The notes under the pieces: model-generated
What the model saw: the letters and a program-made list of their open reading frames with translations, nothing else
What the model was told of the DNA's origin: nothing
Database searches by the model: none
Program-made: the position numbers and the translations under genes
Origin: a plasmid
Sequence record: NZ_CP110904.1
DNA: 64,000 nt
Direction: 5' to 3' (one strand)
In this document: piece after piece, positions 1 through 64,000 of the stretch
How positions within the stretch are numbered: position 1 is the first letter of the stretch
Layout of the letters: every line of letters begins with the position of its first letter

Positions 1-876
1 ATGAGTGATAACAATGAGTTAGCACATCCGTTTGATGTGACCAACACGGATACAGGGAGGACTTATCAACTGAGTCCAAACTCTTCGAAATCGGTCCAAC
101 CCATTGCTTTACTGCGCTTAAGTGTTTTTACCCCGGTGGGAACTAAAGAGAAGCGATTCAGAAATTTTGAGGTTGATGCTTCTGATGAGTTGTCGAGCAT
201 GGAACTGGCCCGGTCAGAAGGATACGATGACATCCGGATCACTGGCCTTAAGCTTTCGATGTCCACGGACTTCAAGTGTTGGCTTGGGTGCATTATGGCG
301 TTCAGTAAATATGGATTCGCCTCCGAGAAAATAACATTGTCGTTCAATGAGTTTGCAAAAATGTGTGGTATCAGTTCTACAAATATCAACAAGCGAACCC
401 GTTCACGATTTCAGGAAGCGCTGGCAAACCTCGCGTCCGTTGTTATTTCTTTCCGTGATTCTAAAACTGAACGCTTCACTGTCACACACCTTGTGCAGAA
501 AGCTATGATTGACCCTAAGAAGGACACAGTAGAGCTCGTGGGTGATCCCTCGATGTGGGAGCTTTACCGGTATGATCATAAAACCCTATTAAGCTTACAG
601 GTACTGTCGGTTCTCGCCAAAAAAGAAGCTGCACAGAGCCTGTACATCTATTTTGAGGCAATGCCTGCCGGAACGTTATTCGTTAACATGAAGCGTTTGC
701 GTGAGCGGCTTCTTTTGACGACTCCAGTACGTACTCAAAACCAGATCATCAGAAAGGCTATGCTGGAGTTAAAATCAATAGGATACCTTGAATATCAAGA
801 GGTTAAGAAAGGTAGAGATATTCAGTTCCAGATTTTTAAGAGAAGTCCAAAGCTTGCTCTGGCAAAACAAAGCTGA
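1..876 (+). CDS. repA: Replication initiator RepA (RepFIB / P1 RepA family)
   Basis: 291-aa ORF with strong motif similarity to P307 RepFIB RepA (recalled from memory), e.g. VQPIALLRLSVFTP, ITGLKLSMSTDFKCWLG, FNEFAKMCGISS, YLEYQEVKKGR. A large iteron array lies immediately downstream. Confidence 0.85.
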   Translation: MSDNNELAHPFDVTNTDTGRTYQLSPNSSKSVQPIALLRLSVFTPVGTKEKRFRNFEVDASDELSSMELARSEGYDDIRITGLKLSMSTDFKCWLGCIMAFSKYGFASEKITLSFNEFAKMCGISSTNINKRTRSRFQEALANLASVVISFRDSKTERFTVTHLVQKAMIDPKKDTVELVGDPSMWELYRYDHKTLLSLQVLSVLAKKEAAQSLYIYFEAMPAGTLFVNMKRLRERLLLTTPVRTQNQIIRKAMLELKSIGYLEYQEVKKGRDIQFQIFKRSPKLALAKQS

Positions 877-975
877 TCCTCTGGTTCAGTTCGCAGAAAA
901 GTAACTTTGGATGTAATGAGGCGTACGGGCATTCATCCAAATGCTTTTTTGGACGCCTCTGCTGATATGAATACC

Positions 976-1029
976 CTTCCCTGCTTCCCTGCTTCCCTGC
1001 TTCCCTGCTTCCCTGCTTCCCTGCTTCCT
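976..1029. repeat. Tandem 9-bp microsatellite (CCCTGCTTC x ~6)
   Basis: Direct reading: ccctgcttc repeated head-to-tail about six times, ~100 bp after the repA stop. Confidence 0.9.
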
Positions 1030-1399
1030 TTCTTACTTTTGCTTAAGCACCCTGGGAATTTTGAGCATTCGATCGAATGCTTTATTTAACTAATTTTCAC
1101 TGAGTTAGATAACGAATACTAAGCAATTGATTTTGAATGATTTAATCAGAAGTCATTCATCCAGATGCCTTTAGATAAAACTACCCATCAACGCTTGTGC
1201 ATAGTGGCTATACGTGAAAAATCCCTGTCCTTCTCATGTCACACTGAGATTTGCACAGAAAATTAAAGCCTGTAATTGTCTGGGACATGATTAGAACAGA
1301 GGCGTTTTGATAAATATCCAGTTCAAAACAGAGGTCCCATAATTAAACATAACCTCATGAAAATAAAAGAAAATCGTTTAAAAATCCCATAGTGGTGGT

Positions 1400-2128
1400 G
1401 AAAAGCATTTGCTTCAATGGGGGGAGAAAAGTGACCTTTGTGAAAAGCACTTGCTTCAATGGCGACAGAAAAGTGCCTTTTGTATAAAAGCATTTGCTTG
1501 AATGAGTTTGTGTAAGGTGCCTACGTTGGAAACCCCTGGCATGAATGAGGCGGGAAGATGCCTTTAGCTGAAAAGCATTTGCATGAATGGGACAGTAAAA
1601 AGGTGCCTTTAGCTGAAAGCATTTGCATGAATGGGGCCGCAAACGGTGGCATTGGTCGAAAAGCATTTGCATGAATGGTGCAGCAAACGGGGCATTGGTC
1701 GAAAAGCATTTGCATGAATGGGATAGTAAAAGGTGCTTTTGGTTGACAGGCATTTGCATGAATGGCGCCGTAACGGTGTCTTTGACCGGAAAGCATTTGG
1801 ATGAATCGACCTGAAAAGGTGCCTTTGGACTGAAAGTACCTCTCTTAATGGGATTCGATAGCTGAATTTCACCAAAAAGCATTTACATGAATGGAATAGT
1901 AAAAGTTGCCCTTGGTCGAAAAGCAACTGCATGAATGAGCCCGGAAAAGGTTCCTTTGGTCGAAAAGCATTTGCATGAATGGGTTTCGGATATGTGTCTT
2001 TGCTACAAAGGCATTTGCATGAATGAGGCTGGAAAAGGCGCATTGTTTGAAAAGCATTTGCATGAATGGGGCGACACACAGGATGTGGCTGAAAAGCACT
2101 TGTATCAATGGGAAAAGTGACTTTTTTA
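1400..2128. repeat. Iteron array: ~17 copies of a ~22-bp iteron (consensus GAAAAGCATTTGCATGAATGGG) at 42-46 bp periodicity, alternating with near-palindromic ~20-bp spacers
   Basis: Copies start near 1400, 1443, 1485, 1529, 1572, 1612, 1659, 1702, 1748, 1790, 1835, 1875, 1918, 1962, 2008, 2049 and 2090. Spacers are mostly AAAAGGTGCCTTTGG-like. Listed ORFs 1355-2120 on both strands are repeat-derived and spurious. Confidence 0.85.
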
Positions 2129-2409
2129 GAATGACATCCTTACACAGAGCTTTCTCAAATATCGGACTGGATGGTTATCACAAAAATGGTGAAGAGATAG
2201 ACGATGAACTTCTTCCCTATAAAGAAAAAATAACCTGCCTCACCTTCTTCAATCCGATATACACACGGTATTCACATGTGACATTCATAGGCTAAAAAAA
2301 CACCAGGCGCAATTAAGGGAAAAAAAGGGTGGTTAACAGAAAAATGAAAGAAAAATAAAAAGTATTATGCAAATGCGTTTACGTGAACTCAAATCAACAC
2401 GGAGTAATT

Positions 2410-2763
2410 ATGGAACTGACATTGAATACTAACGTTGAAAGAGAACAAACTAACGCTTTTGCATTTCTGAAGTCTAAACATGCAAAAGTGCCTTTGTTTA
2501 TTCTCCTGTTTTTAGCAAGTTGCGGTTTAGCGTACGCGGGTTCCGACGACGGAGCCTTCGGCGATATCTGGGCCTACATGAGCGAAGCATTAACTGGTGC
2601 GCCGGGTAAAATCATCGCTTGCGGCATGTTGTTCTCCGTAGCTTATTTCGGCGTTGTAAAACCTAACCTTGGTTTGGCGCTGGTTTCAGCATTAATGATG
2701 CTGATTATGGCAAACGGTGAAAAAATTATCAGCACGTTCCTGGATGCTGGTATCCCGCTGTGA
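2410..2763 (+). CDS. trhA: F-type (TraA-like) propilin; long leader plus two hydrophobic segments
   Basis: First gene of the T4SS block. Listed ORF begins at a GTG at 2383, but the ATG at 2410 has a GGAG RBS. Hydrophobic, A/G-rich mature region typical of TraA/VirB2-like pilins. Confidence 0.55.
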   Translation: MELTLNTNVEREQTNAFAFLKSKHAKVPLFILLFLASCGLAYAGSDDGAFGDIWAYMSEALTGAPGKIIACGMLFSVAYFGVVKPNLGLALVSALMMLIMANGEKIISTFLDAGIPL

Positions 2764-2814
2764 TTTGTTAGAACAATAACGATGAGGGGGATATTCCCCC
2801 TCTCTGGAGTTTTT

Positions 2815-3132
2815 ATGACAAGTCAGTACGAGGTACCTCCACATACCTATCGTTTCCCTTACAGAATTAATATGCCTTTGTTGATTCTATTCTGGGATGC
2901 AAAGCAATTGGGTATAACATTCGTGACTATCGCGAGTGGTAATATTTTTGATTTCTTTATAACTTCTGTAGTTGTTGCGGTTGTGTTTTGGTTTGCATAT
3001 AAAAAAGCAGCTGAAGAAGGAGTTAGAGGAAAACTCAAACACAAACTGTGGTGGTTCGGCTTGTTTCCAGGGAAATCAGTGTTTAGTAGTCGTTACTTTA
3101 CCGATCCATTTATCAGAAACCTCTATTCTTGA
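2815..3132 (+). CDS. TraL-like small inner-membrane T4SS protein
   Basis: Position after the pilin gene. One long TM segment. RBS ggag precedes the ATG at 2815 (listed ORF starts at 2782). Confidence 0.4.
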   Translation: MTSQYEVPPHTYRFPYRINMPLLILFWDAKQLGITFVTIASGNIFDFFITSVVVAVVFWFAYKKAAEEGVRGKLKHKLWWFGLFPGKSVFSSRYFTDPFIRNLYS

Positions 3133-3143
3133 TGGAGCTAAGA

Positions 3144-3929
3144 ATGAAACTTCTCAGCAAGCTTAAAATTCCATTCATTAAAAGTGCCAGTAATGGCGAT
3201 TTTGATAAAAAGGACGAGACTTCGCAAAATGGAGGCGAAGACTTAAAAGGACGCTTTCGGGATTCTAAAGCTCGCTTTAGTAAAGAGATTGAAGCTTCTG
3301 AAATTGGAATTACTTATAGTGCATTGATTAAACGTGACGAAAAACTCTTACGTGTGAATTCAATTGCTATATTAGTCATCGCAGTTTTAGTGGTAAAAAA
3401 TCAATTTCTTACCGATCCTGTGACTATTGTGCTTCCGCCTAATATGACGGAAGAAGTTAAAGTTGTGGGAAATAAAGCCTCAGAGTCATATAAAACTCAA
3501 TGGGCCTTATTCTTCAGTACTTTAATTGGGAACATAAACCCAACAAACATAGGCTTTGTAACAACAACCATATTGGATGCGCTTTCTCCGGATTTACAGG
3601 CGAAAACCCGTGAGTCATTACAGCAGCAGACCAATATTATGCAAGCTCGTGGTGTTGAACAGTCATTTAAACCGATCGATATGTATTATGACACCAAAAA
3701 TGACATGGTCTATGTCTGGGGAACGAAATCAACGCGTTTGATTAATGTTCCGGACAAAACAGAATCATCAAAATGGACGTTTGAATGGGTGCTGGGTATG
3801 AAAAACGGACGACCACGCATAGCCTATGTAAATCAGTATTCTGGTACACCAAATATTAAGAAAATTACAATCAACGGCAAAGAACAACTGGCAACACTCG
3901 ATAATCCCCCGCCGTCTACAGGTAACTAA
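3144..3929 (+). CDS. TraE/VirB5-position membrane protein (TraE-like)
   Basis: N-terminal TM followed by a periplasmic domain. Gene order L-E-K-B as in MPF-F systems. Confidence 0.45.
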   Translation: MKLLSKLKIPFIKSASNGDFDKKDETSQNGGEDLKGRFRDSKARFSKEIEASEIGITYSALIKRDEKLLRVNSIAILVIAVLVVKNQFLTDPVTIVLPPNMTEEVKVVGNKASESYKTQWALFFSTLIGNINPTNIGFVTTTILDALSPDLQAKTRESLQQQTNIMQARGVEQSFKPIDMYYDTKNDMVYVWGTKSTRLINVPDKTESSKWTFEWVLGMKNGRPRIAYVNQYSGTPNIKKITINGKEQLATLDNPPPSTGN

Positions 3930-3931
3930 TT

Positions 3932-5170
3932 ATGACTTCTAAAAAGGGCTTTCGCTGTCACGCGATTACAGCAATGATCTTGCTGGCAACTTCGAATGTA
4001 GTCTTTGCTGAAGACTATCAGTTACCGGCGACAGTAAATAACCCGGTTGTTATGCCTGTCGGGGCAGATGAATTTCAGAATGGTGTGAAAAATGCGATTA
4101 TTAAAGAATCAGGCACCGGCCCCGCGCCTGAGACGTCACAAGCAACAAAACCGACCACTGAACTACCAAGTCTTTCACCTGCAAGTAGTGCCTCCCCAGC
4201 TGTCAATGAGATAACTGGCGCATTGTCAAAAAACCCTACGCTTGTCGGTTATCAGCAACAGGTTAAATCCGGAAATTTTGATAGTTACGGAAGACCGGCA
4301 GGGAAAGAGCCTCAACAAAATGCACAAAGCACCGGGGCCCCTTCAAAAGCAGATGAGTTATATGTAGAAGCTCGTAATCGCTACAAAGAAGTGCAGCGAG
4401 TAAACGTCCCACCGGGTGGGAATATTGTACTGCCAGTTTCACGGGGTCTGCAAAACAGAATTTCAACTTCATTTAAAAACGCATCTGTAAGTACTTCAAC
4501 GCCAGGTGATGAAGCCAGTATTTTCGTTAACGGCGGCGATGTATTTATTTCAACAAACACGGATAAGCCAATTGGAATAATGCTTTCAGAAGATTCAGTG
4601 CCTGAATCGACTTATAACCTGACACTGGTTCCACTGGATGTTCCTGGTGCAATGATTTCGGTCACAACTTCTTTGAGCCCGACAATGCAGGCGAAACGTG
4701 AGACATCTTTGGATAAACATAATTATGATGAGATGCTGGCACGATCCCAGTCAGAAGAGTTGGCACCATCTGACCCTCGTCAGGATGACCATAAACAGCG
4801 GATCATTGATTTACTGACTCCGGTTGCGCTAGGTGAGGTTCCTTCTGGTTTTAGTTTACAAGAAGACCGCTTGTCACGTATACCGAGCTCAGAGCAGTCC
4901 CCGTGTAATTTCAATATGTATTCAAAGTTAGGGCAAAGACTTGTGGGATCTAGGGAATTGATAGATGTCATTCTTGTTAAAAATGACAAGCCTTACGGAC
5001 AAGTTGTCGCTGATCAGCAATGTATAACTGAAGGAGTAATTGCAAGTGCTTTGTTCGATAAAGCATTTCTTCAGCCTGGAGAGGAAACCGAGCTTTACAT
5101 TGTGCGGGATAAATTATTTAAAGAGCGCCAGACTCGTGTAACCACACGACCAAGCCTGATTAAAAGATAA
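3932..5170 (+). CDS. TraK-like periplasmic/secretin-like T4SS protein with signal peptide
   Basis: Signal peptide MILLATSNVVFA. 412 aa. Positioned between the TraE-like and TraB-like genes. Confidence 0.45.
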   Translation: MTSKKGFRCHAITAMILLATSNVVFAEDYQLPATVNNPVVMPVGADEFQNGVKNAIIKESGTGPAPETSQATKPTTELPSLSPASSASPAVNEITGALSKNPTLVGYQQQVKSGNFDSYGRPAGKEPQQNAQSTGAPSKADELYVEARNRYKEVQRVNVPPGGNIVLPVSRGLQNRISTSFKNASVSTSTPGDEASIFVNGGDVFISTNTDKPIGIMLSEDSVPESTYNLTLVPLDVPGAMISVTTSLSPTMQAKRETSLDKHNYDEMLARSQSEELAPSDPRQDDHKQRIIDLLTPVALGEVPSGFSLQEDRLSRIPSSEQSPCNFNMYSKLGQRLVGSRELIDVILVKNDKPYGQVVADQQCITEGVIASALFDKAFLQPGEETELYIVRDKLFKERQTRVTTRPSLIKR

Positions 5171-5171
5171 A

Positions 5172-5612
5172 ATGAGAAAAGCTACTTTTCTTACAGGGGT
5201 CTCATTTGGACTAGTCGTTTTTTTGGGTACCAGTTATTACTACCAAACTGAGTACATTCCAAAAGGAACAGTGAATATAGTTCCCGATGACCACCGACCG
5301 GGTGAGACAGTTGACGATGCGTTTGAAGAACATACGATAATTATAAGCGACCCTACCCTTGCGCAAAAATTCGTTGGAAGCTCAACCGAGTTTGAAAGTC
5401 GGCGCGGAGTTAAGGAAATTAAAGAAGTTGGTTCGCTTAATAATGGTAAGGATTTTGCCCCTGTTGAATCCGATAATTCAGGATTGAATTTTAAAGATAA
5501 ATGGCCCAGGGCGGGTGAACCTTATATCGTGCCTCAGATGACAGAAAACGAACGAAATTTGAAAGTTAAGCGCTTCCAGCAACCAAAGAGTGGAGTTAAT
5601 AATGGACATTAA
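5172..5612 (+). CDS. Hypothetical membrane-anchored protein
   Basis: N-terminal TM. Tightly packed within the T4SS operon. Confidence 0.45.
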   Translation: MRKATFLTGVSFGLVVFLGTSYYYQTEYIPKGTVNIVPDDHRPGETVDDAFEEHTIIISDPTLAQKFVGSSTEFESRRGVKEIKEVGSLNNGKDFAPVESDNSGLNFKDKWPRAGEPYIVPQMTENERNLKVKRFQQPKSGVNNGH

Positions 5613-6960
5613 AAATGCCTGGGAAAATAAAACTGTCAGAATCTCAGTAATTGGTGCTGCGTTGATTGTATTGATTATCGTTATTAGTCAATCAATTTTT
5701 TCCACTCCGGTTAAAAAAGAGAAGAAAACCCAGAAAAAAGATATGCAAACTGGGTTCCTGATTGATGATTCACAAATGACTAAGCTGAGTAACGAGGAAA
5801 GCCAGAAGACTTATAACGAAATGGTCAGGCAGAACCGCATTGATCAGAATGCGGCAAAGGCAGATCGTGATAAAGCTGAAAAGGCCCAGCAAGAAAGCAA
5901 AGTACAGATTGCCAACCTTGCTTCACAAGTCCAGCAGCTCTCGACGCAGTTGACTGACATGCAGACCTCACGAAACGGTAATCGTAATCTCGACGCAGGT
6001 GGGTCACGCAAAAACGTCAATGAGCAGGCCCCAGCAACGCCATACCAGCTAAATCCAAATGCTGCGGTGAATGGGGCTAGTTCCGGATACGCTCCGATCA
6101 CACCGACCCGAAATAGCCCAATGCGGACTATCACGCAGAGTTCAATTAAGACAAATGGTTCTGATGGTGTCATTCAGGTTATGCCGATATCCGAAAGCCG
6201 GATAAGAGAGGGGCGTGAGGTCGTTGCTGGCGGTGACAAAGCCCCGACACGAACTATTCGCGGCGACGGGACCGCTCCTGTAGACAGTAAAGCTCGGCAT
6301 GCGGCACGTAAAGACGAAATGTTTCTCCCAGCGACGTCAATTATCACAGGGGTGCTAATTAATGGTCTGGAAGCCCCAACGAGTCTGTCGTCTAAAGCTG
6401 AACCCATGCCAGTCACTATGCGTATTAAAAAAGACATCATCATGCCAAACAATTTCACGATGGATTTGCGGGATTGTAATTTGTTGGGTTCAGCTGTGGG
6501 TGATCTGGCGTCACAGCGAGCATACATTCGGGCAACATCAATATCTTGTGTGAACTCGAAAGGAAAAGCTTTCGACGTCAAACTGGAAGCATACGCAGTT
6601 AGTGAAAATGACGGGAAAAATGGTATTCGTGGAAATCTGATAAGTAGAAATGGAAATGCGATCGCAGGTTCTGCTTTTGCAGGAGGCCTGTCAGCACTGG
6701 CTGGTAGTCTGAGCCCATCTAAGGTGTCTTCGTTAAATATCGATCCTAACTCAACGGCTGAATACCAATCGCCGAACATCGGGGCATTAGGAGCGTTGGC
6801 CGGAGCCGGAGCAGCTCAGGGCGGTCTAAACCGTCTTGTGGACTACTACACATCAATTGCTGAGCAGCAGTGGCCAATAGTCGAAGTTAGCCCAGGGCGC
6901 CCAATTACGTTTATCGTTCAATCAGGCGCAACAATACCTACAAACCTGACGAGTCGCTGA
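5602..6960 (+). CDS. trhB: TraB / VirB10-like T4SS protein
   Basis: N-terminal TM (VRISVIGAALIVLIIVI), coiled-coil Q-rich region, and a Pro-rich linker followed by a C-terminal beta-rich domain. Position matches TraB. Confidence 0.6.
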   Translation: MDIKNAWENKTVRISVIGAALIVLIIVISQSIFSTPVKKEKKTQKKDMQTGFLIDDSQMTKLSNEESQKTYNEMVRQNRIDQNAAKADRDKAEKAQQESKVQIANLASQVQQLSTQLTDMQTSRNGNRNLDAGGSRKNVNEQAPATPYQLNPNAAVNGASSGYAPITPTRNSPMRTITQSSIKTNGSDGVIQVMPISESRIREGREVVAGGDKAPTRTIRGDGTAPVDSKARHAARKDEMFLPATSIITGVLINGLEAPTSLSSKAEPMPVTMRIKKDIIMPNNFTMDLRDCNLLGSAVGDLASQRAYIRATSISCVNSKGKAFDVKLEAYAVSENDGKNGIRGNLISRNGNAIAGSAFAGGLSALAGSLSPSKVSSLNIDPNSTAEYQSPNIGALGALAGAGAAQGGLNRLVDYYTSIAEQQWPIVEVSPGRPITFIVQSGATIPTNLTSR

Positions 6961-6968
6961 GGTTAATT

Positions 6969-7475
6969 ATGGAAAATAACATTGAACCAGGAACAAAAAG
7001 TGATTCTACTGAAAACGTGAAGCTTGAGGCGGCTAAACCTGTTGGGGGTATACGTACAACCAAAAAAGTAACTTTGGAAATAGATATCGAGAAAACCCTC
7101 AAGTATTTGATGCTAGCTGGCCTAGCTGTGCTTTTCGTGATCTATGGATACAAGGGGGCGAGTTTTGTTTATGAAAGCGTCAAAGCAATGTCGAATCCGT
7201 CCTACCAAATTGCAGTACTTGATATGCAAACTTTAAGGAAAGAATTTAATAAGCAGAATCCTGAGCCGGATTTGGTACAGTCTAAAAACAACTTTGAAAA
7301 TTACTTTAAAGCATTAATGAAAGTTTACCGTTCTCGTGGCTATTTGGTTATTGATGCATCATTAGCAGTAACAATTCCAGATAATGTTCAAATAGTCTCT
7401 TATATCGACCTTGGTGGAAGTTTTGGTGAGGTACAATCTCTACAAGGCGAAACAAAAGAAAGTGAGATACGATAA
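6969..7475 (+). CDS. Hypothetical single-pass membrane protein
   Basis: TM segment LMLAGLAVLFVIYGY. Lies within the T4SS operon. Confidence 0.45.
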   Translation: MENNIEPGTKSDSTENVKLEAAKPVGGIRTTKKVTLEIDIEKTLKYLMLAGLAVLFVIYGYKGASFVYESVKAMSNPSYQIAVLDMQTLRKEFNKQNPEPDLVQSKNNFENYFKALMKVYRSRGYLVIDASLAVTIPDNVQIVSYIDLGGSFGEVQSLQGETKESEIR

Positions 7476-8333
7476 TTGAAAAAGTTACTTTTATCTCTGC
7501 TGGTCTCTATGATCACAGCGTGTCCACCCCTTACAAATGCTGCTGAAAATGTATTAAACAACACTGATGCAGCTGCATTAATGGAAAAAGCAAAAGAAGG
7601 TGGAGTGTCCACGAAACCTTTAGAGGGCGTACTGGCGAAAATGCAAAGCTATAAGCCTAAAGATGTTATTTACATCCCGACTGGAGGTCTTTATCTGTTC
7701 CAGGATGAACGTTCGCAGTTGATGGCTGTGACCACTGATGGACGTTATACAATAACGGGTGGTAGCGTCATGGACATTCTTCAGAGAAAGTCAGTCTTAT
7801 CCGTAGAAGATGTACGAAAATCCTACTTTATTAATTTAGACGACGCCCCCTTTCCTCTTGATACTGTGGCATTGATCCCTTTAGGAAACCCAAAACTAAA
7901 AAGACAAGCCGCTATTTTTATCACGCTTGATTGTGATGGTTGCCAAGATTTAATAAAAAAATTCTATGACGAAAGAGAAAAATACCGGGTTGACATCATT
8001 TTAATCCCCTCCCCCGGTGAGCCAAAGCAAGAATTACGTCAACTATGGTGCAGTAAAGAAAAAGGCAAAGTGAATGACCTTGATATCTTGCGTTGGCTTA
8101 TGGGAAATAAGACCGATATAGAACAAAGGCTCCTGACAAAAAAAGAGGCAGAAACATGTCCGGCTGAGCCATTGGTAGGATCTCTGATGCTGGCAGGTAT
8201 TTATAAATTACAGGGCGTACCTTCAGTTGTGAGACAAGACGGACTTGCCGGTAATGGCATACCGAAAGATTTTGATTCATGGTTAAAACAAAGTGTCGAA
8301 CCCTTACTCAAAAACCCATTTGCTACTAATTAA
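7476..8333 (+). CDS. DsbC/TrbB-like periplasmic thiol:disulfide isomerase (CxxC = CDGC)
   Basis: TTG start followed by a classic signal peptide (MKKLLLSLLVSMITA). A thioredoxin-fold CDGC motif follows. The palindrome AAAGTTACTTT overlaps codons 2-5. Confidence 0.6.
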   Translation: MKKLLLSLLVSMITACPPLTNAAENVLNNTDAAALMEKAKEGGVSTKPLEGVLAKMQSYKPKDVIYIPTGGLYLFQDERSQLMAVTTDGRYTITGGSVMDILQRKSVLSVEDVRKSYFINLDDAPFPLDTVALIPLGNPKLKRQAAIFITLDCDGCQDLIKKFYDEREKYRVDIILIPSPGEPKQELRQLWCSKEKGKVNDLDILRWLMGNKTDIEQRLLTKKEAETCPAEPLVGSLMLAGIYKLQGVPSVVRQDGLAGNGIPKDFDSWLKQSVEPLLKNPFATN

Positions 8334-8342
8334 GGTAATGAA

Positions 8343-9293
8343 ATGAACATTAAAAAAGTTATTTTCAGCGCTCTGGTTGTTGGTTCATCTTCATACCTAG
8401 CGGGTTGTACTATCGGCAGCTCAGAATCAGAATGTCCGGGAATTGAAAAAGGGGTCGTTTGTAAAGGCCCTCGTGAAGTTATGGAACTAACGAATAACCG
8501 TGATGATCTTTCCGGCCTTGCGGAGGAAGAAGCTAATTCGGGAAAGGAGAAATCGGCTGTCAATGACAGCCAGTACCCTGCCCAAATTTCGCCGCCTGGC
8601 GCTGTGCAATACCCTAAGTCTGCCGTCTTGGTAAATAAGCCTGTGACATACAAGACGACGCAAATTAAACCTGCTGGCCAAGTCCCCGTTATGTACGATG
8701 AGACATTAAAAATGGGCGCGCCAACATCAACAATCGGGCCACGGCCGATAAGCGGCGTTCCAGTTAATTCTAATGTAAGGATGACAACGAGCTACAGCTC
8801 AACAGGTGCATCCGGTAACCCTTTTATCCATCCGACTGCTGATGTCATGAAGCAAACAACACAGGTTGTATCTCCGGCACCTGTACCGCGCTACGTTGCG
8901 CCAAATTCCGATATCAGTGCTAGTAAAGACCTTTACTCCGTTAATAATGGACAGCCTGTAAACCCTACGCTCAGCTCTGGCCAGATCCAGCAATACCGTA
9001 CACAAGGGTATAAACAGGCTGTGGTAGCTCCAGAACCGCTTGCTGTACTTCAGCAAGGCCGCGTCATGAGAATCACCTTTGCACCATACACGGACGATAA
9101 TGACGCTTTAAACCTGCCTGGCTTTGTCTATGTGAATGTCAAACCCCAAACTTGGATTGCGGGTAAAAATTCGACATCAAATCCGGCGCGAATAGTTCCT
9201 TTGCAAGTTCAGGATGCCGCTCGTGAAAATATGCAACAGCAACAGCGAGCAACGAAAGCAGTTTCGTCTAACGGTATTATCAGACAACTCTGA
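8343..9293 (+). CDS. trhV: TraV-like outer-membrane lipoprotein (lipobox LAGC)
   Basis: Lipobox, Pro/Gln-rich linker. Positioned immediately upstream of the VirB4 ATPase gene. Confidence 0.5.
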   Translation: MNIKKVIFSALVVGSSSYLAGCTIGSSESECPGIEKGVVCKGPREVMELTNNRDDLSGLAEEEANSGKEKSAVNDSQYPAQISPPGAVQYPKSAVLVNKPVTYKTTQIKPAGQVPVMYDETLKMGAPTSTIGPRPISGVPVNSNVRMTTSYSSTGASGNPFIHPTADVMKQTTQVVSPAPVPRYVAPNSDISASKDLYSVNNGQPVNPTLSSGQIQQYRTQGYKQAVVAPEPLAVLQQGRVMRITFAPYTDDNDALNLPGFVYVNVKPQTWIAGKNSTSNPARIVPLQVQDAARENMQQQQRATKAVSSNGIIRQL

Positions 9294-9301
9294 GGTCGCG
9301 A

Positions 9302-11983
9302 ATGAAATCTGCTAACATCTATAATAAAGAATTAAGTCGCCACCAGTTTGGTGGGTTTATTCCTGTATACGACCAGATTCCTGGCACGAATTATTTTCTA
9401 ATAGACGGTAATCGGCTTGGGTTTATGTTTATTTGTAACCCCTCACCTGGTGTTTTTGATAATCAGCAGGATGTGTTAGCTGAATTATTTAAAATGGATT
9501 TTCCTACTGACACTATCTGTCAGACCTCATTAACAGCACTGCCGGACCTGACCTTGCATTTAAGTGCCTGGTCGGCAGTTCGTGGTGGTCGAATGGAAGG
9601 ACATGATAAGCTTAAGGGGGACTTACTCACGGCCTACCAGCTGGATTATTATGATAGAAGTCTAAATGAACCCTTAAAACCGGATCATGATAAATTAATG
9701 CTTCGTGACTTTCAGATCTGGATGTCATTTTCTATTCCGTTGAAATCTGCGCTTCCTACTGAAATTGAAATTAATCGCATCGATGCACTGTACTCTGACC
9801 TAATCAGTAAGTTGAACACACTGGGCCTTTTTCCACATAAAGTTAGCGCCGAAAACTGGCTTTATTGCATGGATAAATTAATGCATCCGGGAAAAACATC
9901 ACGTTGGGCTGAAGGTCATGTTGAAGTCAACACTATGAGGCGTCTTAACGAACAGCTAAATGTTCCGGGGCGAAAATATACAGTAACTGAAAATAATTTT
10001 TCATCTACAACGCAGAGTACTGATGTTTCTGAACATCGTTATTTCAAACAATTATCTGTGGTCAAGTTCCCAGAACATGTAAATTTTGGAAGCATGTATG
10101 AACTTGTAGTGAATTGGATGAATGGGCGTAAAACTATATTTAGCCCATTTATGATAACTCAAACAGTCCATTTCGCCGATCCCTTAAAATTAGCTAGAGA
10201 TAACGTCAGATATAAGGCAATTACTAACAAACAAGCTAGTATCCCAACCGTCTTAACGTTTTGTCCAAGACTGAAGGACATGGATAATGATTACATGGCG
10301 GTAACACGTGAACTGGAAGATGGGGCCCGTCTTTTACACAGTTATCTGACATTTACCGTCATGGGGAATTCAGCATTAGATGTCCAGTCTGCCGCAGACC
10401 AGTTAAAATCATTTTATCTGGAAAGTCGCGTTAAAGTGGCTGATGATTCATACATCATCTTTCCATCTTTTGTCTCTTGCCTTCCAATGTGTAATGACCC
10501 CAAGACGATACTAGATCTGGACCGTTTTGAGGTAGTCAGTAATACTGGTGCAGCGCATATGACCCCTCTATTCGGCCCATGGAAAGGTAATACTGACAGA
10601 CCTGTACTTAACCTCGTCTCACGAGAGGGCCAGCTGTTGGGGCTTGATATCTTCAAGACTTCTGCCAGCTATAATATGGTTGTTGGGGCGACTTCTGGTG
10701 CAGGCAAATCGTTCTGGGTTGCATACATCATTAATAACTATCTTGGTGCAGGGCCGCGTTCTAATAATCTGATCCATTATCGTGATACTTTTGAAGGTTT
10801 CAAAAACAATGCTTATGATGCATTTGACCCTGATGGAGCCCAGATTTTTGTAGTTGACGTTGGTCGCTCGTATCAGGGTATTTCGGAGCAATATACAAAT
10901 AGTCAGTTTATAGATTTTGGTAAAAAGCCTGATTTTACTCTGAATCCGTTCGCATTTTTGACCGATGTCACTGTTGCAGACCGAGTTTTTGATGAAGCGC
11001 CTGTTTTCAATGACGACTCAAATAATAACGATGAAGAAAAGGATAAAGTTGCACAGACCATTATGGTCCTGAATCAGTTAAAAATAATGGCATCTGAAAA
11101 AGGAAATATTGACGACTTTCAACAATCGGTCATGCTTCAACTGATTGGTGATGAATATAACGAATCACGTAAAGTCGGAAGTACAGGCTCTATTACAGGA
11201 TTTGCACGCCGCTGTTCTGCCCATGAAGATAAGCGTATTAAAGATATCGGTGAGCAATTAGGGCAATGGTGTGAAGGAGGCATTTACGGAAATCGATTTA
11301 CCGAAAAGCTCCCGCCAATAAACTTCGGTAGTCGGTTTATAGTTCTTGAGCTTGAAGAGTTGAAGGGTACCCCTCACCTCCAGACAGTCGTGCTCATGTC
11401 GATCATTCAAGCTGCTCAGCATGCAATGTTTATCAAAAAGGACGGTCGCCGCCGGTTGTTCATCCTTGATGAGGCATGGGAGTATATTCGCCCGGATAAT
11501 GCTTCAGGCTCCAGTAATCAGTCAAATCAGTTTTTCTCATCTTTCCTTGAAGCTGCCTGGCGCCGATTCAGGAAAACGAACTGTGCTGGTATTTGTATTA
11601 CCCAGTCCTTTGAAGATTACTTCACCTCCTCGGTAGGTCGAGCCCTGACGGCCAACTCGCCGTGGAAGATCATCATGAAGCAGGAAAAGGAGAGCATAGA
11701 AGCCATGAAGGCTAATAACTACTTCTCTACGACTGATGCTGAATATGAGCGTATGAAAAACATACGAACGATAAAGCGTGCATTTTCTGAGATGCTCGTC
11801 CGATTCGAGAATTTCCAGGAGATATGTCGCCTCTATGTAGACAGGAAAATGGAGCTTTGTTTTACGACTGACAGTACCGACCGTGGAAAGCTATGGGAAA
11901 TACAAAGCCGTCTTGATTGCTCTTACGGCGAAGCAATTGAGATACTGTATGAACAGGAAGTTGCTAGCAATGCAGCTGCATAA
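9302..11983 (+). CDS. trhC: TraC / VirB4 family T4SS ATPase (893 aa)
   Basis: Walker A GATSGAGKS and Walker B LFILDEAWEY. Size and position are typical of F-type TraC. Confidence 0.85.
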   Translation: MKSANIYNKELSRHQFGGFIPVYDQIPGTNYFLIDGNRLGFMFICNPSPGVFDNQQDVLAELFKMDFPTDTICQTSLTALPDLTLHLSAWSAVRGGRMEGHDKLKGDLLTAYQLDYYDRSLNEPLKPDHDKLMLRDFQIWMSFSIPLKSALPTEIEINRIDALYSDLISKLNTLGLFPHKVSAENWLYCMDKLMHPGKTSRWAEGHVEVNTMRRLNEQLNVPGRKYTVTENNFSSTTQSTDVSEHRYFKQLSVVKFPEHVNFGSMYELVVNWMNGRKTIFSPFMITQTVHFADPLKLARDNVRYKAITNKQASIPTVLTFCPRLKDMDNDYMAVTRELEDGARLLHSYLTFTVMGNSALDVQSAADQLKSFYLESRVKVADDSYIIFPSFVSCLPMCNDPKTILDLDRFEVVSNTGAAHMTPLFGPWKGNTDRPVLNLVSREGQLLGLDIFKTSASYNMVVGATSGAGKSFWVAYIINNYLGAGPRSNNLIHYRDTFEGFKNNAYDAFDPDGAQIFVVDVGRSYQGISEQYTNSQFIDFGKKPDFTLNPFAFLTDVTVADRVFDEAPVFNDDSNNNDEEKDKVAQTIMVLNQLKIMASEKGNIDDFQQSVMLQLIGDEYNESRKVGSTGSITGFARRCSAHEDKRIKDIGEQLGQWCEGGIYGNRFTEKLPPINFGSRFIVLELEELKGTPHLQTVVLMSIIQAAQHAMFIKKDGRRRLFILDEAWEYIRPDNASGSSNQSNQFFSSFLEAAWRRFRKTNCAGICITQSFEDYFTSSVGRALTANSPWKIIMKQEKESIEAMKANNYFSTTDAEYERMKNIRTIKRAFSEMLVRFENFQEICRLYVDRKMELCFTTDSTDRGKLWEIQSRLDCSYGEAIEILYEQEVASNAAA

Positions 11984-11999
11984 CGTTTAAGTAGTACTG

Positions 12000-12035
12000 G
12001 ATACCTCATCTTTACTGGATGAGGTATCCGTACTT
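12000..12035 (+). terminator. Rho-independent terminator after the VirB4 gene
   Basis: Perfect 12-bp inverted repeat GGATACCTCATC...GATGAGGTATCC, followed by a T-containing tract. Confidence 0.6.
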
Positions 12036-12623
12036 TACTCAAATTACAGGTTTTTAACTGTGTTACACTGCCCTCCCCCGCAACAATTGTTCAGGTTCAG
12101 AATTTCTGGATCGAATTAACTCCCCTAAATATCCCTAAATTTTATTTGTAGATACTGTTGATTGGCTTCTCTGGGGCTTCTACTTAAGTTGATTGGTGAT
12201 GTAGCTTTTATACGGCTGATGTTTAATCATGCTCGGCCTGTGCTGAGCTAAATTTCCTGCCTTGGATACGGATGTTGTGGTTGCAAGTGATAACCAAATT
12301 TGTCGCGCTACTGTATATTAGATATAAACACTATCTTTATGGTTAGCTAAGCAACCCATAATTTCTTATGTATCGATTTAAAGTTTGGTAAGGCATTGAA
12401 AAACAAATAATAACTCATGTCTTGTTGGTTTGTTTAACAAGTTAGAGATAATATTTGTGAGTTGGTGTCTTTTTGTTTTGTTAGTCAATTTTCGTATTTG
12501 TGGTTATCTAAACCAACCATAACTATTAAGTTGCAGTTTTGTTTTGAACTAAAATGAAATGCCTTCTATTTAGGTTGGTATAGTCAACCATTTTCAGCTT
12601 CAAGTGATTACTAGAATATGGTT

Positions 12624-12646
12624 AATCGAGATGTTGTAACTGGTTG
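12624..12646 (+). promoter_or_regulatory. Ter-like site (AGATGTTGTAACTGG) resembling the Tus-binding Ter core GTTGTAAC
   Basis: Matches the Ter consensus AGNATGTTGTAACTAA at 14 of 16 positions (consensus recalled from memory). A Tus homolog is encoded at 55608-56567. Confidence 0.4.
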
Positions 12647-13469
12647 CTATCTGTAAAACAAGCGTAGTGCCATTTACCAAAAAACCTGAAATTCGCATCT
12701 TGAAATTGGGGAAGTTTATTCCTAATAAAACAATTTACTGACGATCCAACCAATTCGCTCCGCCGGGTATGTGCGCCTTAATCTCCAAAATTGGTATATA
12801 AACACCTTAAAGTTTATCCCGGGTGTTGAGTAACATTGCTTTGCATAATTTAGCCAAAGGGTTATAGGCTCAGATTCGGCGTGCTTTCTTAGTATTCTGA
12901 ATGCCATCTTTTGGATCACGAGGTAAGCAGGAAGGATTTAGTTCATTCCTGAATGGCGCCTTAGCCGTCGAAAATTTTGCGGGGGCCTGGCATATTCTAC
13001 TCTTTTGCCCGGTATTAGAGTCCAGGCTTTAAATTCCAACAAAGTTCTAGCACACCGAAACCTTATTTCGAAAACACTAGAAAAGGTAAAGGAAATTAAA
13101 TGTTAGTAACATAGAGATAATTAGAACGGCCTACGAGATTTCAGAAGAAGTAATCTGCACAAGTCTCCACAACTTTTGTGAGAACGCCCTCTTATTTTGC
13201 TGCGAAGAATTAACATTATTGTCTGGGTTCACGCCGAACCACACGGTACTCTTTCAGTCTGTGCGCTTCAGACCGGACGTCGTCTAACCAGCTTCCCATA
13301 AATATGTAGATTTATGTTTGCACCATAAGTCATTACCACTAACGTTAGAGAGGTCCAACCCGCGTTTCATATTTCAACTTTGTACTTTTCAGTTCTTACA
13401 ACCAAACTTTAATGTTGTTTTGCTTTTATCGTAGGTCATGTATAGATCCCTCCCGGGAACTGATTCATA

Positions 13470-14062
13470 TAACCCCTTAATCGCCAGCTCTAGGCGGGAT
13501 ACTGTCCGGGTGACGGAACACATTTAACCCCCTTAATCGCCAGCCCAGGGCGGGATGCTGTTCGGGTGCCTGTATATTTAACCCCCTTAATCGCCAGCTC
13601 AGGGCGGGATACTGTTCGGGTGCCTGAATATTTAACCCCCTTAATCGCCAGCTCAAGGCGGATACTGTCCAGGTGCCGGAACATTTAACCCCTTTAATCG
13701 CCAGCCCAGCGCGGGATACTGTCGGAGCGGCGGTACATTGAACCCTCTTAATCGCCAGCTCAAGGCCGAATTCTGTCCGGGTGCCGGAGCATTCAACCTC
13801 CTTAATCGCCAGCCCAGGGCGGGATGCTGTTTGGGTGCGGGAACATTTAACCCCCTTAATCGCCAGCCAAGGGAGGGACGCTGTCCGGGTGTCGGAACAT
13901 TTAACCCCCTTAATCGCCAGCCAAGGGAGGGACGCTGTCCGGGTGTCGGAACATTTAACCCCCTTAATCGCCAGCCCAGGGCGGGATGCTGTTTGAGTGC
14001 CGGAACATTTAACCCCGTTAATCGCCAGCCCAAAAAGAGATGCTTTTGAATACCGGGGAATT
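13470..14062. repeat. 11 tandem ~58-bp direct repeats; candidate type Ia centromere (parS-like)
   Basis: Unit is AACCCCCTTAATCGCCAGCYCAGGGCGGGATRCTGTYCGGGTGCCGGAACATTT. Each unit contains TCGCCA (identical to the P1 parS B-box hexamer) and ATTTAAC (one mismatch from the A-box ATTTCAC). The array lies ~270 bp upstream of parA. Confidence 0.6.
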
Positions 14063-14333
14063 GACGTTAGTTGCCACATAGCTGACTCCTGTTAAGTCGG
14101 TAGTTTGCTATCGCCAATGTTGAAAGTCATTCCTTATAACTCTCTTTTTACACATAACAAAGTAAACCGATGAGGCTGATATCCCATAATCGACGAAAAA
14201 GAAACAGAACGTTAGCGTATAGTTAGAATTACGGTTACAATTAAACGCATAAGGCACGAATGTACGCATTATGCGTAAAGTGTACATATATGCGTTTAAT
14301 TTCATTATTTAGGTTAAAAGGGATCGGAAGAGA

Positions 14334-15587
14334 ATGAATCTAATTGATAAGATCGCCCTTGTCGGTCAACGAATGAAGAGCGAGCAGATTTCCCTGAAGG
14401 AGTCATTATTGGTCTCTTCAAGGGTTTCGGTCTCGGATGATAGTGTTGAAGGTGTAGATCGCCTCATCTATAACCATTGTTTGAATAAAAAAAATCTGTC
14501 AGATTTTTTTGGCAAGTCACGCGTCACCTTTAATAAAATCCTTGCCGATCTTGAAGATAGAGGTCTGGTTGGTGCTCCTATCTTTCAGAACAAAAACCAT
14601 CTCTATACCAGGTGGGACGTCCAAAAAATCATGGATGCTCTGGGCTGTCCTCGGTACAGCGACTATTACCATAGCCGTGCAATCGTAACGCAGAACCATA
14701 AGGGCGGCACGGGTAAGAGTACAACTTCAGGGGCTCTTGCTGTAGCCGCAGCGCTTGATATGCATCTAAACGCAAGGACACTTTTGATCGAATGGGACCC
14801 ACAAGGCTCAATTGGTAGCGGGATGATACAAAGTGTAGCGGAAGATGATGTTTTCCTCACTGCTATTGACGCCATCTTAGGGGTTTATGAAGAGGACTCA
14901 GATTACAAAAAATACCTTGATTTAGGGTATTCGGAAGAAGAAATCATTGAGAGTATGCCTTTTTCGACACACCTACCGAATCTTGATGTTATTACAGCAT
15001 TTCCTACAGATGCGCGATTTAAAGATAAATACTGGCAGTGTTCCAGAGAAGAACGAACAGAGCTATTACTTCGATTCAAAGAAGTTATTCTGCCTGTTTT
15101 GAAGAAAAAATACGGCCTGATTATCATCGATACTCCACCAGAGGATTCGCCAATCACTTGGGCAGCTGATGAAGCCGCTGATGGCATTCTTGTTGCCGTA
15201 TCACCTCGTGAATACGATTATGCTTCCACAACTGATTTCATGTTGACCATCAGCGAGCGTTTCAAACAATCGCCGAGCAAGGGCGAAAATCTGAGGTGGT
15301 TCAAAGTGCTGGCTGTTAACGTAGACGATAAGAGTCCATATGAAAAAATTGTTCTGGATAAACTGGTAAGAACAGTGCAGGAACTCTTTATGTCTGCAAA
15401 TATTAAAAATTCCGAAGCGTTTAAAGCCGCAGCATCAAGGGGCAGAACCGTATTGGATATTAAAAAGTCTGAAGAGCTTTGCTCACCTAAGCAGCTTGAT
15501 GTGGCTGAAGAATCTGTAATGGCGGCCTACCAGCAATTTATAAATGAGATTAAGAGTTTTTCTGTGAAAGAAAGGAGTAACGCATGA
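14334..15587 (+). CDS. parA: Type Ia partition ATPase ParA (P1 ParA / SopA-like, with N-terminal HTH extension)
   Basis: Deviant Walker A KGGTGKST. 417 aa with a long N-terminal domain typical of type Ia ParA. Confidence 0.85.
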   Translation: MNLIDKIALVGQRMKSEQISLKESLLVSSRVSVSDDSVEGVDRLIYNHCLNKKNLSDFFGKSRVTFNKILADLEDRGLVGAPIFQNKNHLYTRWDVQKIMDALGCPRYSDYYHSRAIVTQNHKGGTGKSTTSGALAVAAALDMHLNARTLLIEWDPQGSIGSGMIQSVAEDDVFLTAIDAILGVYEEDSDYKKYLDLGYSEEEIIESMPFSTHLPNLDVITAFPTDARFKDKYWQCSREERTELLLRFKEVILPVLKKKYGLIIIDTPPEDSPITWAADEAADGILVAVSPREYDYASTTDFMLTISERFKQSPSKGENLRWFKVLAVNVDDKSPYEKIVLDKLVRTVQELFMSANIKNSEAFKAAASRGRTVLDIKKSEELCSPKQLDVAEESVMAAYQQFINEIKSFSVKERSNA

Positions 15588-16588
15588 GTGATGAGCAGCA
15601 TATCGGGAATGACAAATCCCGTTATATTAATGCACCTAAGCGTACTGAAGTCAGCCATCGCTCCGGGCTTCCAGGCCTGAAATCACAGCCTCGACTGAGG
15701 AAGCTGTTTGCTTTACATAATGGACGTAAGCTGGAAGCTGAACACATCATTGTACCGGCTGAGAAGGTGGAACTGGAAACCGCAGTACACCCTATGAACC
15801 CACGAAACCAGGAAGCTCTCACTGTAAATGCAGTTCGAGATATCCTGGAACAAATTAAGGTACGTGGTGTTGATACAGAAGGCGTTGCTGTCAAACGAAA
15901 TGGGGTGTATCTGCTTATAGAGGGCAGTCGTAGGCGTTTCTGTTGTATTCAATCTGCGAAGGATTTGCCACTATGGGTGTTGCCGGATGAATTATCCCCG
16001 GAAGATATTAATTCCATCATTACAGCAGCACAGACATCACGGAGATTTTCTTACCGTGAAGTTGGATTCCAGTATTTACAGAAAATGAAAGACCTTGGAT
16101 TTGCAACTAATGAAGAGCTTGCTAATTATCTCGGAATCAGCCATGTATCTGTTTCTAAGCGTATCCAGGCGGCGAAGATAGATAATTCTCTTATTGCTCT
16201 CTTTCCTGACTATGAAGGTATTCCTAACTCGTATTACAATCGCTTATCCCGACTACAGAAGTACGTCGAAAAGAATTTATTCTCTCTTGAGGAAGTTGTA
16301 GATAATGTTCGGGAGGAAATAAGGAGCTTGGATGTAACCGATATTTCCGAAGCACAGAAGACAGTAATAGATAAAATTACTACAGTAGTTGAACAGCTTG
16401 ACATAAAACCTCCTAGCAAGGGGTGGGAAACTCGTGAATTAGCCGTGTTTGATAATAAAGATAAATATGCAAGGATTAGCAAAAATGCGTCTGGAAGAAA
16501 AATTAGGTTTGAATTTAATAGAATGAATAGCGAATTGATCGCAGAAATTGAGGAGTTTATAAAATCGAAGTTGAAAGAAAAAGAATAA
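15584..16588 (+). CDS. parB: Centromere-binding protein ParB (P1 ParB-like)
   Basis: 334 aa. Start overlaps the parA stop. ParB box-like EGSRRRF and an HTH region (ELANYLGISHVSVSKRI). Confidence 0.8.
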   Translation: MSDEQHIGNDKSRYINAPKRTEVSHRSGLPGLKSQPRLRKLFALHNGRKLEAEHIIVPAEKVELETAVHPMNPRNQEALTVNAVRDILEQIKVRGVDTEGVAVKRNGVYLLIEGSRRRFCCIQSAKDLPLWVLPDELSPEDINSIITAAQTSRRFSYREVGFQYLQKMKDLGFATNEELANYLGISHVSVSKRIQAAKIDNSLIALFPDYEGIPNSYYNRLSRLQKYVEKNLFSLEEVVDNVREEIRSLDVTDISEAQKTVIDKITTVVEQLDIKPPSKGWETRELAVFDNKDKYARISKNASGRKIRFEFNRMNSELIAEIEEFIKSKLKEKE

Positions 16589-16599
16589 TTAAATTTTGC

Positions 16600-16635
16600 A
16601 TTAATCCGCATCGCAAGGATGCGGATTTATTACTA
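16600..16635 (+). terminator. Rho-independent terminator after parB
   Basis: AATCCGCATCgcaaggATGCGGATT followed by TATT. Confidence 0.6.
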
Positions 16636-16741
16636 TGTTGACCTTAATTTCATTCCCTCCATTATCAATACTGTAAAGCCTTAATCATTCTAGATGCGTG
16701 TAACTGCATGATCTTTAGAACAAATATCCTTATAAATGAGA

Positions 16742-16770
16742 TTGCAGGTCCCCATGACAGGGACCTAAAT
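16742..16770 (-). terminator. Hairpin terminator for the minus-strand operon
   Basis: AGGTCCCcatgacaGGGACCT perfect inverted repeat, just downstream of the stop of the 16774-17166 gene. Confidence 0.4.
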
Positions 16771-16773
16771 TAA

Positions 16774-17166
16774 CTATTGAATGGGTTGATGTGCAGGTTC
16801 AGAAAGAAAAGGCCTGAGATCTATGTGAACTGCTGCTGCATTACTGTCATTAATTACGTTTAAAGGGGCTTTACCTGGTAAAGACATTGTTGCAACGTCG
16901 GGACCTGAAACAGTAAAGTTATTTTCCGCGCTTGGCATTACTGTGAATATTTTTATTGCAACATTCTCATGCCGATACATAGATATCCCGAACGTGGAGC
17001 CTGCTTCAGTATTACTGACATCAACTTCAACCGGTGTCCTACCGATCACTTCATTGGTCAGTATATTTTTCACAATGGCACCATCAGGTGCTGTGTAGAT
17101 GCGATAAGGATAAGCAAAAGCCACCTCGCAGCAGCAAATACAGATGACGGCCAATATAGATTTCAT
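16774..17166 (-). CDS. Small exported protein (signal peptide)
   Basis: N-terminal signal peptide. Overlaps the neighbouring gene by 4 bp, suggesting operon membership. Confidence 0.5.
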   Translation of the reverse strand: MKSILAVICICCCEVAFAYPYRIYTAPDGAIVKNILTNEVIGRTPVEVDVSNTEAGSTFGISMYRHENVAIKIFTVMPSAENNFTVSGPDVATMSLPGKAPLNVINDSNAAAVHIDLRPFLSEPAHQPIQ

Positions 17167-17684
17167 GATTGCTCCTGTTCCAAAAATGCAAGACTTAATG
17201 ATTGCGTAACTAGCGTTGTGTTTGTTTCACCCGAGCCGGGAAATTCATATCTAATACTGAACAACAATGGCAATGTGGGTCCATCACTCGACTTTTGTGA
17301 AATTTTGGTAAATGCGTTATTAATAAACGTTAATTGGTCAGTGTTGTCGTAGCAAAGGCCGAGTAAACCAACAGTCGGAACAGTAAACAATGAAACTGAA
17401 CCAGGTGTTAATAACAGTTTCCCACGGGATGAATAGGTGCAACGGCTTCCGGCTAGATTTAGATCCGATAACTCAATAAATTCCTTGGTACCATTCTTGG
17501 CGAGCAGCCAGACATCAGTGCCTGAACTCTCAATCAGAAAAGTAACTTTTCCGTCGGTATAGGATTCACTTTTGTTGCTCATCACAGGGTCGAAACCTAC
17601 TGAGGGGAGGTCTGCAATTTTGCTTCCAACCGACTGACAGCCAGTCAAAAGACAGATAAAAATCACTCCGGCTGCTTTAATCAT
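17163..17684 (-). CDS. Lipoprotein (lipobox LTGC)
   Basis: MIKAAGVIFICLLTGCQ. Translationally coupled to neighbours. Confidence 0.55.
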   Translation of the reverse strand: MIKAAGVIFICLLTGCQSVGSKIADLPSVGFDPVMSNKSESYTDGKVTFLIESSGTDVWLLAKNGTKEFIELSDLNLAGSRCTYSSRGKLLLTPGSVSLFTVPTVGLLGLCYDNTDQLTFINNAFTKISQKSSDGPTLPLLFSIRYEFPGSGETNTTLVTQSLSLAFLEQEQS

Positions 17685-18516
17685 TACTAGCCCTCATAAT
17701 CGTTTTCTGTATGGTGCTGATATCGAATTCTTCACCTGGGTAAACCGTCAAATTTTTGGAGAAATAATTAGAACCAACGAGGAAGCTGTTACGTTTACCA
17801 ACCCAAACAAACTCTGAAAACATAAAAGACCTGAGTTTATCAGTCGCTATAATCTCGTAGGTATGTGAGGACGGTAATGATGCAGTCGCGACATCTGGGA
17901 TTGTGACGGAAGAGTGAATTTTTTTGGGCACATTGAGACGTAGTGCGACTTCTGGTGAAGGGTCATACTCCTTTGAAAAATCCTGTGATTTTGAAGTTTG
18001 GGGGAGGGTGAATTTTTTACCCTGGTCTGGTCCAAAAATCGCAATAACGCTTTTATTCAATTTACTTACGGACACTATCGCCTGTAATGGGGTACTGGAT
18101 AGGTCATTGACGAAAGAGATTGTCAGGCTGGAACCCGGCTCTAACCATAGAATTTTTTTACCGGCTGCATCTTCATCCAGGGATACAATATTTGATAACA
18201 AAACGCCATTTTTGGCTATAACGTCAAATGCAATTTTGGGTATCACAAGGTTCAAAGGCGTAAGTGTTGACTGATTTGCGATCTGGAGATAGTTACGCTT
18301 AGTCATGCTTGTTTTAATTACAGGTCTTTGTTGACCATTAACAAGCCACATACCGTCGACATATTTTGCAGAAATAGAAATAAATTCATAGTTAGCCTCA
18401 GATTTAGCAACTGACTGCTGAGAAGTAGGCATTGGTGTTTTAGTCGATGCGGTTGCATTGATTGATGGCCACACAAATGCCAGCACCGGTAAAATTATCA
18501 GTTTTAATTTCTGCAT
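17677..18516 (-). CDS. Secreted protein (signal peptide)
   Basis: MQKLKLIILPVLAFVWPSINATA signal peptide. Overlaps adjacent genes. Confidence 0.55.
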   Translation of the reverse strand: MQKLKLIILPVLAFVWPSINATASTKTPMPTSQQSVAKSEANYEFISISAKYVDGMWLVNGQQRPVIKTSMTKRNYLQIANQSTLTPLNLVIPKIAFDVIAKNGVLLSNIVSLDEDAAGKKILWLEPGSSLTISFVNDLSSTPLQAIVSVSKLNKSVIAIFGPDQGKKFTLPQTSKSQDFSKEYDPSPEVALRLNVPKKIHSSVTIPDVATASLPSSHTYEIIATDKLRSFMFSEFVWVGKRNSFLVGSNYFSKNLTVYPGEEFDISTIQKTIMRASND

Positions 18517-19463
18517 TATAAAGCAGCCTCTATGTTGTTATCTTTTAAATCCAGGTCAAGTGGTGTTGTGTTTTGTGTGTAAATGCCGTTCTTATTAAGG
18601 ATCATTTGGTGGCAAATTAGGGTTGGTGTTGAGGCCAGTATCAACTCGACCAGCGTTATTGCCGGAACTGTAGTACGAGGTATACCTGGGGCTAGTAGTG
18701 CTGGATCGCTAATTGCTGACATGAACAGCGAGCCAGTATTGATATGGAGACAGTTGCCGACGAGTACAGGTAAGTTAGTCAAAGGTAACCCATGAGCCTT
18801 TCTGATGCTATTGACCGGATTCCGACCCAGTACAACGAGGTTGACATCGCTAATATTCATTGGGCTGACTGCGTGATCCATACCAAAAAGAAACTGACTC
18901 TGAAAGATATTCACGTTTGCCTGATTAAACGCGAGGAGAGCGTTATAGGTATTGTCGAAACCCTGTCGTATGTCCGTGTAGTCGGATGGACAAACACCGA
19001 TAGTAATATTTCCTTTAAAAAGCACCTTCATCACCGTGGCCAGCTGGGTGGAGAGCAGTTTGCTGATCTCCTCTTCAAGATAACTGCGGTTAATTTGTTT
19101 ATGCCAACGTCCGCCTCTTGCACACCACCGTTCGTTAAGAAATGTGCTTGGGTAATAAGTCCTACGATCATTATTTGTGGGTAAGAGCTTCTTCATCATC
19201 TCTTCACCAGCCCCGGCTGCTGAGAACACTCGCACAGAACGTCCATCAAAAATACCAGTGTTTATCGCTGTCATTAACTCCATGGGCTCAGGACCATAAT
19301 CAAAGAGATTCCCGGTAGGGAAAATGATTAGTTCCTCATCTGGGCTCGATATCGAATGGATAAGATTACAAAGCGTCGAATAATGTCCATGGGGGTCTGC
19401 CAGAAAGAAAACCCTTCCGGAATAATTAGTCAGGTCAATTGTCTGGACGTGCTCAGATGCCAT
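18516..19463 (-). CDS. Calcineurin-like metallophosphoesterase / Ser-Thr phosphatase-like protein
   Basis: N-terminal FFLADPHGHY matches the GDxHG metallophosphatase motif. A degenerate GNLFDYG second motif follows. Confidence 0.45.
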   Translation of the reverse strand: MASEHVQTIDLTNYSGRVFFLADPHGHYSTLCNLIHSISSPDEELIIFPTGNLFDYGPEPMELMTAINTGIFDGRSVRVFSAAGAGEEMMKKLLPTNNDRRTYYPSTFLNERWCARGGRWHKQINRSYLEEEISKLLSTQLATVMKVLFKGNITIGVCPSDYTDIRQGFDNTYNALLAFNQANVNIFQSQFLFGMDHAVSPMNISDVNLVVLGRNPVNSIRKAHGLPLTNLPVLVGNCLHINTGSLFMSAISDPALLAPGIPRTTVPAITLVELILASTPTLICHQMILNKNGIYTQNTTPLDLDLKDNNIEAAL

Positions 19464-19835
19464 AAATGCCTCTTCTAGAAAGTACAGTAATAATACCGGA
19501 TGAGTGTCGGCAATATTTTCGTTAAGAGGGCTAATTTCTGCGCTTAGGCAAAATAGAAGTTGAATTCATCTGTAGTATCCGCACAGAGAGACTTTTAAGT
19601 GCCGTCTTTGGATAGGATTTTTTAGTGTCGTAAAGCTGAAGAAAACGTCATTTATGTGTGTTTTTATCAAGTGTACATAAAGTAGAGCAAGACAATTTTT
19701 AAAAACGAAGGATTCTTTTTTAACAATAACTTACGTGTGTTTCTTGCCTCGTTTTTGTTGACCTAAAGCAACCATTAGTGTATAAATTCCATATCAAAAG
19801 TGGTGGGTTAATTAAACCAATTCGAGGGGTTCTGC

Positions 19836-20870
19836 ATGACTGAATTAGTAAAAACAAAACTGGCTGTAGCTGAATCAAACTCTACTGAATTAGAGACACT
19901 TAAAGTTGTTATTGATGATGGTAGTAAAGCGGCAAAACTGGTTTGTGTTAACAATCAAGGTGACCTTGTTCCCTTATTGACTCAAAATAGTTTCGTTGCA
20001 GATTTCCGGGTAAGCCATGACGGGCTTATTCCGTTTAATTACCTTATTGATGGCCTTCAACGATTCTCTCATCACAGTGAATCTAGTAATGCCCTTGAAA
20101 CTACCGACGTTGCGCATCAGTACGATGAGATCAGTCGTCTGAATGTTCACCATGCTCTTCATTCCTCTGGTTTAGAGCCGCAGGATGTTCATCTCTATGT
20201 AACATTGCCACTTAGTCAGTTTTATACCGCTTTGGGTGAAACCAATGACGAAAACATCCAACGGAAAAAAGACAACCTGATGAAGCCGGTTGAACGTTAT
20301 ATTGATGGTAAGCGTGTTTCATTTAATGTTGTTTCAGTTACCGTGTTTCCTGAGTCACTTCCGGCGGTAACTCGTGCAGATGAAATTGAGTTAATTGAAT
20401 CTTTTGAATCAAGCCTGGTTATCGATTTAGGTGGGACAACACTTGATGTAGCAAGCATTACTGGTCAGCTGGAACAGATCTCCCGAGTCAAGGGTTTTGA
20501 CCGTATTGGTTGTTCTATCGTATATGATGAAGTCCGTCGTTATCTGGATTCTTCAAAGCTGAACGCAAGCTACGCGTATATTCAACACTTGGTCGACAAT
20601 CGTGATAACAAAGCCTCACTAAAGGTTTCTTCCGATGATCTTGATGGGGTCTTCCAAGCCGTAAATAGTGCCGTAGCGCAACTTCAAGAAAAAGTGATCA
20701 AAGCAGTCACTCAGGTGGAAGAACGTCCGCACAATGTATTCCTAGTCGGTGGGGGTTCTTACCTGATTGAACCGGCAGTGCGTGAACATTTTGATAAATC
20801 GAAAATCATCATGGTAGATAATCCGCAATTCGCTCTCTCACTGGCTATTGCAGATACTGTTTTTGCGTGA
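19836..20870 (+). CDS. parM: Type II partition actin-like ATPase ParM/StbA
   Basis: VVIDDGSKAAKLV resembles the ParM phosphate-1 motif (FIDDGSTNIKLQW). 344 aa. Confidence 0.7.
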   Translation: MTELVKTKLAVAESNSTELETLKVVIDDGSKAAKLVCVNNQGDLVPLLTQNSFVADFRVSHDGLIPFNYLIDGLQRFSHHSESSNALETTDVAHQYDEISRLNVHHALHSSGLEPQDVHLYVTLPLSQFYTALGETNDENIQRKKDNLMKPVERYIDGKRVSFNVVSVTVFPESLPAVTRADEIELIESFESSLVIDLGGTTLDVASITGQLEQISRVKGFDRIGCSIVYDEVRRYLDSSKLNASYAYIQHLVDNRDNKASLKVSSDDLDGVFQAVNSAVAQLQEKVIKAVTQVEERPHNVFLVGGGSYLIEPAVREHFDKSKIIMVDNPQFALSLAIADTVFA

Positions 20871-20895
20871 TGATGGTTTTGTAAAGGGGGGGGGT

Positions 20896-21573
20896 ATGAC
20901 AAAAAAAACTGAGAAGGAAAACGATCGCATCCAGATTAGCGCGTTTTGGTTATCGGAAAGGCAATCTCCGTATGCCTATAATTTTCTAAAAAAAAGTGAC
21001 TTAACACATCGTGGCGAACAGCTTTCCATAATAAGGTCTGCAATCACTACGGGGTTAGTGCTAAATAACCTCTTCCCCGAGCTATCAAGTTTTATTAATG
21101 GACTGAATGAGAGATTAACGGCTGCTGATCTAAATCGGTTTTTTAATGATGAATTTAAAAAGAGTGATTTAAGTAATGAACAGTTGAAAGAACAAATAAG
21201 TCTTATGCTTGATTCGAAATTCAACGATTTAATTTTAAAGATTAATAATTGCAAGAATCCTGCTGCTGTATTTTCAACTAATTGTCAAACTGATGTCAGT
21301 GATGCAGTAAAGCCTGAGACAGCAAAGGAACAGCGGTTGGAATTAATGTCTACAGAACTGGCCAAAAACTCCATGCCTGTGACTGTAGAGACCTTGCCGC
21401 CTGTTGCGATCGCAAATCAGAATGATTCAGTTCTAAAAACTAATCATGGTTCTCCGGACGTTAACTTAGCTCAAACCGAAACCATGGCGCTCAGTGAACA
21501 AGCGCAAGTGCAGGGTGTGACAACAAAGCAGAAGAAAAGGGCAAATGCAAACCTCGCAAATCTTGCAAAGTAA
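20896..21573 (+). CDS. parR: ParR/StbB-like adaptor protein (putative), with Q/A-rich C-terminal tail
   Basis: Immediately downstream of parM. Strong RBS GGGGG before the ATG at 20896 (listed ORF starts at 20848). Longer than R1 ParR, so confidence is moderate. Confidence 0.45.
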   Translation: MTKKTEKENDRIQISAFWLSERQSPYAYNFLKKSDLTHRGEQLSIIRSAITTGLVLNNLFPELSSFINGLNERLTAADLNRFFNDEFKKSDLSNEQLKEQISLMLDSKFNDLILKINNCKNPAAVFSTNCQTDVSDAVKPETAKEQRLELMSTELAKNSMPVTVETLPPVAIANQNDSVLKTNHGSPDVNLAQTETMALSEQAQVQGVTTKQKKRANANLANLAK

Positions 21574-21611
21574 ATATAGAAGTATCAATTGATTAAAATT
21601 TGTAATCTCTC

Positions 21612-21650
21612 AAAAAAGTCAGCTTACCAGCTGGCTTTTTTGTTGGTATA
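21612..21650 (+). terminator. Terminator-like hairpin after parR
   Basis: aaaaaagtCAGCttaccaGCTGgcttttttg, with a T-run following the stem. Confidence 0.45.
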
Positions 21651-22137
21651 TTATTAGTAGATGAGGTTGGATGGTGAACCGGTTACATGTAGTTAATGGA
21701 ACACTCAATGCTGCATAGCAAGTTAAATAATTTCGTAGAATTATAGATCCAACTCAAAAACTCATTATGAACCTCTTTGGTTGTTTCAGGTCTAACCAGT
21801 TTGTTTTATGAAACCTAATTTTAGTTATGTATACTACTAAAAAAAAGGTGGTTTAGCTCCTGTTTATGGTTGTTCGTTTGCACGATTTAAGAACAGGTGT
21901 TAAAACGGGTACAGATTTGTCCTAAAGTATTGGTTGAAGTAAGAAATATCTTACTAAAATTGGTACTTATTTATTATTTTATGTAAAAAATCTCTATGCT
22001 TTACTGGTCAAGTTAGTTTTTTTTGTTACCCTAGCACCCTATGATCCTAAGGGTTTCTGCCGTGCAATCTGGATGAGCGTAAAGAAACTAACGGCATCAT
22101 GTGTAACTGTTTGATTATTATAATGAAGGCTGACTGA

Positions 22138-22590
22138 ATGTTATCACGCAACTCACTAATACATGGTTTACGTCGAGATCAGTTAATCGAAGTTCTGTCT
22201 ATTTCTGAATTCCCAGTTGTCCTGGTCGAGAATCCCTTCATTCAGCCTGAATCAACGGGCAAAAAACCTGTGATTTTTAATATTGATGAATTTCATGTTT
22301 CTATCGCTCCAATTTCCTCCCTTAAGTACGACTGGGAATGGGCTCCAATTGATACAATACTCATCGAAGTGGTCATTCCACCTGCGGAAGCAGACCTCGT
22401 AAGCGCCGAGAATGATTTTCTTCGCGATGCGGGTATTGGCCATATTCAATGCGAGCCTGGTGGTGTATCGATACGCCGTACAGTGACATTTGTTGGTGGT
22501 ATCACCGCCGACAATTTGCTGTATCAGCTTAGGCTTATGTGCGTGAGTGCTTTACACCTGATTGGAGAGGAACTTGAGGATGAAAGTTAA
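22138..22590 (+). CDS. Hypothetical protein (HtdA-position small protein in IncHI Tra2 order)
   Basis: 150-aa ORF with good coding continuity. No recognisable domain. Confidence 0.45.
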   Translation: MLSRNSLIHGLRRDQLIEVLSISEFPVVLVENPFIQPESTGKKPVIFNIDEFHVSIAPISSLKYDWEWAPIDTILIEVVIPPAEADLVSAENDFLRDAGIGHIQCEPGGVSIRRTVTFVGGITADNLLYQLRLMCVSALHLIGEELEDES

Positions 22591-23014
22591 TTACAAGAAA
22601 CTATTACCTCTTGCAGTGCTCGGTTTAACATTTGCGGGGGCTTACTCGCTTTTCAACGCAAGACCGGCGGAGCCCGACTTGTACGATTTTACTGGCAAAG
22701 TTCTTAAAGCCACGTCTGTTTTCCAACCCTGTGATAAAGAATCCACACCTTCGTTAAACGTTAAAATTGCAGATAACGGAAACATACATATCAATGGTGT
22801 TGCATCAAAAGTTACTTTTGTTGAAAAACTTACGCCTGATGAAATTTCTGTTAAGTGTGCTGGGTTACCAATCAAAAATGCTCGGCTTGTGCATACGAGC
22901 TCTTACACCATGATAATTTCGGAAGGAAAAGGTGGTTTTGTTATTTCGGATTTGATACGCATCCAGGATAATGAAGTCATCTCCGGTATATGGTTCTTTA
23001 AGAAGAGAGCATAG
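22580..23014 (+). CDS. Small exported protein (signal peptide)
   Basis: MKVNYKKLLPLAVLGLTFAGAYS, with GAGGA RBS. Contains the palindrome at 22808. Confidence 0.45.
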   Translation: MKVNYKKLLPLAVLGLTFAGAYSLFNARPAEPDLYDFTGKVLKATSVFQPCDKESTPSLNVKIADNGNIHINGVASKVTFVEKLTPDEISVKCAGLPIKNARLVHTSSYTMIISEGKGGFVISDLIRIQDNEVISGIWFFKKRA

Positions 23015-23016
23015 CA

Positions 23017-23574
23017 ATGAAAGAACTGGAAGCTATTGGAACGAAGACTCAGCGGTTTAGGGTGTTCAGCCAGTCAGTGGCGATGGCATTTGAAGTGAAC
23101 GTCGACAAAAGTCGGCCTGCTGATAATTCAGCCTTCATAAGCGAGGCTGAAAAATATTACCTTACTCTCCAATTCGCCCCTCCGGCTGACAATAGAGAAT
23201 ATGGGTGGAATTCAGAGGGAAGTATTCTCATGAAACTATCCCAAAACGAAGCCATGGCGCTGGCTTCTGTCTTCCTGAGAATTAAACCTACACTTAAAAT
23301 TGAAAAGAGAAAAACCACGCATCGCACACACCAGGCTTACAAAAATATCACTATCGGCCCAAATGACCGTGGGGGCTTGTTAGTCACGTCAGGCATTGTT
23401 CCGGTCGAAAGGGGTTCATTTAAACCCATAAATTATAATCTTCCCGTAACGCAAATGGATTGTGTTTCAACAGGACTTTTTTTGCTTGGATTCTTGACGC
23501 TTAAGATGCCATGGGTATCCTCAGAATCGATAATAACTGCTCTGCGCCTTTCGGAGTCGAAAAGCTGTCAGTGA
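23017..23574 (+). CDS. Hypothetical protein
   Basis: 185-aa ORF, 3 bp after the previous gene's stop. Confidence 0.45.
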   Translation: MKELEAIGTKTQRFRVFSQSVAMAFEVNVDKSRPADNSAFISEAEKYYLTLQFAPPADNREYGWNSEGSILMKLSQNEAMALASVFLRIKPTLKIEKRKTTHRTHQAYKNITIGPNDRGGLLVTSGIVPVERGSFKPINYNLPVTQMDCVSTGLFLLGFLTLKMPWVSSESIITALRLSESKSCQ

Positions 23575-23685
23575 GTTAAAAATCTTCAATTTTTAGCAAA
23601 AAATTAATATTTTTTTTCCTCTTAACGAACAAGATTTCAGATTTTTTTATCGTAGAGTAATTTTAATTCTGCGTAAAAAAAACAG

Positions 23686-26600
23686 GTGTTCGTCATGAGA
23701 AAATCAGGTTTATGTTTAACCCTGTTGTTTTCTTTAATTGCCTCGATTAAGTCGGTACATGCCGAGGCAATTATGATTTCCGGAAAACTCCAGGCTGATA
23801 TGCCTGCCGTCACGTTTAATCCCGGCCCGGGCGATTTTGTTGCATTCGTAAACAATAATATAATTACTGCCTCAGGCTCTGGAACCGCATGTAATGTGAC
23901 GGTTGATGATCGTGCGACATCAACGGTGGATAATCTTGTCTGCTTCTTTGAGTGGCTTCCAAATAGCTCTGGATTTACTGCTAACGGGTTCACGTTAACC
24001 GGGATTCCAAACAGCTCAGGAGACCTAAAACTCCCTTACAAAATTTCCTATTTTTCCGGTACAGAAAGGCAAAAAGTAGAAGTAGTGAAAGGGGAGTATA
24101 CAGTTAATGCTCTCGTACCGGTTAAACCGACGATCACCGGCCTAAAGTCGTCTATGAATGGGCTGGTTCAAGAGGGTTACACACTTAAATCTTATATTAA
24201 GGATGAAGTGATCAGGAGTTTTGCCGTCTCAGTAGAACCCCGCAATTTTGTGCAATATATTTCTATCGGATCGGGTTCTGCCTGTGAAGTCCCTATTGGT
24301 GGGACCAGTTGCACGATCGATGTAGGAAGTATTAAAGTAAGTGATTCGGATTTATTGATAGGTTCACGGGAAATAACTGTCACCGCTAATTCGAAAAATA
24401 ATTACTTTGCCCCTCCTGAAGCGCAAAAGCTTACGCTGACCTGGGACTACCGTCCTCCTGTTGTTGACCATACTCTCTGGAATTTCACTGATGAAGCTAA
24501 AACTATCAGTATTGGCGGTCAGCAAATCTATACCGGCGCTAAAACGGTAGCTGTAGTCGTCAAAGTGCCCCAGGAAGAGACTGAAGGCGAGTGGTGGCTA
24601 CCAACAGCTATGACGCTGACGATGGTGCCGGACGGGGTTTTCAAGCCGACAACAAAAGTAACTTTGGATGACGGTACGGTTATCGACTTTAAGCAATCCT
24701 GGGCAACACCGATACGCCGTACCCTCCAGCCCGTGAGCGGACCCCAGAAGGTCGGCGATGAGTATCTGTATATCTTTGACTTAACAGACCTGACGAATGG
24801 CTCTTATGCCGCCACGTTCACTATAGAGAATACTAGCAAGAATACGTCTACGTACAATGAGCCCGAAAGCAAACTGATGCTTTCTGATAACCCCACACTC
24901 ATGGTACTTAAGGATGGGGCAGCGCTGGCAAAACGAGCACCTGTTTATTTCTTAAATGAAATTATTGTTGCCGCATTCCAGGGGCAGGCCGGGGTTGCGG
25001 ATATTAAAGCCGTTACTATCGATAACAAAGTTGTTGAACTCACCCCAACGAACTACAAAGGCATTTATTATCTGCCGGTGGGGGATGATCTAGATGTGAA
25101 TGCTGACCACGAAATCACAGTCGTGGCGGAAAACCTGTATGGCAAGATTGTGACATTCAATACCACTTTCACGTATCAACCGACAGGGTTTGCGCTTAAA
25201 AACTTAGAAAAAGACGTCACCTTGTATTCTCGCGTTCGGCAATATACCGATCTGATGAGTCAGACAGCCGGTGATAAATGCACTCTCTTTACTACGGAAG
25301 AGAACGCGCAGGCTTATCTTGAGTGGTATGGCGGCAAATCTGATATCACTGCCTGTTACCCTCAGTGGAACAATGTACCGGACGGGCTTGAATTTTACTT
25401 TAAAGGCAGGACGCCAGGACTTACGGGGTTCTTCAATAAAACTGGCGAAAACCTGCTCGATTACCAAGTCTATATGATAAACGGTAGAGGCTCTAAAGCT
25501 GTGTCGGCCAAATACCGCCGCGTATTGACAACTCAACTGCCATATAACCCAATCCTTACTTACAAGAAAAATAAGTTGGTAACTGGGATCAACCCTAACA
25601 CTGCACTAGCGTACACGACAGGTGGGGAAGCTGCTCGCCTCTTGGCAAAAGTGGTACCTGCTGATGTGACAGTCTATGTTTCGCAAAACGGGGGTGAGAA
25701 CACAAAAACGACGTTTAAAAACCGTTCATCAAACAACGATGCAACTACATTCGTTCAGCGTCTGAAAGTAGCCGCAGCCCCACTGTGGACGAAAAATGTA
25801 TTCGACATTGCTGTAGAGTACTCGAAGGACCCGACAATGCGGACCGCCGATACACTTAACGTGTATACGGTCCCCGACTTCAGCATTCGGGCTACGATGG
25901 AAGTCGAAGACAAAAAGACGGCTACTACAATGGAATTACCGTTGAAGGTGTCAGTTGGGCGCTATAACAATTCAACTCGCAAAAGCTCATTTAGCCGGAC
26001 GACAATGGGTGACTGGGATGTAACCATTTACGCTCAGAAAAGTATCTATGGTAAAGATCCAGAAACAGGCCGTTTTAAAACGACGTATGAACGTACCCCA
26101 TTAACCGAGGCATTGCCGGTGAATGATGCCGGGGTAGTCGAAACAAAAATCAAAATCGAGAATATGGACCTTGGGAACATGCGTCTTGTCGGGATAGCTA
26201 AAGTCCGTTCGCCTTTCGCTGATTTTGAATTGACCCGGGAAACAAGTGCGGTCGGCATACGTGTGTATAAGGGTGAAGAGCTGGAGGGTAATCTCTCAAA
26301 GAGCCTGATTATCGGCCGTATCCCGCTCAGTACGCTTGTGAACTTCAAATCGGCCAGCACAGCTAACTCTGATGCGCTTGCTCCTACCGAGTGGCAGGAG
26401 TCGTCAGACAATGGGCAGACATGGACGATGCTTTCGGACATGACTGGGAAGAGAAGTATTTCAATCAGAAAAACTGACGTCGGTAAGTGGCTCTACAGGG
26501 CCAAGATGACCAACAAGTTTACGTCAAAAGTGTCTTATAGCGACGTGCTGACAGTTGTAACGTACAAACAGCCTAAGCTAAGTATTGATGTTGCGGAAAT

Positions 26601-27993
26601 TCTTGAAGGCGATGATTTACCAGTCTCGTTGCTGGATAATGATGAGCCGATTCCGCAGGGTACGGCTGAAGTAATGTGGTCGGAAGATAAAATTAATTGG
26701 GTCGCGGGTGACACTACCTATACCGTGACTGCCGCTGAGAAGCTTCCGCCAACTATCTACGCCCGGATGCGCTATCTGGATTCAGACGACCTGGCTGAAG
26801 AGTCCTCCTGGAAAGAGACGTCTGCGCGGTTAACGGTCGCTAAACCCAAGCGCCTTTCCGTTTCAGTGAGCAGCATTTCAAAGGTAGAGGTGGGAAGTAA
26901 AGTTACTTTAGATGGTAAATACTCCAACCCGAACAGTCGGTACCAGAACGGAAATGACGTCATTGAAGAATGGACTGCCCCTGACGGACAGAAAATCAGA
27001 GGGCCTAAGTTGTCGATGACGCTGACAGAGGAGATGCTGGATAAGCAAGGCTATGCGGCATTTACATACAGTGCATGGCTCGCTGACAGCAAGGAAAGTA
27101 CCATTTCCACGCGGAAAGTATCGATTAAGTCCTGGGTGTATAAGTTCCCTGAAATGAAAGTCAGTACGAAGCTAAAATACACTATGGCCCCGTCGACCTT
27201 ACACGTCGCCCTGACCGGAATAAAAGACGGTGACTATCCGGGAGTAACTTATTCACGGGAGTGGATCTACGATAAGGAAAATATCTCCATTTCAAAAGAT
27301 GAAGGAGATACGAAAGAGTTTGCAATTGCGAAGCCGGGTAAATATACGTTGATGATCGTTTTCCGCGATAATCGTAATAACGAACAGCGTATTGAAAATA
27401 CCTTCGTCGTCGATGAGCAAACTCCGATGACTGTTGAAATGACCCCAAAATTCTCTAATAAGTTCATGAGGGCTCCTCTTGATGTCACACTAAGATCTAA
27501 TATTAAACTGGCGCACTCTGCTGACAGTATTGATACGGTGACGTATAAAGTAAATGGAGAGGTTGTCCAGGGTAGTAAAAACTATTGGGCTCAGGGAATT
27601 CCCGGTCTTACTGAGAAAAAATATGAAATCACGCTGGATGTTGTCAGTAAAATGGGACAGCGTGGAACAGCATCAGTAGATTTTGATGTTGTAAAAAACG
27701 CCGCTCCGCAATGTGTGCTAAGCCATACAGAATCCAATATGAGCTGGAGTTTCACAAATAAATGTGTCGATACTGATGGCAAACTGGTTCGTTATGAATG
27801 GTATATCAATGATGAACTAAGGAATGTTTTTGGCAGCACTGCGACACTATCGAAAAATCTTAATCGTGGGAAGCAAGATATCCGTGTAGTCGCATATGAT
27901 GATAGTGGAGATTCAGCAACACAGCGCACGGTCGTATATGGCCCAGATGAGGAAAAATCAAAGGCTGTAGAAACAACTGGTACATCGCAGTAA
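23686..27993 (+). CDS. rsp: Giant secreted bacterial Ig-like (Big) domain protein, RSP-like (1435 aa)
   Basis: Signal peptide. Long beta-rich repetitive architecture rich in T, V, S, N and G. Size and position match the RSP Ig-like protein of IncHI plasmids, which is required for conjugation (recalled from literature). Confidence 0.65.
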   Translation: MFVMRKSGLCLTLLFSLIASIKSVHAEAIMISGKLQADMPAVTFNPGPGDFVAFVNNNIITASGSGTACNVTVDDRATSTVDNLVCFFEWLPNSSGFTANGFTLTGIPNSSGDLKLPYKISYFSGTERQKVEVVKGEYTVNALVPVKPTITGLKSSMNGLVQEGYTLKSYIKDEVIRSFAVSVEPRNFVQYISIGSGSACEVPIGGTSCTIDVGSIKVSDSDLLIGSREITVTANSKNNYFAPPEAQKLTLTWDYRPPVVDHTLWNFTDEAKTISIGGQQIYTGAKTVAVVVKVPQEETEGEWWLPTAMTLTMVPDGVFKPTTKVTLDDGTVIDFKQSWATPIRRTLQPVSGPQKVGDEYLYIFDLTDLTNGSYAATFTIENTSKNTSTYNEPESKLMLSDNPTLMVLKDGAALAKRAPVYFLNEIIVAAFQGQAGVADIKAVTIDNKVVELTPTNYKGIYYLPVGDDLDVNADHEITVVAENLYGKIVTFNTTFTYQPTGFALKNLEKDVTLYSRVRQYTDLMSQTAGDKCTLFTTEENAQAYLEWYGGKSDITACYPQWNNVPDGLEFYFKGRTPGLTGFFNKTGENLLDYQVYMINGRGSKAVSAKYRRVLTTQLPYNPILTYKKNKLVTGINPNTALAYTTGGEAARLLAKVVPADVTVYVSQNGGENTKTTFKNRSSNNDATTFVQRLKVAAAPLWTKNVFDIAVEYSKDPTMRTADTLNVYTVPDFSIRATMEVEDKKTATTMELPLKVSVGRYNNSTRKSSFSRTTMGDWDVTIYAQKSIYGKDPETGRFKTTYERTPLTEALPVNDAGVVETKIKIENMDLGNMRLVGIAKVRSPFADFELTRETSAVGIRVYKGEELEGNLSKSLIIGRIPLSTLVNFKSASTANSDALAPTEWQESSDNGQTWTMLSDMTGKRSISIRKTDVGKWLYRAKMTNKFTSKVSYSDVLTVVTYKQPKLSIDVAEILEGDDLPVSLLDNDEPIPQGTAEVMWSEDKINWVAGDTTYTVTAAEKLPPTIYARMRYLDSDDLAEESSWKETSARLTVAKPKRLSVSVSSISKVEVGSKVTLDGKYSNPNSRYQNGNDVIEEWTAPDGQKIRGPKLSMTLTEEMLDKQGYAAFTYSAWLADSKESTISTRKVSIKSWVYKFPEMKVSTKLKYTMAPSTLHVALTGIKDGDYPGVTYSREWIYDKENISISKDEGDTKEFAIAKPGKYTLMIVFRDNRNNEQRIENTFVVDEQTPMTVEMTPKFSNKFMRAPLDVTLRSNIKLAHSADSIDTVTYKVNGEVVQGSKNYWAQGIPGLTEKKYEITLDVVSKMGQRGTASVDFDVVKNAAPQCVLSHTESNMSWSFTNKCVDTDGKLVRYEWYINDELRNVFGSTATLSKNLNRGKQDIRVVAYDDSGDSATQRTVVYGPDEEKSKAVETTGTSQ

Positions 27994-28017
27994 GACAAAT
28001 TTATGTACTGAAATAGA

Positions 28018-28046
28018 AGCCGGGACAGTAATGTCCCGGCTTTTTG
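28018..28046 (+). terminator. Rho-independent terminator after the RSP-like gene
   Basis: AGCCGGGACAgtaaTGTCCCGGCT followed by TTTTTGTCTTT. Confidence 0.7.
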
Positions 28047-28271
28047 TCTTTGGTCTTTTGAATTGATTTCGTCGGAAAAGTTACTTTGCATGAACGGTGA
28101 TACAAGTCTCATGAATCACCAATCAATGGCAATAATGAAAGAAAAAGAGGGGCGTAAATTATCAGAAATAACTGGCTTTGTAGAAATAATGACGGTCCAA
28201 AACATGGATAATAGGTATTAAGGTAATGTAAAAATTAGTCCTTTGGTTCCGGTATCTGAGAGAAGCAGGTT

Positions 28272-28784
28272 ATGAGCGAATACATACCTAAGAAGCGTGG
28301 GTTACTGAGTTTTGATTGGTACGTGCCGATCAATTTGGCAATTCTGATACTGGTACTGGCCATCTTCTTTACTCGATTTACATTTGGACATGGGCTATTA
28401 AATGGTTGTTTACCTGCTGATTTTTACATGATTGACTTGAAGGATAAATCTGTCAAGGCAGGAAACATCATTGCATTTCATATGCCAAAATCAGTCCGAT
28501 TTATACGTGAAAATGAGAAGGTTATTAAAATTGTGGCGGGGGTAGGCGGAGATCGCCTAAGAGTCACAATGGATGGCGTTTATAACGGGAGCAAGTTTTA
28601 TAAAGCTAATGCCAGACGTATTTCAATGAAATACAACATACCTGCTGAGTCTATTGAAAGAGAATTAACTATTCCGAAAGGAGAAGTTTTTTTAATTGGC
28701 CAAACGGATCACTCATGGGACTCACGATTTTGGGGGCCGGTTAAGTTGACTTCAGTTATTGGGAAAACATATGCGATCTATTGA
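28272..28784 (+). CDS. trhP: S26-family signal/pilin peptidase (TraF/TrhP-like)
   Basis: C-terminal GQTDHSWDSRFWGPV matches signal-peptidase box E (GDNRxNSxDSRYWG). IKIVAGVGGD matches box D. N-terminal TM. Confidence 0.6.
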   Translation: MSEYIPKKRGLLSFDWYVPINLAILILVLAIFFTRFTFGHGLLNGCLPADFYMIDLKDKSVKAGNIIAFHMPKSVRFIRENEKVIKIVAGVGGDRLRVTMDGVYNGSKFYKANARRISMKYNIPAESIERELTIPKGEVFLIGQTDHSWDSRFWGPVKLTSVIGKTYAIY

Positions 28785-30279
28785 ATTAAAAACAACGATT
28801 AAGCCTCTGGCCACCTGCCTGGCGTTTTACGCCTTGATGTCCACCGCTACGGCTAGCCCCCAGTATCAACAGGTTGCTGACGACATTGCTAGGCAAGCTC
28901 AAGTATTGGGCGCTCAGTCAACGCCGCCGGAAACAGCAGAAGGCCCGCTCTCGTCAGGCTCTCTGGATTCTCCGGATGTCCAGAAGTACGTCCGCCAGGC
29001 TGAAGCTTTGAAGCAAAACAGGGACATCAGTCAGCCAACGAATCGGGGCTATGTACCGGGTATGAATGCTGACAGTGTGCAGGCGGTTATCGATCATACT
29101 CAGGCTATACGCGCTCAGAATAATAATTCTGAAGCAGTTAATGACATTATTCGCAGACGTGATGAAATTCAGGGAAATATTCAGCTGAACGACTCAGCAC
29201 TGAAGTCTGTCGAAAATAAACCAGAAGTAATGCGCAGCCAGTCGACGAATATCGAAAAAATGTTTGGTACCTCAGGGATCACCGCCGCTGACTTCGAACG
29301 AAAAATAGATAGCAGACGGGAAGAGGTGCTTTCGACAGAAAACGGTATCACTATCTTTGCGTCATTTAGCCTGCCTGATTACGTCCTAGAAGATCTACTC
29401 CGTACCGCGTCACAAAATAAGGCGAGAGTGGTTTTTAATGGTCTGAAGAAAGGCACGACGCGTCTTCCGGAGACTCAGGCTGCAATCAATCAGTTGGTGG
29501 TGAAGGGGAAGTTTGACTCTCCACTGATTACGATTGACCCTGATGCGTTTGACCAGTACCAGGTCACGCAGGTCCCGACAATTATCTCCCGTGAGGAATC
29601 CCGATTCGCTAAAATGGTCGGTTCGTTTAACGTTGATTTCTTCCAGCGAGAACTGGCCAGAAATCCCGATCAGGATATTTTACCTAATGCTGGTACGACC
29701 TATCCGGTCGAAGAGAAAAGCATTATTAAAGAGCTCGAAGAGCGAGCACAAAAGTATGACTGGGAGGGCGCCAAGAAGCGAGCTGTTGCAGACACATGGA
29801 AGAACCAATTCATGGTTAATCTGCCTCCGGCTCAGGAGCACAAGGAATGGTTAATTGACCCGACTATCAGGGTCACTCAGGACGTGAAAGATAAGCAGGG
29901 CCGCGTCATTGCTTCTGCGGGCGAGCTGATTAACCCGCTGAGCAGGTTCCCGCAGAACCTCACCATGATAATTTTTGACCCATTGAATCCGGGGCAGCTT
30001 GATTGGGCTGAGAAGCAATATCGCCAACTTCTTGGCAGCGGACAGGTTATGCCGATGTTTACGCGAATTAAACAGGAAAATGGTTGGGACCATCTGAATG
30101 ATCTGCGCGAGAAATTTAACGGGAAAGTATTCAAAGTCAATGAGCAAATTATTTCCCGCTTCCAGATTAAAAACACTCCAGTGTTGATTTCAACTGAAAA
30201 AGATAAATTCCGGATAACGCAATTCAGTGAAGCTGAAATACGTGGTGTTGGAGAAAAAATCTCGGCAGAGGAGAACTGA
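28759..30279 (+). CDS. trhW: TraW/TrbC-like fusion protein (TrhW-like) with signal peptide
   Basis: 506 aa. Signal peptide (ATCLAFYALMSTATA). Positioned between the peptidase and TraU as in IncHI Tra2. Confidence 0.5.
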   Translation: MGKHMRSIELKTTIKPLATCLAFYALMSTATASPQYQQVADDIARQAQVLGAQSTPPETAEGPLSSGSLDSPDVQKYVRQAEALKQNRDISQPTNRGYVPGMNADSVQAVIDHTQAIRAQNNNSEAVNDIIRRRDEIQGNIQLNDSALKSVENKPEVMRSQSTNIEKMFGTSGITAADFERKIDSRREEVLSTENGITIFASFSLPDYVLEDLLRTASQNKARVVFNGLKKGTTRLPETQAAINQLVVKGKFDSPLITIDPDAFDQYQVTQVPTIISREESRFAKMVGSFNVDFFQRELARNPDQDILPNAGTTYPVEEKSIIKELEERAQKYDWEGAKKRAVADTWKNQFMVNLPPAQEHKEWLIDPTIRVTQDVKDKQGRVIASAGELINPLSRFPQNLTMIIFDPLNPGQLDWAEKQYRQLLGSGQVMPMFTRIKQENGWDHLNDLREKFNGKVFKVNEQIISRFQIKNTPVLISTEKDKFRITQFSEAEIRGVGEKISAEEN

Positions 30280-30280
30280 T

Positions 30281-30412
30281 ATGAAGATCGGATTTATTTT
30301 AGGGGCGCTGCTGGCCACATGGCTGACTCTGAATTACCCGGACCTGATGAGAGAGTATTTCAACAAAGTGGTTACGTATATGGAAAGCGTGACAACATTC
30401 ATTACTAAATAG
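30281..30412 (+). CDS. Small hydrophobic peptide (43 aa)
   Basis: ATG with GGAGAA RBS. Single TM segment. Listed ORF starts at 30227. Confidence 0.3.
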   Translation: MKIGFILGALLATWLTLNYPDLMREYFNKVVTYMESVTTFITK

Positions 30413-31479
30413 TGAGCGTGCCGGTGAAGAAGCTAAAAAAGTTACTTTTGGAAATTTTGGTTGCTGTCATGCTGTCATTTTCCCTGCCTGCAATGACCAT
30501 GGCCGCAGATACCGGCGTCCCGGGAGCAATGTGCCAGTCAGCTGGTGTGTGGCAGGGACTAATCAAAAATATCTGCTGGAGTTGCATCTTCCCGATGCGG
30601 ATCATGGGAATTGGTGCGGCACCTGAAGGTGCCGCACCCTCACGCCCCGGCTGCTATTGCACAGACCAAAATGGGATACCAGAAATCGGATGGCAGTTAA
30701 GTTTTTTCCAGCCAGTTAAAATCGTAGAAGTAGTGAAAAGCCCATGGTGCAGCCCATTTTTGGAGGGAACCATGTTGCAAAAATCACAGTTCGATATTGG
30801 CAAGAGCAATACTAACCAGCCTATGACTGCTACAGAAGCCGGATTCTACGACGTACATCTCTGGGAATTCCCGATCATGACAATGTTGAAATTGCTGATA
30901 ATCGGTGAATGTACAGCAGAACCTTATATTGATGCCAGTCTGACGTATATCAGCGAAGTTGATCCAATGTGGGAAAGTGATCTGTTGACGCTCGTGCTGA
31001 ACCCCGAAGCTGTGGTATTTGCAAACCCTATTGCCTCAATGGTATGTGCTGCTGACTGCGTGGCAGTGACTGCCGGAAAGGATAATTTGGCTGCCTATTT
31101 TTGTGCCGGTTGTGATGGTAACTTGTACCCGCTTACAGGGCACGTCTATGCGAATGATGATGCCGTCAGAACCAGTTCCCTTATTACACAACGACTACTA
31201 ACTAAGTTACATCGGCAAGGAATGCTAATGAGAACAATGGGAGCAGATGCAATGTGTGAGAAAACATGGGAATACTTCACTCCTCGTTCACAATATAGAC
31301 TTTCAATGCTTTACCCAACGCCAGAAGCTAAAGGGCCTGATTGCTGCCATAGGCTTGGTGACTCCGTACATGATTGGTCAACACTGAAAGGTGGACGAAA
31401 GAAAATAGGCATAGATAATTATGTCTATATGCTATGGAGATATAATGACTGTTGCGTCCGTTTTAATCCCGGTGCTTAA
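30412..31479 (+). CDS. trhU: TraU-like T4SS protein (Cys-rich periplasmic)
   Basis: GTG start, signal peptide, more than 15 Cys. Size ~355 aa, typical of TraU. Confidence 0.65.
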   Translation: MSVPVKKLKKLLLEILVAVMLSFSLPAMTMAADTGVPGAMCQSAGVWQGLIKNICWSCIFPMRIMGIGAAPEGAAPSRPGCYCTDQNGIPEIGWQLSFFQPVKIVEVVKSPWCSPFLEGTMLQKSQFDIGKSNTNQPMTATEAGFYDVHLWEFPIMTMLKLLIIGECTAEPYIDASLTYISEVDPMWESDLLTLVLNPEAVVFANPIASMVCAADCVAVTAGKDNLAAYFCAGCDGNLYPLTGHVYANDDAVRTSSLITQRLLTKLHRQGMLMRTMGADAMCEKTWEYFTPRSQYRLSMLYPTPEAKGPDCCHRLGDSVHDWSTLKGGRKKIGIDNYVYMLWRYNDCCVRFNPGA

Positions 31480-34400
31480 TTGCAGGAGGCTTTTAATATG
31501 AAAACTAGGAAATTAATTGCTTCAACAATTATTGCGTCTATGCTCGCAAATACTATGAGTTGGGCATTTTACGTTTCGCTCATTAACATGGTTATGACAC
31601 CAAAAATATACGCAGCTGATGCGATATTTGATCAGTTGGAAAACAATTTTGACCTTGCGAACCCCAACGCAAATCGAAATGCAACAACAAGTGCTCAGGA
31701 TATTGTAGAGAAGTACAAGAATGCTGATTCCGGGGAAAACCTGAGCGGAAAAATATCAGATAAATATGTAGGTAAAGCAGATTCAATAAACTTAGACGTT
31801 GGGAAGTACGGGGCGCTGAACTCAAACGAAAGTGTTATGAGTAATGCTGCATCTGACGGCAAGTCGATCGGTAAGACCGTACAGTTACCGAGCATGACGG
31901 GCGGTACGATCAACTCTAATTATACGAAAGAGGGGGCAAAGTTACTTTCCAGAGACAGTAGCGGTAACATTGGTATAAGTAACAACACGAATACAACGGC
32001 AGGAACCAAAACCAGTACAGGAGAGCTATTCAGCTCAGAGCAGAAGCACAGTGATATTCAGTTTAATTCCGGTGGCCGGTATGGAGATGAGGATGGATTC
32101 ATCAATGACATCAAAAATCGAAAAAGTCAGCTGTTTGAAGCGCAGAGTTACGATGGGGTTGCCTACCGTACACTGGTGAATGCAAATAAAGACAACCCAG
32201 CATCTAATATTAAACCTAACGACCCTATGTTCAATGCTGGCCGAAATGAAATTGGTAATGCTGTAGCCGGTACAGGCAACTGGCTACAGAGTTGCAATAC
32301 GGAAACAAAAAAACAAACTATTACTACGCACTATCCAGATTATAAAGAGTTTTACTGCAACTCACCCAAGAAAGATAACTTTAATAGTTGCACAATAACT
32401 CGTGATTTTTCCGTACCTGTTTATATCTCAGGTGGTAATGGTGATATGTCTATGTGCGGGGATAATTGTGTGAGGGTCTGGTTCGGCAGAAGAGACGACA
32501 ACTATTGGAACGATGGAGTATATGACAACTCATTAACCTTAAAATTTCATCCTGATGCAAAGCTTGCAACTGCGAAAATAATTAATGCAGAGTGGGATGA
32601 TCATATGAGGGTCACGCTTGATGGAACGCAGATTTTTGCTCACATAGATGGAGAATATAGAAGTAGCAATTATCCATCACCACAAGGGCCATGGGAGCTG
32701 AAAAAATCATGGAAGCTTGACAAAGTCTACGATATTACCGACCAGGTAAGAAACTCTGTATATCAGGAGGTGGACCGTGAAGTGACAATGGCGTCACGTG
32801 TTTGGGTAGGTGGCGGTGGGGAAGGCTATTTTGAAGTTGAGCTGACTTTTGAAAATATGAAGCTGGAGGATAAACATATACAGGAACCCGCAGGTTGTTT
32901 TGATGCAGTACAAACGCCGAATTCATTCTGTCGGTTTGACCGGTTTGTGAACATGGATGTCGGTACAAAGCGGCTCCCGGAAACTGTGCTTAAAATGGCC
33001 ACACCGCTTTATAAAGGCGATACCGGGTTCTTAACCTGGAAAACAAACCTTGAAGGTTACTTCTGTGATCCCCTGGCGAAGGAAAAGCTGTGCTCATATG
33101 ATGCGAAGGGAAACATCATGAAAGACGCCGCAGGAAAAGACCTCTGCTACAACTACGACGACATTAAAAATATGCCTGACGCTTGCGGCACATATAAAAA
33201 TGATGCTGCGTGTGTGCTCGATACACAGACTTGTGCAGAAGGTTGGTTCGATGAAGGCACAAATACATGCTACATGTATGAGCAGAAATATACGTGTGAC
33301 AGAGGTAAGGACGTCGTCAGAGAGGTAGAGTCACAGACTAACGCCTGTGTAGGTATGATCCCATGTTCTGGTGGAACATGCGAAACCGGCCCAAAAGAGG
33401 AAAACAATGATTTTGGGAAAGTGGCCGCGTACTCAAACATGGTTCAGTACATGCAGGGTGAGGCAAAATGCGAAGATCCCAACGACCCTAATTCCTGCTC
33501 CGTCTTTGAGGGGAAAGCAGAATGGTGCGGCAGGTCCGTTGGTTTTGTGAACGGGCTGGCCAAAACAGATTGCTGCGAACAGCCACAGGGTACCGCTGGC
33601 TCACTAGAGGCGATTATGCTGGCTGGGTCGATGATCCGAAACACGAACTGGACACGAGTGAATGCTCAGCTGGTAAGCTGGACCGGTGGGGAGAGTGGAA
33701 CCTGGGCTTCAATGGCTAACTCGGTTGGTGAATGGACAGCATCGGCAGGTAAAACTGTTGGTCAGATGTGGAACAATGTCACCAGTTCGCTAACCAGCGT
33801 CTACGAAAATGTGGCCGGTAACCTTGGGCGAACAGTAGGTTCATCCACTGCTGGTGGAAGTGGTCAACTTGCTAAGGAGACAATGAGCTCTTTCGGGCTT
33901 GGTACCCTTAAGAAGATGGCCATGGAAAAAGCATATGACTTGCTTCCCGATACAGTAAGGGACTTCGTTTTTAAAAATGTAGCGACAACGGGTGGCGAAG
34001 TAGTCTTTTCAGCAGCAATTCAAAACTTTATGCTTGCATTAAATGTCATTGGCTGGATTTATACCGCATATCAAATAACAAAAATGTTGCTTGAAATGCT
34101 TGTGGCCTGTGATCAAAAAGAAATGGAAGCGTCTATTCATAAAAATCAGAAATCCTGTTTCACACTGGATACTGAACGCTGTGTTAAATATCTCAATATG
34201 GGATTTACAAAGAAGTGTGTTAAAAAAGCAACAGACATGTGCTGCTACAATTCAATGTTATCTCGCGTGATTATGCAGCAGGCGTATCCTCAACTTGGAA
34301 TAGATCCGGTTGCTTCGAGTTGCGTTGGATTATCAATTAGTCAAATACAGAGATTAGATTTTGATAAGATCGATTTAACTGAATGGATTAACGATGCCGT

Positions 34401-34674
34401 CCAGGTCGGAGAAGTTCCTGATCAGTACGCTACATTCTCCGAGTCATCGATAACAGAAAATTCGCCATTTAAAAATGAAAATTACCAACTTCCATCCCAA
34501 AGAACGAAAGAATCAATGGGTGGTGAGGATAATATGATAAAAGCTAGACAGGAAAATAATCAGGCAATTAAAGAGGAGAATGTGGACTGTAGCTATCTAC
34601 CACGGCCCGCGATTTGTGAAGTTGGGTCAACTTATGTAGACCCAATTACTGGGAAGGAATTACCAAAATACTAA
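31480..34674 (+). CDS. trhN: TraN-like Cys-rich outer-membrane mating-pair stabilisation protein (1064 aa)
   Basis: Signal peptide. Many Cys-containing segments, especially in the C-terminal half. Position follows TraU as in F-like systems. Confidence 0.65.
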   Translation: MQEAFNMKTRKLIASTIIASMLANTMSWAFYVSLINMVMTPKIYAADAIFDQLENNFDLANPNANRNATTSAQDIVEKYKNADSGENLSGKISDKYVGKADSINLDVGKYGALNSNESVMSNAASDGKSIGKTVQLPSMTGGTINSNYTKEGAKLLSRDSSGNIGISNNTNTTAGTKTSTGELFSSEQKHSDIQFNSGGRYGDEDGFINDIKNRKSQLFEAQSYDGVAYRTLVNANKDNPASNIKPNDPMFNAGRNEIGNAVAGTGNWLQSCNTETKKQTITTHYPDYKEFYCNSPKKDNFNSCTITRDFSVPVYISGGNGDMSMCGDNCVRVWFGRRDDNYWNDGVYDNSLTLKFHPDAKLATAKIINAEWDDHMRVTLDGTQIFAHIDGEYRSSNYPSPQGPWELKKSWKLDKVYDITDQVRNSVYQEVDREVTMASRVWVGGGGEGYFEVELTFENMKLEDKHIQEPAGCFDAVQTPNSFCRFDRFVNMDVGTKRLPETVLKMATPLYKGDTGFLTWKTNLEGYFCDPLAKEKLCSYDAKGNIMKDAAGKDLCYNYDDIKNMPDACGTYKNDAACVLDTQTCAEGWFDEGTNTCYMYEQKYTCDRGKDVVREVESQTNACVGMIPCSGGTCETGPKEENNDFGKVAAYSNMVQYMQGEAKCEDPNDPNSCSVFEGKAEWCGRSVGFVNGLAKTDCCEQPQGTAGSLEAIMLAGSMIRNTNWTRVNAQLVSWTGGESGTWASMANSVGEWTASAGKTVGQMWNNVTSSLTSVYENVAGNLGRTVGSSTAGGSGQLAKETMSSFGLGTLKKMAMEKAYDLLPDTVRDFVFKNVATTGGEVVFSAAIQNFMLALNVIGWIYTAYQITKMLLEMLVACDQKEMEASIHKNQKSCFTLDTERCVKYLNMGFTKKCVKKATDMCCYNSMLSRVIMQQAYPQLGIDPVASSCVGLSISQIQRLDFDKIDLTEWINDAVQVGEVPDQYATFSESSITENSPFKNENYQLPSQRTKESMGGEDNMIKARQENNQAIKEENVDCSYLPRPAICEVGSTYVDPITGKELPKY

Positions 34675-34677
34675 ATG

Positions 34678-34702
34678 TAGGGGCTGTAAAGCCCCTTTAT
34701 TT
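34678..34702. terminator. Bidirectional terminator between convergent genes
   Basis: GGGGCTgtaaAGCCCC followed by TTTATTTTTATTTT. Confidence 0.7.
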
Positions 34703-35575
34703 TTATTTTGCTTTAAGAGTTTTTTCAGGGAAACCCTTCTGACCATATTCTCCTGCGAAAAGATAATAATCTTTACCGTTAATAGATGCAGCAACGCCAC
34801 CTGGGGTAGTGAATTTTGGACTGTCAGAACGGAAAATAATACCTGAGAAGTTAGTACTAGATTCATTGCCTTTAAATGGAATGAATACGTAACGAACTAC
34901 TGAATAATCACCGGCAGGTAGATTAAGTTGAGGGATTTCAGATCCAGACGCTGGGCGAATAACCTGGAAGCTGTACATGGACTTAGTCGGCATTACGTCG
35001 GCAGCTGGCTTTGAAGGGAGGTCGCAGGTACTCCATTTATTCATCACTGCCATATCAATCTTGCATGAAGCCAGAGCCGCACTTTGCTTCGAAGGATTGA
35101 ACCCGAGTGCCACCTGTGACTCTTTGGTGTGATTATAAACATATGCAGCACCGGCACGTACTAAGCTTTCATCGTTATAAGGAAGTTTTTTAGGGTTCGG
35201 GACAAAGACGACGTATTGGTTAACCTGGATATATTCAGCGTCAGAGGAGCTGTACATTGATCCCAAACTCATAATACTTAATCCACTGAGCCCTCCTGTA
35301 ACATAGCCCATAGAGCCACTAATTAGCAGTTTGGAAAGCAAGTTATCTGCATCGCCACCCGGCTGGACTGTTTCTTCATTAAAAGTAACGTCAAAACCGG
35401 CCAAAGAGTAAGCATTTTTGGCTACCGAGTCTTTAGAATTAGCATGCCAGTAGAGCCCATGAGTGTCGCTGTGCTGTGCAGAATTCGGGGTTTTACCAGC
35501 ATCCCGGGCACAACCAACCAGCGATGCACTGGCAACAAAAGCAGAAACCAGAGATACAAAACGTTTAGTTTTCAT
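34703..35575 (-). CDS. Lipoprotein (lipobox LVGC), function unknown
   Basis: MKTKRFVSLVSAFVASASLVGCARDA. 290 aa. Confidence 0.55.
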   Translation of the reverse strand: MKTKRFVSLVSAFVASASLVGCARDAGKTPNSAQHSDTHGLYWHANSKDSVAKNAYSLAGFDVTFNEETVQPGGDADNLLSKLLISGSMGYVTGGLSGLSIMSLGSMYSSSDAEYIQVNQYVVFVPNPKKLPYNDESLVRAGAAYVYNHTKESQVALGFNPSKQSAALASCKIDMAVMNKWSTCDLPSKPAADVMPTKSMYSFQVIRPASGSEIPQLNLPAGDYSVVRYVFIPFKGNESSTNFSGIIFRSDSPKFTTPGGVAASINGKDYYLFAGEYGQKGFPEKTLKAK

Positions 35576-35670
35576 TTGAGACCCTTCTTTGAATGATTTT
35601 TTTGTCTAGAAGCATTATTTCATACTCGTCAGTTTCTCAAACAACCAAAATGCAGAAAAAATGAAAAAAT

Positions 35671-37566
35671 GTGAAGCGAACAAAAACCAGTCTTGTAAAG
35701 AAAAATCCCTCTAAATTAAATCGTATAATCAGTGGGACTAAATATTCAGAGGCTTTTATGGGTAAACCAACAGATGAGCAAAGGGTCATCATTGAAAATG
35801 CAAACGCAAATAATATGGTTATTGCAGCACCAGGGTCTGGGAAGTCATTTACGATGATCGAGGCTGTGATCTCAATCCTCAGGCAGTTCCCATATGCCAA
35901 GGTTGGAATGGTCACATTTACTCGCGCTGCAACAAATTCATTGGCTGAAAAGCTGAAAAGTCGGTTAAGTAAAAAAGACCAGGATAGGGTGCTGGTAAAT
36001 ACTTTCCACGGCTTTATCCGGATGCAACTGGACATGGTCAACTGGAAGGGCAAGATGCTGATTAGCTCGGCACAGCGTTCTGTAATTCATCGTGCGTTAA
36101 AGGAGTCAGGCGCGCCTTTCCGTTACCCGGAAGCTGAATTTGCTATTGATGCGATTGGAAGGGAAATGGATACAGACATCATTTCAGTTCGCCATACGCG
36201 TCAACAAACCCACTTGTTCAACACATACCAGGCAATATGTCAGAAAGACCACGTAGCTGACTTAAATGCACTCTCACGTTTTGTCGTGGGCCAGATGCAC
36301 TCAGGAAAAATGCAGCCACTAAATTTGACGCATTTAGTTGTAGATGAGGTGCAAGACACCGACTCGATTCAGTATGCCTGGATCGCACTACATACAAGGG
36401 GTGGTGTTAACACGAGCATCGTAGGGGATGATGATCAGGCAATCTATTCTTTCAGGGCCTCCGGCGGGGTAAAAATATTCCAGCAATTTGAAAAACAATT
36501 CAGGCCAAACATATTTTATCTAAATACCTGTTTCAGGTGTGAACCAGAAATTCTTAAGGTTGCAGGGGCATTGATTGAAAAAAATGTTTACAGATACGTT
36601 AAGGATCTGCGTTCAGCTAAAAGTGGTGGTGGAAAAGTTAATTTCCGCTCATATGTTGATATGGATGAACAGATTCAAGGCATCCTCAATCTAATTAACC
36701 AAGACCCAAATGGCTGGGCAATCCTTAGCAGAGGTAATGCACATCTTGATCAGCTTGAAAGCCTCATAGAGCAGCCGGTTCTTCGTTATGGAGGCAAGTC
36801 CTTTTGGGATGAGAAAGAGACGAGCGACGTACTGCATCTGATGGCTTTCTTTCGGCAGTCCAACGATGTTCGATTAATGAAGAGGGTGCTGGCGCTTTTC
36901 GGTGAAAATGAAGAAGTTTTGGATCAAACAGCATTTAGCATGAAAGGGAGAAAAGTAACTTTTGGTGAACTGAGCATCCCAGATGCAAGTTCCCTGGAAA
37001 CAAGAACACTTCACTCAAACTTCACCCGGTTTACACAGGAGACTCGGGATAAAGTTGAAATCGAAAAGCGCTTCGCAAATCTGATTAAATGGATGGAATT
37101 GTCATCAATAAAAATGAGGACTCAGAAAGGTTCACCTTCACTGACACGAATTGCGTTAGATACCTGTAAGCAATGGGCTGAGAAAAATGGCTGGCAAAAC
37201 ATGATAAATCGAGCTGCGGCGATGTGTTTGGGGCCTAAAAAGAAGGATGAGGAATATACGCCGGATAAAGTAGTTTTATCGACATTGCATGGTTCGAAGG
37301 GGCTAGAATGGAAAAAAGTCATTATTATGAGTTGCAATGCTGACCAGATCCCAAGCAAGAGATCAGTGGGGCAGGAAGCGATTGAAGAAGAGAGAAGACT
37401 TCTATTTGTAGGATTTACACGAGCAGAACAACAGCTGCATGTAATGTGGTACGGTGATCCGTCCTTCTTTTTAAGCGAATGCGCCGAAGAAAAATTGAAA
37501 GAGGCAGCGAATATGAGAATAGAATCAAATTTAACAGAAGAATTTTCCAATCAGTATTTACAATAA
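35671..37566 (+). CDS. UvrD/Rep-family (SF1) DNA helicase
   Basis: Motifs AAPGSGKSF (Walker A), VVDEVQDTD (II), VGDDDQAIYSFRAS (III), STLHGSKGLEWKKVI (V), LLFVGFTRAEQQLHV (VI). True start may be the ATG at 35758. Confidence 0.75.
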   Translation: MKRTKTSLVKKNPSKLNRIISGTKYSEAFMGKPTDEQRVIIENANANNMVIAAPGSGKSFTMIEAVISILRQFPYAKVGMVTFTRAATNSLAEKLKSRLSKKDQDRVLVNTFHGFIRMQLDMVNWKGKMLISSAQRSVIHRALKESGAPFRYPEAEFAIDAIGREMDTDIISVRHTRQQTHLFNTYQAICQKDHVADLNALSRFVVGQMHSGKMQPLNLTHLVVDEVQDTDSIQYAWIALHTRGGVNTSIVGDDDQAIYSFRASGGVKIFQQFEKQFRPNIFYLNTCFRCEPEILKVAGALIEKNVYRYVKDLRSAKSGGGKVNFRSYVDMDEQIQGILNLINQDPNGWAILSRGNAHLDQLESLIEQPVLRYGGKSFWDEKETSDVLHLMAFFRQSNDVRLMKRVLALFGENEEVLDQTAFSMKGRKVTFGELSIPDASSLETRTLHSNFTRFTQETRDKVEIEKRFANLIKWMELSSIKMRTQKGSPSLTRIALDTCKQWAEKNGWQNMINRAAAMCLGPKKKDEEYTPDKVVLSTLHGSKGLEWKKVIIMSCNADQIPSKRSVGQEAIEEERRLLFVGFTRAEQQLHVMWYGDPSFFLSECAEEKLKEAANMRIESNLTEEFSNQYLQ

Positions 37567-37939
37567 TGACTCTATGTTGTATAAGAATATTGAGCTTTGT
37601 ATTATCGCTCCCACATTTCAAGTAACTGACAAAAGTTACTTTGCGCATTAAGCGCGGATTCAGCCGTGAAAAGCGGCCAGCTTACTTAAGCTGCAAGGCA
37701 CCACCGGCAAAATGTCACCTTTGTCGCTGGTGCCTTTCCTATGCCCGTAAAAAGGCAAACCGAATTTACCAAATCGTAACTAATTTAGCTCTTGATTGAG
37801 CTATTTTCGTTGCGTACTTCTAATGCCAGAAAGTATAAATCAGGCGGTTCATAGCTTACGGGAGATGAATGACAGGCTTTGCCTTTGTGTTGGAATATTC
37901 CATTATTCCTTCCTTCTTACTATATATAGGTGACCCCAA

Positions 37940-38815
37940 ATGTCTAAAAGCAAAGCACGCAGTAAAGCCCTTCTTCTGGCCTTCGCCGATCTGATTCCGG
38001 ATATGGACAAGGCAGTTAACAAGAAGTTATTGGAATCTCTGATTATTTACTCAGGGCATGATAATGACCTTATTGTTATTTTGAATGAAGACGGACCAAC
38101 TATAATTGAACTGAACTCTTTAAAATCGGTTTCTATGCTGGCCCAAAAGCTTTCAGCTTTTTCAACTTATTATCATGTAGAAATGCAGCAAATTCATGTC
38201 AATCCAATTGACTTTGAGAAGGCTTATAAGCTACTCAAAGAAGCACCTGCAATTCCCATGTTTAAAACTTTAGCTGAACTGGATAAGTTTTTAAATGAAG
38301 AGTTTGAAAAGTATGGGTTGAACACATTCCTTGATGTGGATGACCTAGATTATTCACTCGATAAATCCAGAGAGTTAAAAAATGATCAGTTGATTGCCTG
38401 GGTTTCTGAAATTATTGTGAAGCGCGATAAATTAGCATTGCGTAATCGCTTTAATGAAGTGACAAAGGCACATTATGAAACTGTAGATGCATTGTATGCA
38501 GCCGTCCGTCCCTTAATGAAAGAATTAGGTTTTCCTGATGAACTCATGCTACATACCTTTAGTGAATTGAGCGTTTTCGATTCCAAAGGCTGGGACCATG
38601 CTATCAAATCTAAAATTGAATTTCTCACAAAACGAGAAGCGCAATATTTAGATGACAAAATGAAGGCAGAAAAACGGCAGTTAACAATTGATGAACTTTT
38701 GACTCAAGCCAATAGCGCTAAAACAGCTAAAGAACCAAGACCTTTTGGTCAGACGTTTTGTTTTGCTGTTCTTGGCATGATGTCATTGATGTTCATTGTA
38801 AATAAATTTATTTAA
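37940..38815 (+). CDS. Hypothetical protein, C-terminal TM
   Basis: 291-aa ORF. No recognised domain. Confidence 0.45.
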   Translation: MSKSKARSKALLLAFADLIPDMDKAVNKKLLESLIIYSGHDNDLIVILNEDGPTIIELNSLKSVSMLAQKLSAFSTYYHVEMQQIHVNPIDFEKAYKLLKEAPAIPMFKTLAELDKFLNEEFEKYGLNTFLDVDDLDYSLDKSRELKNDQLIAWVSEIIVKRDKLALRNRFNEVTKAHYETVDALYAAVRPLMKELGFPDELMLHTFSELSVFDSKGWDHAIKSKIEFLTKREAQYLDDKMKAEKRQLTIDELLTQANSAKTAKEPRPFGQTFCFAVLGMMSLMFIVNKFI

Positions 38816-38873
38816 TCCTGTTAAGGGGGAACCCTGACAGGGCTTCTCTTTGATTAAAATGAGGAGAGAAGAA

Positions 38874-39251
38874 ATGTCACATCTTGAATATGTTAATGAA
38901 GTTAAAGTGTCCGGGATAGTTATCAGTGCAATGGAGAAAGAAATGACTGACGGTAACGTTGGGTTATTAATAAAGCTCAAAAACAGAATGAAGACTGAAA
39001 TTAATGGTGAAATCGCTGAGAGAGAATTTTCTATTCAAATCAAAGTGTCACCAGAAATGTATTCAGGCTGTTTCACTGGTATAAATCAAGGTGATGAGTT
39101 AATGGTCTCCGGTTATCTTGTTGTGGATATTGTCACGTTGGAAGGGAGAGAGCACCCTCTTGACTACATGAGAGTCGTTGCAACAAGTAAGTTAGCTCAC
39201 ATACCTAAACCCCCCAAGGGTTTTGGGCAAAGTAGCTTTAGACAGATCTGA
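38874..39251 (+). CDS. SSB-like OB-fold protein (putative)
   Basis: The pattern NEVKVSGIV...GNVGLLIKL...GEIAEREFSIQIKV...QGDELMVSGYL resembles the SSB/PriB OB-fold signature. Listed ORF starts at 38850. Confidence 0.35.
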   Translation: MSHLEYVNEVKVSGIVISAMEKEMTDGNVGLLIKLKNRMKTEINGEIAEREFSIQIKVSPEMYSGCFTGINQGDELMVSGYLVVDIVTLEGREHPLDYMRVVATSKLAHIPKPPKGFGQSSFRQI

Positions 39252-39311
39252 CATTTAAACCACCCTAAAGGGGAGAAATCCCTTCATGGGAGATCTCCCT
39301 TTGGAGGCCCC

Positions 39312-40298
39312 ATGAAACAAAAAATTAGCTCGACATCATTTATTGGTAAACAAATGGATTTTTTCTCTATATTCGATTTTGAAGAAGAGGAAAATGAAAT
39401 AATACCCATAGTTGAGTCTCCGCTTGAATATATAAATAATGCAATAGCCCAAAAGCAAAGCATGCAATCAGAAGAAAAACATTCTGTCCCGGAACTGGTG
39501 CCTCATGTGTCGGATGATGTTGCATTGCTAGGTCATTGTTCCAAATTACTCAACAATCAAATTCTGCATGGAATTAGTTTTGCTTCTGAAACTGATTATC
39601 TCTTCACTTTAGAAGAATACAATGCAGAATTAGGTGGTCTGGTTATCGACTGGGCTCCTGAAGATGTATATCAGTTATACGTCGTCGCAATGGAAGAGTC
39701 GTTGGAAAACGTTAAATATCTTGTCTTTACAAAATCACTCTATACAACTGATGAATTCGGAAATATCAAAGTGAATCCGCTTCTTGAAGCAGAAACACGT
39801 TGGTATATGTCGCAGTCATTTGAGCTTACATGTGCCACTCATGGTATAGATGCTATTGAGTTTAGGTCAGAGCTTAAAAAAAGCTTGTATGAATACACGC
39901 ACAGTTTTGAAAGTGAAAATGTTAAATTATCTCAATATCATCAGGATAAAGAGATTATTTTGCATGATTGTAAAGAAGATATGGGATGGGATATCTTTTT
40001 CGACCGTGACTATTTATTGGCAGAAAATAAACTGGCAGTAAAATGGACTGATCGGGATATAATGGATGTCTATTCTAAAGCATTTAAATCAACAATTAAT
40101 TTGTTTGAAAAACTTGTCGTAAATAACAAGTTAACATTAAGGGATACATCAGGTTGGGTTATCGTAAACCCTACATTTGAGCGCCAGTTCGAATGGATTG
40201 AATCTGAAGTATTCGAAATTGTAGGGACTCATCTTGGTTACAACGTTGATGCTATCAGAAAACAGATGGTTACAGCGTGTAAGATGACCTTCAACTAA
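39312..40298 (+). CDS. Hypothetical acidic protein
   Basis: 328-aa ORF preceded by a dyad element. Confidence 0.45.
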   Translation: MKQKISSTSFIGKQMDFFSIFDFEEEENEIIPIVESPLEYINNAIAQKQSMQSEEKHSVPELVPHVSDDVALLGHCSKLLNNQILHGISFASETDYLFTLEEYNAELGGLVIDWAPEDVYQLYVVAMEESLENVKYLVFTKSLYTTDEFGNIKVNPLLEAETRWYMSQSFELTCATHGIDAIEFRSELKKSLYEYTHSFESENVKLSQYHQDKEIILHDCKEDMGWDIFFDRDYLLAENKLAVKWTDRDIMDVYSKAFKSTINLFEKLVVNNKLTLRDTSGWVIVNPTFERQFEWIESEVFEIVGTHLGYNVDAIRKQMVTACKMTFN

Positions 40299-40357
40299 TA
40301 TGCCACTGGCAAACATCTGCCAGCGGGCGGTGTTTGCATTTTACCGGAGTTTTAAAA

Positions 40358-41410
40358 ATGACTAACGCCGCAACTATATTAGAAACCGAAAATTCATTAC
40401 TGGAAGAAAATATTGGTAATCTGTTACCCGCAAATGTTATATCTACAAAAGCATATGCGAATAAGGAACAATATTACCTGGTTAAGGCCAAAGATTTGTT
40501 TGGTATTCCTGAAATGTCCGAGGATATGATAGTTCCAGTATTTAAACGTTTATCTCCACATCGTGCAAACCTGAATAAGGATTATATACCGAATGCTCGT
40601 ATACTTGAGCAAGTAGTACAATTGCTCGTAAGTAACGATATAGATTTAAGTGTATGCCTGAAAGGGGAGTCTGGTTCTGGTAAGACTGAAATGGCAATGT
40701 ACATTAGCCATATGCTGAATTGGCCGCTAACCATAAAGCAAATCAACAGTAATATTCGTGCTGATGAACTTGAAGGTGAGCGTAGTCTCATTAACGGAAA
40801 CACCAGTTTTGTGCCCAGCGAGCTTGTAACGGCGTTTCAGGAAGGCCACCTCATTCTTCTGGATGAAGTGGACAAGATTGACCCTGATACCGCCGCGAAG
40901 CTGCATATGCCTATAGAGCGTAAGCCCTGGTCACTAGCCGCCAACGGTGGCGAAGTGGTTAATGCCAATAAGTTTACGCGGTTTATGGGTACAGCAAACA
41001 CAAACATGAGTGGGGGATCTCGTAAGTTCGTTTCATCACAGCGGCAGGATGCAGCGTTTATTAAACGCTTCCTGATTGTGGAGATGGAAAGGCCTTCAGA
41101 GGTTGCATTAACCAACGTTTTGCTTAAACGCTACAATAGCCTGCCTATGCTGGTAATTGAAAAATTCGTTTCGGTAGCCGTTGCAGTAAACAACATAGGA
41201 ACTGAAGACAGTGTAATGGATATTCGTCAGCTTGTGGCATGGGTTGGAACGTCGATGACGTTAAAGACCATGTCCTTACTGGATACGTTTAAAATTGCTT
41301 TTGCGTCGGCTCTGCCTGCACATGCCAGTGGTATGGTGCTGGAAGCCATCGATTTAAAACTCGGTGACGATAAGAACCGTACAATGGAGTATTACACTGC
41401 AAAAAAGTAG
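40358..41410 (+). CDS. MoxR/CobS-like AAA+ ATPase
   Basis: Walker A GESGSGKTEMA, Walker B ILLDEVDKI. Size and motif spacing resemble phage/plasmid CobS-like proteins. GGAG RBS precedes 40358. Confidence 0.7.
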   Translation: MTNAATILETENSLLEENIGNLLPANVISTKAYANKEQYYLVKAKDLFGIPEMSEDMIVPVFKRLSPHRANLNKDYIPNARILEQVVQLLVSNDIDLSVCLKGESGSGKTEMAMYISHMLNWPLTIKQINSNIRADELEGERSLINGNTSFVPSELVTAFQEGHLILLDEVDKIDPDTAAKLHMPIERKPWSLAANGGEVVNANKFTRFMGTANTNMSGGSRKFVSSQRQDAAFIKRFLIVEMERPSEVALTNVLLKRYNSLPMLVIEKFVSVAVAVNNIGTEDSVMDIRQLVAWVGTSMTLKTMSLLDTFKIAFASALPAHASGMVLEAIDLKLGDDKNRTMEYYTAKK

Positions 41411-41448
41411 TTATAGATGGGACGAGTTATCAGAAGGCTGAATGCCTT

Positions 41449-41718
41449 GTGACAGACTTTGCTCATCTTTCGTTTTACGGTTTTTTGAGTGCAGACGGGG
41501 ATGAAACTTTCGCGATTGCACAGGAAGGAAATCAATATATAGGTCTTAAGCAGCACAATAATGATTTTTCATTTATTTGTTATCAAGATTGTGACAAAGA
41601 TATGGAAGCCATGATTAAGGGCCTTGAATCAAAAGGATTCATGTATCAAGGAAGTATTCAATCGACGTCTGTCGAGAGTGAATTTCCTGGAATTCTTTTA
41701 ACAACACTTGAGAAGTAA
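41449..41718 (+). CDS. Small hypothetical protein (89 aa)
   Basis: ORF only. Confidence 0.3.
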   Translation: MTDFAHLSFYGFLSADGDETFAIAQEGNQYIGLKQHNNDFSFICYQDCDKDMEAMIKGLESKGFMYQGSIQSTSVESEFPGILLTTLEK

Positions 41719-41789
41719 TAATCTTAACCCTATCGGGAAATCTTTCCCGACAGGGAGGTTTTCCCATTTTTTTAATCTGGAGAAAACCT

Positions 41790-42917
41790 ATGACTTTCAA
41801 TACTTCTAAACTTAATAAAGTTTCCGCTAAGCAAATCTGTGATAACTTTGTAAAAGCACATCCTGATTTGTTGGAAGGTGCTGTTATAACAAAAATCGAA
41901 ATCAGTGGTTGTCAGGGCTCTCGGCGTACCGATAAAATCGAACTGTCCTATGGCGGCGATGATATAACGGACCAGAAGAGCGTGTCTAAAAGTGAAGTTC
42001 GCTGGATAGACATAAAGGCACTGAGTTTCAAAAGCACTATCACTAGTCGAATTTCAACACTCTGTTCACGGTTGTGTATCCGCTATAGCAATATGTGGAT
42101 TTTGCCTGTCGAAAGAATGGAGGAGTTTCTGGAAGAGGCACAAGAAATTGAACGTGAGTTTCAAGCCGGTATCCAGAATGTGGTTGATAACTATGACACT
42201 CATATTCAGGCTGAGAAAGATCGCAGTCCGTTGATGTCAGATTTAATCGACCAGTTGAAATTAACGAAAGATGATTTTATTAAATCATTCCGGTTTAATC
42301 TGGCGCATTTCATTCCGTTTTCACCGATTAGTGTGGAGGGGGATGAAACACAGGACTTTTATCAGGAACAACTGATAATCGATTTGGCCGATGAAGCTAT
42401 GAAGGTTTATGCAAAAATCAGTAAAAATGATAATTTGCGTTCCAGCACGATTGACCGATTAAAACAGATGCAAGATAAAATCATTAGCTTTATGTTCATT
42501 CATAAAGAGGCGGTTGTTCTTGCAGAAGCTATCAAGCACGTCATGAATAATTTACCCAAAGGCGCCATTTCTTCTCCCCGTGATGTTGCGGTGTTAAAGC
42601 AATGGTTCTATTTCATGAGTGATGCGTCAATGCTGAAACGTATTATTTCTGGTGAGCAGAAAGTAACAGATTGGCTGGATTCCATTACCCGGTCATTCAA
42701 TATTGATTCACAGGATAATACGGCTAACTCTCAGAATGCTTTTGAGGATGATGTTTTTTCTTCAGCAAATGTGTTCAGAGAAGATCCGCTTGAAGAAGTT
42801 GAGAAAAACGCAGTAACTGCACCTTTGTCTGCTGTTGTCCCTGAAGAAGATGTTTCCCTTCAGGCCAGTGGTAGTAATAGTGCTTTTAACAGCGAACTCG
42901 AACTGAACGGCTGGTGA
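41790..42917 (+). CDS. Hypothetical protein (375 aa)
   Basis: ORF preceded by dyad element E4. Confidence 0.45.
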   Translation: MTFNTSKLNKVSAKQICDNFVKAHPDLLEGAVITKIEISGCQGSRRTDKIELSYGGDDITDQKSVSKSEVRWIDIKALSFKSTITSRISTLCSRLCIRYSNMWILPVERMEEFLEEAQEIEREFQAGIQNVVDNYDTHIQAEKDRSPLMSDLIDQLKLTKDDFIKSFRFNLAHFIPFSPISVEGDETQDFYQEQLIIDLADEAMKVYAKISKNDNLRSSTIDRLKQMQDKIISFMFIHKEAVVLAEAIKHVMNNLPKGAISSPRDVAVLKQWFYFMSDASMLKRIISGEQKVTDWLDSITRSFNIDSQDNTANSQNAFEDDVFSSANVFREDPLEEVEKNAVTAPLSAVVPEEDVSLQASGSNSAFNSELELNGW

Positions 42918-42994
42918 TTTAGTCTTGTAAAAATAACCCCAGATGGGTACTTCACCATCTGGGTGAGTACCCTTTATTAATTAAAGGTACTCAA

Positions 42995-45007
42995 ATGAAA
43001 TTTGATTTGAAATCTTCACCCCGCCATATTCAACGCCTGACGAATATAGCCAGCGTGATAAGCGGTATAAGTGGTCTTAATGTTGTAATAGACAATAAGG
43101 TACATACACCTTATTTCAACAGCGAAAAGAACGTTTGTGTATTACCTAATGGTGATTATAGCGATGAGAAATTCGTCAAGCTAATTGAAGGGTTTATATG
43201 TCATGAAGCTGGACACGGTCGCTATACAGAACATGAAGTATACCGTGAAGCTTTTGTTGGGGAACTGATTAATGCAGATGGCTTCATCAGTATAGATGAT
43301 AAGCTGAACGCTGAATTTCAAACCCTTAAACAAAAGAAAATCGCATATGCCCGGGCTTACCGTCTACATGGACTTATTAATCTCTTTGATGATGTCCAGA
43401 TGGAAGAGAAAACGGGTATTGACTATCAGGAGGCAAAAAAGCGCCTCGCGGTAAGTTATGCCTTGATGGTTGAAGCTGGGCGAATGACGGTTGATGTTTC
43501 TTCAAGCCCTCAAAACCCTGTTCAGTTTATTGAAATGTTCCTGCTTAATACATTGCGGGTTAACGTTCTCCAGCAAGAAGGGCATAAAGAAACGCTTGAT
43601 CCATTTTTCGATTATGCAAAGAAAATCCTTGAGCCTGTAATTTTAGAAGTTGATGAGATTATTCATCAGGCTCTAAGTTGCAAAAGTACGCAAAATTGCG
43701 ATTCTCTGGCGCGTAAAACCTTGGCTCTTTTAGAGCGTTTACGGGATGAAGCCAAAGAGAAACAGCAAGAAGAGGATCAGAATAAAGACCCGCAAAACGA
43801 CACAGACAATTCATCTGGCTCTGAGAATGAACCTGATTCCGAAACCAATGGTGACAACCAGGGTGAAGGGGATGGAGATTCCGAAGAGCAAGACGATGAT
43901 GCTGGTAATGGTAAAGCACCTATGGAAGATAATGAGCCGTCAGAGCAATCTAAAGGGGATGAAGAAAGTGCTGAGAGCGGTAACGGTGAACCTGATGGAG
44001 AGCCCGAAACCGATGAATCGGCTAACCCTGACTCGTATGATGCTGACGGAACTCCTTCCCAAATCGACAGTTCCAATGGAAATCCTTCCGATGGGGAAAG
44101 TAACTTTTCTCCTGAGCAGTGGAGTATCCTTGCCAAATTGCTGGATGATTTTCTTAACAGCGATGAGGAAAGTGAAGATTTTCATGAGGCTCTTGCAAAT
44201 GAAATCTCCGTAATTGCTGCCAGTGTGTCGGATGAGGTTAAAGCTGAATTTGGTGCAAATGAGTGGGATCTTCCAGATTTGCTTATTGATCTGAATGTCT
44301 ACAATGAAGCATTAAATATCAGTCAGACTCTTGGGGCAGACTTATCTGTTTTACAGCAGGTAAAAATGCGTGGTCAATTTAAAACCCGTGATAGAGGCTT
44401 GTCATTCGACATTAATCGATTGATCCAGTCTCCGATGGGTGTGAGGGATGTATTCCGGTCGCAAAGCGAATCTAAAAACCGGGGCCACGTCGGCTTGGTT
44501 ATTGTTCGTGATATTTCAGGTTCTATGATTCTGGATCACCGTTATATCCACGCAATTAAGACTGACCTTGCATTAACTTTGGCGATTGAAGCTAATTCAA
44601 AAATGCACGTTGCTAATGTGATTTATCCGTTTGTCGACAAAGACTTTGAATTTATCAAAACGTTTGATGAAAACGCGGAAGAGACGCTTTCAAAATTTTC
44701 ACTCGGCTGTAAAGGGAATAATACCCCAACGGGTTCCGCCTTAATGGCTGCTGTAGAATTGTTACTTGAAAGCCAGTTTGACAGGAAAATTGTTTTCCTT
44801 ATTACTGATGGTTATCCGACAGAGTCTGATTACACCATTAGTGATGTTCTTACGGTAGCTGAAAGTAACGGTATTGAAATCGCTGGTGTAGGCATTAAAA
44901 CTGATGAGTTAATTGGTTTTGATGAGGGCACCTTCGTAAATGTTGATGATATTTCTTTACTGCCGAATGTGGTCAGTAAATTAGTACATCAAATTCTATC
45001 TAATTAA
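42995..45007 (+). CDS. CobT-like protein with C-terminal von Willebrand factor A (vWA) domain and a long acidic D/E/S/N-rich linker
   Basis: MIDAS-like VIVRDISGSM and TDGYPTESD motifs. A ~120-aa acidic low-complexity segment. Forms a pair with the AAA+ gene at 40358. Confidence 0.7.
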   Translation: MKFDLKSSPRHIQRLTNIASVISGISGLNVVIDNKVHTPYFNSEKNVCVLPNGDYSDEKFVKLIEGFICHEAGHGRYTEHEVYREAFVGELINADGFISIDDKLNAEFQTLKQKKIAYARAYRLHGLINLFDDVQMEEKTGIDYQEAKKRLAVSYALMVEAGRMTVDVSSSPQNPVQFIEMFLLNTLRVNVLQQEGHKETLDPFFDYAKKILEPVILEVDEIIHQALSCKSTQNCDSLARKTLALLERLRDEAKEKQQEEDQNKDPQNDTDNSSGSENEPDSETNGDNQGEGDGDSEEQDDDAGNGKAPMEDNEPSEQSKGDEESAESGNGEPDGEPETDESANPDSYDADGTPSQIDSSNGNPSDGESNFSPEQWSILAKLLDDFLNSDEESEDFHEALANEISVIAASVSDEVKAEFGANEWDLPDLLIDLNVYNEALNISQTLGADLSVLQQVKMRGQFKTRDRGLSFDINRLIQSPMGVRDVFRSQSESKNRGHVGLVIVRDISGSMILDHRYIHAIKTDLALTLAIEANSKMHVANVIYPFVDKDFEFIKTFDENAEETLSKFSLGCKGNNTPTGSALMAAVELLLESQFDRKIVFLITDGYPTESDYTISDVLTVAESNGIEIAGVGIKTDELIGFDEGTFVNVDDISLLPNVVSKLVHQILSN

Positions 45008-45077
45008 CTCTACCCAATTGGGGCAAAATGACGCCCGGTTGGGTCGTTTTGCTCCCTGAAGGATTAAGGAGCAATAT

Positions 45078-45299
45078 ATGACTCAGATAAAGACTTACCG
45101 TGTCGAGTATGAAAAAGTCGGGATGATGCATCGTGTCCGTATTTTTGGTCGCATGGGTGAAGTTGTCAAAAGTGAATTGCCAAAAGAAGTAATTCTCCGG
45201 GATGTATCTATACCGGAGGGTAATGTAAAAATGGCAACATCAATGGTTGATGGTTTTATCCAGCGTCTTGAAAATAATGGCTTCAAGTCTGAAGCGTAA
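45078..45299 (+). CDS. Small basic protein (73 aa)
   Basis: ORF with RBS AAGGAG, followed by a strong hairpin. Confidence 0.35.
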   Translation: MTQIKTYRVEYEKVGMMHRVRIFGRMGEVVKSELPKEVILRDVSIPEGNVKMATSMVDGFIQRLENNGFKSEA

Positions 45300-45304
45300 T
45301 TGTT

Positions 45305-45393
45305 AAGGGCCATTATGGCCCTTATTCTTAGATTCTGCGTTGTGGGTTTCTCCCTGTTTTCTGCATCGCAGAGGGCATTGAGAAACCCACAAT
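45305..45393 (+). promoter_or_regulatory. Two consecutive strong stem-loops: 9-bp perfect hairpin AAGGGCCAT-T-ATGGCCCTT, then a 12-bp stem TGTGGGTTTCTC...GAGAAACCCACA enclosing an inner hairpin
   Basis: Direct reading. Lies between the 73-aa gene and the primase-like gene. Terminator, attenuator or ssDNA priming-site candidate. Confidence 0.6.
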
Positions 45394-45413
45394 GCCAGAT
45401 AAGAGAGAACAAA

Positions 45414-46646
45414 ATGACTTATGCATCACCGGCTGTTAAGCGTACACCACATGAAGTATCTGAGCACTTTATTAAAATGGTTCACGCTCGTGTTGCGGAA
45501 GCCTCTGGCTGGCGCTATGTATTCGATAGAATACCGGCATTTAAAGATGCTTGTGATAAAGCACCTAGCCAGGTTCCTTGCCCCTTCACCGGGGACGGGA
45601 AATCAAAGTTCCGTTTCCGAAAAAAAGACCTCTATACCGGTTGTGCTATTCACAATGATTTCCCTGTGAATGCATTTTGTGACGGTATTGATGTGCTGGC
45701 AGAGTATTACAAGTTGAGCAAAACCCAGACTTGTAAGAAGATCTTGACTGATTTCTTTGGTATGGATCTGTACGCTCCGTTAACTGATGCGGATCTCGAA
45801 AGTGAACGGCGTTATAAATCAACAGTTCGTGCAACCGAAACGCTTGATAGCGATGAAGTTGAAAAACGGCTGCGTAAACTTGAAGTGTTATATCACTATA
45901 CAGGTGAAATCAAGCCAGGGAGTCCTGTGGGCATGTATCTCCGAAATCGTGGTCTTAAACGAATTCTGAGTAATCTGCCTAAGGATCTTGGTCTGAACAA
46001 CCGACTTTACTATATGGATAAGTCACTAGAGAAACCGTCAACTTACCCGGGAATGATCGCAATTTATCGTGATACACGGGGACGTCCTCTGACAATCCAT
46101 AGAACGTTCGTAGAGAAAAATGGTGATAAGGCTCGGGTAGAGAATCCGAAACTGATGATGAAACCGCCTGCCGATATGACCGGCGGCTCAATTCAGCTGT
46201 ACGACCCACACTACAACTCAGGTACCCGTACCTGGACGTTAGGTGTGGCTGAAGGCATAGAAAACGCGCTGTCAGTAACTGAAGCGACTTCAACACCGTG
46301 TTGGGCTGCGAGCTCTGCCTGGTGTCTTGAAAACGTTGAAGTGCCGGATAGTCTACTGCCTCCTCCGGATGTGAAAGAAATACAGTTTTACGTCTGGGCG
46401 GATAAGGATGTTGTGAATTCAAGAGGCGCTTGCCCGGGTATGGAGTCAGCAATACGACTTCAGGCCCGAATGGAAGAGTTTTTTGCAAAGCGATATCCCA
46501 CTTCAGAGCTGACAATTAAAGTCTTTGAACCAGATTTCGATATTCCTGAAGGGACGAAAGGAATCGACTGGAACGAAGTATTGAAATTAACAGGACCTGA
46601 TGGCTTCCCAGTAAAATGGGCTCCTGAATGTCTTGCTCAGCTTTAA
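45414..46646 (+). CDS. Primase-like protein (N-terminal Zn-binding region plus Toprim domain)
   Basis: PCPFTGDGKSKFRF...CAIH zinc-binding pattern. Toprim-like LGVAEGIENALSV with acidic residues. Listed ORF starts at 45300 but that stretch is structured non-coding DNA. Confidence 0.5.
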   Translation: MTYASPAVKRTPHEVSEHFIKMVHARVAEASGWRYVFDRIPAFKDACDKAPSQVPCPFTGDGKSKFRFRKKDLYTGCAIHNDFPVNAFCDGIDVLAEYYKLSKTQTCKKILTDFFGMDLYAPLTDADLESERRYKSTVRATETLDSDEVEKRLRKLEVLYHYTGEIKPGSPVGMYLRNRGLKRILSNLPKDLGLNNRLYYMDKSLEKPSTYPGMIAIYRDTRGRPLTIHRTFVEKNGDKARVENPKLMMKPPADMTGGSIQLYDPHYNSGTRTWTLGVAEGIENALSVTEATSTPCWAASSAWCLENVEVPDSLLPPPDVKEIQFYVWADKDVVNSRGACPGMESAIRLQARMEEFFAKRYPTSELTIKVFEPDFDIPEGTKGIDWNEVLKLTGPDGFPVKWAPECLAQL

Positions 46647-46651
46647 ACCCG

Positions 46652-46690
46652 ATAACTCCCCCGCCTTTTTAGGTCGGGGGGGGTTATCTC
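46652..46690 (+). terminator. Hairpin terminator after the primase-like gene
   Basis: GATAACTCCCCCGcctttttaggtCGGGGGGGTTATC. Confidence 0.5.
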
Positions 46691-46919
46691 TTTAGTGTTT
46701 AATTTCATAAATACTAAACAGATAATTAGATTTCCTTCGTGAAAATCACCTGTTATTCAGGTTTTTTTTACGGCTGAGATGCTTGCTCAGTTAAATAAAT
46801 GTGCGGTACATCTGGCTACGGTCGGTTGTATGACGTGGTATATCCATATAACTCAAAACCCCTGACGGGAGTATTACCGTTAGGGTGATGCTCATCGTTT
46901 AATATAAGAGAGCATTGTT

Positions 46920-47444
46920 ATGAAAACTGAAAATCAAGACTTATTTAATAAGTTTGCTGCTGTGATTTCATCTCGTATCGTTGAGCAACCATCATCATGC
47001 TATTATCTTCATGATAGTGAAGTTGACCTTACGATTTTAAAACACAGCATAATAGATAAGGACAAAAACCTGTTGTATGTAATTCGCCCTTCAGGTACAT
47101 GTTTGTTACGCTGTGATAAATATTTTTTTCCGAATTACTATCTTACTTGTCGTGGAGATTATAAAGCATTCATTTATGTGCATTTTAATCTTGCTACAGG
47201 AAAAGCGGAAGATATCACGTGGCAACAAGCTTTAGAAGTTTTGTCCAAACCGGGAAGGCCCCCATTGAGAGGTTCTCTTGGAAGATTTGATTATTTAAAA
47301 CTTGTGGTTGATGATCTTCGTACCCGTGGTTATGCCGATTTTCTACCGGCATATAATCTGGATGGACTTCGTCATTTTGCAGTAAAGGATGAGCGACCAT
47401 CTCTTGTCAGTTATATCGACAATGTCATGGCTCTTTGCGCATAA
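46920..47444 (+). CDS. Hypothetical protein (174 aa)
   Basis: ORF preceded by dyad element E8. Confidence 0.45.
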   Translation: MKTENQDLFNKFAAVISSRIVEQPSSCYYLHDSEVDLTILKHSIIDKDKNLLYVIRPSGTCLLRCDKYFFPNYYLTCRGDYKAFIYVHFNLATGKAEDITWQQALEVLSKPGRPPLRGSLGRFDYLKLVVDDLRTRGYADFLPAYNLDGLRHFAVKDERPSLVSYIDNVMALCA

Positions 47445-47520
47445 ACATATCACATATTTTAACTACATCCCTGATGGCCAATCCCATCGGGGGGCCCTCA
47501 GCATTTAACCTGGAGGCCTT

Positions 47521-48399
47521 ATGAAATTAGCTACAGATCTTGTCAATGCAGTTCTGATAAAGGATGGTGTTGTACCGGTTTCCATTACTGAGATGCCTGT
47601 ACAGTCTCTTGTAAATCCTTTGACACAAGTGCATCTCAGCCTGTACCTGAAAACAACGCATTTATCGCGGTTCGTCCCTGACTATGTCGAGACTCTGAAA
47701 GATTGTCCGGTATCGTATGATATCGGCCTTGAACTTCAGCAGTGTATCAGCAGTGCTGAATTGCTCTGCGAAGACATGGAATCGCTTGAATTTATCTCTG
47801 TATGGATAGAACTCTATACGTGTAATTCAAAGCAACAACGGTTTGAGGAAAGTAACTTTTCTCTTCGTTCCGAAGATATCGAGCTGGCTAAGATGCTAGC
47901 TTGTTCCCATGATCTCTTGATTAGCCAGGCTGCTTGTTTCTGGCTTTTATATTTTGATGACTTCATGAGATATGTGCGTAATAGACTCTGTACTTTACTC
48001 AGAGAAGTTTTAATACTGATTGCCGGACTGCGGAATGCATTCTTGCACCGTAATGAAGATCAGTTAATTAAGAGAGTGAAGTACGGGAATGAAATGCTGG
48101 AGGTAACTCTTAAAGCTATTGCACTATGTTCAATGGACCGGTATCTGAAATCATTTACCTCTTTACGAACAGAAGCGGCAGCTTCGGGTTTTATCAAATG
48201 TGTTAAGTCTTATATCAGTACAGGGTGGAGACATGGTTATATAGTCTGTCACTATTATCGAAATGGACAGTCTCTTGGTAAGTCATTACCACTTTTTATA
48301 AGTGAGACGTCTGAATACAGTATACAGAAACGAGTAAATCGTCTTATATCTTCCACGATATCAGGGCGAAATAAAGATTTAGGTCTTTCTGATTTCTGA
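47521..48399 (+). CDS. Hypothetical protein (292 aa)
   Basis: ORF preceded by dyad element E9. Confidence 0.45.
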   Translation: MKLATDLVNAVLIKDGVVPVSITEMPVQSLVNPLTQVHLSLYLKTTHLSRFVPDYVETLKDCPVSYDIGLELQQCISSAELLCEDMESLEFISVWIELYTCNSKQQRFEESNFSLRSEDIELAKMLACSHDLLISQAACFWLLYFDDFMRYVRNRLCTLLREVLILIAGLRNAFLHRNEDQLIKRVKYGNEMLEVTLKAIALCSMDRYLKSFTSLRTEAAASGFIKCVKSYISTGWRHGYIVCHYYRNGQSLGKSLPLFISETSEYSIQKRVNRLISSTISGRNKDLGLSDF

Positions 48400-48466
48400 T
48401 TAACACTACCCATCTGGGGATTACTCCCCTGATGGGCGTAATCCCTTTTTATAACGAGAGGATTAC

Positions 48467-49402
48467 ATGAAAATTATCGAGAAAATCATTAATGCATTTC
48501 TGATGTCACGCAATCACGCTGTGAAGGTCAGCAATGTTATCTGCTTAACTGGTTGTGACGGTAAATTTACTGGTATACGTTGTGACGCCGATGTTTCATT
48601 TGATTTTCTTCATTCGTATGCTAACGCATACAGTTCAATATTTTTAGATATCCCGTTCCCTGGGTTCGAAGACCAGAACATTACGGATTGTGTTAAACGT
48701 CAGTTAGATGTAGTGAAAAATAAACAGAATCGGTCTTTCTTTATTGACCATATTAGATTCCCGGTTACTGTCAAGGAAGGATTCACTCTACAGCGCGGTG
48801 GTAGTTGCGACGTGACTGATAGTGAATATAACAAGCAACGATTGCTGCATTTAACTCGACATGGACGTTTTGGTGAAGACTATCTCACGTACAAAGAAGG
48901 ACTGAGTCCCTTCTTTTCATTTGTGAATGTAGAATTACATGAAACTATGAAGGAAGGTATTCGTTTAGCACTTGATGTTTTAAATAAGATAACAACTGAC
49001 CAACCTGACCGTCTTATAAAGGACTTTAAATATCATGACTGTTACAATAGTTATAATGTTCAAATATTTTGTAAGGGGTTGCCAGTTGATATTCTGGAAA
49101 CGATGATCGCACCTGACTTTTTGTCATCCGACATGTCTGGTAGTCGTCAGATCATCAAAAATGCACGCCGCTATCTTAAAGGCTTTGCCCACAGTAATCG
49201 TGTTTACATGAAGTACGGTTGGCGCTTAGCGGATATCGACACGTCTGATTATGCTAAAGTCATGTCAGATAAAGAAATGCATGCCAGAGATGATCTTAAA
49301 ATGTTTTGCGGTGTCTTTGTTAAAGAGTGCTTCGCATCCGGAAAAGATGAATACGAAGCCTACCTTCAAGAAAGACAACACGCTATTCGTTACGGGTATT
49401 AA
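48467..49402 (+). CDS. Hypothetical protein (311 aa)
   Basis: ORF preceded by dyad element E10. Confidence 0.45.
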   Translation: MKIIEKIINAFLMSRNHAVKVSNVICLTGCDGKFTGIRCDADVSFDFLHSYANAYSSIFLDIPFPGFEDQNITDCVKRQLDVVKNKQNRSFFIDHIRFPVTVKEGFTLQRGGSCDVTDSEYNKQRLLHLTRHGRFGEDYLTYKEGLSPFFSFVNVELHETMKEGIRLALDVLNKITTDQPDRLIKDFKYHDCYNSYNVQIFCKGLPVDILETMIAPDFLSSDMSGSRQIIKNARRYLKGFAHSNRVYMKYGWRLADIDTSDYAKVMSDKEMHARDDLKMFCGVFVKECFASGKDEYEAYLQERQHAIRYGY

Positions 49403-49479
49403 AACTTATTTTCAACTTATCTAATCCCTGAGGGAACTCTTCCCTTGGGGAGAATTCCCTCTTAACCGAGGGCAATAAA

Positions 49480-50213
49480 ATGAAAGCTATTTATAAATTA
49501 ATTGAAGCGATGCTGGTGAAGATGGGTTTTGAAGGTGCTGCGATCCAAAGTGTCAATCTGGAAACCGGAGTCATTCAGTGTCAGCAGCTCACCTGCGTCT
49601 TGTTGATGTTGAGCCAGACTGGCTGAATGAAGGTGTGAACCGTGAAAAACTGGACTATGTCTATTATCGTTCCAGCAATGCAGACAAGGATTTAATCCTT
49701 GGTATGGTTGAAAACGGTCACAATTTCATCAGCCATCTTCATGGCCAGTTACGGTCACGCTTATCTCAGGTTCTTCCGCTTATTTTCGCAGTTACAGAAA
49801 AGGTTGCGGAAAGTTCAGTTCCACAAGTGTTAACCAGGTTCTTCAGTGTTGACCATCAAATCAATACTCAGATAGTAGTTGAACCGGTACCCGTTTCAGT
49901 TGCAGACCAGATAATTTCTGCCAACTGGGATGTGAGTAGTATTTCTGGGGCTGACAAGTTCCTGAACCATGTTAATCGTTACCTGTCGGGTAGGGTGATG
50001 AAGCGGCGCATTTACGCTGTTATTGAATCTTGCAACGATGGCCCTTTAACTCTCGACGCGAATCTAGGTTGCTTTACTTCACCTCTTCTCGTCACTGAGT
50101 ACAAAATGGTTCAATCGCATTCTTCATCGCTGTACAGAAAGGCTATAAATAACTCGCTTAAGCAAATCAATTCGTATGCTCCAGAGCATTCGGATGATCT
50201 GCTTTACATGTAA
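49480..50213 (+). pseudogene. Hypothetical gene apparently split by a frameshift (48-aa ORF 49480-49626 plus 211-aa frame from 49533 ending at 50213)
   Basis: By analogy to neighbouring genes, dyad element E11 and an RBS mark the start at ATG 49480. The long frame has no ATG until ~49701 and only a GTG at 49578. Confidence 0.35.
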
Positions 50214-50286
50214 TTAATAAATAACCCTAAGGGAAGCTCAATCCCTTTAGGGGATGCTTCCTTTATTCTTTCAAGAGGAAGTAGAT

Positions 50287-51222
50287 ATGTTTAATGAAAA
50301 CGATGATATAAATTTTGTTAGCGCCATGCTTAAAAAACAACTTGGTCTGACAGTAATTCAACAGGATATTAAACTGTTTGATAAGTCTAATTTCTTTGAA
50401 CAACTCTCATTCAAAGCAGAAGTGGCGACTGATGATTTGTTATTCTATCTTGATTCATATATCGAAGAGTTGATAAAACATAAAGCGCCGTATTCTGAAA
50501 CCGAAGTTCTCCGGAATAAAATCAAATACCTTTTTAAAGTATATGAAAAGTCTGGGTTTCAGAAAATAACAATTCGTGGTTATCATAATGCGCATAGCAC
50601 TATGAAATTTTTCGATATAGCAACATCAATATTGGCGGCCTCAGAATCGTTGCCTGAATATGATGAATTTCAGAAAGGTCTCAGAAAGGAAATTTATCAG
50701 AATAGAATGAGTGTTGACGGGAAAGTTCTTATTGCCCGGTATGCACTGAAGCAATTTTTCCATTCTGATTTTGGCGACTTTATCTATGAGTTTGAGAAAA
50801 AAATAACAGAGTGTCTATTTAATTCTCTTCAGGTTATCAAGTCTGTTAAAAATTCATTTCATAGTTTAGGTCAATATCAATATCACCGTCGTGTAAATCA
50901 TGAACTGATGTTGCATCTTGAGCTGAACACTGATGAATACCCGGCTTGCATGCCTGATCTTTACATTGGTTTCAATGAGTCTGAAGGCACGACGGGGGCG
51001 TATTGCGATGATGAAAAACTCATTCGTCTTTATACCTGCGTAAGTTCCGGACACGATGTGCCGGTTATGATGAACGTTCGTTTCACTGGCAGTGATGGGA
51101 GTGTTAAGTGTGAATCCTCGCACGGAACCTTCTCTTCTGTGGGACCTTGTGGCCGAGTACAAATCTGTGACAGAGCAGCGTTGATCCATGAAGCGATTGA
51201 AGAGTTTCGGGACGGTGTTTAA
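50287..51222 (+). CDS. Hypothetical protein; paralog of the 51399-52355 product
   Basis: GKVLIARYALKQFFHSDF aligns with GQVLIARFALEQFWNTHF. Similar length, collinear similarity. Confidence 0.5.
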   Translation: MFNENDDINFVSAMLKKQLGLTVIQQDIKLFDKSNFFEQLSFKAEVATDDLLFYLDSYIEELIKHKAPYSETEVLRNKIKYLFKVYEKSGFQKITIRGYHNAHSTMKFFDIATSILAASESLPEYDEFQKGLRKEIYQNRMSVDGKVLIARYALKQFFHSDFGDFIYEFEKKITECLFNSLQVIKSVKNSFHSLGQYQYHRRVNHELMLHLELNTDEYPACMPDLYIGFNESEGTTGAYCDDEKLIRLYTCVSSGHDVPVMMNVRFTGSDGSVKCESSHGTFSSVGPCGRVQICDRAALIHEAIEEFRDGV

Positions 51223-51398
51223 CCGGTCCTCATTCTCACCTCATCGTAAAAAGTAACTTTGTTCGACTAAATGATTGCGTTCACTTTCCTGTTTAACTGG
51301 CAGGATAGAATGATTTAGAAAAACATATTTTTATCCACCCACTGGGGAAGTTGCTCCCCTATGGGGCACTTCCTTTCAATTTTCCTGAGGAAGTGAAA

Positions 51399-52355
51399 AT
51401 GACTAATTATACTGATAATCAAAACTACGTTCGTGCAGTACTGGCAGACATTGGCATTGATTTTGATGAGACAGAGATTCATATCAATGTCTCTCACTGC
51501 CAGGGCGACGAGGTTTCTTTTTCTTGCAGTATATCAGCCAGTGAATTAAGACAGTCTGTGGACCATTATGCGGAAACGCTTAATGCTACTCAACTGGATG
51601 GACTGGATGCTAATACCCTCAAGAAGCGCCTGGTTTACTTCCTTGAGGTCTTCGACCAAGTTTCCGGTCAGTATCTGGATATCTCTGGTAAACACTACGC
51701 GACTAGCCGCTTTGAATACGATGATGTCTGTTGTGATATCCTAAGTCTTTCTGCGGATAGCACACAACCTGGTGGCTATGATCGTGAAGAATACAAAAAA
51801 CTGATGGAAGTTGATGGACAGGTTTTAATCGCCCGTTTTGCACTGGAACAATTCTGGAATACGCATTTTATTGGGCTTATCAACTATGTATCAGATGAAA
51901 TAACATCCGGTCTTCATGATGCTTATCGCACTTTCAGTGATATAAGCATGGCCGCTTATACATTTAGTGAGTATTCATATTCACGTCGAATTACCGACGA
52001 ACTGAGTCTGCATATTTCACTTCAAGAGGACGATTTCGACGATCAATTAACCGATTGTTATATGGATGAAACAACGCTGCCGTCCGGCAAAGTAGTTTTA
52101 CGTCGTAATAATGAATCGATTATTGATATTTATGAAAGTTATGCTGCAAAATCTTACTTTCATATGGTTGCTCATGTTCGAGTCCTTGATCAAGATGGTG
52201 AAGTCGTTAATGAACTTTACCAAGGGGTGAATGTATCTGAATTGACTGGTGGCCGGGTTAAAATCCATGACCGTCAGGATCTAATTTATGAAGTATTCTC
52301 CACATTACGTAAACTCATCCCCGCTACAGAGGTTAAAGTCTCCGTTGCGGCATGA
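51399..52355 (+). CDS. Hypothetical protein; paralog of the 50287-51222 product
   Basis: See the paralog above. RBS GAGGAAG precedes the ATG at 51399. Confidence 0.5.
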   Translation: MTNYTDNQNYVRAVLADIGIDFDETEIHINVSHCQGDEVSFSCSISASELRQSVDHYAETLNATQLDGLDANTLKKRLVYFLEVFDQVSGQYLDISGKHYATSRFEYDDVCCDILSLSADSTQPGGYDREEYKKLMEVDGQVLIARFALEQFWNTHFIGLINYVSDEITSGLHDAYRTFSDISMAAYTFSEYSYSRRITDELSLHISLQEDDFDDQLTDCYMDETTLPSGKVVLRRNNESIIDIYESYAAKSYFHMVAHVRVLDQDGEVVNELYQGVNVSELTGGRVKIHDRQDLIYEVFSTLRKLIPATEVKVSVAA

Positions 52356-52357
52356 GT

Positions 52358-52430
52358 GCTGAAGATAGTTTTATATCTTCAGTTTTTTATACTCCCAAGA
52401 AGGCACGGTTATCCGTGCCTTTTTTTATTC
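52358..52430 (+). terminator. Tandem rho-independent terminators
   Basis: CTGAAGATAgttttaTATCTTCAG followed by TTTTTT, then AGGCACGGttatCCGTGCCT followed by TTTTTTT. Confidence 0.75.
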
Positions 52431-52763
52431 CTCAAATCTGTTCTTTAATCCGCTATATTTCAACGTACTCATTGACCGATATGATTAACTGCATTGCTCT
52501 CCGGTCACAGCTCTTCATAAACCATCCGTTACCTTCCGCATCAACTCCAATCCAAAATTACACTCTTTCTGCTGCTTCCTTTCCTGCTCCGGTTAGTTTC
52601 AATTTTTTGACACGTGTTTCCGTTTCCGGCCGCAATCAGTCTACATGCTGGAGACTGCATAAATAAAATTTACTTACTTTGTTTTAGTTTCGCGAAAATA
52701 GGTCTCTTATCCGAAAAATGGAACGATAGAGATTTGTATACTGTTTAAAACAAAGGAGTGACT

Positions 52764-53033
52764 ATGCCTGCCACCATAAGTCTGAGCAATATCCCTGTGA
52801 ACTCGGTCTTTTCCCACGACCAAAGCCAGTTCTCTTATCGGCATGTTGATTTCAGTATTGAGTTGCTGCTTTCTTCGGGAAGTGACTCACAGCTGGAGTA
52901 TCTTTTTCTCAAACCGGCAGCTGAAGTAAAGGCCGATCTACAGCGTCGTTTAGGCCGTGGGGAACTCTTTGTGACAACAGACAGTTGCGACAATTTTAGC
53001 GAAGTCTATGGCTGTATGGGACACGATTGCTGA
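52764..53033 (+). CDS. Hypothetical small protein; first gene of a 9-gene operon
   Basis: RBS AAGGAG. ORF only. Confidence 0.4.
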   Translation: MPATISLSNIPVNSVFSHDQSQFSYRHVDFSIELLLSSGSDSQLEYLFLKPAAEVKADLQRRLGRGELFVTTDSCDNFSEVYGCMGHDC

Positions 53034-53094
53034 GGGCTTTATAAAGGCAGGCGTCCGATTTTATAACAATACGAGACACAAGCACCTAATGATG

Positions 53095-53679
53095 ACTGAA
53101 TCGTTCTATGACTGGGTTGTGTACTGCATCACGGGCGTAATAATGGCGTCGGCGCTCCTCGAAGGAAAAAGAACCCGTTTCCCGGCTGCATTTTTTTACG
53201 GAAGCATTGTGCTTCTGGTTGTTTTGATTGTGGCCGGTGGCCTGAACTGGTGGTTTTACCGGTCAAAATTCGGCTCAGTCGTCGTTATTTTTGCTGCTAC
53301 AACACTGTTAATGACCCGATTCAGGATGGTCATTTATGCGCTCAGGTTTCGGTCGCTGGTTGCAGGTCTGCAATCACACGTTAACAAGGGGTTCAGGATA
53401 ATCCTCGTTTTACCCGAAAATGAGGACGAGAAGATCGTATTAATGAGCATGTTGTCTAAAAAAATACCCGCAGGCGCGTTGTTTTATACCCAAACTGCTC
53501 TGGGTCCATATTCAGGGGATCTACTGCATGCATTGGGACAAAAACATCTTATGGGCGAAGGTTACCTGCTTCTCTGTGAGCAACAACTTCCTGCCCGAAC
53601 CTGGCTAAGCACTGTGGAAAACGGTGAACCAGAGACGTCTCTTGCAGTCAATTTTCATTCGATCCCTGATATGGAGTGA
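53095..53679 (+). CDS. Polytopic inner-membrane protein
   Basis: 3-4 TM segments. Listed ORF 53008 overlaps the upstream gene; the ATG at 53095 is more likely. Confidence 0.45.
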   Translation, partial: TESFYDWVVYCITGVIMASALLEGKRTRFPAAFFYGSIVLLVVLIVAGGLNWWFYRSKFGSVVVIFAATTLLMTRFRMVIYALRFRSLVAGLQSHVNKGFRIILVLPENEDEKIVLMSMLSKKIPAGALFYTQTALGPYSGDLLHALGQKHLMGEGYLLLCEQQLPARTWLSTVENGEPETSLAVNFHSIPDME

Positions 53680-53686
53680 TACCCCT

Positions 53687-53944
53687 ATGTACAATACCGA
53701 TTCACAGACCGTACCAGCTGACACCCTGTGTGAAAGCAGTTCTCAGGTGAAAATTCAGTTAAGTCGAAGTGCCTCCCGGGCGCTGACGACGGCGAAAGAA
53801 ATTCTTGAAACCCGGGGACTGGAATCTGTATCAACTGAAGATCTCGTTCGGGCATGCCTCGAAGAAAATCATCCTCTCGATCTGGCCAGCATCTATCTTG
53901 AGCATCGACTAAAACAGAAGGGGACCAGCATCTGCGAATTTTAG
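53687..53944 (+). CDS. Hypothetical small protein
   Basis: ORF only. Confidence 0.35.
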   Translation: MYNTDSQTVPADTLCESSSQVKIQLSRSASRALTTAKEILETRGLESVSTEDLVRACLEENHPLDLASIYLEHRLKQKGTSICEF

Positions 53945-54017
53945 CGTTTTGCAACCTATTGGGGAAAATCCGGAATGTGTTTAAATAGCTGTAAATAAAG
54001 CAATCTACAGGTAAATC

Positions 54018-54554
54018 ATGAAAAGCAATCTTCATCCTTTTGGAGCGTCTGGCACGAAACGAGTACTCAAAACGGACATTGCGTTGTCGCTGCTCTGTTG
54101 GATGTTTACCAGTCCCTTTAGCAACTGGACCGAAAAATATTTTACCGGCACAGAGGTGCCTGAAGCACCGATGCCCGAGTTGGGTCAGGCACCTGAGGCT
54201 ATCTTTCGATTTGTGCTTAATGATGATGGTTTTGATGTTGGTTATGACGCTGTGGGTATGGATCTCTGCTGTTTCTCTATCCCACTATCTGCAATGCCAA
54301 CAGTAAATCTCGACGAAGAAGAGACGTTATCCAGGCTGACTGGCGAAATGATCCACGGCGTACTGCTTTCTCTGCCTGAGTACCTTGAGATGCCAGACAG
54401 GCTTGTCTATCAGCTAAATGATGAGGTAATGGCGTTCAATTCACACTGTGGCAACGGAATTCTCCATGGATGGACGTCAGCGCAAGAGCTGTGGCGAAAC
54501 GAGATCTTGCCACGCACACCTATTTTGATGCAGCACACCTCAGTCATTCACTGA
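54018..54554 (+). CDS. Hypothetical protein (178 aa)
   Basis: ORF only. Confidence 0.45.
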   Translation: MKSNLHPFGASGTKRVLKTDIALSLLCWMFTSPFSNWTEKYFTGTEVPEAPMPELGQAPEAIFRFVLNDDGFDVGYDAVGMDLCCFSIPLSAMPTVNLDEEETLSRLTGEMIHGVLLSLPEYLEMPDRLVYQLNDEVMAFNSHCGNGILHGWTSAQELWRNEILPRTPILMQHTSVIH

Positions 54555-54570
54555 GTTCCGGGGGCTCTGG

Positions 54571-55017
54571 ATGAAAAAGCGACTTTACCTGTTGGAATGG
54601 AAACTTTGTGAGACACGAGCCTGGTTAGGATGGATGGTTTTTTGGTTGATCATCAGTTTTATGCTGTTATCTGCGATGTTGATGACAGGGCATTTGCTAA
54701 ACAAGTTTGTCCTAGCGCCCGTCTGGCTGTTTATCTGGTGCTCTCCCTGGTTATGCTTCTTGTTGAAGGTACGCGTGACCGAGATTGATAAAGGGCTGGT
54801 GAATACCCTTCAGCTCGGAGGTTTACCGGTTTGTCGGTGGAGCCGTCCTGTAGTTCCCGGCATTTGGTCTGTTGATCGAATGAACGGCCGCTACAGGCTG
54901 AACCGTATTGGCACGGATGGCCTAACGGTACATTATCCGTGGCGCTTGCATTATCAGCCTTTGTTCCTGACTCCGGATAACCAGATTTCTGATATTAACG
55001 GGGGTAAACATGAATGA
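54571..55017 (+). CDS. Membrane protein (2 TM)
   Basis: ORF with hydrophobic segments. Stop overlaps the next start. Confidence 0.45.
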   Translation: MKKRLYLLEWKLCETRAWLGWMVFWLIISFMLLSAMLMTGHLLNKFVLAPVWLFIWCSPWLCFLLKVRVTEIDKGLVNTLQLGGLPVCRWSRPVVPGIWSVDRMNGRYRLNRIGTDGLTVHYPWRLHYQPLFLTPDNQISDINGGKHE

Positions 55018-55618
55018 AAAATATGACGCTGTAGTGAGTGCAGCTACCTCCTGTCTGTTGTATGTCCGTGAAAACGGAAGGTCAGGCCTCGGGGAATGCC
55101 CGGTGGCGTATTCGAATGAACTCATCAACAGATGGCTTAGTTCGGCTGAACGTCGTAATTTGCATTCTCGTCAGTGTTTGCGTTCGATCCGAACCATTCT
55201 GAAGCAAGCCAGAAAGTGTCGTCAGCCTGATTTTAAGAGCGTGATGCATTTGCTGGTGGAAGGTAATGGCGTTATCCCGGATGTTACAGTATCGGATTTG
55301 GGTAATGTGCAGAGTATACGAAATGAACTTATTGGACTGGGCTGGTGGGTGAAGTTCGGTGTACCGCTGGACTGGCAGCGTATCAATCTGCAACACAGGC
55401 CTGTCAGTTTTGGCCTTTTGTCCGACCTTAATCGTTGTTTCAGGCATGACGGCCAGCAGGCTGAACCTCTGCCCCTTTATACAACAGGCAATTCCGATGA
55501 ACTGCGGAAGGTGTTGGAAAAGTACAGCTACCGGCTGCGTATCGCATCTTCAGAAGTGGTTGAGGATGTAACGGTGTTGCGCTGTTTTATTGAAACCGGA
55601 GTGATGAATGTCCAGTGA
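55010..55618 (+). CDS. Hypothetical protein (202 aa)
   Basis: Translationally coupled (ATGAATGA overlap). Confidence 0.45.
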   Translation: MNEKYDAVVSAATSCLLYVRENGRSGLGECPVAYSNELINRWLSSAERRNLHSRQCLRSIRTILKQARKCRQPDFKSVMHLLVEGNGVIPDVTVSDLGNVQSIRNELIGLGWWVKFGVPLDWQRINLQHRPVSFGLLSDLNRCFRHDGQQAEPLPLYTTGNSDELRKVLEKYSYRLRIASSEVVEDVTVLRCFIETGVMNVQ

Positions 55619-56567
55619 AAATTTACCTTTCTACCGTGATCGGATTCTGGAGCGAATTGAACAGCTCAGAGCCTTTCTGAATAACCATCAGCCGGTGATG
55701 GCGGAACTGATGACTGTGGGGGCCGTCACGCGCCACGAAGAGCGGCTGAAAGAGGTTACCCCAATTGAGGTGAGTACTATTTCTGATGCCTCTGTAGATG
55801 ACATTATCCGTGTATTTCAGGATTTTTGTATCGATGACATCGATGTACTCAGCAGGAATTCAACGAAAGTAACGACCAAATATCCGGGGCTGATTATTGT
55901 TCCTGAGGGTGCCGAACTGCTGAGCAGAATTATTCGCGATATCAACGACGCCAAAACTGACTTTGCCTCAGCTATGAAAAGGGTAAATGATGAGAAACAC
56001 ATCCGCTTTGAGGAAGTTCACCGTAAACTTCCCGGCCTTGTGACAGTGGCGTCTACTCGCAAAATTATGTTTGTGGAGGCACGGCTTAAAAAAGTTACTT
56101 TTTGCTGGCGACTAAACCGGAACCAGGTAAAAACCAACGCCAGTGAGCTCATCGCGATGCTGGATAAGCGTCGTACGGCAGCGGTCAAATCGCCAGCGAC
56201 CACTGACCTGACAGTGGTTGCGAACATCGATAGGGCGAAGGCATTACTTGAAAGAAAGGTCCTACAAGACGGGGATGCGTTACGTCTTTGTCGGACCAAT
56301 ACCTTCCCGGTTCCGATCGCGCATCTGTTCTCATACCGTCCTGAAGGCACGGAGCGTGGAAGTAGCAAATACGCCGAGACGGATTACAAGGTGGTGAAAG
56401 CCTCACTGCCCATTTTCGCTGTTGGACAAAAGCCAGCATTTAAAGGTCTTCAGAACTGGGTGCCTGCGTCGGATGACGCACCGTCAAATGCACGAAGGAT
56501 CAACCATAGCTACACGGAGCTTGTACCCGGTGCGGATCTTGGCATTTTCATTATGAGTAAGGTCTGA
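55608..56567 (+). CDS. tus: Tus-like replication terminus (Ter) binding protein
   Basis: [36 protein letters not shown] aligns with E. coli Tus [48 protein letters not shown] aligns with RPVKVQPIARVWY. 319 aa versus 309 aa for Tus. Confidence 0.7.
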   Translation: [319 protein letters not shown]

Positions 56568-56577
56568 GGAGAAAAGC

Positions 56578-57486
56578 ATGCAATGGATCTCCACTACCAG
56601 CCAGAAGCTCGATGAGAGACTTTATCGTGTCTGTGTCTGGGTGAAAAAATACCACGAGGACGCTATTAACCGTGTTGTATTGACGGTGGATCTCAGTAAA
56701 GCCCGACATGACCCGGGAGAGGATAAGGTACGGTCCGAGTTACTGTGTGGCCATTACTTTCTCATGAGGAAGGAAAACAATGCGAAATCGGCGCCAGCGG
56801 ATCAAAACTTTGAATTTTTACCTGACGGCCGCAACCTGAGCTGGCAGACGTCGACCCCGGGGCTTCAGCAGCTTCTGCTGAACAATAATGTACCGGAGTC
56901 CCTCAGGACCCTGGCTGATTATATTCACATGCGTCTGACCAAACTGACAATGGTCCCGATGTCGGGAACCATAATGAAAGCTGCACAGGAAGACAGTATC
57001 AGCTGGGTGAAAGTGGATCTGCGATATTTCTGGCAGTATGAACTGGTTGATTCCCATCTGGGACCTGTCCAGGTGTCTCATAAGGCGCTTGTGCGTTTTG
57101 GCCGTCTGGCTAAACACGATGAAAATGCCAGCGCTATTCGTATGCTTCGCCAGCGGTTGTCATCACCATTTATTCAGGAATATGAGATGCCTGAGGAGGA
57201 GCTGAAGCGTAAGCAACAGATCATGAATACCGCCGATGTGAAAATGCTTTTTCATGCTCATTATCCGGGGCAGAAATTGCTGTTGGCCCGGTATGCCAAT
57301 GGCTGGGTGCTGGTGGATTGTTTCCTGTTCCACCATATCAAACCCAAAAAGAAGGCGAAAAACAAAACCAAAGCAGGCAAATCAGAAACACAAAATATAA
57401 AAACGACGGGGAGTGAGGATCATGGAACTGGGCATTATGGTGTGCATCGTGTTGTTACTCTCACTGGCAGCGGTGTGGATCAGTAA
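56578..57486 (+). CDS. Hypothetical protein with basic K-rich C-terminus (302 aa)
   Basis: ORF only. Confidence 0.45.
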   Translation: MQWISTTSQKLDERLYRVCVWVKKYHEDAINRVVLTVDLSKARHDPGEDKVRSELLCGHYFLMRKENNAKSAPADQNFEFLPDGRNLSWQTSTPGLQQLLLNNNVPESLRTLADYIHMRLTKLTMVPMSGTIMKAAQEDSISWVKVDLRYFWQYELVDSHLGPVQVSHKALVRFGRLAKHDENASAIRMLRQRLSSPFIQEYEMPEEELKRKQQIMNTADVKMLFHAHYPGQKLLLARYANGWVLVDCFLFHHIKPKKKAKNKTKAGKSETQNIKTTGSEDHGTGHYGVHRVVTLTGSGVDQ

Positions 57487-57766
57487 CAAGGCGGTGGGAT
57501 TACTGGAAATCCATTATTTTAAGCGACCGCTGAGCATGGAATATGCGGCGTGGCTGAGGGTGATGTGTGCCGGTTTGTTGTTTATTTTTATCCAGATGGC
57601 CCCGGCATTCACGTTTCTGTATACGCTTAAGCTGGTGGCACTGTTAAACTTGGGTGTGCAAACTATGAAGCTTAACGGCGTTTATAAAATGAAACGCACA
57701 GGTATGCTGCCGCCGAAAGACGCCCTTCAGGATCTGAACCGGTTTAATCCTTTCCGTAAGAAATAA
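57422..57766 (+). CDS. Small membrane protein
   Basis: GAGGA RBS. 3 TM segments. Overlaps the end of the previous gene. Confidence 0.4.
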   Translation: MELGIMVCIVLLLSLAAVWISNKAVGLLEIHYFKRPLSMEYAAWLRVMCAGLLFIFIQMAPAFTFLYTLKLVALLNLGVQTMKLNGVYKMKRTGMLPPKDALQDLNRFNPFRKK

Positions 57767-57790
57767 CCCTCAGCAGCGCCCGCATGGGCG

Positions 57791-58981
57791 CTACTCATCC
57801 AGCGCTCCGCGCATGAATTGCGTCATCGCTTTTTTACCAGCTTCAATGTTACGGATATAGCGTGAAACCATCTCCGCGTTGCTCCAGTTACCCATCTCCA
57901 TGATCTGCAAGAGCGTATACCCGGCATGAGCAAGTTCGATGGCACCGCCTACGCGGACGCTGTGACCGGTCCAGCATCGGGTGCCCGTTTCCTGCGGATG
58001 AAGCTCTTCCCAAAGCGCTTCAAAGGCCCGGAGTAGCGTGTTCTTACTAAGCATACCCTCATCCTCGACGGGAATGGGTTCGCCATTTCCCCCGAGCGGG
58101 GTTCGGGTAGGCAGATAGGGCATGTTATGGTTTCTCAGCAGCGCATTGATTTCGTTACCCTGGCTTCGTAAACCCCATTCAGGTGGCATATATCCGTTAT
58201 CCTGAAAGTTAACGGCCTGAAAGAGATAGTCCTTCGGATGGCTGTATTGATCCCTTCCGACCATACCCATCAGCCTTCTCAGTGTGGCTGTGAGGTTAGG
58301 GGTCAGATGATAGGTGAGCAGGGTACTGACAGTGGATTTTGTCCGGTATACCGTCAAGGTAAAGCTGCCGGTCTTTTCATCCAGCACAAGGTCTTCCATC
58401 CGAATTCGCCTGATCTCCGCTGAGCGAAGCAGTGTTTCAAACCCTGTCCAAATTAGGCAAAGGTCGCGGAGTTTGCGCACCGACTGCGTCGTACTGTGTG
58501 CTTTAATCAATGCCTTTAGATCCGTCACCATGAATGGCGTAGCCTGGCGGGTAACTTTCTGCTTTCGGGCTTCAGCCTGTTCGAGGGCCGCAAGAATATA
58601 ACCCACTTCAGATGTGATGATCCCAGGCTGATCGAGTGCTTTCCTTTGGATACTGTTCAGGGCATGCAGGCACCCTTTAATACTGCTTCGTGACAGTGAC
58701 TTCTGAAGATGGTCTAAATAGGCCAGCAGTGGAGTTTCAGTCACCGGGAGAGAGCTGGCGGGCCAATCTTCGTTCACCTCCTTTCCTGCATTTGCCTGAT
58801 ACCACTCATTCCAGGAACGCAGCCAATGGAGATACGTCTTAGCCGTATGGTATTTCAGGTGAGAAAAATAGCGGATGAGGCGCATCAGTTGCTTGTCATT
58901 AACTTTAACCGTAGACAATTGTTGATGGAGATCGTTGTCTGCAAACCGTCTGGTTACTGGCTGGCTATTCATTGTGTCCAC
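57791..58981 (-). CDS. Tyrosine site-specific recombinase / integrase
   Basis: C-terminal catalytic region HSVRVGGAIELAHAGYTLLQIMEMGNWSNAEMVSRYIR carries the H-x-x-R...Y signature. 396 aa. Confidence 0.8.
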   Translation of the reverse strand: MDTMNSQPVTRRFADNDLHQQLSTVKVNDKQLMRLIRYFSHLKYHTAKTYLHWLRSWNEWYQANAGKEVNEDWPASSLPVTETPLLAYLDHLQKSLSRSSIKGCLHALNSIQRKALDQPGIITSEVGYILAALEQAEARKQKVTRQATPFMVTDLKALIKAHSTTQSVRKLRDLCLIWTGFETLLRSAEIRRIRMEDLVLDEKTGSFTLTVYRTKSTVSTLLTYHLTPNLTATLRRLMGMVGRDQYSHPKDYLFQAVNFQDNGYMPPEWGLRSQGNEINALLRNHNMPYLPTRTPLGGNGEPIPVEDEGMLSKNTLLRAFEALWEELHPQETGTRCWTGHSVRVGGAIELAHAGYTLLQIMEMGNWSNAEMVSRYIRNIEAGKKAMTQFMRGALDE

Positions 58982-59188
58982 CTGAATACACTGTTTTTAT
59001 TTACAGCCATTTTAGCATTGCGGTACCTGCTTATGAACAGGTTCCGGGCAACAAAAAAAGGGGGCCCGCCAGTTCAGCAACGAGCCGGAGTTATACGTCA
59101 AATAGTTGCAAAAAAAATTAGATTCCCGGAACAAATCCACATAAGATTGGGATACTGTACTTTTGCTGAAAATAACTTAAGGTTGACC

Positions 59189-59401
59189 ATGTCCGAAACT
59201 AAACAGGCGTATTTGATGAAATTTCGTAAGTGCTCTTCATTTGACACACTGGAAAAAGTATTTGAACGACTCTGTGAAAAGAATGTTGGTATAGTTTCAC
59301 TAGAAATTTCCGGGGCATATGACCATCGAAAAGCTGAATTGACAATGAAAAAACTCTACGATAAAGTCCCCGCCAGTGTATGGACCCTGGTTCGTCAGTA
59401 A
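59189..59401 (+). CDS. hha: Hha/YmoA-family haemolysin-expression-modulating protein
   Basis: MSETKQAYLMKFRKCSSFDTLEKVFERL...HRKAELTMKKLYDKVPASVWTLVR aligns along its length with E. coli Hha. The listed 191-aa ORF is a spurious N-terminal extension. Confidence 0.75.
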   Translation: MSETKQAYLMKFRKCSSFDTLEKVFERLCEKNVGIVSLEISGAYDHRKAELTMKKLYDKVPASVWTLVRQ

Positions 59402-59565
59402 AATGAAAATCCCGGGAACCATTATACAGCCGACGTTTAACAAAAAGAGGTTTATGAAATCGTCTGTTGAACATATAAATTTATTAAATTATTTATTACC
59501 ACCTCTGGGAATTAGTTTAATCAGAAAAGTAATAACTTCACTTAAAATGCTTTACTTGCTCTGTT

Positions 59566-60219
59566 GTGGTAAAACGCATGGGAATTAAACCTTTATTAAT
59601 TTTAACTCTTCCATTCATCTCCTTTTATTTAAACGCGGCGAGCCTAAACGAGTTCAGTCAAAAACTGGATGAAGGTTACCGTTACGCCTGTAACGCAACT
59701 CAGACGGGCAACGCAGAGGTTGCCTCTCTGGCGCTTGAGAACTACAGGGCAAATTTCACTACCTCAGACCCAAAAGTTGGTTTCAGCCAGATAATGAATG
59801 ATGAAATAAACAAGGTTGTCTCGAATTTTTTCAGAATGGGCATGATCCAGGGGAACACCAGTACTGCGGCCTGCGAGACGCCTTCGGAGTTGCTGAGTCA
59901 GACCGCTTTGGCGGTATATTCCCGACAGGAAAAGGCGGCGTTGGCATCGAGCCTTGATGCTGTCCGCTTCACTGAATATGCGGCGCAGGCCTACCCGATT
60001 TTTGATTCAATCCGGAGTACAAGCATCAGTGAGGATGAAGTAATTAATCAGATTAATAAAATTGGGAATAATGCAATTATAAATGACAAGAATGCTATTG
60101 ACGCCAGCAATGCGACAAGTGCGATGAAAAACGTAGTGACTGTACTTTTTTCTGCCCGGAGTGACCCGGAACTTATGCAATTTATGATGGGTTATATTGA
60201 TCAACACAAACTGCATTGA
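59566..60219 (+). CDS. Secreted protein (signal peptide), unknown function
   Basis: MVKRMGIKPLLILTLPFISFYLNAAS. Confidence 0.5.
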   Translation: MVKRMGIKPLLILTLPFISFYLNAASLNEFSQKLDEGYRYACNATQTGNAEVASLALENYRANFTTSDPKVGFSQIMNDEINKVVSNFFRMGMIQGNTSTAACETPSELLSQTALAVYSRQEKAALASSLDAVRFTEYAAQAYPIFDSIRSTSISEDEVINQINKIGNNAIINDKNAIDASNATSAMKNVVTVLFSARSDPELMQFMMGYIDQHKLH

Positions 60220-60510
60220 ATGTAGGGTCCAGTATTTATATTAAATCAGCTTTCGTCCTGAAAGTGAGCCCACTGTTGGAATGCTCACTAATTCCGGTTC
60301 CGTCCGTATTAATAAGTCTCACTGCTGGTGGAGGGACGGGCAACCGGAAAAGTAGCTTTTTACCAGCATAGAATTGCCATCGCTTTATCCATTTGCCCCT
60401 GCCACAGTAATAAAAGCAACTTAAAAACTCATGAAAAAAGACCTCTTATCGAAATGTCATACTGCTTTCGTCCGATATAGTGAATGTCTGTATGCTGCGG
60501 GGGAAATAAC

Positions 60511-61584
60511 ATGCGAAAGAGCTATACCTATGGGATTCCTTTCGGACTCCATCGCGAAACTGGACGGTATCTGGACATCACGGAAGTAAGCAGAGGGAGT
60601 GCATGCAACTGTATCTGCCCCGGGTGTCGTACGGATTTGATCGCCAGGCAGGGTGAGGTCAAACTCTGGCACTATAGCCACACCACGGACCTCTTCGGTG
60701 ATTGTGACGGCTTGATGGAGGCGATTCGGGGAAAAATTATTGAAGTTGTCCGGGAAAGACATCTTCTCGGTTTCCCGCATCTTCTGGCCGGTTATGAAGG
60801 CGGGAAGGTGCCACTTGATGAGGTAAGCGGCAGCGGAAGCATGTTCGGCGCCACGGCAGATCTGTTTGTGAAGGTTAACGACCTCTGTGTCGCCGTGTTT
60901 CTTGATACCGATCGCAGCGTGGCCGGGAAGCTGACGTTCGACCATCTCCATCCCTCGGAAATGGTAGCAGCATTACGTATCGATCTGCCGGATATAGAAT
61001 ACGAAATCAGTCAGGTACAACTTGGCAGGCGAGATGGAACCTACAGCGAACGTATCGAGAAAATTATCATTGATGAGACGGAGTCACGAGAGTGGTTGTA
61101 TCATCCCATGATGCAGGAACTGGGGACTGAACCCCTGAAGGTTTATCAGGGCCGTGAGCCTGCGGAAGCAGGACCACTTCTCCAGCGTCTTTCCGACTGC
61201 TACATGAAGCTGCCGGACATCTTACCCCAGAGCATGAATACGCTGATAAGAATGCAGCAGGACACCATCGTTTGTTTGTGTCGGCTCACCGTCAGAGCAT
61301 CCAATATAGCCCAGACTGATGAATTTCCGCTGTTTATACGTTACTTCCGTCTGCATTGTCTCGACACCAGTGAGCATGTGAATTACGAGAAATTGCTGAA
61401 CTGGCAGGACATGATCACAAAATCACAGGAAGGGCAGTCGCTAACGATGGAGGAACGGGATTATCTCCAGGAAATCGCCCGTATTGGCCTCTACAACCAC
61501 CGACTTAAAAGTGTCTGCCTGACGGCCTGCGAAGACAGTAAGGTGGCAACAACTGAAGGACCAACAAATTTCTCATTGCTCTGA
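60511..61584 (+). CDS. CoiA-like competence-family protein (putative)
   Basis: N-terminal CPGCRTDLIARQGEVKLWHYSH resembles the CoiA Zn-finger plus HF/YxH motif. Listed ORF starts at 60484. Confidence 0.35.
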   Translation: MRKSYTYGIPFGLHRETGRYLDITEVSRGSACNCICPGCRTDLIARQGEVKLWHYSHTTDLFGDCDGLMEAIRGKIIEVVRERHLLGFPHLLAGYEGGKVPLDEVSGSGSMFGATADLFVKVNDLCVAVFLDTDRSVAGKLTFDHLHPSEMVAALRIDLPDIEYEISQVQLGRRDGTYSERIEKIIIDETESREWLYHPMMQELGTEPLKVYQGREPAEAGPLLQRLSDCYMKLPDILPQSMNTLIRMQQDTIVCLCRLTVRASNIAQTDEFPLFIRYFRLHCLDTSEHVNYEKLLNWQDMITKSQEGQSLTMEERDYLQEIARIGLYNHRLKSVCLTACEDSKVATTEGPTNFSLL

Positions 61585-61727
61585 AGGGGGCTGGGGAGTT
61601 ACGGGCCTGGCGGGCATGGAAACGTAAACAAAATCTACTTGCTCGCCTTAAGCAGTAATGGGTTGTTCATTTCTTACATGGTCTCAGAGTACCTATCATG
61701 ATCAGTCCGGTAATATAAACTGGCACA

Positions 61728-61776
61728 GCCATCATAACAGCCCAACGCTAATGGACATACATTAGCGTTGGGCTGT
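61728..61776. repeat. Perfect 21-bp inverted repeat with 7-nt loop (CATAACAGCCCAACGCTAATG ggacatac CATTAGCGTTGGGCTGTTATG)
   Basis: Direct reading. Located where GC content rises. Confidence 0.9.
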
Positions 61777-62109
61777 TATGGCCGAAAGACTGGATCAGGA
61801 GTTCCGGATTTTTGCGCGGTAGGTGTGTTTGATCCTTTCAATCGTGGCAAGAGATGCATTCCAGTAGCGTTCAGCGTCGGGGCGATATTGGTCATCGAAG
61901 ATGCAAAGATTCAATAATAGTGTAATTAGCGTCTCCTGGCGGCAAAGTCAGTCGCCGGAACTGGTAAACTGTATTCCACCTCACCCGGGCTGGCGGGCGA
62001 CTGACGTCTTGCCGGTTCATAGCCGGTGGTCGCGTCTGACAATGCGGTGTCCTGCCGGTAGTGACGCTGGCAGGGAGGTTTGCCAAATATACCCTACAGG
62101 GACTTCAGG

Positions 62110-62503
62110 AATGAATACGTTCGAACAGTTTAAAGCACAGGTCACCCAACATGCCTGTGGACTCGGTCCGGAACAACTGGCCGGGTACTGGGGGCGGTCC
62201 ACCAGCGGCGAATGTGTTTCGCCATCGTATGAAGTGTTCAGGGGTTATCCGACCCGCCATCCGCTGGCGGAGTTTGTGGAGATGGCTGCATCCCGCAACG
62301 GCATCAGGCCGGATGACTACCTGGGTGATTTACTCCGGGGGCCGCATGAGGTTGTCGGCTCCCTGACGGATGACAGCACGTCACCCGCCGCCAGCCTGCC
62401 TGTCTATTTCTTCCCGGGTGCCGGGATTTACGCTGCGGCGGTCAGTGATACCGAGGTGCTCGATGTCTGGATGAGCTGGCCTTGCTACCCGGAAAACTGG
62501 TGA
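62110..62503 (+). CDS. Hypothetical protein in GC-rich segment
   Basis: High-GC ORF. The N-terminal extension to 61901 in the ORF track looks spurious. Confidence 0.3.
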
Positions 62504-62912
62504 ACATCCGAAACCGGGTTAACCGGCCGGGGATGATTTCCACGACAGCTGGTGCGGACGTGATAACACAATTGCATGTCCTCATCCCTAATGCCCCCTG
62601 CCAGACCCGTCCGTGCGGTCAGGCTTCGCCTGATTCCCGATCGGCGCGTATACATCAGGCTATAACTCTTTGTTTTCTTTTTATTTTCTTCCTGTTTACT
62701 CGAAATTCGCGGGCGGCCTTGCCAGGGCACAATTGTCAAATACGTGATACTGATGGCTGCACATTGTTAATGTCGGGCACGATGTTTTGTAGTTAACAAG
62801 CACTAGTTGGATGAGGACATGCAACTTCATGATGTATCTTACGCTGTTGACTCATGGCAGTCGCCAGTTCAGTTACACCATAAACGTTAGCTTTTAATAA
62901 GAGAGGGTTACT

Positions 62913-63143
62913 ATGTTTAGAACTGAGCAAAAGTCAGAGCATTTAGGCCAGGTCATGATGATTGATCCGGAGCTGGTTGGGCAGGGCATAGAGGTTGGAC
63001 AGGTCGTTGTGTTTGATCTGGGGCACGCCAGCAAAGGCGTTGTGCATTTGATGCGCGAAAGCAAAAAGCGTGATTGTTTTTCCCCTACAACAGAGCGCAA
63101 ACAGACTTTCAATATGACCGATCAAACTACCAAGGGAGGTTGA
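62913..63143 (+). CDS. Hypothetical small protein
   Basis: RBS GAGAGGG before the ATG. Confidence 0.3.
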
Positions 63144-63295
63144 TACGGGTAAGACGACTGTGGGGCACATCTCACACTGATGATGAGGTCATGCAACCTA
63201 TTAGTCACCGACTTGGCTGATGTTATGATGTACATCGCTTTCATCTCTTTAGACCGGTCTGAAGTAGAGTCTCAATAATCCGTGAGGAATTCGTT

Positions 63296-64000
63296 ATGAG
63301 CCGTGAAGTACCTGCTGGTAGGTTTTTTTGTATGGATGAGTTCCACAATCATCATATGAACGATGATGTCATTCGCGAAAGGCTCCGCTCAATAGACGGT
63401 ATCCCCGGTGTGAGCTATCAGGTATATGGCGATAATGTTTTCGTGTTCGAGAAACTTGTCCAACTGGTGAAACAGAATGGCCATAACCTGGCAACAGCCT
63501 TAGACCTCGTTCCGCAGGCAACAATGACCGCCTCAGAGGCTATTGAGGAGTGGTCGGTCTTCCCGGCGCCATATTCTCGTGAGATCAATAATACCGACCA
63601 TAGTCAGGCGATCTACCACCCTTATTTCAATGCGTATTTGCCCCGGAAATATCCTGACCGTGACGCCTGTAATGCGGATGCGACCAGATTGCTTCTCGGT
63701 AATCCTGTCGAGGGTGAGGGGGATTTTGTCTACCGGGGGCAGTCCATGATCCTTCGCCAGCCCTTTACACTCGACCGTCTTCCCCCACGGCCTGAATGGG
63801 ATGTGCCGGTGTATGAAAATCCCGGTGCCTACACGCATCTCTGGAACACGGATTTTGTCAGTGGCTTCGCGCCGGTTTCCGAATCTTTGTTTAACGAGGT
63901 TAAATCAGCGGAGTGGGAATGGAACCACGCTATCGCCGCGACATGCGCGTACATGGGAAATCCGGAGTGTTTCGCCTCGTTGTGGCCCCGGGCGGGAGAG
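63296..64000 (+). CDS. Hypothetical protein, truncated at window end (235+ aa)
   Basis: Open frame from the ATG at 63296 with no stop before position 64000. RBS GAGGAA. Absent from the supplied ORF track because it has no stop codon. Confidence 0.5.
   Translation, partial: MSREVPAGRFFCMDEFHNHHMNDDVIRERLRSIDGIPGVSYQVYGDNVFVFEKLVQLVKQNGHNLATALDLVPQATMTASEAIEEWSVFPAPYSREINNTDHSQAIYHPYFNAYLPRKYPDRDACNADATRLLLGNPVEGEGDFVYRGQSMILRQPFTLDRLPPRPEWDVPVYENPGAYTHLWNTDFVSGFAPVSESLFNEVKSAEWEWNHAIAATCAYMGNPECFASLWPRAGE

What the first reader, a model, noticed from the sequence alone, without database searches (positions are those of the whole stretch)
898..56101. Dispersed 11-bp palindrome AAAGTWACTTT, 15 perfect copies in 64 kb
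Perfect cores occur at 898, 7075, 7481, 17539, 22808, 24655, 26899, 28077, 30438, 36952, 37632, 44097, 47849, 51250 and 56091. Chance expectation for a specific 11-mer is ~0.03-0.1 copies. Several copies share longer identity: AAAAGTAACTTTGGATG at 897 and 24654, and GAAAGTAACTTTTCTC at 44096 and 47848. Four copies are intergenic (after repA, upstream of the trhP-like gene, upstream of the 37940 gene, between the paralogs). The other 11 sit inside genes in three different reading frames, often encoding K-V-T-F/L. That points to selection at the DNA level, placed where proteins tolerate it. One copy overlaps the TTG start of the DsbC-like gene, and another lies in the first codons of the traU-like gene. 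Palindromic spacers of the iteron array (AAAAGGTGCCTTTGG, AAAAGTGACTTTT) have the same AAAAG...CTTTT architecture. This looks like the operator set of a plasmid-wide DNA-binding protein (compare KorB operators on RK2) or a site class tied to replication or partition. I know of no described equivalent for IncHI plasmids.
Basis: seen in the sequence. Interest (0 to 1): 0.75.

Follow-up and report, generated by a model that had tools for sequence, protein, structure and literature searches.

The report
Plasmid-wide binding palindrome of IncHI plasmids
An 11-base palindrome occurs 16 times in this window and 42-51 times on the conserved backbone of IncHI resistance plasmids; selection keeps it intact even inside genes, and it is most likely the docking site of a plasmid-encoded ParB-like DNA clamp for which I found no earlier description.

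Summary
AAAGTWACTTT occurs 16 times in the window, against 0.07-0.22 expected. The window is an IncHI (pNDM-CIT-like) Tra2 backbone. A complete close relative has 46 copies and R27 (IncHI1) has 42. All copies lie in backbone DNA and none in about 145 kb of accessory DNA. It is the only enriched palindrome. All 16 window copies sit at orthologous positions in R27, and 8 of 10 aligned copies do in IncHI2. Third-codon positions inside coding copies are 24/26 identical to IncHI2, against 45% in the flanks, so selection acts on the DNA. Copies are spaced more evenly than chance, about one per 3.5-4 kb.

The likely binder lies outside the window. It is an orphan 401-aa ParB-family protein with a KorB-like architecture and no ParA partner. 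Two to five perfect copies sit directly upstream of its gene in six lineages (35-100% protein identity). A second ParB-like paralog also carries a site in its promoter.

Best reading: a KorB/OB-like, plasmid-wide set of loading or operator sites for an orphan ParB clamp. Binding, CTP dependence and the regulatory outcome are inferred. I found no earlier description.

The parts
898..908 (.). Motif copy AAAGTAACTTT, intergenic, 22 bp after the repA (RepB-family) stop and ahead of the iteron array
   Evidence: The orthologous copy in R27 has the central base flipped A->T.
2114..2124 (.). Central-G variant AAAGTGACTTT at the end of the iteron array
   Evidence: With any central base the whole-plasmid counts rise from 46 to 51 and from 42 to 46. 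IncHI2 has this same variant at the ortholog of copy 24655.
7065..7075 (.). Motif copy inside ORF 6969-7475 (reads K-V-T-L)
   Evidence: Conserved in R27.
7481..7491 (.). Motif copy 6 bp after the stop of ORF 6969-7475. It falls in the first codons of htdT (DsbC-like) if the TTG at 7476 is the start, and then encodes K-K-L-L-L of a lipoprotein-type signal peptide
   Evidence: RefSeq starts the gene about 100 bp downstream. Conserved in R27.
17539..17549 (.). Motif copy inside the minus-strand ORF 17163-17684
   Evidence: Conserved in R27 and IncHI2.
22808..22818 (.). Motif copy inside ORF 22562-23014 (gene after htdA)
   Evidence: Conserved in R27; conserved in IncHI2 with the central base flipped.
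24655..24665 (.). Motif copy inside rsp
   Evidence: R27 has the central base flipped. IncHI2 has central G. The Klebsiella-type plasmid keeps a perfect copy at the same place.
26899..26909 (.). Motif copy inside rsp
   Evidence: Conserved in R27, IncHI2 and the Klebsiella-type plasmid.
28077..28087 (.). Motif copy, intergenic between the rsp terminator hairpin and trhF
   Evidence: Conserved in R27. IncHI2 has a copy in the same intergenic region (L014 16577).
30438..30448 (.). Motif copy in codons 5-9 of trhU (K-K-L-L-L of the signal peptide)
   Evidence: Conserved in R27 and IncHI2. The Klebsiella-type plasmid has a copy 8 bp into trhU.
31938..31948 (.).
   Evidence: Conserved in R27, lost in IncHI2.
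36952..36962 (.). Motif copy inside trhI
   Evidence: central base flipped in IncHI2.
37632..37642 (.). Motif copy, intergenic, 66 bp after trhI and about 300 bp before the gene at 37940
44097..44107 (.). Motif copy inside the VWA-domain gene (reads S-N-F)
47849..47859 (.). Motif copy inside ORF 47521-48399 (reads S-N-F)
51250..51260 (.). Motif copy, intergenic between two paralogous genes
   Evidence: IncHI2 has a copy in the matching intergenic region (L014 39905).
56091..56101 (.). Motif copy inside the Tus-like gene
   Evidence: The Klebsiella-type plasmid also has a copy inside its Tus-like gene (L015 39507).

Best explanation
The copies of (r)AAAAGTWACTTTT(y) are specific binding and loading sites for a plasmid-encoded orphan ParB-family protein of IncHI plasmids. 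This protein is 401 aa (WP_032610476.1) and is encoded next to the Tra1 region, outside this window. A dimer would recognise the palindrome through its ParB-type helix-turn-helix. By analogy with KorB, VirB, BisD and ParB, it would then close as a CTP-gated clamp and slide or spread over the neighbouring few kb. About 45 sites are spaced roughly every 3.5-4 kb and occur only on the backbone, so the protein could reach nearly the whole conserved backbone. That includes both replicons, the oriT region, the transfer operons and its own promoter, and excludes acquired accessory DNA. The most likely output is plasmid-wide control of transcription: KorB-like repression, or modulation of H-NS silencing, together with autoregulation.

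What is shown: the enrichment, the restriction to the backbone, DNA-level purifying selection, the even spacing, site clusters in the promoters of both ParB-like genes, and the ParB/KorB-like fold. What is inferred: which protein binds, CTP dependence, sliding, and the regulatory outcome.
For: Enrichment and sharpness: 16 copies against 0.07-0.22 expected in the window, 46 in pR17.4855_328k and 42 in R27, against 0.45 expected for R27 under an order-4 Markov model. It is the most frequent 9-, 11- and 13-mer and the only enriched palindrome.

Backbone restriction: no copy in about 145 kb of accessory DNA and none in 40 kb of IncC.

Selection: 16/16 window copies are orthologous in R27, with flanks at 77-91% identity. 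In IncHI2, 8/10 are conserved with flanks at 67-81%. Third-codon positions are identical at 30/30 against 75% in the flanks (R27) and at 24/26 against 45% (IncHI2) (P about 5e-7). Among copies still intact in both plasmids, the only base that differs is the degenerate central W.

Spacing: CV 0.70-0.76 against 0.97 for random placement (P 0.004-0.02); 83-89% of the backbone lies within 2.5 kb of a site, against 71-72%.

Binder: two to five perfect copies lie within about 350 bp (up to about 580 bp in the Klebsiella type) upstream of the 401-aa gene in six lineages (IncHI1, IncHI2, IncHI3, Klebsiella IncHI1B/FIB type, and two lineages at 44-46% identity). The proximal copy is always 95-121 bp before the ATG, although the surrounding DNA is not alignable between most lineages.

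Protein: Pfam HTH_ParB, and a TIGR00180 match below its curated cutoff. Sequence alignment to Spo0J/ParB covers the GxxRxxA box and the HTH. The AF2 model (pLDDT 72) matches CTP-bound ParB, KorB 8qa9 (TM 0.63) and Noc, with a KorB-like layout of NTD, HTH, about 80 aa of disorder, and a helical CTD. The second ParB-like paralog also has a site about 91-117 bp before its ATG.

About 20 of 46 copies are intergenic against about 15% intergenic DNA. They include sites beside both rep genes and two flanking the oriT region.
Against: No binding data exist; the link between protein and site is positional and by homology.

Both ParB-like paralogs have promoter sites and both are conserved in all lineages examined, so presence or absence cannot separate them.

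The recognition helix of the 401-aa protein is not identical across lineages (SEQHLRQ against SVTHVRK; only H and R are invariant), while the motif is invariant. The IncC orphan homolog has a similar helix, yet that plasmid lacks the motif.

Roughly 10% of IncHI2 records have TrhN and paralog 2 but no intact 401-aa gene (band counts; pVet7). The protein is therefore not essential for maintenance.

My strict sigma-70 scan found no promoter within 200 bp of the six intergenic or gene-start window copies, so a transcriptional role for most copies is inference.

CTP binding is inferred from motif conservation only.
Confidence: 0.55

Rival explanations
1. The sites are real protein-binding sites, but the binder is a different plasmid protein. 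Candidates are the second ParB-like paralog alone (384 aa, next to dam), HtdA/TrhR/TrhY, the Tus-like protein, or a small HTH protein.
For: Paralog 2 also has HTH_ParB. It has a conserved site 91-95 bp before its ATG (one mismatch) in IncHI1/2/3 and a perfect one at -117 in the Klebsiella type. It is retained in plasmids that lost the 401-aa gene. The motif shares GTAACT with the E. coli Ter core (my knowledge), and a Tus homolog is encoded in the window.
Against: The 401-aa gene has 2-5 perfect copies upstream in every lineage, whereas paralog 2 has one, imperfect in three lineages. The recognition helix of paralog 2 changes between lineages (TTIAAL against MAVRQI) while the motif does not. 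Tus binds asymmetric sites as a monomer (established knowledge), and about 45 two-way fork barriers would block replication. There is no copy upstream of htdA or parA.
Confidence: 0.2
2. The binder is a ParB-like protein, but the purpose is physical rather than regulatory. The dispersed sites would act as centromere-like or condensation sites that compact the 180-330 kb plasmid, or help segregate it, as dispersed parS sites do.
For: Even spacing and mostly intragenic positions resemble chromosomal parS, NBS or matS sites more than operators. The related IncC plasmids carry 14 dispersed parS sites that bind their ParB and act in partition (PMC10954446; seen). No sigma-70-like promoter lies next to most copies.
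Against: There is no adjacent ParA and no [LFI]G[KR]G[LFI] ParA-binding motif. IncHI already has two partition modules; Par1 has its own 54-bp repeat array upstream of parA and no motif copy nearby. Intergenic copies are enriched about 3-fold, and they cluster at the rep, oriT and own-promoter regions.
Confidence: 0.15
3. The sites are bound by a host (chromosomal) factor of Enterobacterales that the plasmid exploits.
For: The motif is invariant across plasmids living in many enterobacterial genera. This would fit a conserved host protein.
Against: There are no copies in about 145 kb of accessory DNA of the same plasmid, nor in 40 kb of an IncC plasmid from the same hosts. The motif matches none of the host-factor sites I could recall (my knowledge). 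The clusters sit at the promoters of the plasmid's own ParB-like genes.
Confidence: 0.05
4. The motif is a target of, or decoy for, a restriction-modification or methylation enzyme. Alternatively it is a by-product of composition, codon usage or a small repeated element.
For: The plasmid encodes several DNA methyltransferases. The site is an exact palindrome.
Against: Shuffle and Markov controls exclude a composition effect. The copies lie in unique contexts in three reading frames and on both gene strands. Conservation of synonymous sites excludes a protein-coding cause. Restriction targets are normally avoided, not enriched 100-fold, and 11-15 specified bases exceed usual enzyme sites (established knowledge).
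Confidence: 0.03

Closest known systems
KorB and its OB operators on IncP-1 plasmid RK2
   Same: A plasmid-encoded ParB-family protein with NTD, HTH, a long disordered linker and a CTD. Its sites are odd-length palindromes with a degenerate central base (OB TTTAGCGGCTAAA, oligo in PMC11790492), dispersed over the plasmid backbone at promoters and far from them. The protein is autoregulated. KorB is a CTP-dependent sliding clamp that silences promoters up to 1.5 kb away (PMC11790492). The best global structural match of my model is KorB 8qa9.
   Different: KorB has 12 sites on 60 kb (title of ref. 20 in PMC11790492); here there are 42-51 on 160-180 kb. KorB is the ParB of the IncC/KorB partition pair and binds ParA; the IncHI protein is an orphan without a ParA motif. 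Neither Pfam KorB domain was detected. No KorA-like partner is known. Binding and function are untested here.
IncC (A/C) plasmid ParB and its 14 dispersed parS sites
   Same: These are MOBH/MPF-F relatives of IncHI. A palindrome (core TTTCACATGTGAAA) is scattered over the backbone and also sits in the promoter of the parB operon. EMSA shows that it binds ParB (PMC10954446). I saw 7 copies in 40 kb.
   Different: The IncC binder belongs to a parA-parB-053 partition operon and has a KorB domain. The sequence is different, and AAAGTWACTTT is absent from IncC. IncHI has about three times more sites.
VirB and virS on the Shigella virulence plasmid
   Same: An orphan plasmid ParB-family CTP switch that acts on transcription of an AT-rich, H-NS-silenced large plasmid (PMC10770331). 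IncHI backbones are also AT-rich and encode H-NS and Hha homologs.
   Different: VirB acts from sites upstream of its dependent promoters (PMC10770331), and to my knowledge these number only a few. The IncHI set has about 45 copies, mostly inside genes. Anti-silencing is not tested here.
BisD and bisS on ICEclc
   Same: A ParB-like CTP clamp of a conjugative element, with a long linker, that loads at palindromic sites and spreads to control transfer genes (PMC12409273).
   Different: BisD has two bisS sites and spreads over 50 kb or more with the partner BisC. Here many sites would each serve a short range, and no partner is known.
Noc/NBS, ParB/parS and MatP/matS on chromosomes
   Same: Exact palindromes of 13-16 bp scattered through coding DNA and kept by selection as protein landing sites. 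Noc is an orphan ParB paralog, and Noc structures are among the matches to my model.
   Different: These are chromosomal systems for division-site control, origin segregation or Ter organisation, not plasmid backbones. Their sequences and proteins are different.

Membership tests
ParB/Srx-fold, HTH-containing ParB family (candidate binder, 401 aa) | N-terminal ParB/Srx domain with the GxxRxxA nucleotide-binding box | tested here: met
   GACRIRA at residues 99-105 aligns with GERRFRA of B. subtilis Spo0J 6sdk. An FNTR box precedes it. The AF2 N-domain is confident and matches CTP- or CDP-bound ParB structures. The IncHI2 ortholog has GACRIRS.
ParB/Srx-fold, HTH-containing ParB family (candidate binder, 401 aa) | ParB-type helix-turn-helix DNA-binding domain | tested here: met
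   Pfam PF17762 HTH_ParB scores 23.6 bits against a cutoff of 22.6. The HTH aligns with Caulobacter ParB 6s6h and 6t1f.
ParB/Srx-fold, HTH-containing ParB family (candidate binder, 401 aa) | Curated family score (TIGR00180 parB_part) | tested here: not met
   31.6 bits against a cutoff of 58.45. It is a divergent relative, not a canonical ParB.
ParB/Srx-fold, HTH-containing ParB family (candidate binder, 401 aa) | CTP binding or hydrolysis and clamp closure | not testable with these tools
   Only the conserved motifs and the fold are available.
ParABS partition system | Adjacent ParA ATPase and an N-terminal ParA-binding motif in ParB | tested here: not met
   The neighbours are small hypothetical genes. 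The regex [LFI]G[KR]G[LFI] (definition from PMC12704722) is absent from 7 orthologs.
KorB family (IncP-1) | KorB and KorB_C Pfam domains | tested here: not met
   Only HTH_ParB was reported at E <= 0.01. The sequence match to KorB 8qa8 has E = 0.85. The structural match is good.
KorB-type global operator set (works like) | An identical palindrome dispersed over the backbone, including the regulator's own promoter and replication and transfer regions | tested here: met
   42-51 copies, restricted to the backbone. There are clusters upstream of both ParB-like genes, copies beside both rep genes, and two flanking the oriT region.
KorB-type global operator set (works like) | Sites are bound by the protein and change transcription | not testable with these tools
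   This needs ChIP-seq, EMSA and RNA-seq.
Functional DNA site class under selection | Conservation beyond that of the surrounding sequence, independent of coding | tested here: met
   16/16 conserved in R27, 8/10 in IncHI2; third-codon identity 100% and 92% against 75% and 45% in the flanks.

The most novel reading that the evidence does not exclude
IncHI plasmids mark their whole conserved backbone with about 45 evenly spaced loading sites for an orphan ParB-CTPase clamp. The protein would then coat 160-180 kb of 'self' plasmid DNA like a private chromatin layer, leaving the accessory islands and the chromosome bare. Such a coat could set plasmid-wide expression, including the temperature-dependent, H-NS-linked transfer of IncH plasmids. 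It could also shield or organise the backbone. The second paralog would provide a further layer of control.
Probability: 0.2. Interest if true: 0.85.

Novelty: new variant of a known kind. Interest (0 to 1): 0.66.

Why it matters
IncHI plasmids carry multidrug resistance in typhoid Salmonella, and mcr-1, NDM and tmexCD in Enterobacterales. How these 180-400 kb plasmids control their backbone genes and their cost to the host is only partly understood; the known players are H-NS/Hha and TrhR/TrhY-HtdA. A conserved operator network of about 45 sites with a named candidate regulator gives a directly testable handle on replication, transfer and carriage cost. It would extend the KorB paradigm of long-range control by a sliding clamp to a much larger plasmid family, and to an orphan ParB with many regularly spaced sites. 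The motif is also a simple sequence signature for telling IncHI backbone from acquired DNA.

Tried and rejected
1. Chance or composition: rejected by dinucleotide shuffles and Markov models.

2. Copies belonging to one repeated segment: rejected, since the flanks are unique.

3. Protein-coding constraint as the cause of conservation: rejected by the third-codon analysis.

4. A second enriched palindrome that might serve paralog 2: none found.

5. Par1 ParB as binder: no copy, nor any variant with up to 2 mismatches, in the 2.3 kb upstream of parA. That region instead holds a 54-bp x 10.5 array.

6. Tus-like protein as binder: considered because of the shared GTAACT. It is judged unlikely because Tus is monomeric with asymmetric sites, and two-way barriers would block replication. 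A scan for E. coli-type Ter cores found only one conserved weak candidate.

7. Promoter overlap: a strict -35/-10 scan around the six intergenic or gene-start window copies found nothing. Only the ParB-like gene's own upstream region shows a conserved TTAAAA-N16-TATWAC just before the proximal site.

8. Going from motif to gene: the scan of genome contigs for paired sites returned mostly chance pairs or unrelated tandem repeats in AT-rich genomes. Eight of the enterobacterial hits were IncHI ParB-like upstream regions; four others were not resolved.

9. Covariation of helix and motif in more distant relatives: not possible. PLSDB holds only IncHI-type orthologs plus the IncC orphan.

10. Literature: searches by sequence string and by topic found no description. 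The R27 (2000) and R478 (2004) sequence papers are not held.

Full report
1. THE OBSERVATION

AAAGTWACTTT occurs 16 times in the window. The positions are 898, 7065, 7481, 17539, 22808, 24655, 26899, 28077, 30438, 31938, 36952, 37632, 44097, 47849, 51250 and 56091. Dinucleotide shuffles give 0.07 copies; order-3 and order-5 Markov models give 0.07 and 0.22.

The signal is unusually sharp. One-mismatch variants number 8 against about 3 expected, and two-mismatch variants 39 against about 31. Symmetrised flanks give an extended 13-15 bp palindrome, rAAAAGTWACTTTTy. The central base is A eight times and T eight times, so the sites have no polarity.

2. WHAT THE DNA IS

The window is more than 99.8% identical to many large plasmids of Salmonella, Citrobacter, Enterobacter, Klebsiella and Leclercia. 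One of them is pNDM-CIT (NC_019360.1). MOB-suite types those fetched as IncHI1B, MOBH and MPF-F. To my knowledge this is the group often called IncHI3.

The window carries repA with its iterons, the Tra2 transfer genes (trhL/E/K/B/V/C, htdT, rsp, trhF/W/U/N/I), parA/parB, parM, a block of conserved unknown genes and a Tus-like gene. After about 58 kb the GC content rises and the motif stops.

3. WHOLE PLASMIDS AND RELATIVES

I fetched all of pR17.4855_328k (NZ_CP100723.1, 328 kb). It has 46 copies. All lie in IncHI backbone segments. None lies in the ICE-like insert, the resistance region or the 251-296 kb island, which together make about 145 kb.

R27, the classical IncHI1 plasmid (180 kb), has 42 copies, against 0.45 expected. 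With any central base the counts are 51 and 46. The motif is the most frequent 9-, 11- and 13-mer of both plasmids and the only enriched palindrome.

The same motif dominates every other IncHI-type locus examined:
- IncHI2: 11 copies in 41 kb and 11 in 43 kb.
- Klebsiella IncHI1B/FIB plasmids: 17 in 40 kb, 17 in 43 kb and 11 in 13 kb.
- Two further lineages found through protein homologs: 7 in 21 kb each.
- An IncC plasmid from the same hosts: none in 40 kb.

4. SELECTION ON THE DNA

All 16 window copies are present at the orthologous position in R27, although the flanks are only 77-91% identical. The chance of this is about 3e-12. In IncHI2, with flanks at 67-81% identity, 8 of 10 aligned copies are exact, one has a central G and one is lost.

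Inside coding copies, third-codon positions are identical at 30/30 against R27, where the flanks show 75%. Against IncHI2 they are identical at 24/26, where the flanks show 45% (P about 5e-7). In copies that remain intact in both plasmids, the only base that differs is the degenerate centre. Copies sit at the same places in rsp, at the start of trhU and in the Tus-like gene even in the Klebsiella-type plasmid, whose TrhN is about 65% identical to the window's.

5. PLACEMENT

About 20 of the 46 copies in pR17 are intergenic by the annotation tables, against about 15% intergenic DNA (P about 7e-7). They include:
- one beside each of the two rep genes;
- two about 485 bp apart between trhR and mobI, which I take to be the oriT region (the same arrangement is found in R27 and IncHI2);
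- a pair between the HAD gene and traG;
- one after the rsp terminator.

Several lie within 30 bp after a stop codon. Two encode K-K-L-L-L at the start of signal peptides, in htdT and trhU.

On backbone-only coordinates the spacing is more even than random. The CV is 0.76 and 0.70 against 0.97 (P 0.02 and 0.004). After merging clusters it is 0.64 and 0.55 against a fair null of 0.83 (P 0.03 and 0.002). Between 83% and 89% of the backbone lies within 2.5 kb of a site, against 71-72% for random placement. A strict sigma-70 scan found no promoter next to the six intergenic or gene-start window copies.

6. THE LIKELY BINDER

The densest cluster is three perfect copies about 118 bp apart, directly upstream of a 401-aa 'DNA-binding protein' at pR17 233409-234614. 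This gene lies outside the window, near Tra1. The same holds in R27 (2 copies), IncHI2 (2), the Klebsiella type (5) and two lineages at 44-46% identity (2 each). The proximal copy always lies 95-121 bp before the ATG, although the upstream DNA is otherwise not alignable between most lineages. In IncHI1, IncHI2 and IncHI3 a conserved TTAAAA-N16-TATWAC precedes the proximal copy by about 10-25 bp (10 bp in the IncHI3 plasmid, about 25 bp in IncHI2). A bound protein would sit at or shortly after the transcription start, which is the layout of autorepression (inference).

The protein has Pfam HTH_ParB and a sub-threshold TIGR00180 match over residues 67-206. It aligns with B. subtilis Spo0J across the GERRFRA box (here GACRIRA) and the HTH.

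An AlphaFold2 model was built from 19 homologs (mean pLDDT 72; residues 13-250 confident; residues 250-328 disordered; helical C-terminal domain). It matches CTP- or CDP-bound ParB, KorB (8qa9, TM 0.63) and Noc. The gene has no neighbouring ParA and the protein has no ParA-binding motif. It is an orphan ParB with KorB-like architecture.

A paralog of 384 aa lies next to dam and also has HTH_ParB. It has a conserved one-mismatch copy (AAAGTACCTTT) 91-95 bp before its ATG in IncHI1, IncHI2 and IncHI3, and a perfect copy at -117 in the Klebsiella type. Both paralogs are conserved in all lineages examined.

I favour the 401-aa protein for two reasons. Its promoter always holds several perfect copies. 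Its recognition helix keeps H-x-R in every lineage, whereas that of paralog 2 changes between lineages.

The partition ParB of Par1 is unlikely to be the binder. No copy lies near parAB, and a separate 54-bp x 10.5 array sits just upstream of parA.

7. MECHANISM

Shown here: a sharply defined palindrome, specific to the backbone, under purifying selection and evenly spread, with clusters at the promoters of two orphan ParB-family genes.

Inferred: a dimer of the 401-aa protein binds each copy and closes as a CTP-gated clamp. It then slides over the neighbouring few kb, as shown for KorB (up to 1.5 kb, PMC11790492), VirB (PMC10770331) and BisD (PMC12409273). With a site every 3.5-4 kb this would reach most of the backbone.

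I take transcriptional control to be the most likely output: autorepression plus KorB-like repression, or modulation of H-NS silencing. A purely architectural or segregational role is the main functional rival.

Points against: there are no binding data and the two paralogs cannot be separated. About 10% of IncHI2 records, such as pVet7, keep the sites and paralog 2 but lack the 401-aa gene. That gene is therefore not needed for maintenance.

8. COMPARISON WITH KNOWN SYSTEMS

The closest known system is KorB with its OB operators on RK2. It has 12 copies of an odd-length palindrome with a degenerate centre, located at promoters and elsewhere (PMC11790492).

Next are the 14 dispersed parS sites of IncC plasmids, which bind their KorB-domain ParB (PMC10954446). 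I saw this palindrome 7 times in 40 kb of IncC.

The IncHI case differs in several respects. The protein is an orphan outside any parAB operon. It fails the KorB Pfam domains and the curated ParB score. There are two paralogs. There are three to four times more sites, most of them inside genes and regularly spaced.

I found no description of this motif or of this protein's function. A 2025 survey of the ParB-CTPase fold does not mention IncH or R27. The R27 and R478 sequence papers could not be read, so an early passing mention cannot be excluded.

9. VERDICT

It is a new variant of a known kind, the ParB-family protein with a dispersed operator or loading-site set. I give it interest 0.66, because the plasmids matter clinically and the hypothesis can be tested directly.

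Noticed in passing
window 13466-14032: A tandem array of a 54-bp unit, 10.5 copies at 85% identity, lies just upstream of parA (14334). Its unit contains the most repeated non-motif k-mer of R27 (CTGGCGATTAAGGGGG). It is probably the centromere or regulatory repeat of the Par1 module, and it is distinct from the palindrome.
   Followed up: partly
window 976-1028 and 1396-2070: CTTCCCTG occurs 6.6 times in tandem right after the motif copy at 898. It is followed by an iteron-like array with a 43-44 bp period (about 15 units), whose units contain AAAAGGTGCCTTT and AAAAGTGACCTTT.
   Followed up: partly
pR17 record 323323 (L007), R27 45096 (L008), IncHI2 pVet7 L140 about 19735: A conserved one-mismatch copy, AAAGTACCTTT, lies 91-95 bp before the ATG of the second ParB-like paralog in IncHI1, IncHI2 and IncHI3. 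It occurs nowhere else among the window's near-matches. It may be a weaker operator for cross-regulation.
   Followed up: partly
L005 (pR17 about 234.7 kb), L009 (R27 about 92.2 kb), L012 about 19.85 kb: A conserved promoter-like TTAAAA-N16-TATWAC precedes the proximal motif copy upstream of the 401-aa ParB-like gene by about 10-25 bp (10 bp in IncHI3, about 25 bp in IncHI2).
   Followed up: partly
window 7476-7530 and 30424-30500: In htdT and trhU the motif is read as K-K-L-L-L at the start of a signal peptide. For htdT the TTG at 7476 gives MKKLLLSLLVSMITAC, which contains a lipobox-like ITAC. RefSeq instead starts the gene about 100 bp downstream, which would remove the signal peptide.
   Followed up: partly
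L139 (IncC plasmid NZ_CP079693.1) 290, 3874, 4333, 9648, 12984, 24028, 27443: The IncC plasmid has its own dispersed palindrome, (A)CTTTCACATGTGAAAG(T), with 7 copies in 40 kb. It corresponds to the parS sites described in PMC10954446. IncC also encodes a 312-aa orphan ParB related to the IncHI paralogs, with no evident site upstream.
   Followed up: partly
L140 (pVet7, NZ_OR724985.1): This IncHI2 derivative is typed non-mobilizable. It lacks the 401-aa ParB-like gene but keeps 9 motif copies in 40 kb and paralog 2. From tblastn identity bands, roughly 10% of IncHI2 records seem to be in this state.
   Followed up: partly
pR17 record 41012 (minus strand) and R27 179875: A conserved sequence, AACGTTGTAACCAAGATGAGT, contains the GTTGTAAC core of E. 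coli Ter sites. It could be a Ter site for the plasmid's Tus homolog.
   Followed up: no
L047 and L056 (Klebsiella grimontii contigs), L054 (Babeliales MAG): Two K. grimontii contigs hold 5-6 motif copies per 8 kb with no ParB-like gene in the fetched stretch; they are probably another IncHI-like plasmid. A Babeliales chromosome stretch holds 9 copies in 8 kb, apparently part of an unrelated repeat.
   Followed up: no
window about 58000-64000: Past the tyrosine recombinase gene (57791-58981) the window departs from pR17, which has an ICE-like insert there. The GC content rises to 0.48-0.50 and no motif copy occurs; only the one-mismatch AAAGTAGCTTT at 60349 is present.
   Followed up: no

Follow-up and report, generated by a model that had tools for sequence, protein, structure and literature searches.

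In one gene block of an IncHI resistance plasmid, 12 intergenic junctions carry a two-hairpin element, and this element, as part of the plus-strand mRNA, probably acts in cis as a gate for translation initiation at the next cistron. One hairpin-pair design with a predicted built-in release before 12 genes looks like a shared, mostly undescribed layer of translational control.

Architecture of the elements

Each element consists of two tandem hairpins, hp1 and then hp2, separated by 0-5 nt, and its three C-blocks and three G-blocks follow the order C1-G1-C2-G2-C3-G3. In hp1, some four weak pairs, with frequent mismatches among them, lie between the outer CCC:GGG clamp (C1:G2) and the inner GGG:CCC clamp (G1:C2). 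In hp2, an anti-SD stretch with C3 at its end pairs with the gene's own SD region (G3), and this pairing often reaches the start codon. The top of hp1 (G1 plus loop) nearly duplicates the SD region and is thus complementary to the anti-SD. The elements found in the window (the whole 64-kb stretch of plasmid DNA that was analysed) are the following:

38817-38876, plus strand: E1, before a 125-aa gene (ATG 38874); hp1 38817-38841 with a CCT..GG clamp variant, anti-SD arm 38843-38851, SD arm 38863-38871; tandem MFE -24.5 kcal/mol, z = -5.0; conserved in IncHI1, IncHI2 and Buttiauxella
39263-39314, plus strand: E2, before a 328-aa gene (ATG 39312); hp1 39263-39290, anti-SD 39291-39299, SD GGAGG 39303-39307; z = -2.4; strict-motif and covariance-model match
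40303-40360, plus strand: E3, degenerate variant before the AAA_5 ATPase gene (start 40358); hp1-like hairpin 40303-40326 (CCACTGGCA..TGCCAGCGG), GCAAACA complementary to TGTTTGC; z = -2.0; sequence identical in IncHI1 and near-identical in IncHI2
41728-41792, plus strand: E4, before the DUF3150 gene (ATG 41790); hp1 41728-41755, anti-SD arm 41756-41766, SD arm 41778-41789; MFE -29.4, z = -4.6; top covariance-model match (38.5 bits); orthologous elements in six lineages
42938-42997, plus strand: E5, before the VWA gene (ATG 42995); hp1 42938-42963, anti-SD arm 42964-42976, SD arm 42982-42993; MFE -30.5, z = -6.8; SD unpaired probability 0.01
45013-45080, plus strand: E6, before a 73-aa gene (ATG 45078); hp1 45013-45043 with two U:G pairs, anti-SD arm 45049-45059, SD arm 45064-45074
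46860-46922, plus strand: E7, before a 174-aa gene (ATG 46920), the first past a terminator-like hairpin (273-nt gap); hp1 46860-46885, anti-SD arm 46887-46896, SD arm 46908-46916; z = -5.1; plus strand -26.0 vs minus strand -18.6 kcal/mol
47469-47523, plus strand: E8, before a 292-aa gene (ATG 47521); hp1 47469-47492, anti-SD arm 47493-47501, SD arm 47510-47518; z = -2.8
48409-48469, plus strand: E9, before a 311-aa gene (ATG 48467); hp1 48409-48436, anti-SD arm 48438-48447, SD arm 48456-48466; z = -6.0
49426-49482, plus strand: E10, before the frameshifted gene at 49480; hp1 49426-49450, anti-SD arm 49454-49461, SD arm 49468-49476; z = -3.9; strict-motif match
50225-50289, plus strand: E11, before a 311-aa gene (ATG 50287); hp1 50225-50252, anti-SD arm 50255-50264, SD arm 50274-50283; z = -2.7
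51338-51401, plus strand: E12, before a 318-aa gene (ATG 51399; 176-nt gap); hp1 51338-51365, anti-SD arm 51367-51375, SD arm 51387-51395; z = -4.0; SD unpaired probability 0.01

The tandem two-hairpin fold is the MFE in 10 of these 12 elements (z-scores -2.0 to -6.8). When the element is free, this fold is favoured over the alternative one by 8.6 kcal/mol (about 7-9); in E6, the alternative fold lies just 3.7 kcal/mol above it. In genes with an element, the SD 6-mer had an unpaired probability of 0.24; for the comparison set, 36 further genes on the plus strand of the plasmid locus, the value was 0.43 (p = 0.0009). E3 leaves its SD free (6-mer unpaired probability 0.92), which speaks against the gate.

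A preliminary description of this DNA had treated the CCC..GGG units as separate hairpins. They are the 5' and 3' arms of a single hp1 of 9-12 bp; in the alternative fold, the 3' arm on its own does make a CCC:GGG mini-hairpin. The complementarity behind its "second inverted repeat" is real, but connects the hp1 top, as a copy of the SD region, with the anti-SD. Its statement that the elements end just before the RBS was wrong, since the SD is the 3' arm of the second hairpin, and the spacing of 15-30 bp needs correction: hp1 ends at a constant distance of 29-35 nt upstream of the start codon.

Occurrence in the window

The paired motif CCC-N3-5-GGG-N2-12-CCC-N3-5-GGG was found seven times in the window, every copy between 39263 and 51338, while 0.035 copies were expected (maximum of one in 200 simulations of the window with a first-order Markov model). 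Another 150 kb of this plasmid contained none. The single motif CCC-N3-5-GGG occurs 47 times in the window, and 27 of these copies lie within 38-52 kb. A covariance model of hp1, the construction of which had been proposed before, recovered nine of the 12 element sites at E<=1; it gave no match in the window outside the module and one marginal match in the 150 kb of loci L006-L008. Thus, the CCC/GGG dyad family described earlier is real, and all five dyads cited as examples lie where they had been placed. The earlier impression of an element before nearly every gene of the module (at least 11 regions) also held: 12 junctions carry one, and the junctions at 41449, 45414 and 49578, though inside the block, do not. 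As described earlier, the tra and par regions yielded none; the elements are limited to one gene block. The family had no match in Rfam.

Evidence for a plus-strand RNA

That the elements work as coding-strand RNA is supported by pair counts, by their strand-specific occurrence and by retention of pairs in orthologues. The hp2 stems contain 30 G:U pairs, as opposed to three mismatches of the A·C/C·A type. Folding of the plus strand is better by 2.3 kcal/mol than that of the minus strand (p = 0.009), and in the window the plus strand is the more stable one in nine of the 12 elements. A finder that required hp1, hp2, SD and ORF together returned 73 matches on the plus strand and two on the minus strand of nine loci. 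In the hp1 alignment, which was fitted to the covariance model and contains both strands, 88% of the cells were paired (75% in shuffles) and double changes were seen in eight of 10 pairs. Both clamps were invariant in sequence and orientation around a variable core; since CCC/GGG sequences served as seeds of the model, this invariance is in part circular. Among stem pairs changed in orthologues, 49-66% still pair, where chance is put at ~20%, a rough estimate rather than a computed control; mapping of the structure onto orthologues also gave many apparently broken pairs.

Complementarity of apex and anti-SD

The hp1 apex is specifically complementary to the anti-SD of its own element. Cognate apex:anti-SD combinations reached -10.0 kcal/mol and non-cognate ones -5.6 kcal/mol, and in IncC the values were -13.6 and -9.6 kcal/mol (0 of 10000 permutations in either case). 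In E5, the SD region AGGTACTCA is copied by the apex GGGTACTTCA. In E9, the apex GGGGATTAC, the anti-SD GTAATCCC and the SD region AGGATTAC form a triplet that covaries three ways with its IncHI2 counterpart (GGGGATCAC / GTGATCCC / AGGATCAC); the changes in Buttiauxella are G:U-compatible.

Switching in thermodynamic models

In the thermodynamic models, the elements behaved as switches. When the first 3-6 nt of hp1 were masked, opening of the SD arm was predicted to rise from 0.11 to 0.32-0.43; with the whole 5' arm and loop masked, it remained at 0.12. For individual elements, the modelled opening increased from 0.02 to 0.71 (E5, 6 nt masked), from 0.03 to 0.75 (E7, 3 nt), from 0.08 to 0.72 (E11, 3 nt) and from 0.02 to 0.64 (E12, 3 nt). 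Masking raised the opening of cognate hp1/hp2 pairs from 0.12 to 0.44 and that of chimeras from 0.115 to 0.166 (p = 3e-8). With 5 nt masked, the advantage of the tandem fold fell to 1.2 kcal/mol. As a point against the proposal, the alternative fold became the ground state only when C1 was masked. The exception was E2, where the MFE is already the nested alternative fold, with the hp1 top paired to the anti-SD around the CCC:GGG mini-hairpin. A thermometer was also considered and is not supported; the tandem fold stayed closed throughout 20 to 45 C.

Proposed mechanism and alternatives

In these models, the tandem fold is the ground state; it hides the SD, and translation of the gene would be low. 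The hp1 top would serve as an anti-anti-SD that the outer clamp keeps inactive. If C1, the first few nucleotides, were made unavailable, hp1 would collapse, its apex would pair with the anti-SD and the SD would be released. The 3' arm of hp1 would then form the CCC:GGG mini-hairpin inside the apex:anti-SD helix, which corresponds to the "nested dyad" of the preliminary description. Of the explanations offered there, translational control by a 5'-UTR RNA structure is the one that the data favour: the SD is sequestered, G:U pairs far outnumber A·C, the coding strand is preferred, pairing is kept in orthologues and the bet attenuator (see below) provides a precedent. We infer that the switch also works in vivo. 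Our best guess for the trigger, and the least certain part of the proposal, is a ribosome completing the upstream cistron, which would make translational coupling along the operon obligatory; C1 might instead be lost to an endonuclease, or a trans-acting factor might intervene. The distance from the stop codon to hp1 varies from 0 to 137 nt. In 32 of 65 elements it is <=12 nt, which speaks for the proposal; in the other 33 it is >12 nt, out of reach of a terminating ribosome, which argues against the ribosome as trigger. The same applies to the IncC vcrx087 element, which lies ~90 nt into a 5' UTR without upstream cistron, and a further 12 of the 77 examined elements had no long upstream ORF within 140 nt.

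A constitutive attenuator or stabiliser without switching appears rather unlikely. Here, hp2 would hold the translation of each cistron low or stoichiometric, and hp1 would be a 3'-protective hairpin of the upstream cistron, as in intercistronic selective RNA processing and stabilisation, or a folding insulator, with the apex:anti-SD complementarity as by-product. The 7-9 kcal/mol preference for a tandem fold that stays closed between 20 and 45 C is consistent with this reading, and so is the frequent start of hp1 near a stop codon. Moreover, the account in PMC4542580 of a strong attenuator before bet names no relief signal. However, such a device leaves unexplained why the unpaired hp1 loop matches its cognate anti-SD, why E9 covaries three ways and why C1 masking opens cognate and not chimeric elements.

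Somewhat more doubtful is a regulon whose gates would all open jointly when an RNA-binding protein, helicase or chaperone of plasmid or host origin recognises the CCC/GGG clamps in hp1, on the model of phage Mu Com, which acts at a hairpin beside the mom translation-inhibition stem. The invariant clamps around a variable core, the confinement to one block, the constant spacing from hp1 to the start and the elements in 5' UTRs without upstream cistron would suit it. On the other hand, Pfam, PADLOC and PDB sequence searches detected no RNA-binding domain in the module proteins, SD mimicry accounts in part for the G-blocks, and the clamp invariance carries the circularity mentioned above.

It is improbable that the gate is activated by processing, with endonucleolytic cleavage of the hp1 5' arm within its A/U-rich core or immediately upstream of it. 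Removal of C1 is thermodynamically equal to our masking, would leave a fragment with the stable apex:anti-SD hairpin at its beginning and with the SD accessible, and is compatible with any stop-to-hp1 distance and with 5' UTRs, but in the ground state this core takes part in base pairing.

Operators in dsDNA for a shared transcriptional regulator, as suggested earlier, are very improbable: inverted repeats with constant CCC/GGG ends do precede many genes, but the half-site cores vary among copies and covary as base pairs, G:T is tolerated ~ten times more often than A·C, the second dyad always includes the gene's own SD, full elements are strand-specific, and their positions are intercistronic within operons and not at promoters. 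Equally hard to credit are ssDNA promoters or priming signals after conjugative entry, also proposed before, and intrinsic terminators of upstream genes, which had already been discounted: the homologous IncC block does contain conjugative-entry genes (hde locus) and minus-strand hp1 is sometimes followed by T-rich sequence, but the 9-12 bp stems of these ~60-nt elements are too short to hold -35 and -10 boxes, promoter-like matches are not in excess (32 vs 39 expected), the block lies ~100 kb from the relaxase and mobilisation genes (mobI/mobH), plus-strand hp1 runs directly into hp2 without a T-run, and the SD coupling stays unexplained.

Comparison with known systems

Translational coupling by SD sequestration operates from MS2 coat to replicase, in IncI-alpha/IncB repY-repZ (leader peptide and pseudoknot) and in E. 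coli atpH-atpA. As in the gate proposed here, mRNA structure hides the SD of the downstream gene, remodelling by ribosomes in the upstream frame is proposed, and a third segment joins the active conformation. In contrast, the activator segment here would work by capturing the anti-SD, within a modular device of ~60 nt that is present in many copies per operon at no fixed distance from the stop codon. A pseudoknot with intact hp1 is sterically excluded because the linker measures only 0-5 nt. The adjacent-hairpin layout resembles that of phage Mu Com/mom, where the control point is the upstream hairpin, and the downstream one covers SD and start codon. However, no Com-like protein was identified here (Pfam, PADLOC), and hp1 has an intrinsic anti-anti-SD, which Mu does not need. 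Riboswitches, the tac/fbi elements of hok mRNA and the rpoS leader with DsrA follow the same three-segment logic of SD, anti-SD and anti-SD competitor, but here neither a ligand-binding aptamer nor an antisense RNA is evident and a simple 3-bp outer clamp locks the competitor. REP/BIME palindromes and Frpo-type ssDNA promoters share with our elements the repeated extragenic hairpins and the association with conjugative plasmids. REPs have conserved sequence, occur in both orientations and have no tie to the SD, and Frpo elements are ~300-nt hairpins with promoter boxes beside oriT; none of these defining features is found here.

Distribution and precedents

A search of other plasmids, which had likewise been proposed, found the same architecture in at least nine plasmid lineages, and the family includes IncHI1, IncHI2, Klebsiella IncHI1B, Buttiauxella, Shewanella, Cocleimonas, Pseudomonas and IncC plasmids. 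SXT/R391 and IncC have, after traN, a syntenic accessory block with AAA_5 ATPase, DUF3150 and VWA genes as in our plasmid. According to the summary in PMC4542580, Garriss et al. (2013) described a translational attenuator upstream of bet in SXT/R391 ICEs; for pVCR94, an IncC plasmid, Roy et al. (2020; PMC7498323) reported a structure before vcrx089 that is predicted to sequester the RBS. Both reports concern attenuation by RBS hiding, the function proposed here, but in single genes, whereas our elements precede nearly every cistron. Beyond these two cases, we did not find the multi-copy family and its switch described, nor the CCC/GGG-clamped hp1, the SD mimic at its apex and the occurrence in IncHI, Shewanella, Pseudomonas and other plasmids. 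The IncC elements before vcrx089, ssb, bet and exo consist of hp1 and hp2 as in the window, and the SXT bet attenuator therefore presumably has this architecture, too. In pVCR94, about 20 elements were found, as compared with 12 in the window.

Occurrence of the motif in the gene block

The CCC/GGG dyads are located in a plus-strand gene block directly 3' of the Tra2 genes trhF-W-U-N-I. This module is 100% identical to two Citrobacter freundii plasmids, CP078021.1 and pP10159-4 (NZ_MF072964.1), the latter of which is an IncHI-type plasmid with an IncHI1B replicon and a MOBH relaxase. Its features are as follows (window coordinates):

Block, first part, plus strand: 291-aa, 125-aa and 328-aa proteins, AAA_5 ATPase, 89-aa protein, DUF3150 protein
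Block, remainder, plus strand: VWA protein, 73-aa protein, toprim/DUF7146 protein, seven further unknown proteins
46647-46700: terminator-like hairpin 3' of the toprim gene
52358-52424: two strong terminators that close the block

The terminator-like hairpin and the closing terminators point to two or more transcription units, spanning about 37.9-46.7 kb and 46.9-52.4 kb. When we compared the synteny in the window, IncHI1, IncHI2, Klebsiella, Shewanella and IncC, we found a conserved order of trhN/traN, helicase or hypothetical genes and then AAA, DUF3150 and VWA; the IncC block adds ssb, bet and exo. The gene at 49480-50213 is frameshifted into 49480-49626 and 49578-50213, and its IncHI1 and IncHI2 orthologues are intact 306-aa open reading frames. 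E10, the element 5' of this gene, is itself intact.

The simple motif CCC-N3-5-GGG occurs 47 times in the window and 27 of these copies fall within 38-52 kb. For the paired form (CCC-N3-5-GGG-N2-12-CCC-N3-5-GGG), Markov simulations of the window predicted 0.035 copies, but seven were observed, every one at 39263-51338, and none was present in another 150 kb of the same plasmid. Elements were found at 12 of the 15 junctions of the block (E1-E12). A covariance model built on the first hairpin alone recovered nine of these twelve sites, gave no matches in the window outside the module and a single marginal match in the plasmid's other 150 kb. These data confirm the preliminary description in that CCC/GGG dyads recur 5' of genes, and they correct its anatomy. 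A small CCC..GGG peak at 12-14 kb is due to a repeat array near the parM region (13440-14050, spacing of about 80-110 bp, core TTAACCCCCTTAATCGCCAGCCCAGGGCGGGATRCTGT), which is probably partition- or iteron-like.

Anatomy of the elements

RNA folding of each intergenic region indicated that both CCC..GGG units are the two arms of a single hairpin (hp1). Its stem is closed at the base by a CCC:GGG clamp (outer clamp) and at the top by a GGG:CCC clamp (inner clamp), with some four weaker pairs between them, one of which is usually mismatched; the loop measures 3-11 nt. A second hairpin (hp2) starts 0-5 nt after hp1. An anti-Shine-Dalgarno sequence (anti-SD) makes up its 5' arm, and the 3' arm is formed by the SD region of the gene that follows, often as far as the start codon, which in canonical copies lies 29-35 nt from the end of hp1. 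Thus, the elements do not stop before the ribosome-binding site (RBS), as had been claimed, because the RBS forms part of the element. This tandem fold is the minimum-energy structure in 10 of the 12 window elements (z -2.0 to -6.8 against dinucleotide shuffles), and the SD is paired within hp2 in 11 of the 12. The copy at 40303, 5' of the ATPase gene, is a degenerate variant that leaves the SD exposed. The best SD 6-mer had an accessibility of 0.24 in element genes, against 0.43 for 36 further plus-strand genes from that plasmid locus (p = 0.0009). This parameter was used instead of a fixed window (-15..+3), which is a poor measure of accessibility (0.41 vs 0.50).

Evidence for an RNA structure

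Among the three options of the preliminary description (5'-UTR RNA structure, operators of a shared regulator, ssDNA-folding promoter or priming elements), translation control by 5'-UTR RNA is the one supported. We counted 30 G:U pairs vs three A·C/C·A mismatches in hp2 and nine vs four in hp1. Folding was better for the plus than for the minus strand, the plus strand being more stable in 9 of the 12 window elements. A finder that required hp1, hp2, an SD and an open reading frame returned 73 coding-strand vs two opposite-strand matches in nine loci. Since MAFFT alignment of whole elements gave no consensus structure and the hp1 set was shifted by one column, we seeded a covariance model with ten hp1 sequences of equal length. 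In the resulting hp1 alignment, which is model-fitted, CCC/GGG-seeded and includes both strands, 88% of the cells were paired vs 75% in shuffles. Both clamps were invariant. At each of the four core pairs, which covaried, 4-6 pair types occurred, and changes on both sides were seen in 8 of 10 pairs. Orthologues were mapped pairwise; a single alignment of the IncHI and Klebsiella copies was structurally inconsistent. Here, 49-66% of the changed stem pairs still pair, with chance at about 20% by our own estimate and not by a computed control.

The operator option is not supported: only the CCC/GGG ends are constant and the cores vary and covary, so that no half-site sequence is conserved across copies, as a dsDNA operator would demand. 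For a single-stranded promoter of the Frpo type or another leading-region element, the structures are too small (about 60 nt with stems of 9-12 bp) and lack promoter boxes, and no promoter-like excess was seen at the elements. Moreover, the relaxase region (mobI, mobH, traD) lies at 150-157 kb of the record (mobI/mobH at 150-155 kb), about 100 kb from the block at 38-52 kb, which places the elements far from oriT. The exclusion of intrinsic terminators was upheld, since hp1 is followed directly by hp2 without a T-run or U-tract and the real terminators of the block are those at 52358-52424. An RNA thermometer was rejected because the SD arm was predicted to stay largely paired at all temperatures (unpaired probability 0.07 at 20-30 °C, 0.10 at 45 °C), and CsrA-type GGA loops because the GGA is located in the stem and is absent from many Shewanella copies (by eye). 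An RNase III substrate was set aside, the stems being presumably too short and too interrupted.

The hp1 apex as a near copy of the SD region

The top of hp1 (inner GGG plus loop, called apex) closely matches the SD region in sequence, hence its complementarity to the anti-SD, seen for instance in E9 (48409):

E9, hp1 apex: GGGGATTAC
E9, anti-SD: GTAATCCC
E9, SD region: AGGATTAC

Comparison of this element between the window and IncHI2 revealed three-way covariation, and in Buttiauxella the apex of E9 carries a U where the SD has a C, the anti-SD G pairing with both. In a permutation test covering the window, Klebsiella and Shewanella elements, the cognate apex:anti-SD duplex had an energy of -10.0 kcal/mol vs -5.6 kcal/mol for permuted partners, and none of 10000 permutations was as good. 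The same holds for IncC (-13.6 vs -9.6; 0 of 10000).

This pairing is incompatible with an intact hp1, because the linker of 0-5 nt is too short to span the 9-12 bp stem. A pseudoknot of the H-type, with the hp1 loop paired to the anti-SD, is excluded by this geometry and, therefore, hp1 and the apex:anti-SD duplex are alternative pairings. When the alternative pairing was enforced, the 3' arm of hp1 formed a CCC:GGG mini-hairpin nested within it, and in some copies the 5' CCC paired weakly with the SD. The nested dyad of the preliminary description corresponds to this alternative fold, in which apex:anti-SD encloses the mini-hairpin; for E2 (39263) it is the minimum-energy structure.

Predicted switching and possible triggers

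With just the first 3-6 nt of hp1 masked in silico, the SD arm was predicted to be unpaired more often (probability 0.32-0.43 vs 0.11), and in several copies the value went from about 0.02 to about 0.7. When the whole 5' arm and loop of hp1 were masked, so that the apex was unavailable, opening stayed at 0.12. The response was strong for cognate hp1/hp2 combinations (0.12 to 0.44) and small for chimeras (0.115 to 0.166; p = 3e-8). When free, the tandem fold has an advantage of 8.6 kcal/mol in window elements and of 7.3 kcal/mol elsewhere, which falls to 1.2 and 0.4 kcal/mol, respectively, with five nucleotides masked. Because masking shrinks the advantage in this way, the outer clamp would be a lock of about 7-8 kcal/mol on a poised switch. 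The best-supported reading is that the elements would act as cis-acting translational gates, with a built-in anti-anti-SD that is locked by the 5' clamp.

An attractive candidate trigger is a ribosome that terminates on the preceding cistron, as in translational coupling devices, since stop codons adjoin hp1 in many copies. Among 65 stop-to-hp1 distances, 16 were at most 5 nt, 16 were 6-12 nt, 22 were 13-30 nt and 11 exceeded 30 nt. Thus, the stop lies within 12 nt in 32 of 65 copies, but farther away in the other 33, and some elements are situated in 5' UTRs. Small leader open reading frames ending at hp1 of long-gap copies were considered and rejected, since the one seen in the window, with 11 codons (ATGACGTGGTATATCCATATAACTCAAAACCCCTGA, 46828-46863) and its end within the 5' arm of E7, was not conserved in IncHI1/IncHI2 (by eye). 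Both of these plasmid types keep the start of this frame, but the stop has moved, to 3 nt ahead of hp1 in IncHI1 and to a site just past it in IncHI2; the frame may be a leader peptide or chance.

It is also possible that the clamp is removed by processing or opened by a trans-acting factor, for instance a small RNA-binding activator encoded nearby, as in protein-activated translation of the Mu Com/mom type. No RNA-binding domain was found in the ten module proteins searched (Pfam, PADLOC), though seven of these lacked any Pfam match, and a PDB sequence search of two of the ten gave no informative match. A purely constitutive attenuator without switching is a less likely possibility; it would leave the cognate apex:anti-SD complementarity unexplained. 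Another less likely reading is a plasmid-wide post-transcriptional regulon, in which polycistronic mRNAs of the accessory block that have already been made would be kept translationally silent and then all be released by a single signal attacking the invariant 5' CCC clamp. The attack could come from a trans-acting factor or from processing, and might be confined to conjugative entry or to transfer-competent cells. If true, IncHI, IncC/SXT and related AMR elements would share a novel type of global riboregulation, and the silenced block would include host-defence-evasion genes.

Distribution and relation to known attenuators

When other plasmids were searched, elements were found at orthologous junctions in several lineages. 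They are present in IncHI1 and IncHI2, in Klebsiella IncHI1B plasmids (DUF3150 with 40% amino-acid identity), in Buttiauxella, K. grimontii, Shewanella algicola, Shewanella aestuarii and a Cocleimonas MAG, and in a Pseudomonas aeruginosa plasmid and IncC plasmids. In pVCR94deltaX, 20 elements were accepted at 65-93 kb. Its tra regions gave only scattered finder matches without the hp1 clamp signature, which we take to be false positives. The same RBS-hiding fold also precedes vcrx089, ssb, bet and exo of IncC. Rfam gave no matches in the whole window at gathering thresholds and only chance-level ones in the module (E >= 0.49, well below gathering scores).

The IncC block is transcribed from AcaCD-dependent promoters (Table S3, PMC4207636). 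Transcription starting inside hp1, which would leave promoter-proximal copies constitutively open, was rejected because the start site mapped for vcrx087 in pVCR94 is some 90 nt 5' of hp1. Long-gap IncC copies carry a conserved box, TAGCTGG(T)C..CC-AAAACAAACAGCA, about 10-35 nt upstream of hp1, which for vcrx087 is within the mapped 5' UTR:

pAM04528 (IncC locus L020): box 5' of genes 14007, 18842, 22662 and 27076
pVCR94deltaX (IncC locus L022): box in the 5' UTRs of vcrx087, vcrx098 and vcrx114

IncHI plasmids and IncC/SXT elements are important vehicles of multidrug resistance. The elements resemble the attenuators of the AcaCD/SetCD-driven accessory operon of SXT/IncC, both in the RNA structure that sequesters the RBS and in the setting, a block 3' of traN with AAA_5 ATPase, DUF3150 and VWA genes. 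High transcription combined with poor translation is known for the bet and exo genes of the homologous block (PMC4542580); an experimentally strong drop in translation in spite of high transcription has been described for a single case, bet of SXT (PMC4542580). Hairpins go unmentioned in the two ChIP-exo/RNA-seq studies of AcaCD and SetCD, and we found no family-level description of the elements in the literature. Single members thus appear to be already known as attenuators, the repeated architecture and the switch appear not to have been described, and the family-level view is the first. A conserved, modular gate before almost every cistron would explain the bet/exo puzzle and extend this explanation to IncHI plasmids. 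Mutating single positions of the clamp, the apex of hp1 or the anti-SD would test it directly. The gate would also define an uncurated family of RNAs, some 100 members of which are already available, and offer a compact switch of natural design that could be put to use in synthetic operons.

The locus vcrx089-090-ssb-bet-exo serves host-defence evasion, and its hde genes allow the IncC plasmid to withstand restriction and cleavage by CRISPR-Cas in the course of conjugation (PMC7498323). Vcrx089 has been implicated in restriction evasion during conjugation (Roy et al. 2020, PMC7498323). The AAA_5 ATPase of the window (40358-41410) is a distant homologue of this protein (27% identity, tblastn) and, because of this homology, the IncHI block may have a related role.

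A different conserved structure (45307-45396) precedes the toprim/DUF7146 gene (start at 45414). It consists of a small hairpin (GGGCCATTATGGCCC) followed by a near-perfect hairpin of about 60 nt (GCGTTGTGGGTTTCTC...GAGAAACCCACAATGC), and it is kept in IncHI1, IncHI2 and Klebsiella, with a comparable long hairpin at the same junction in Shewanella.
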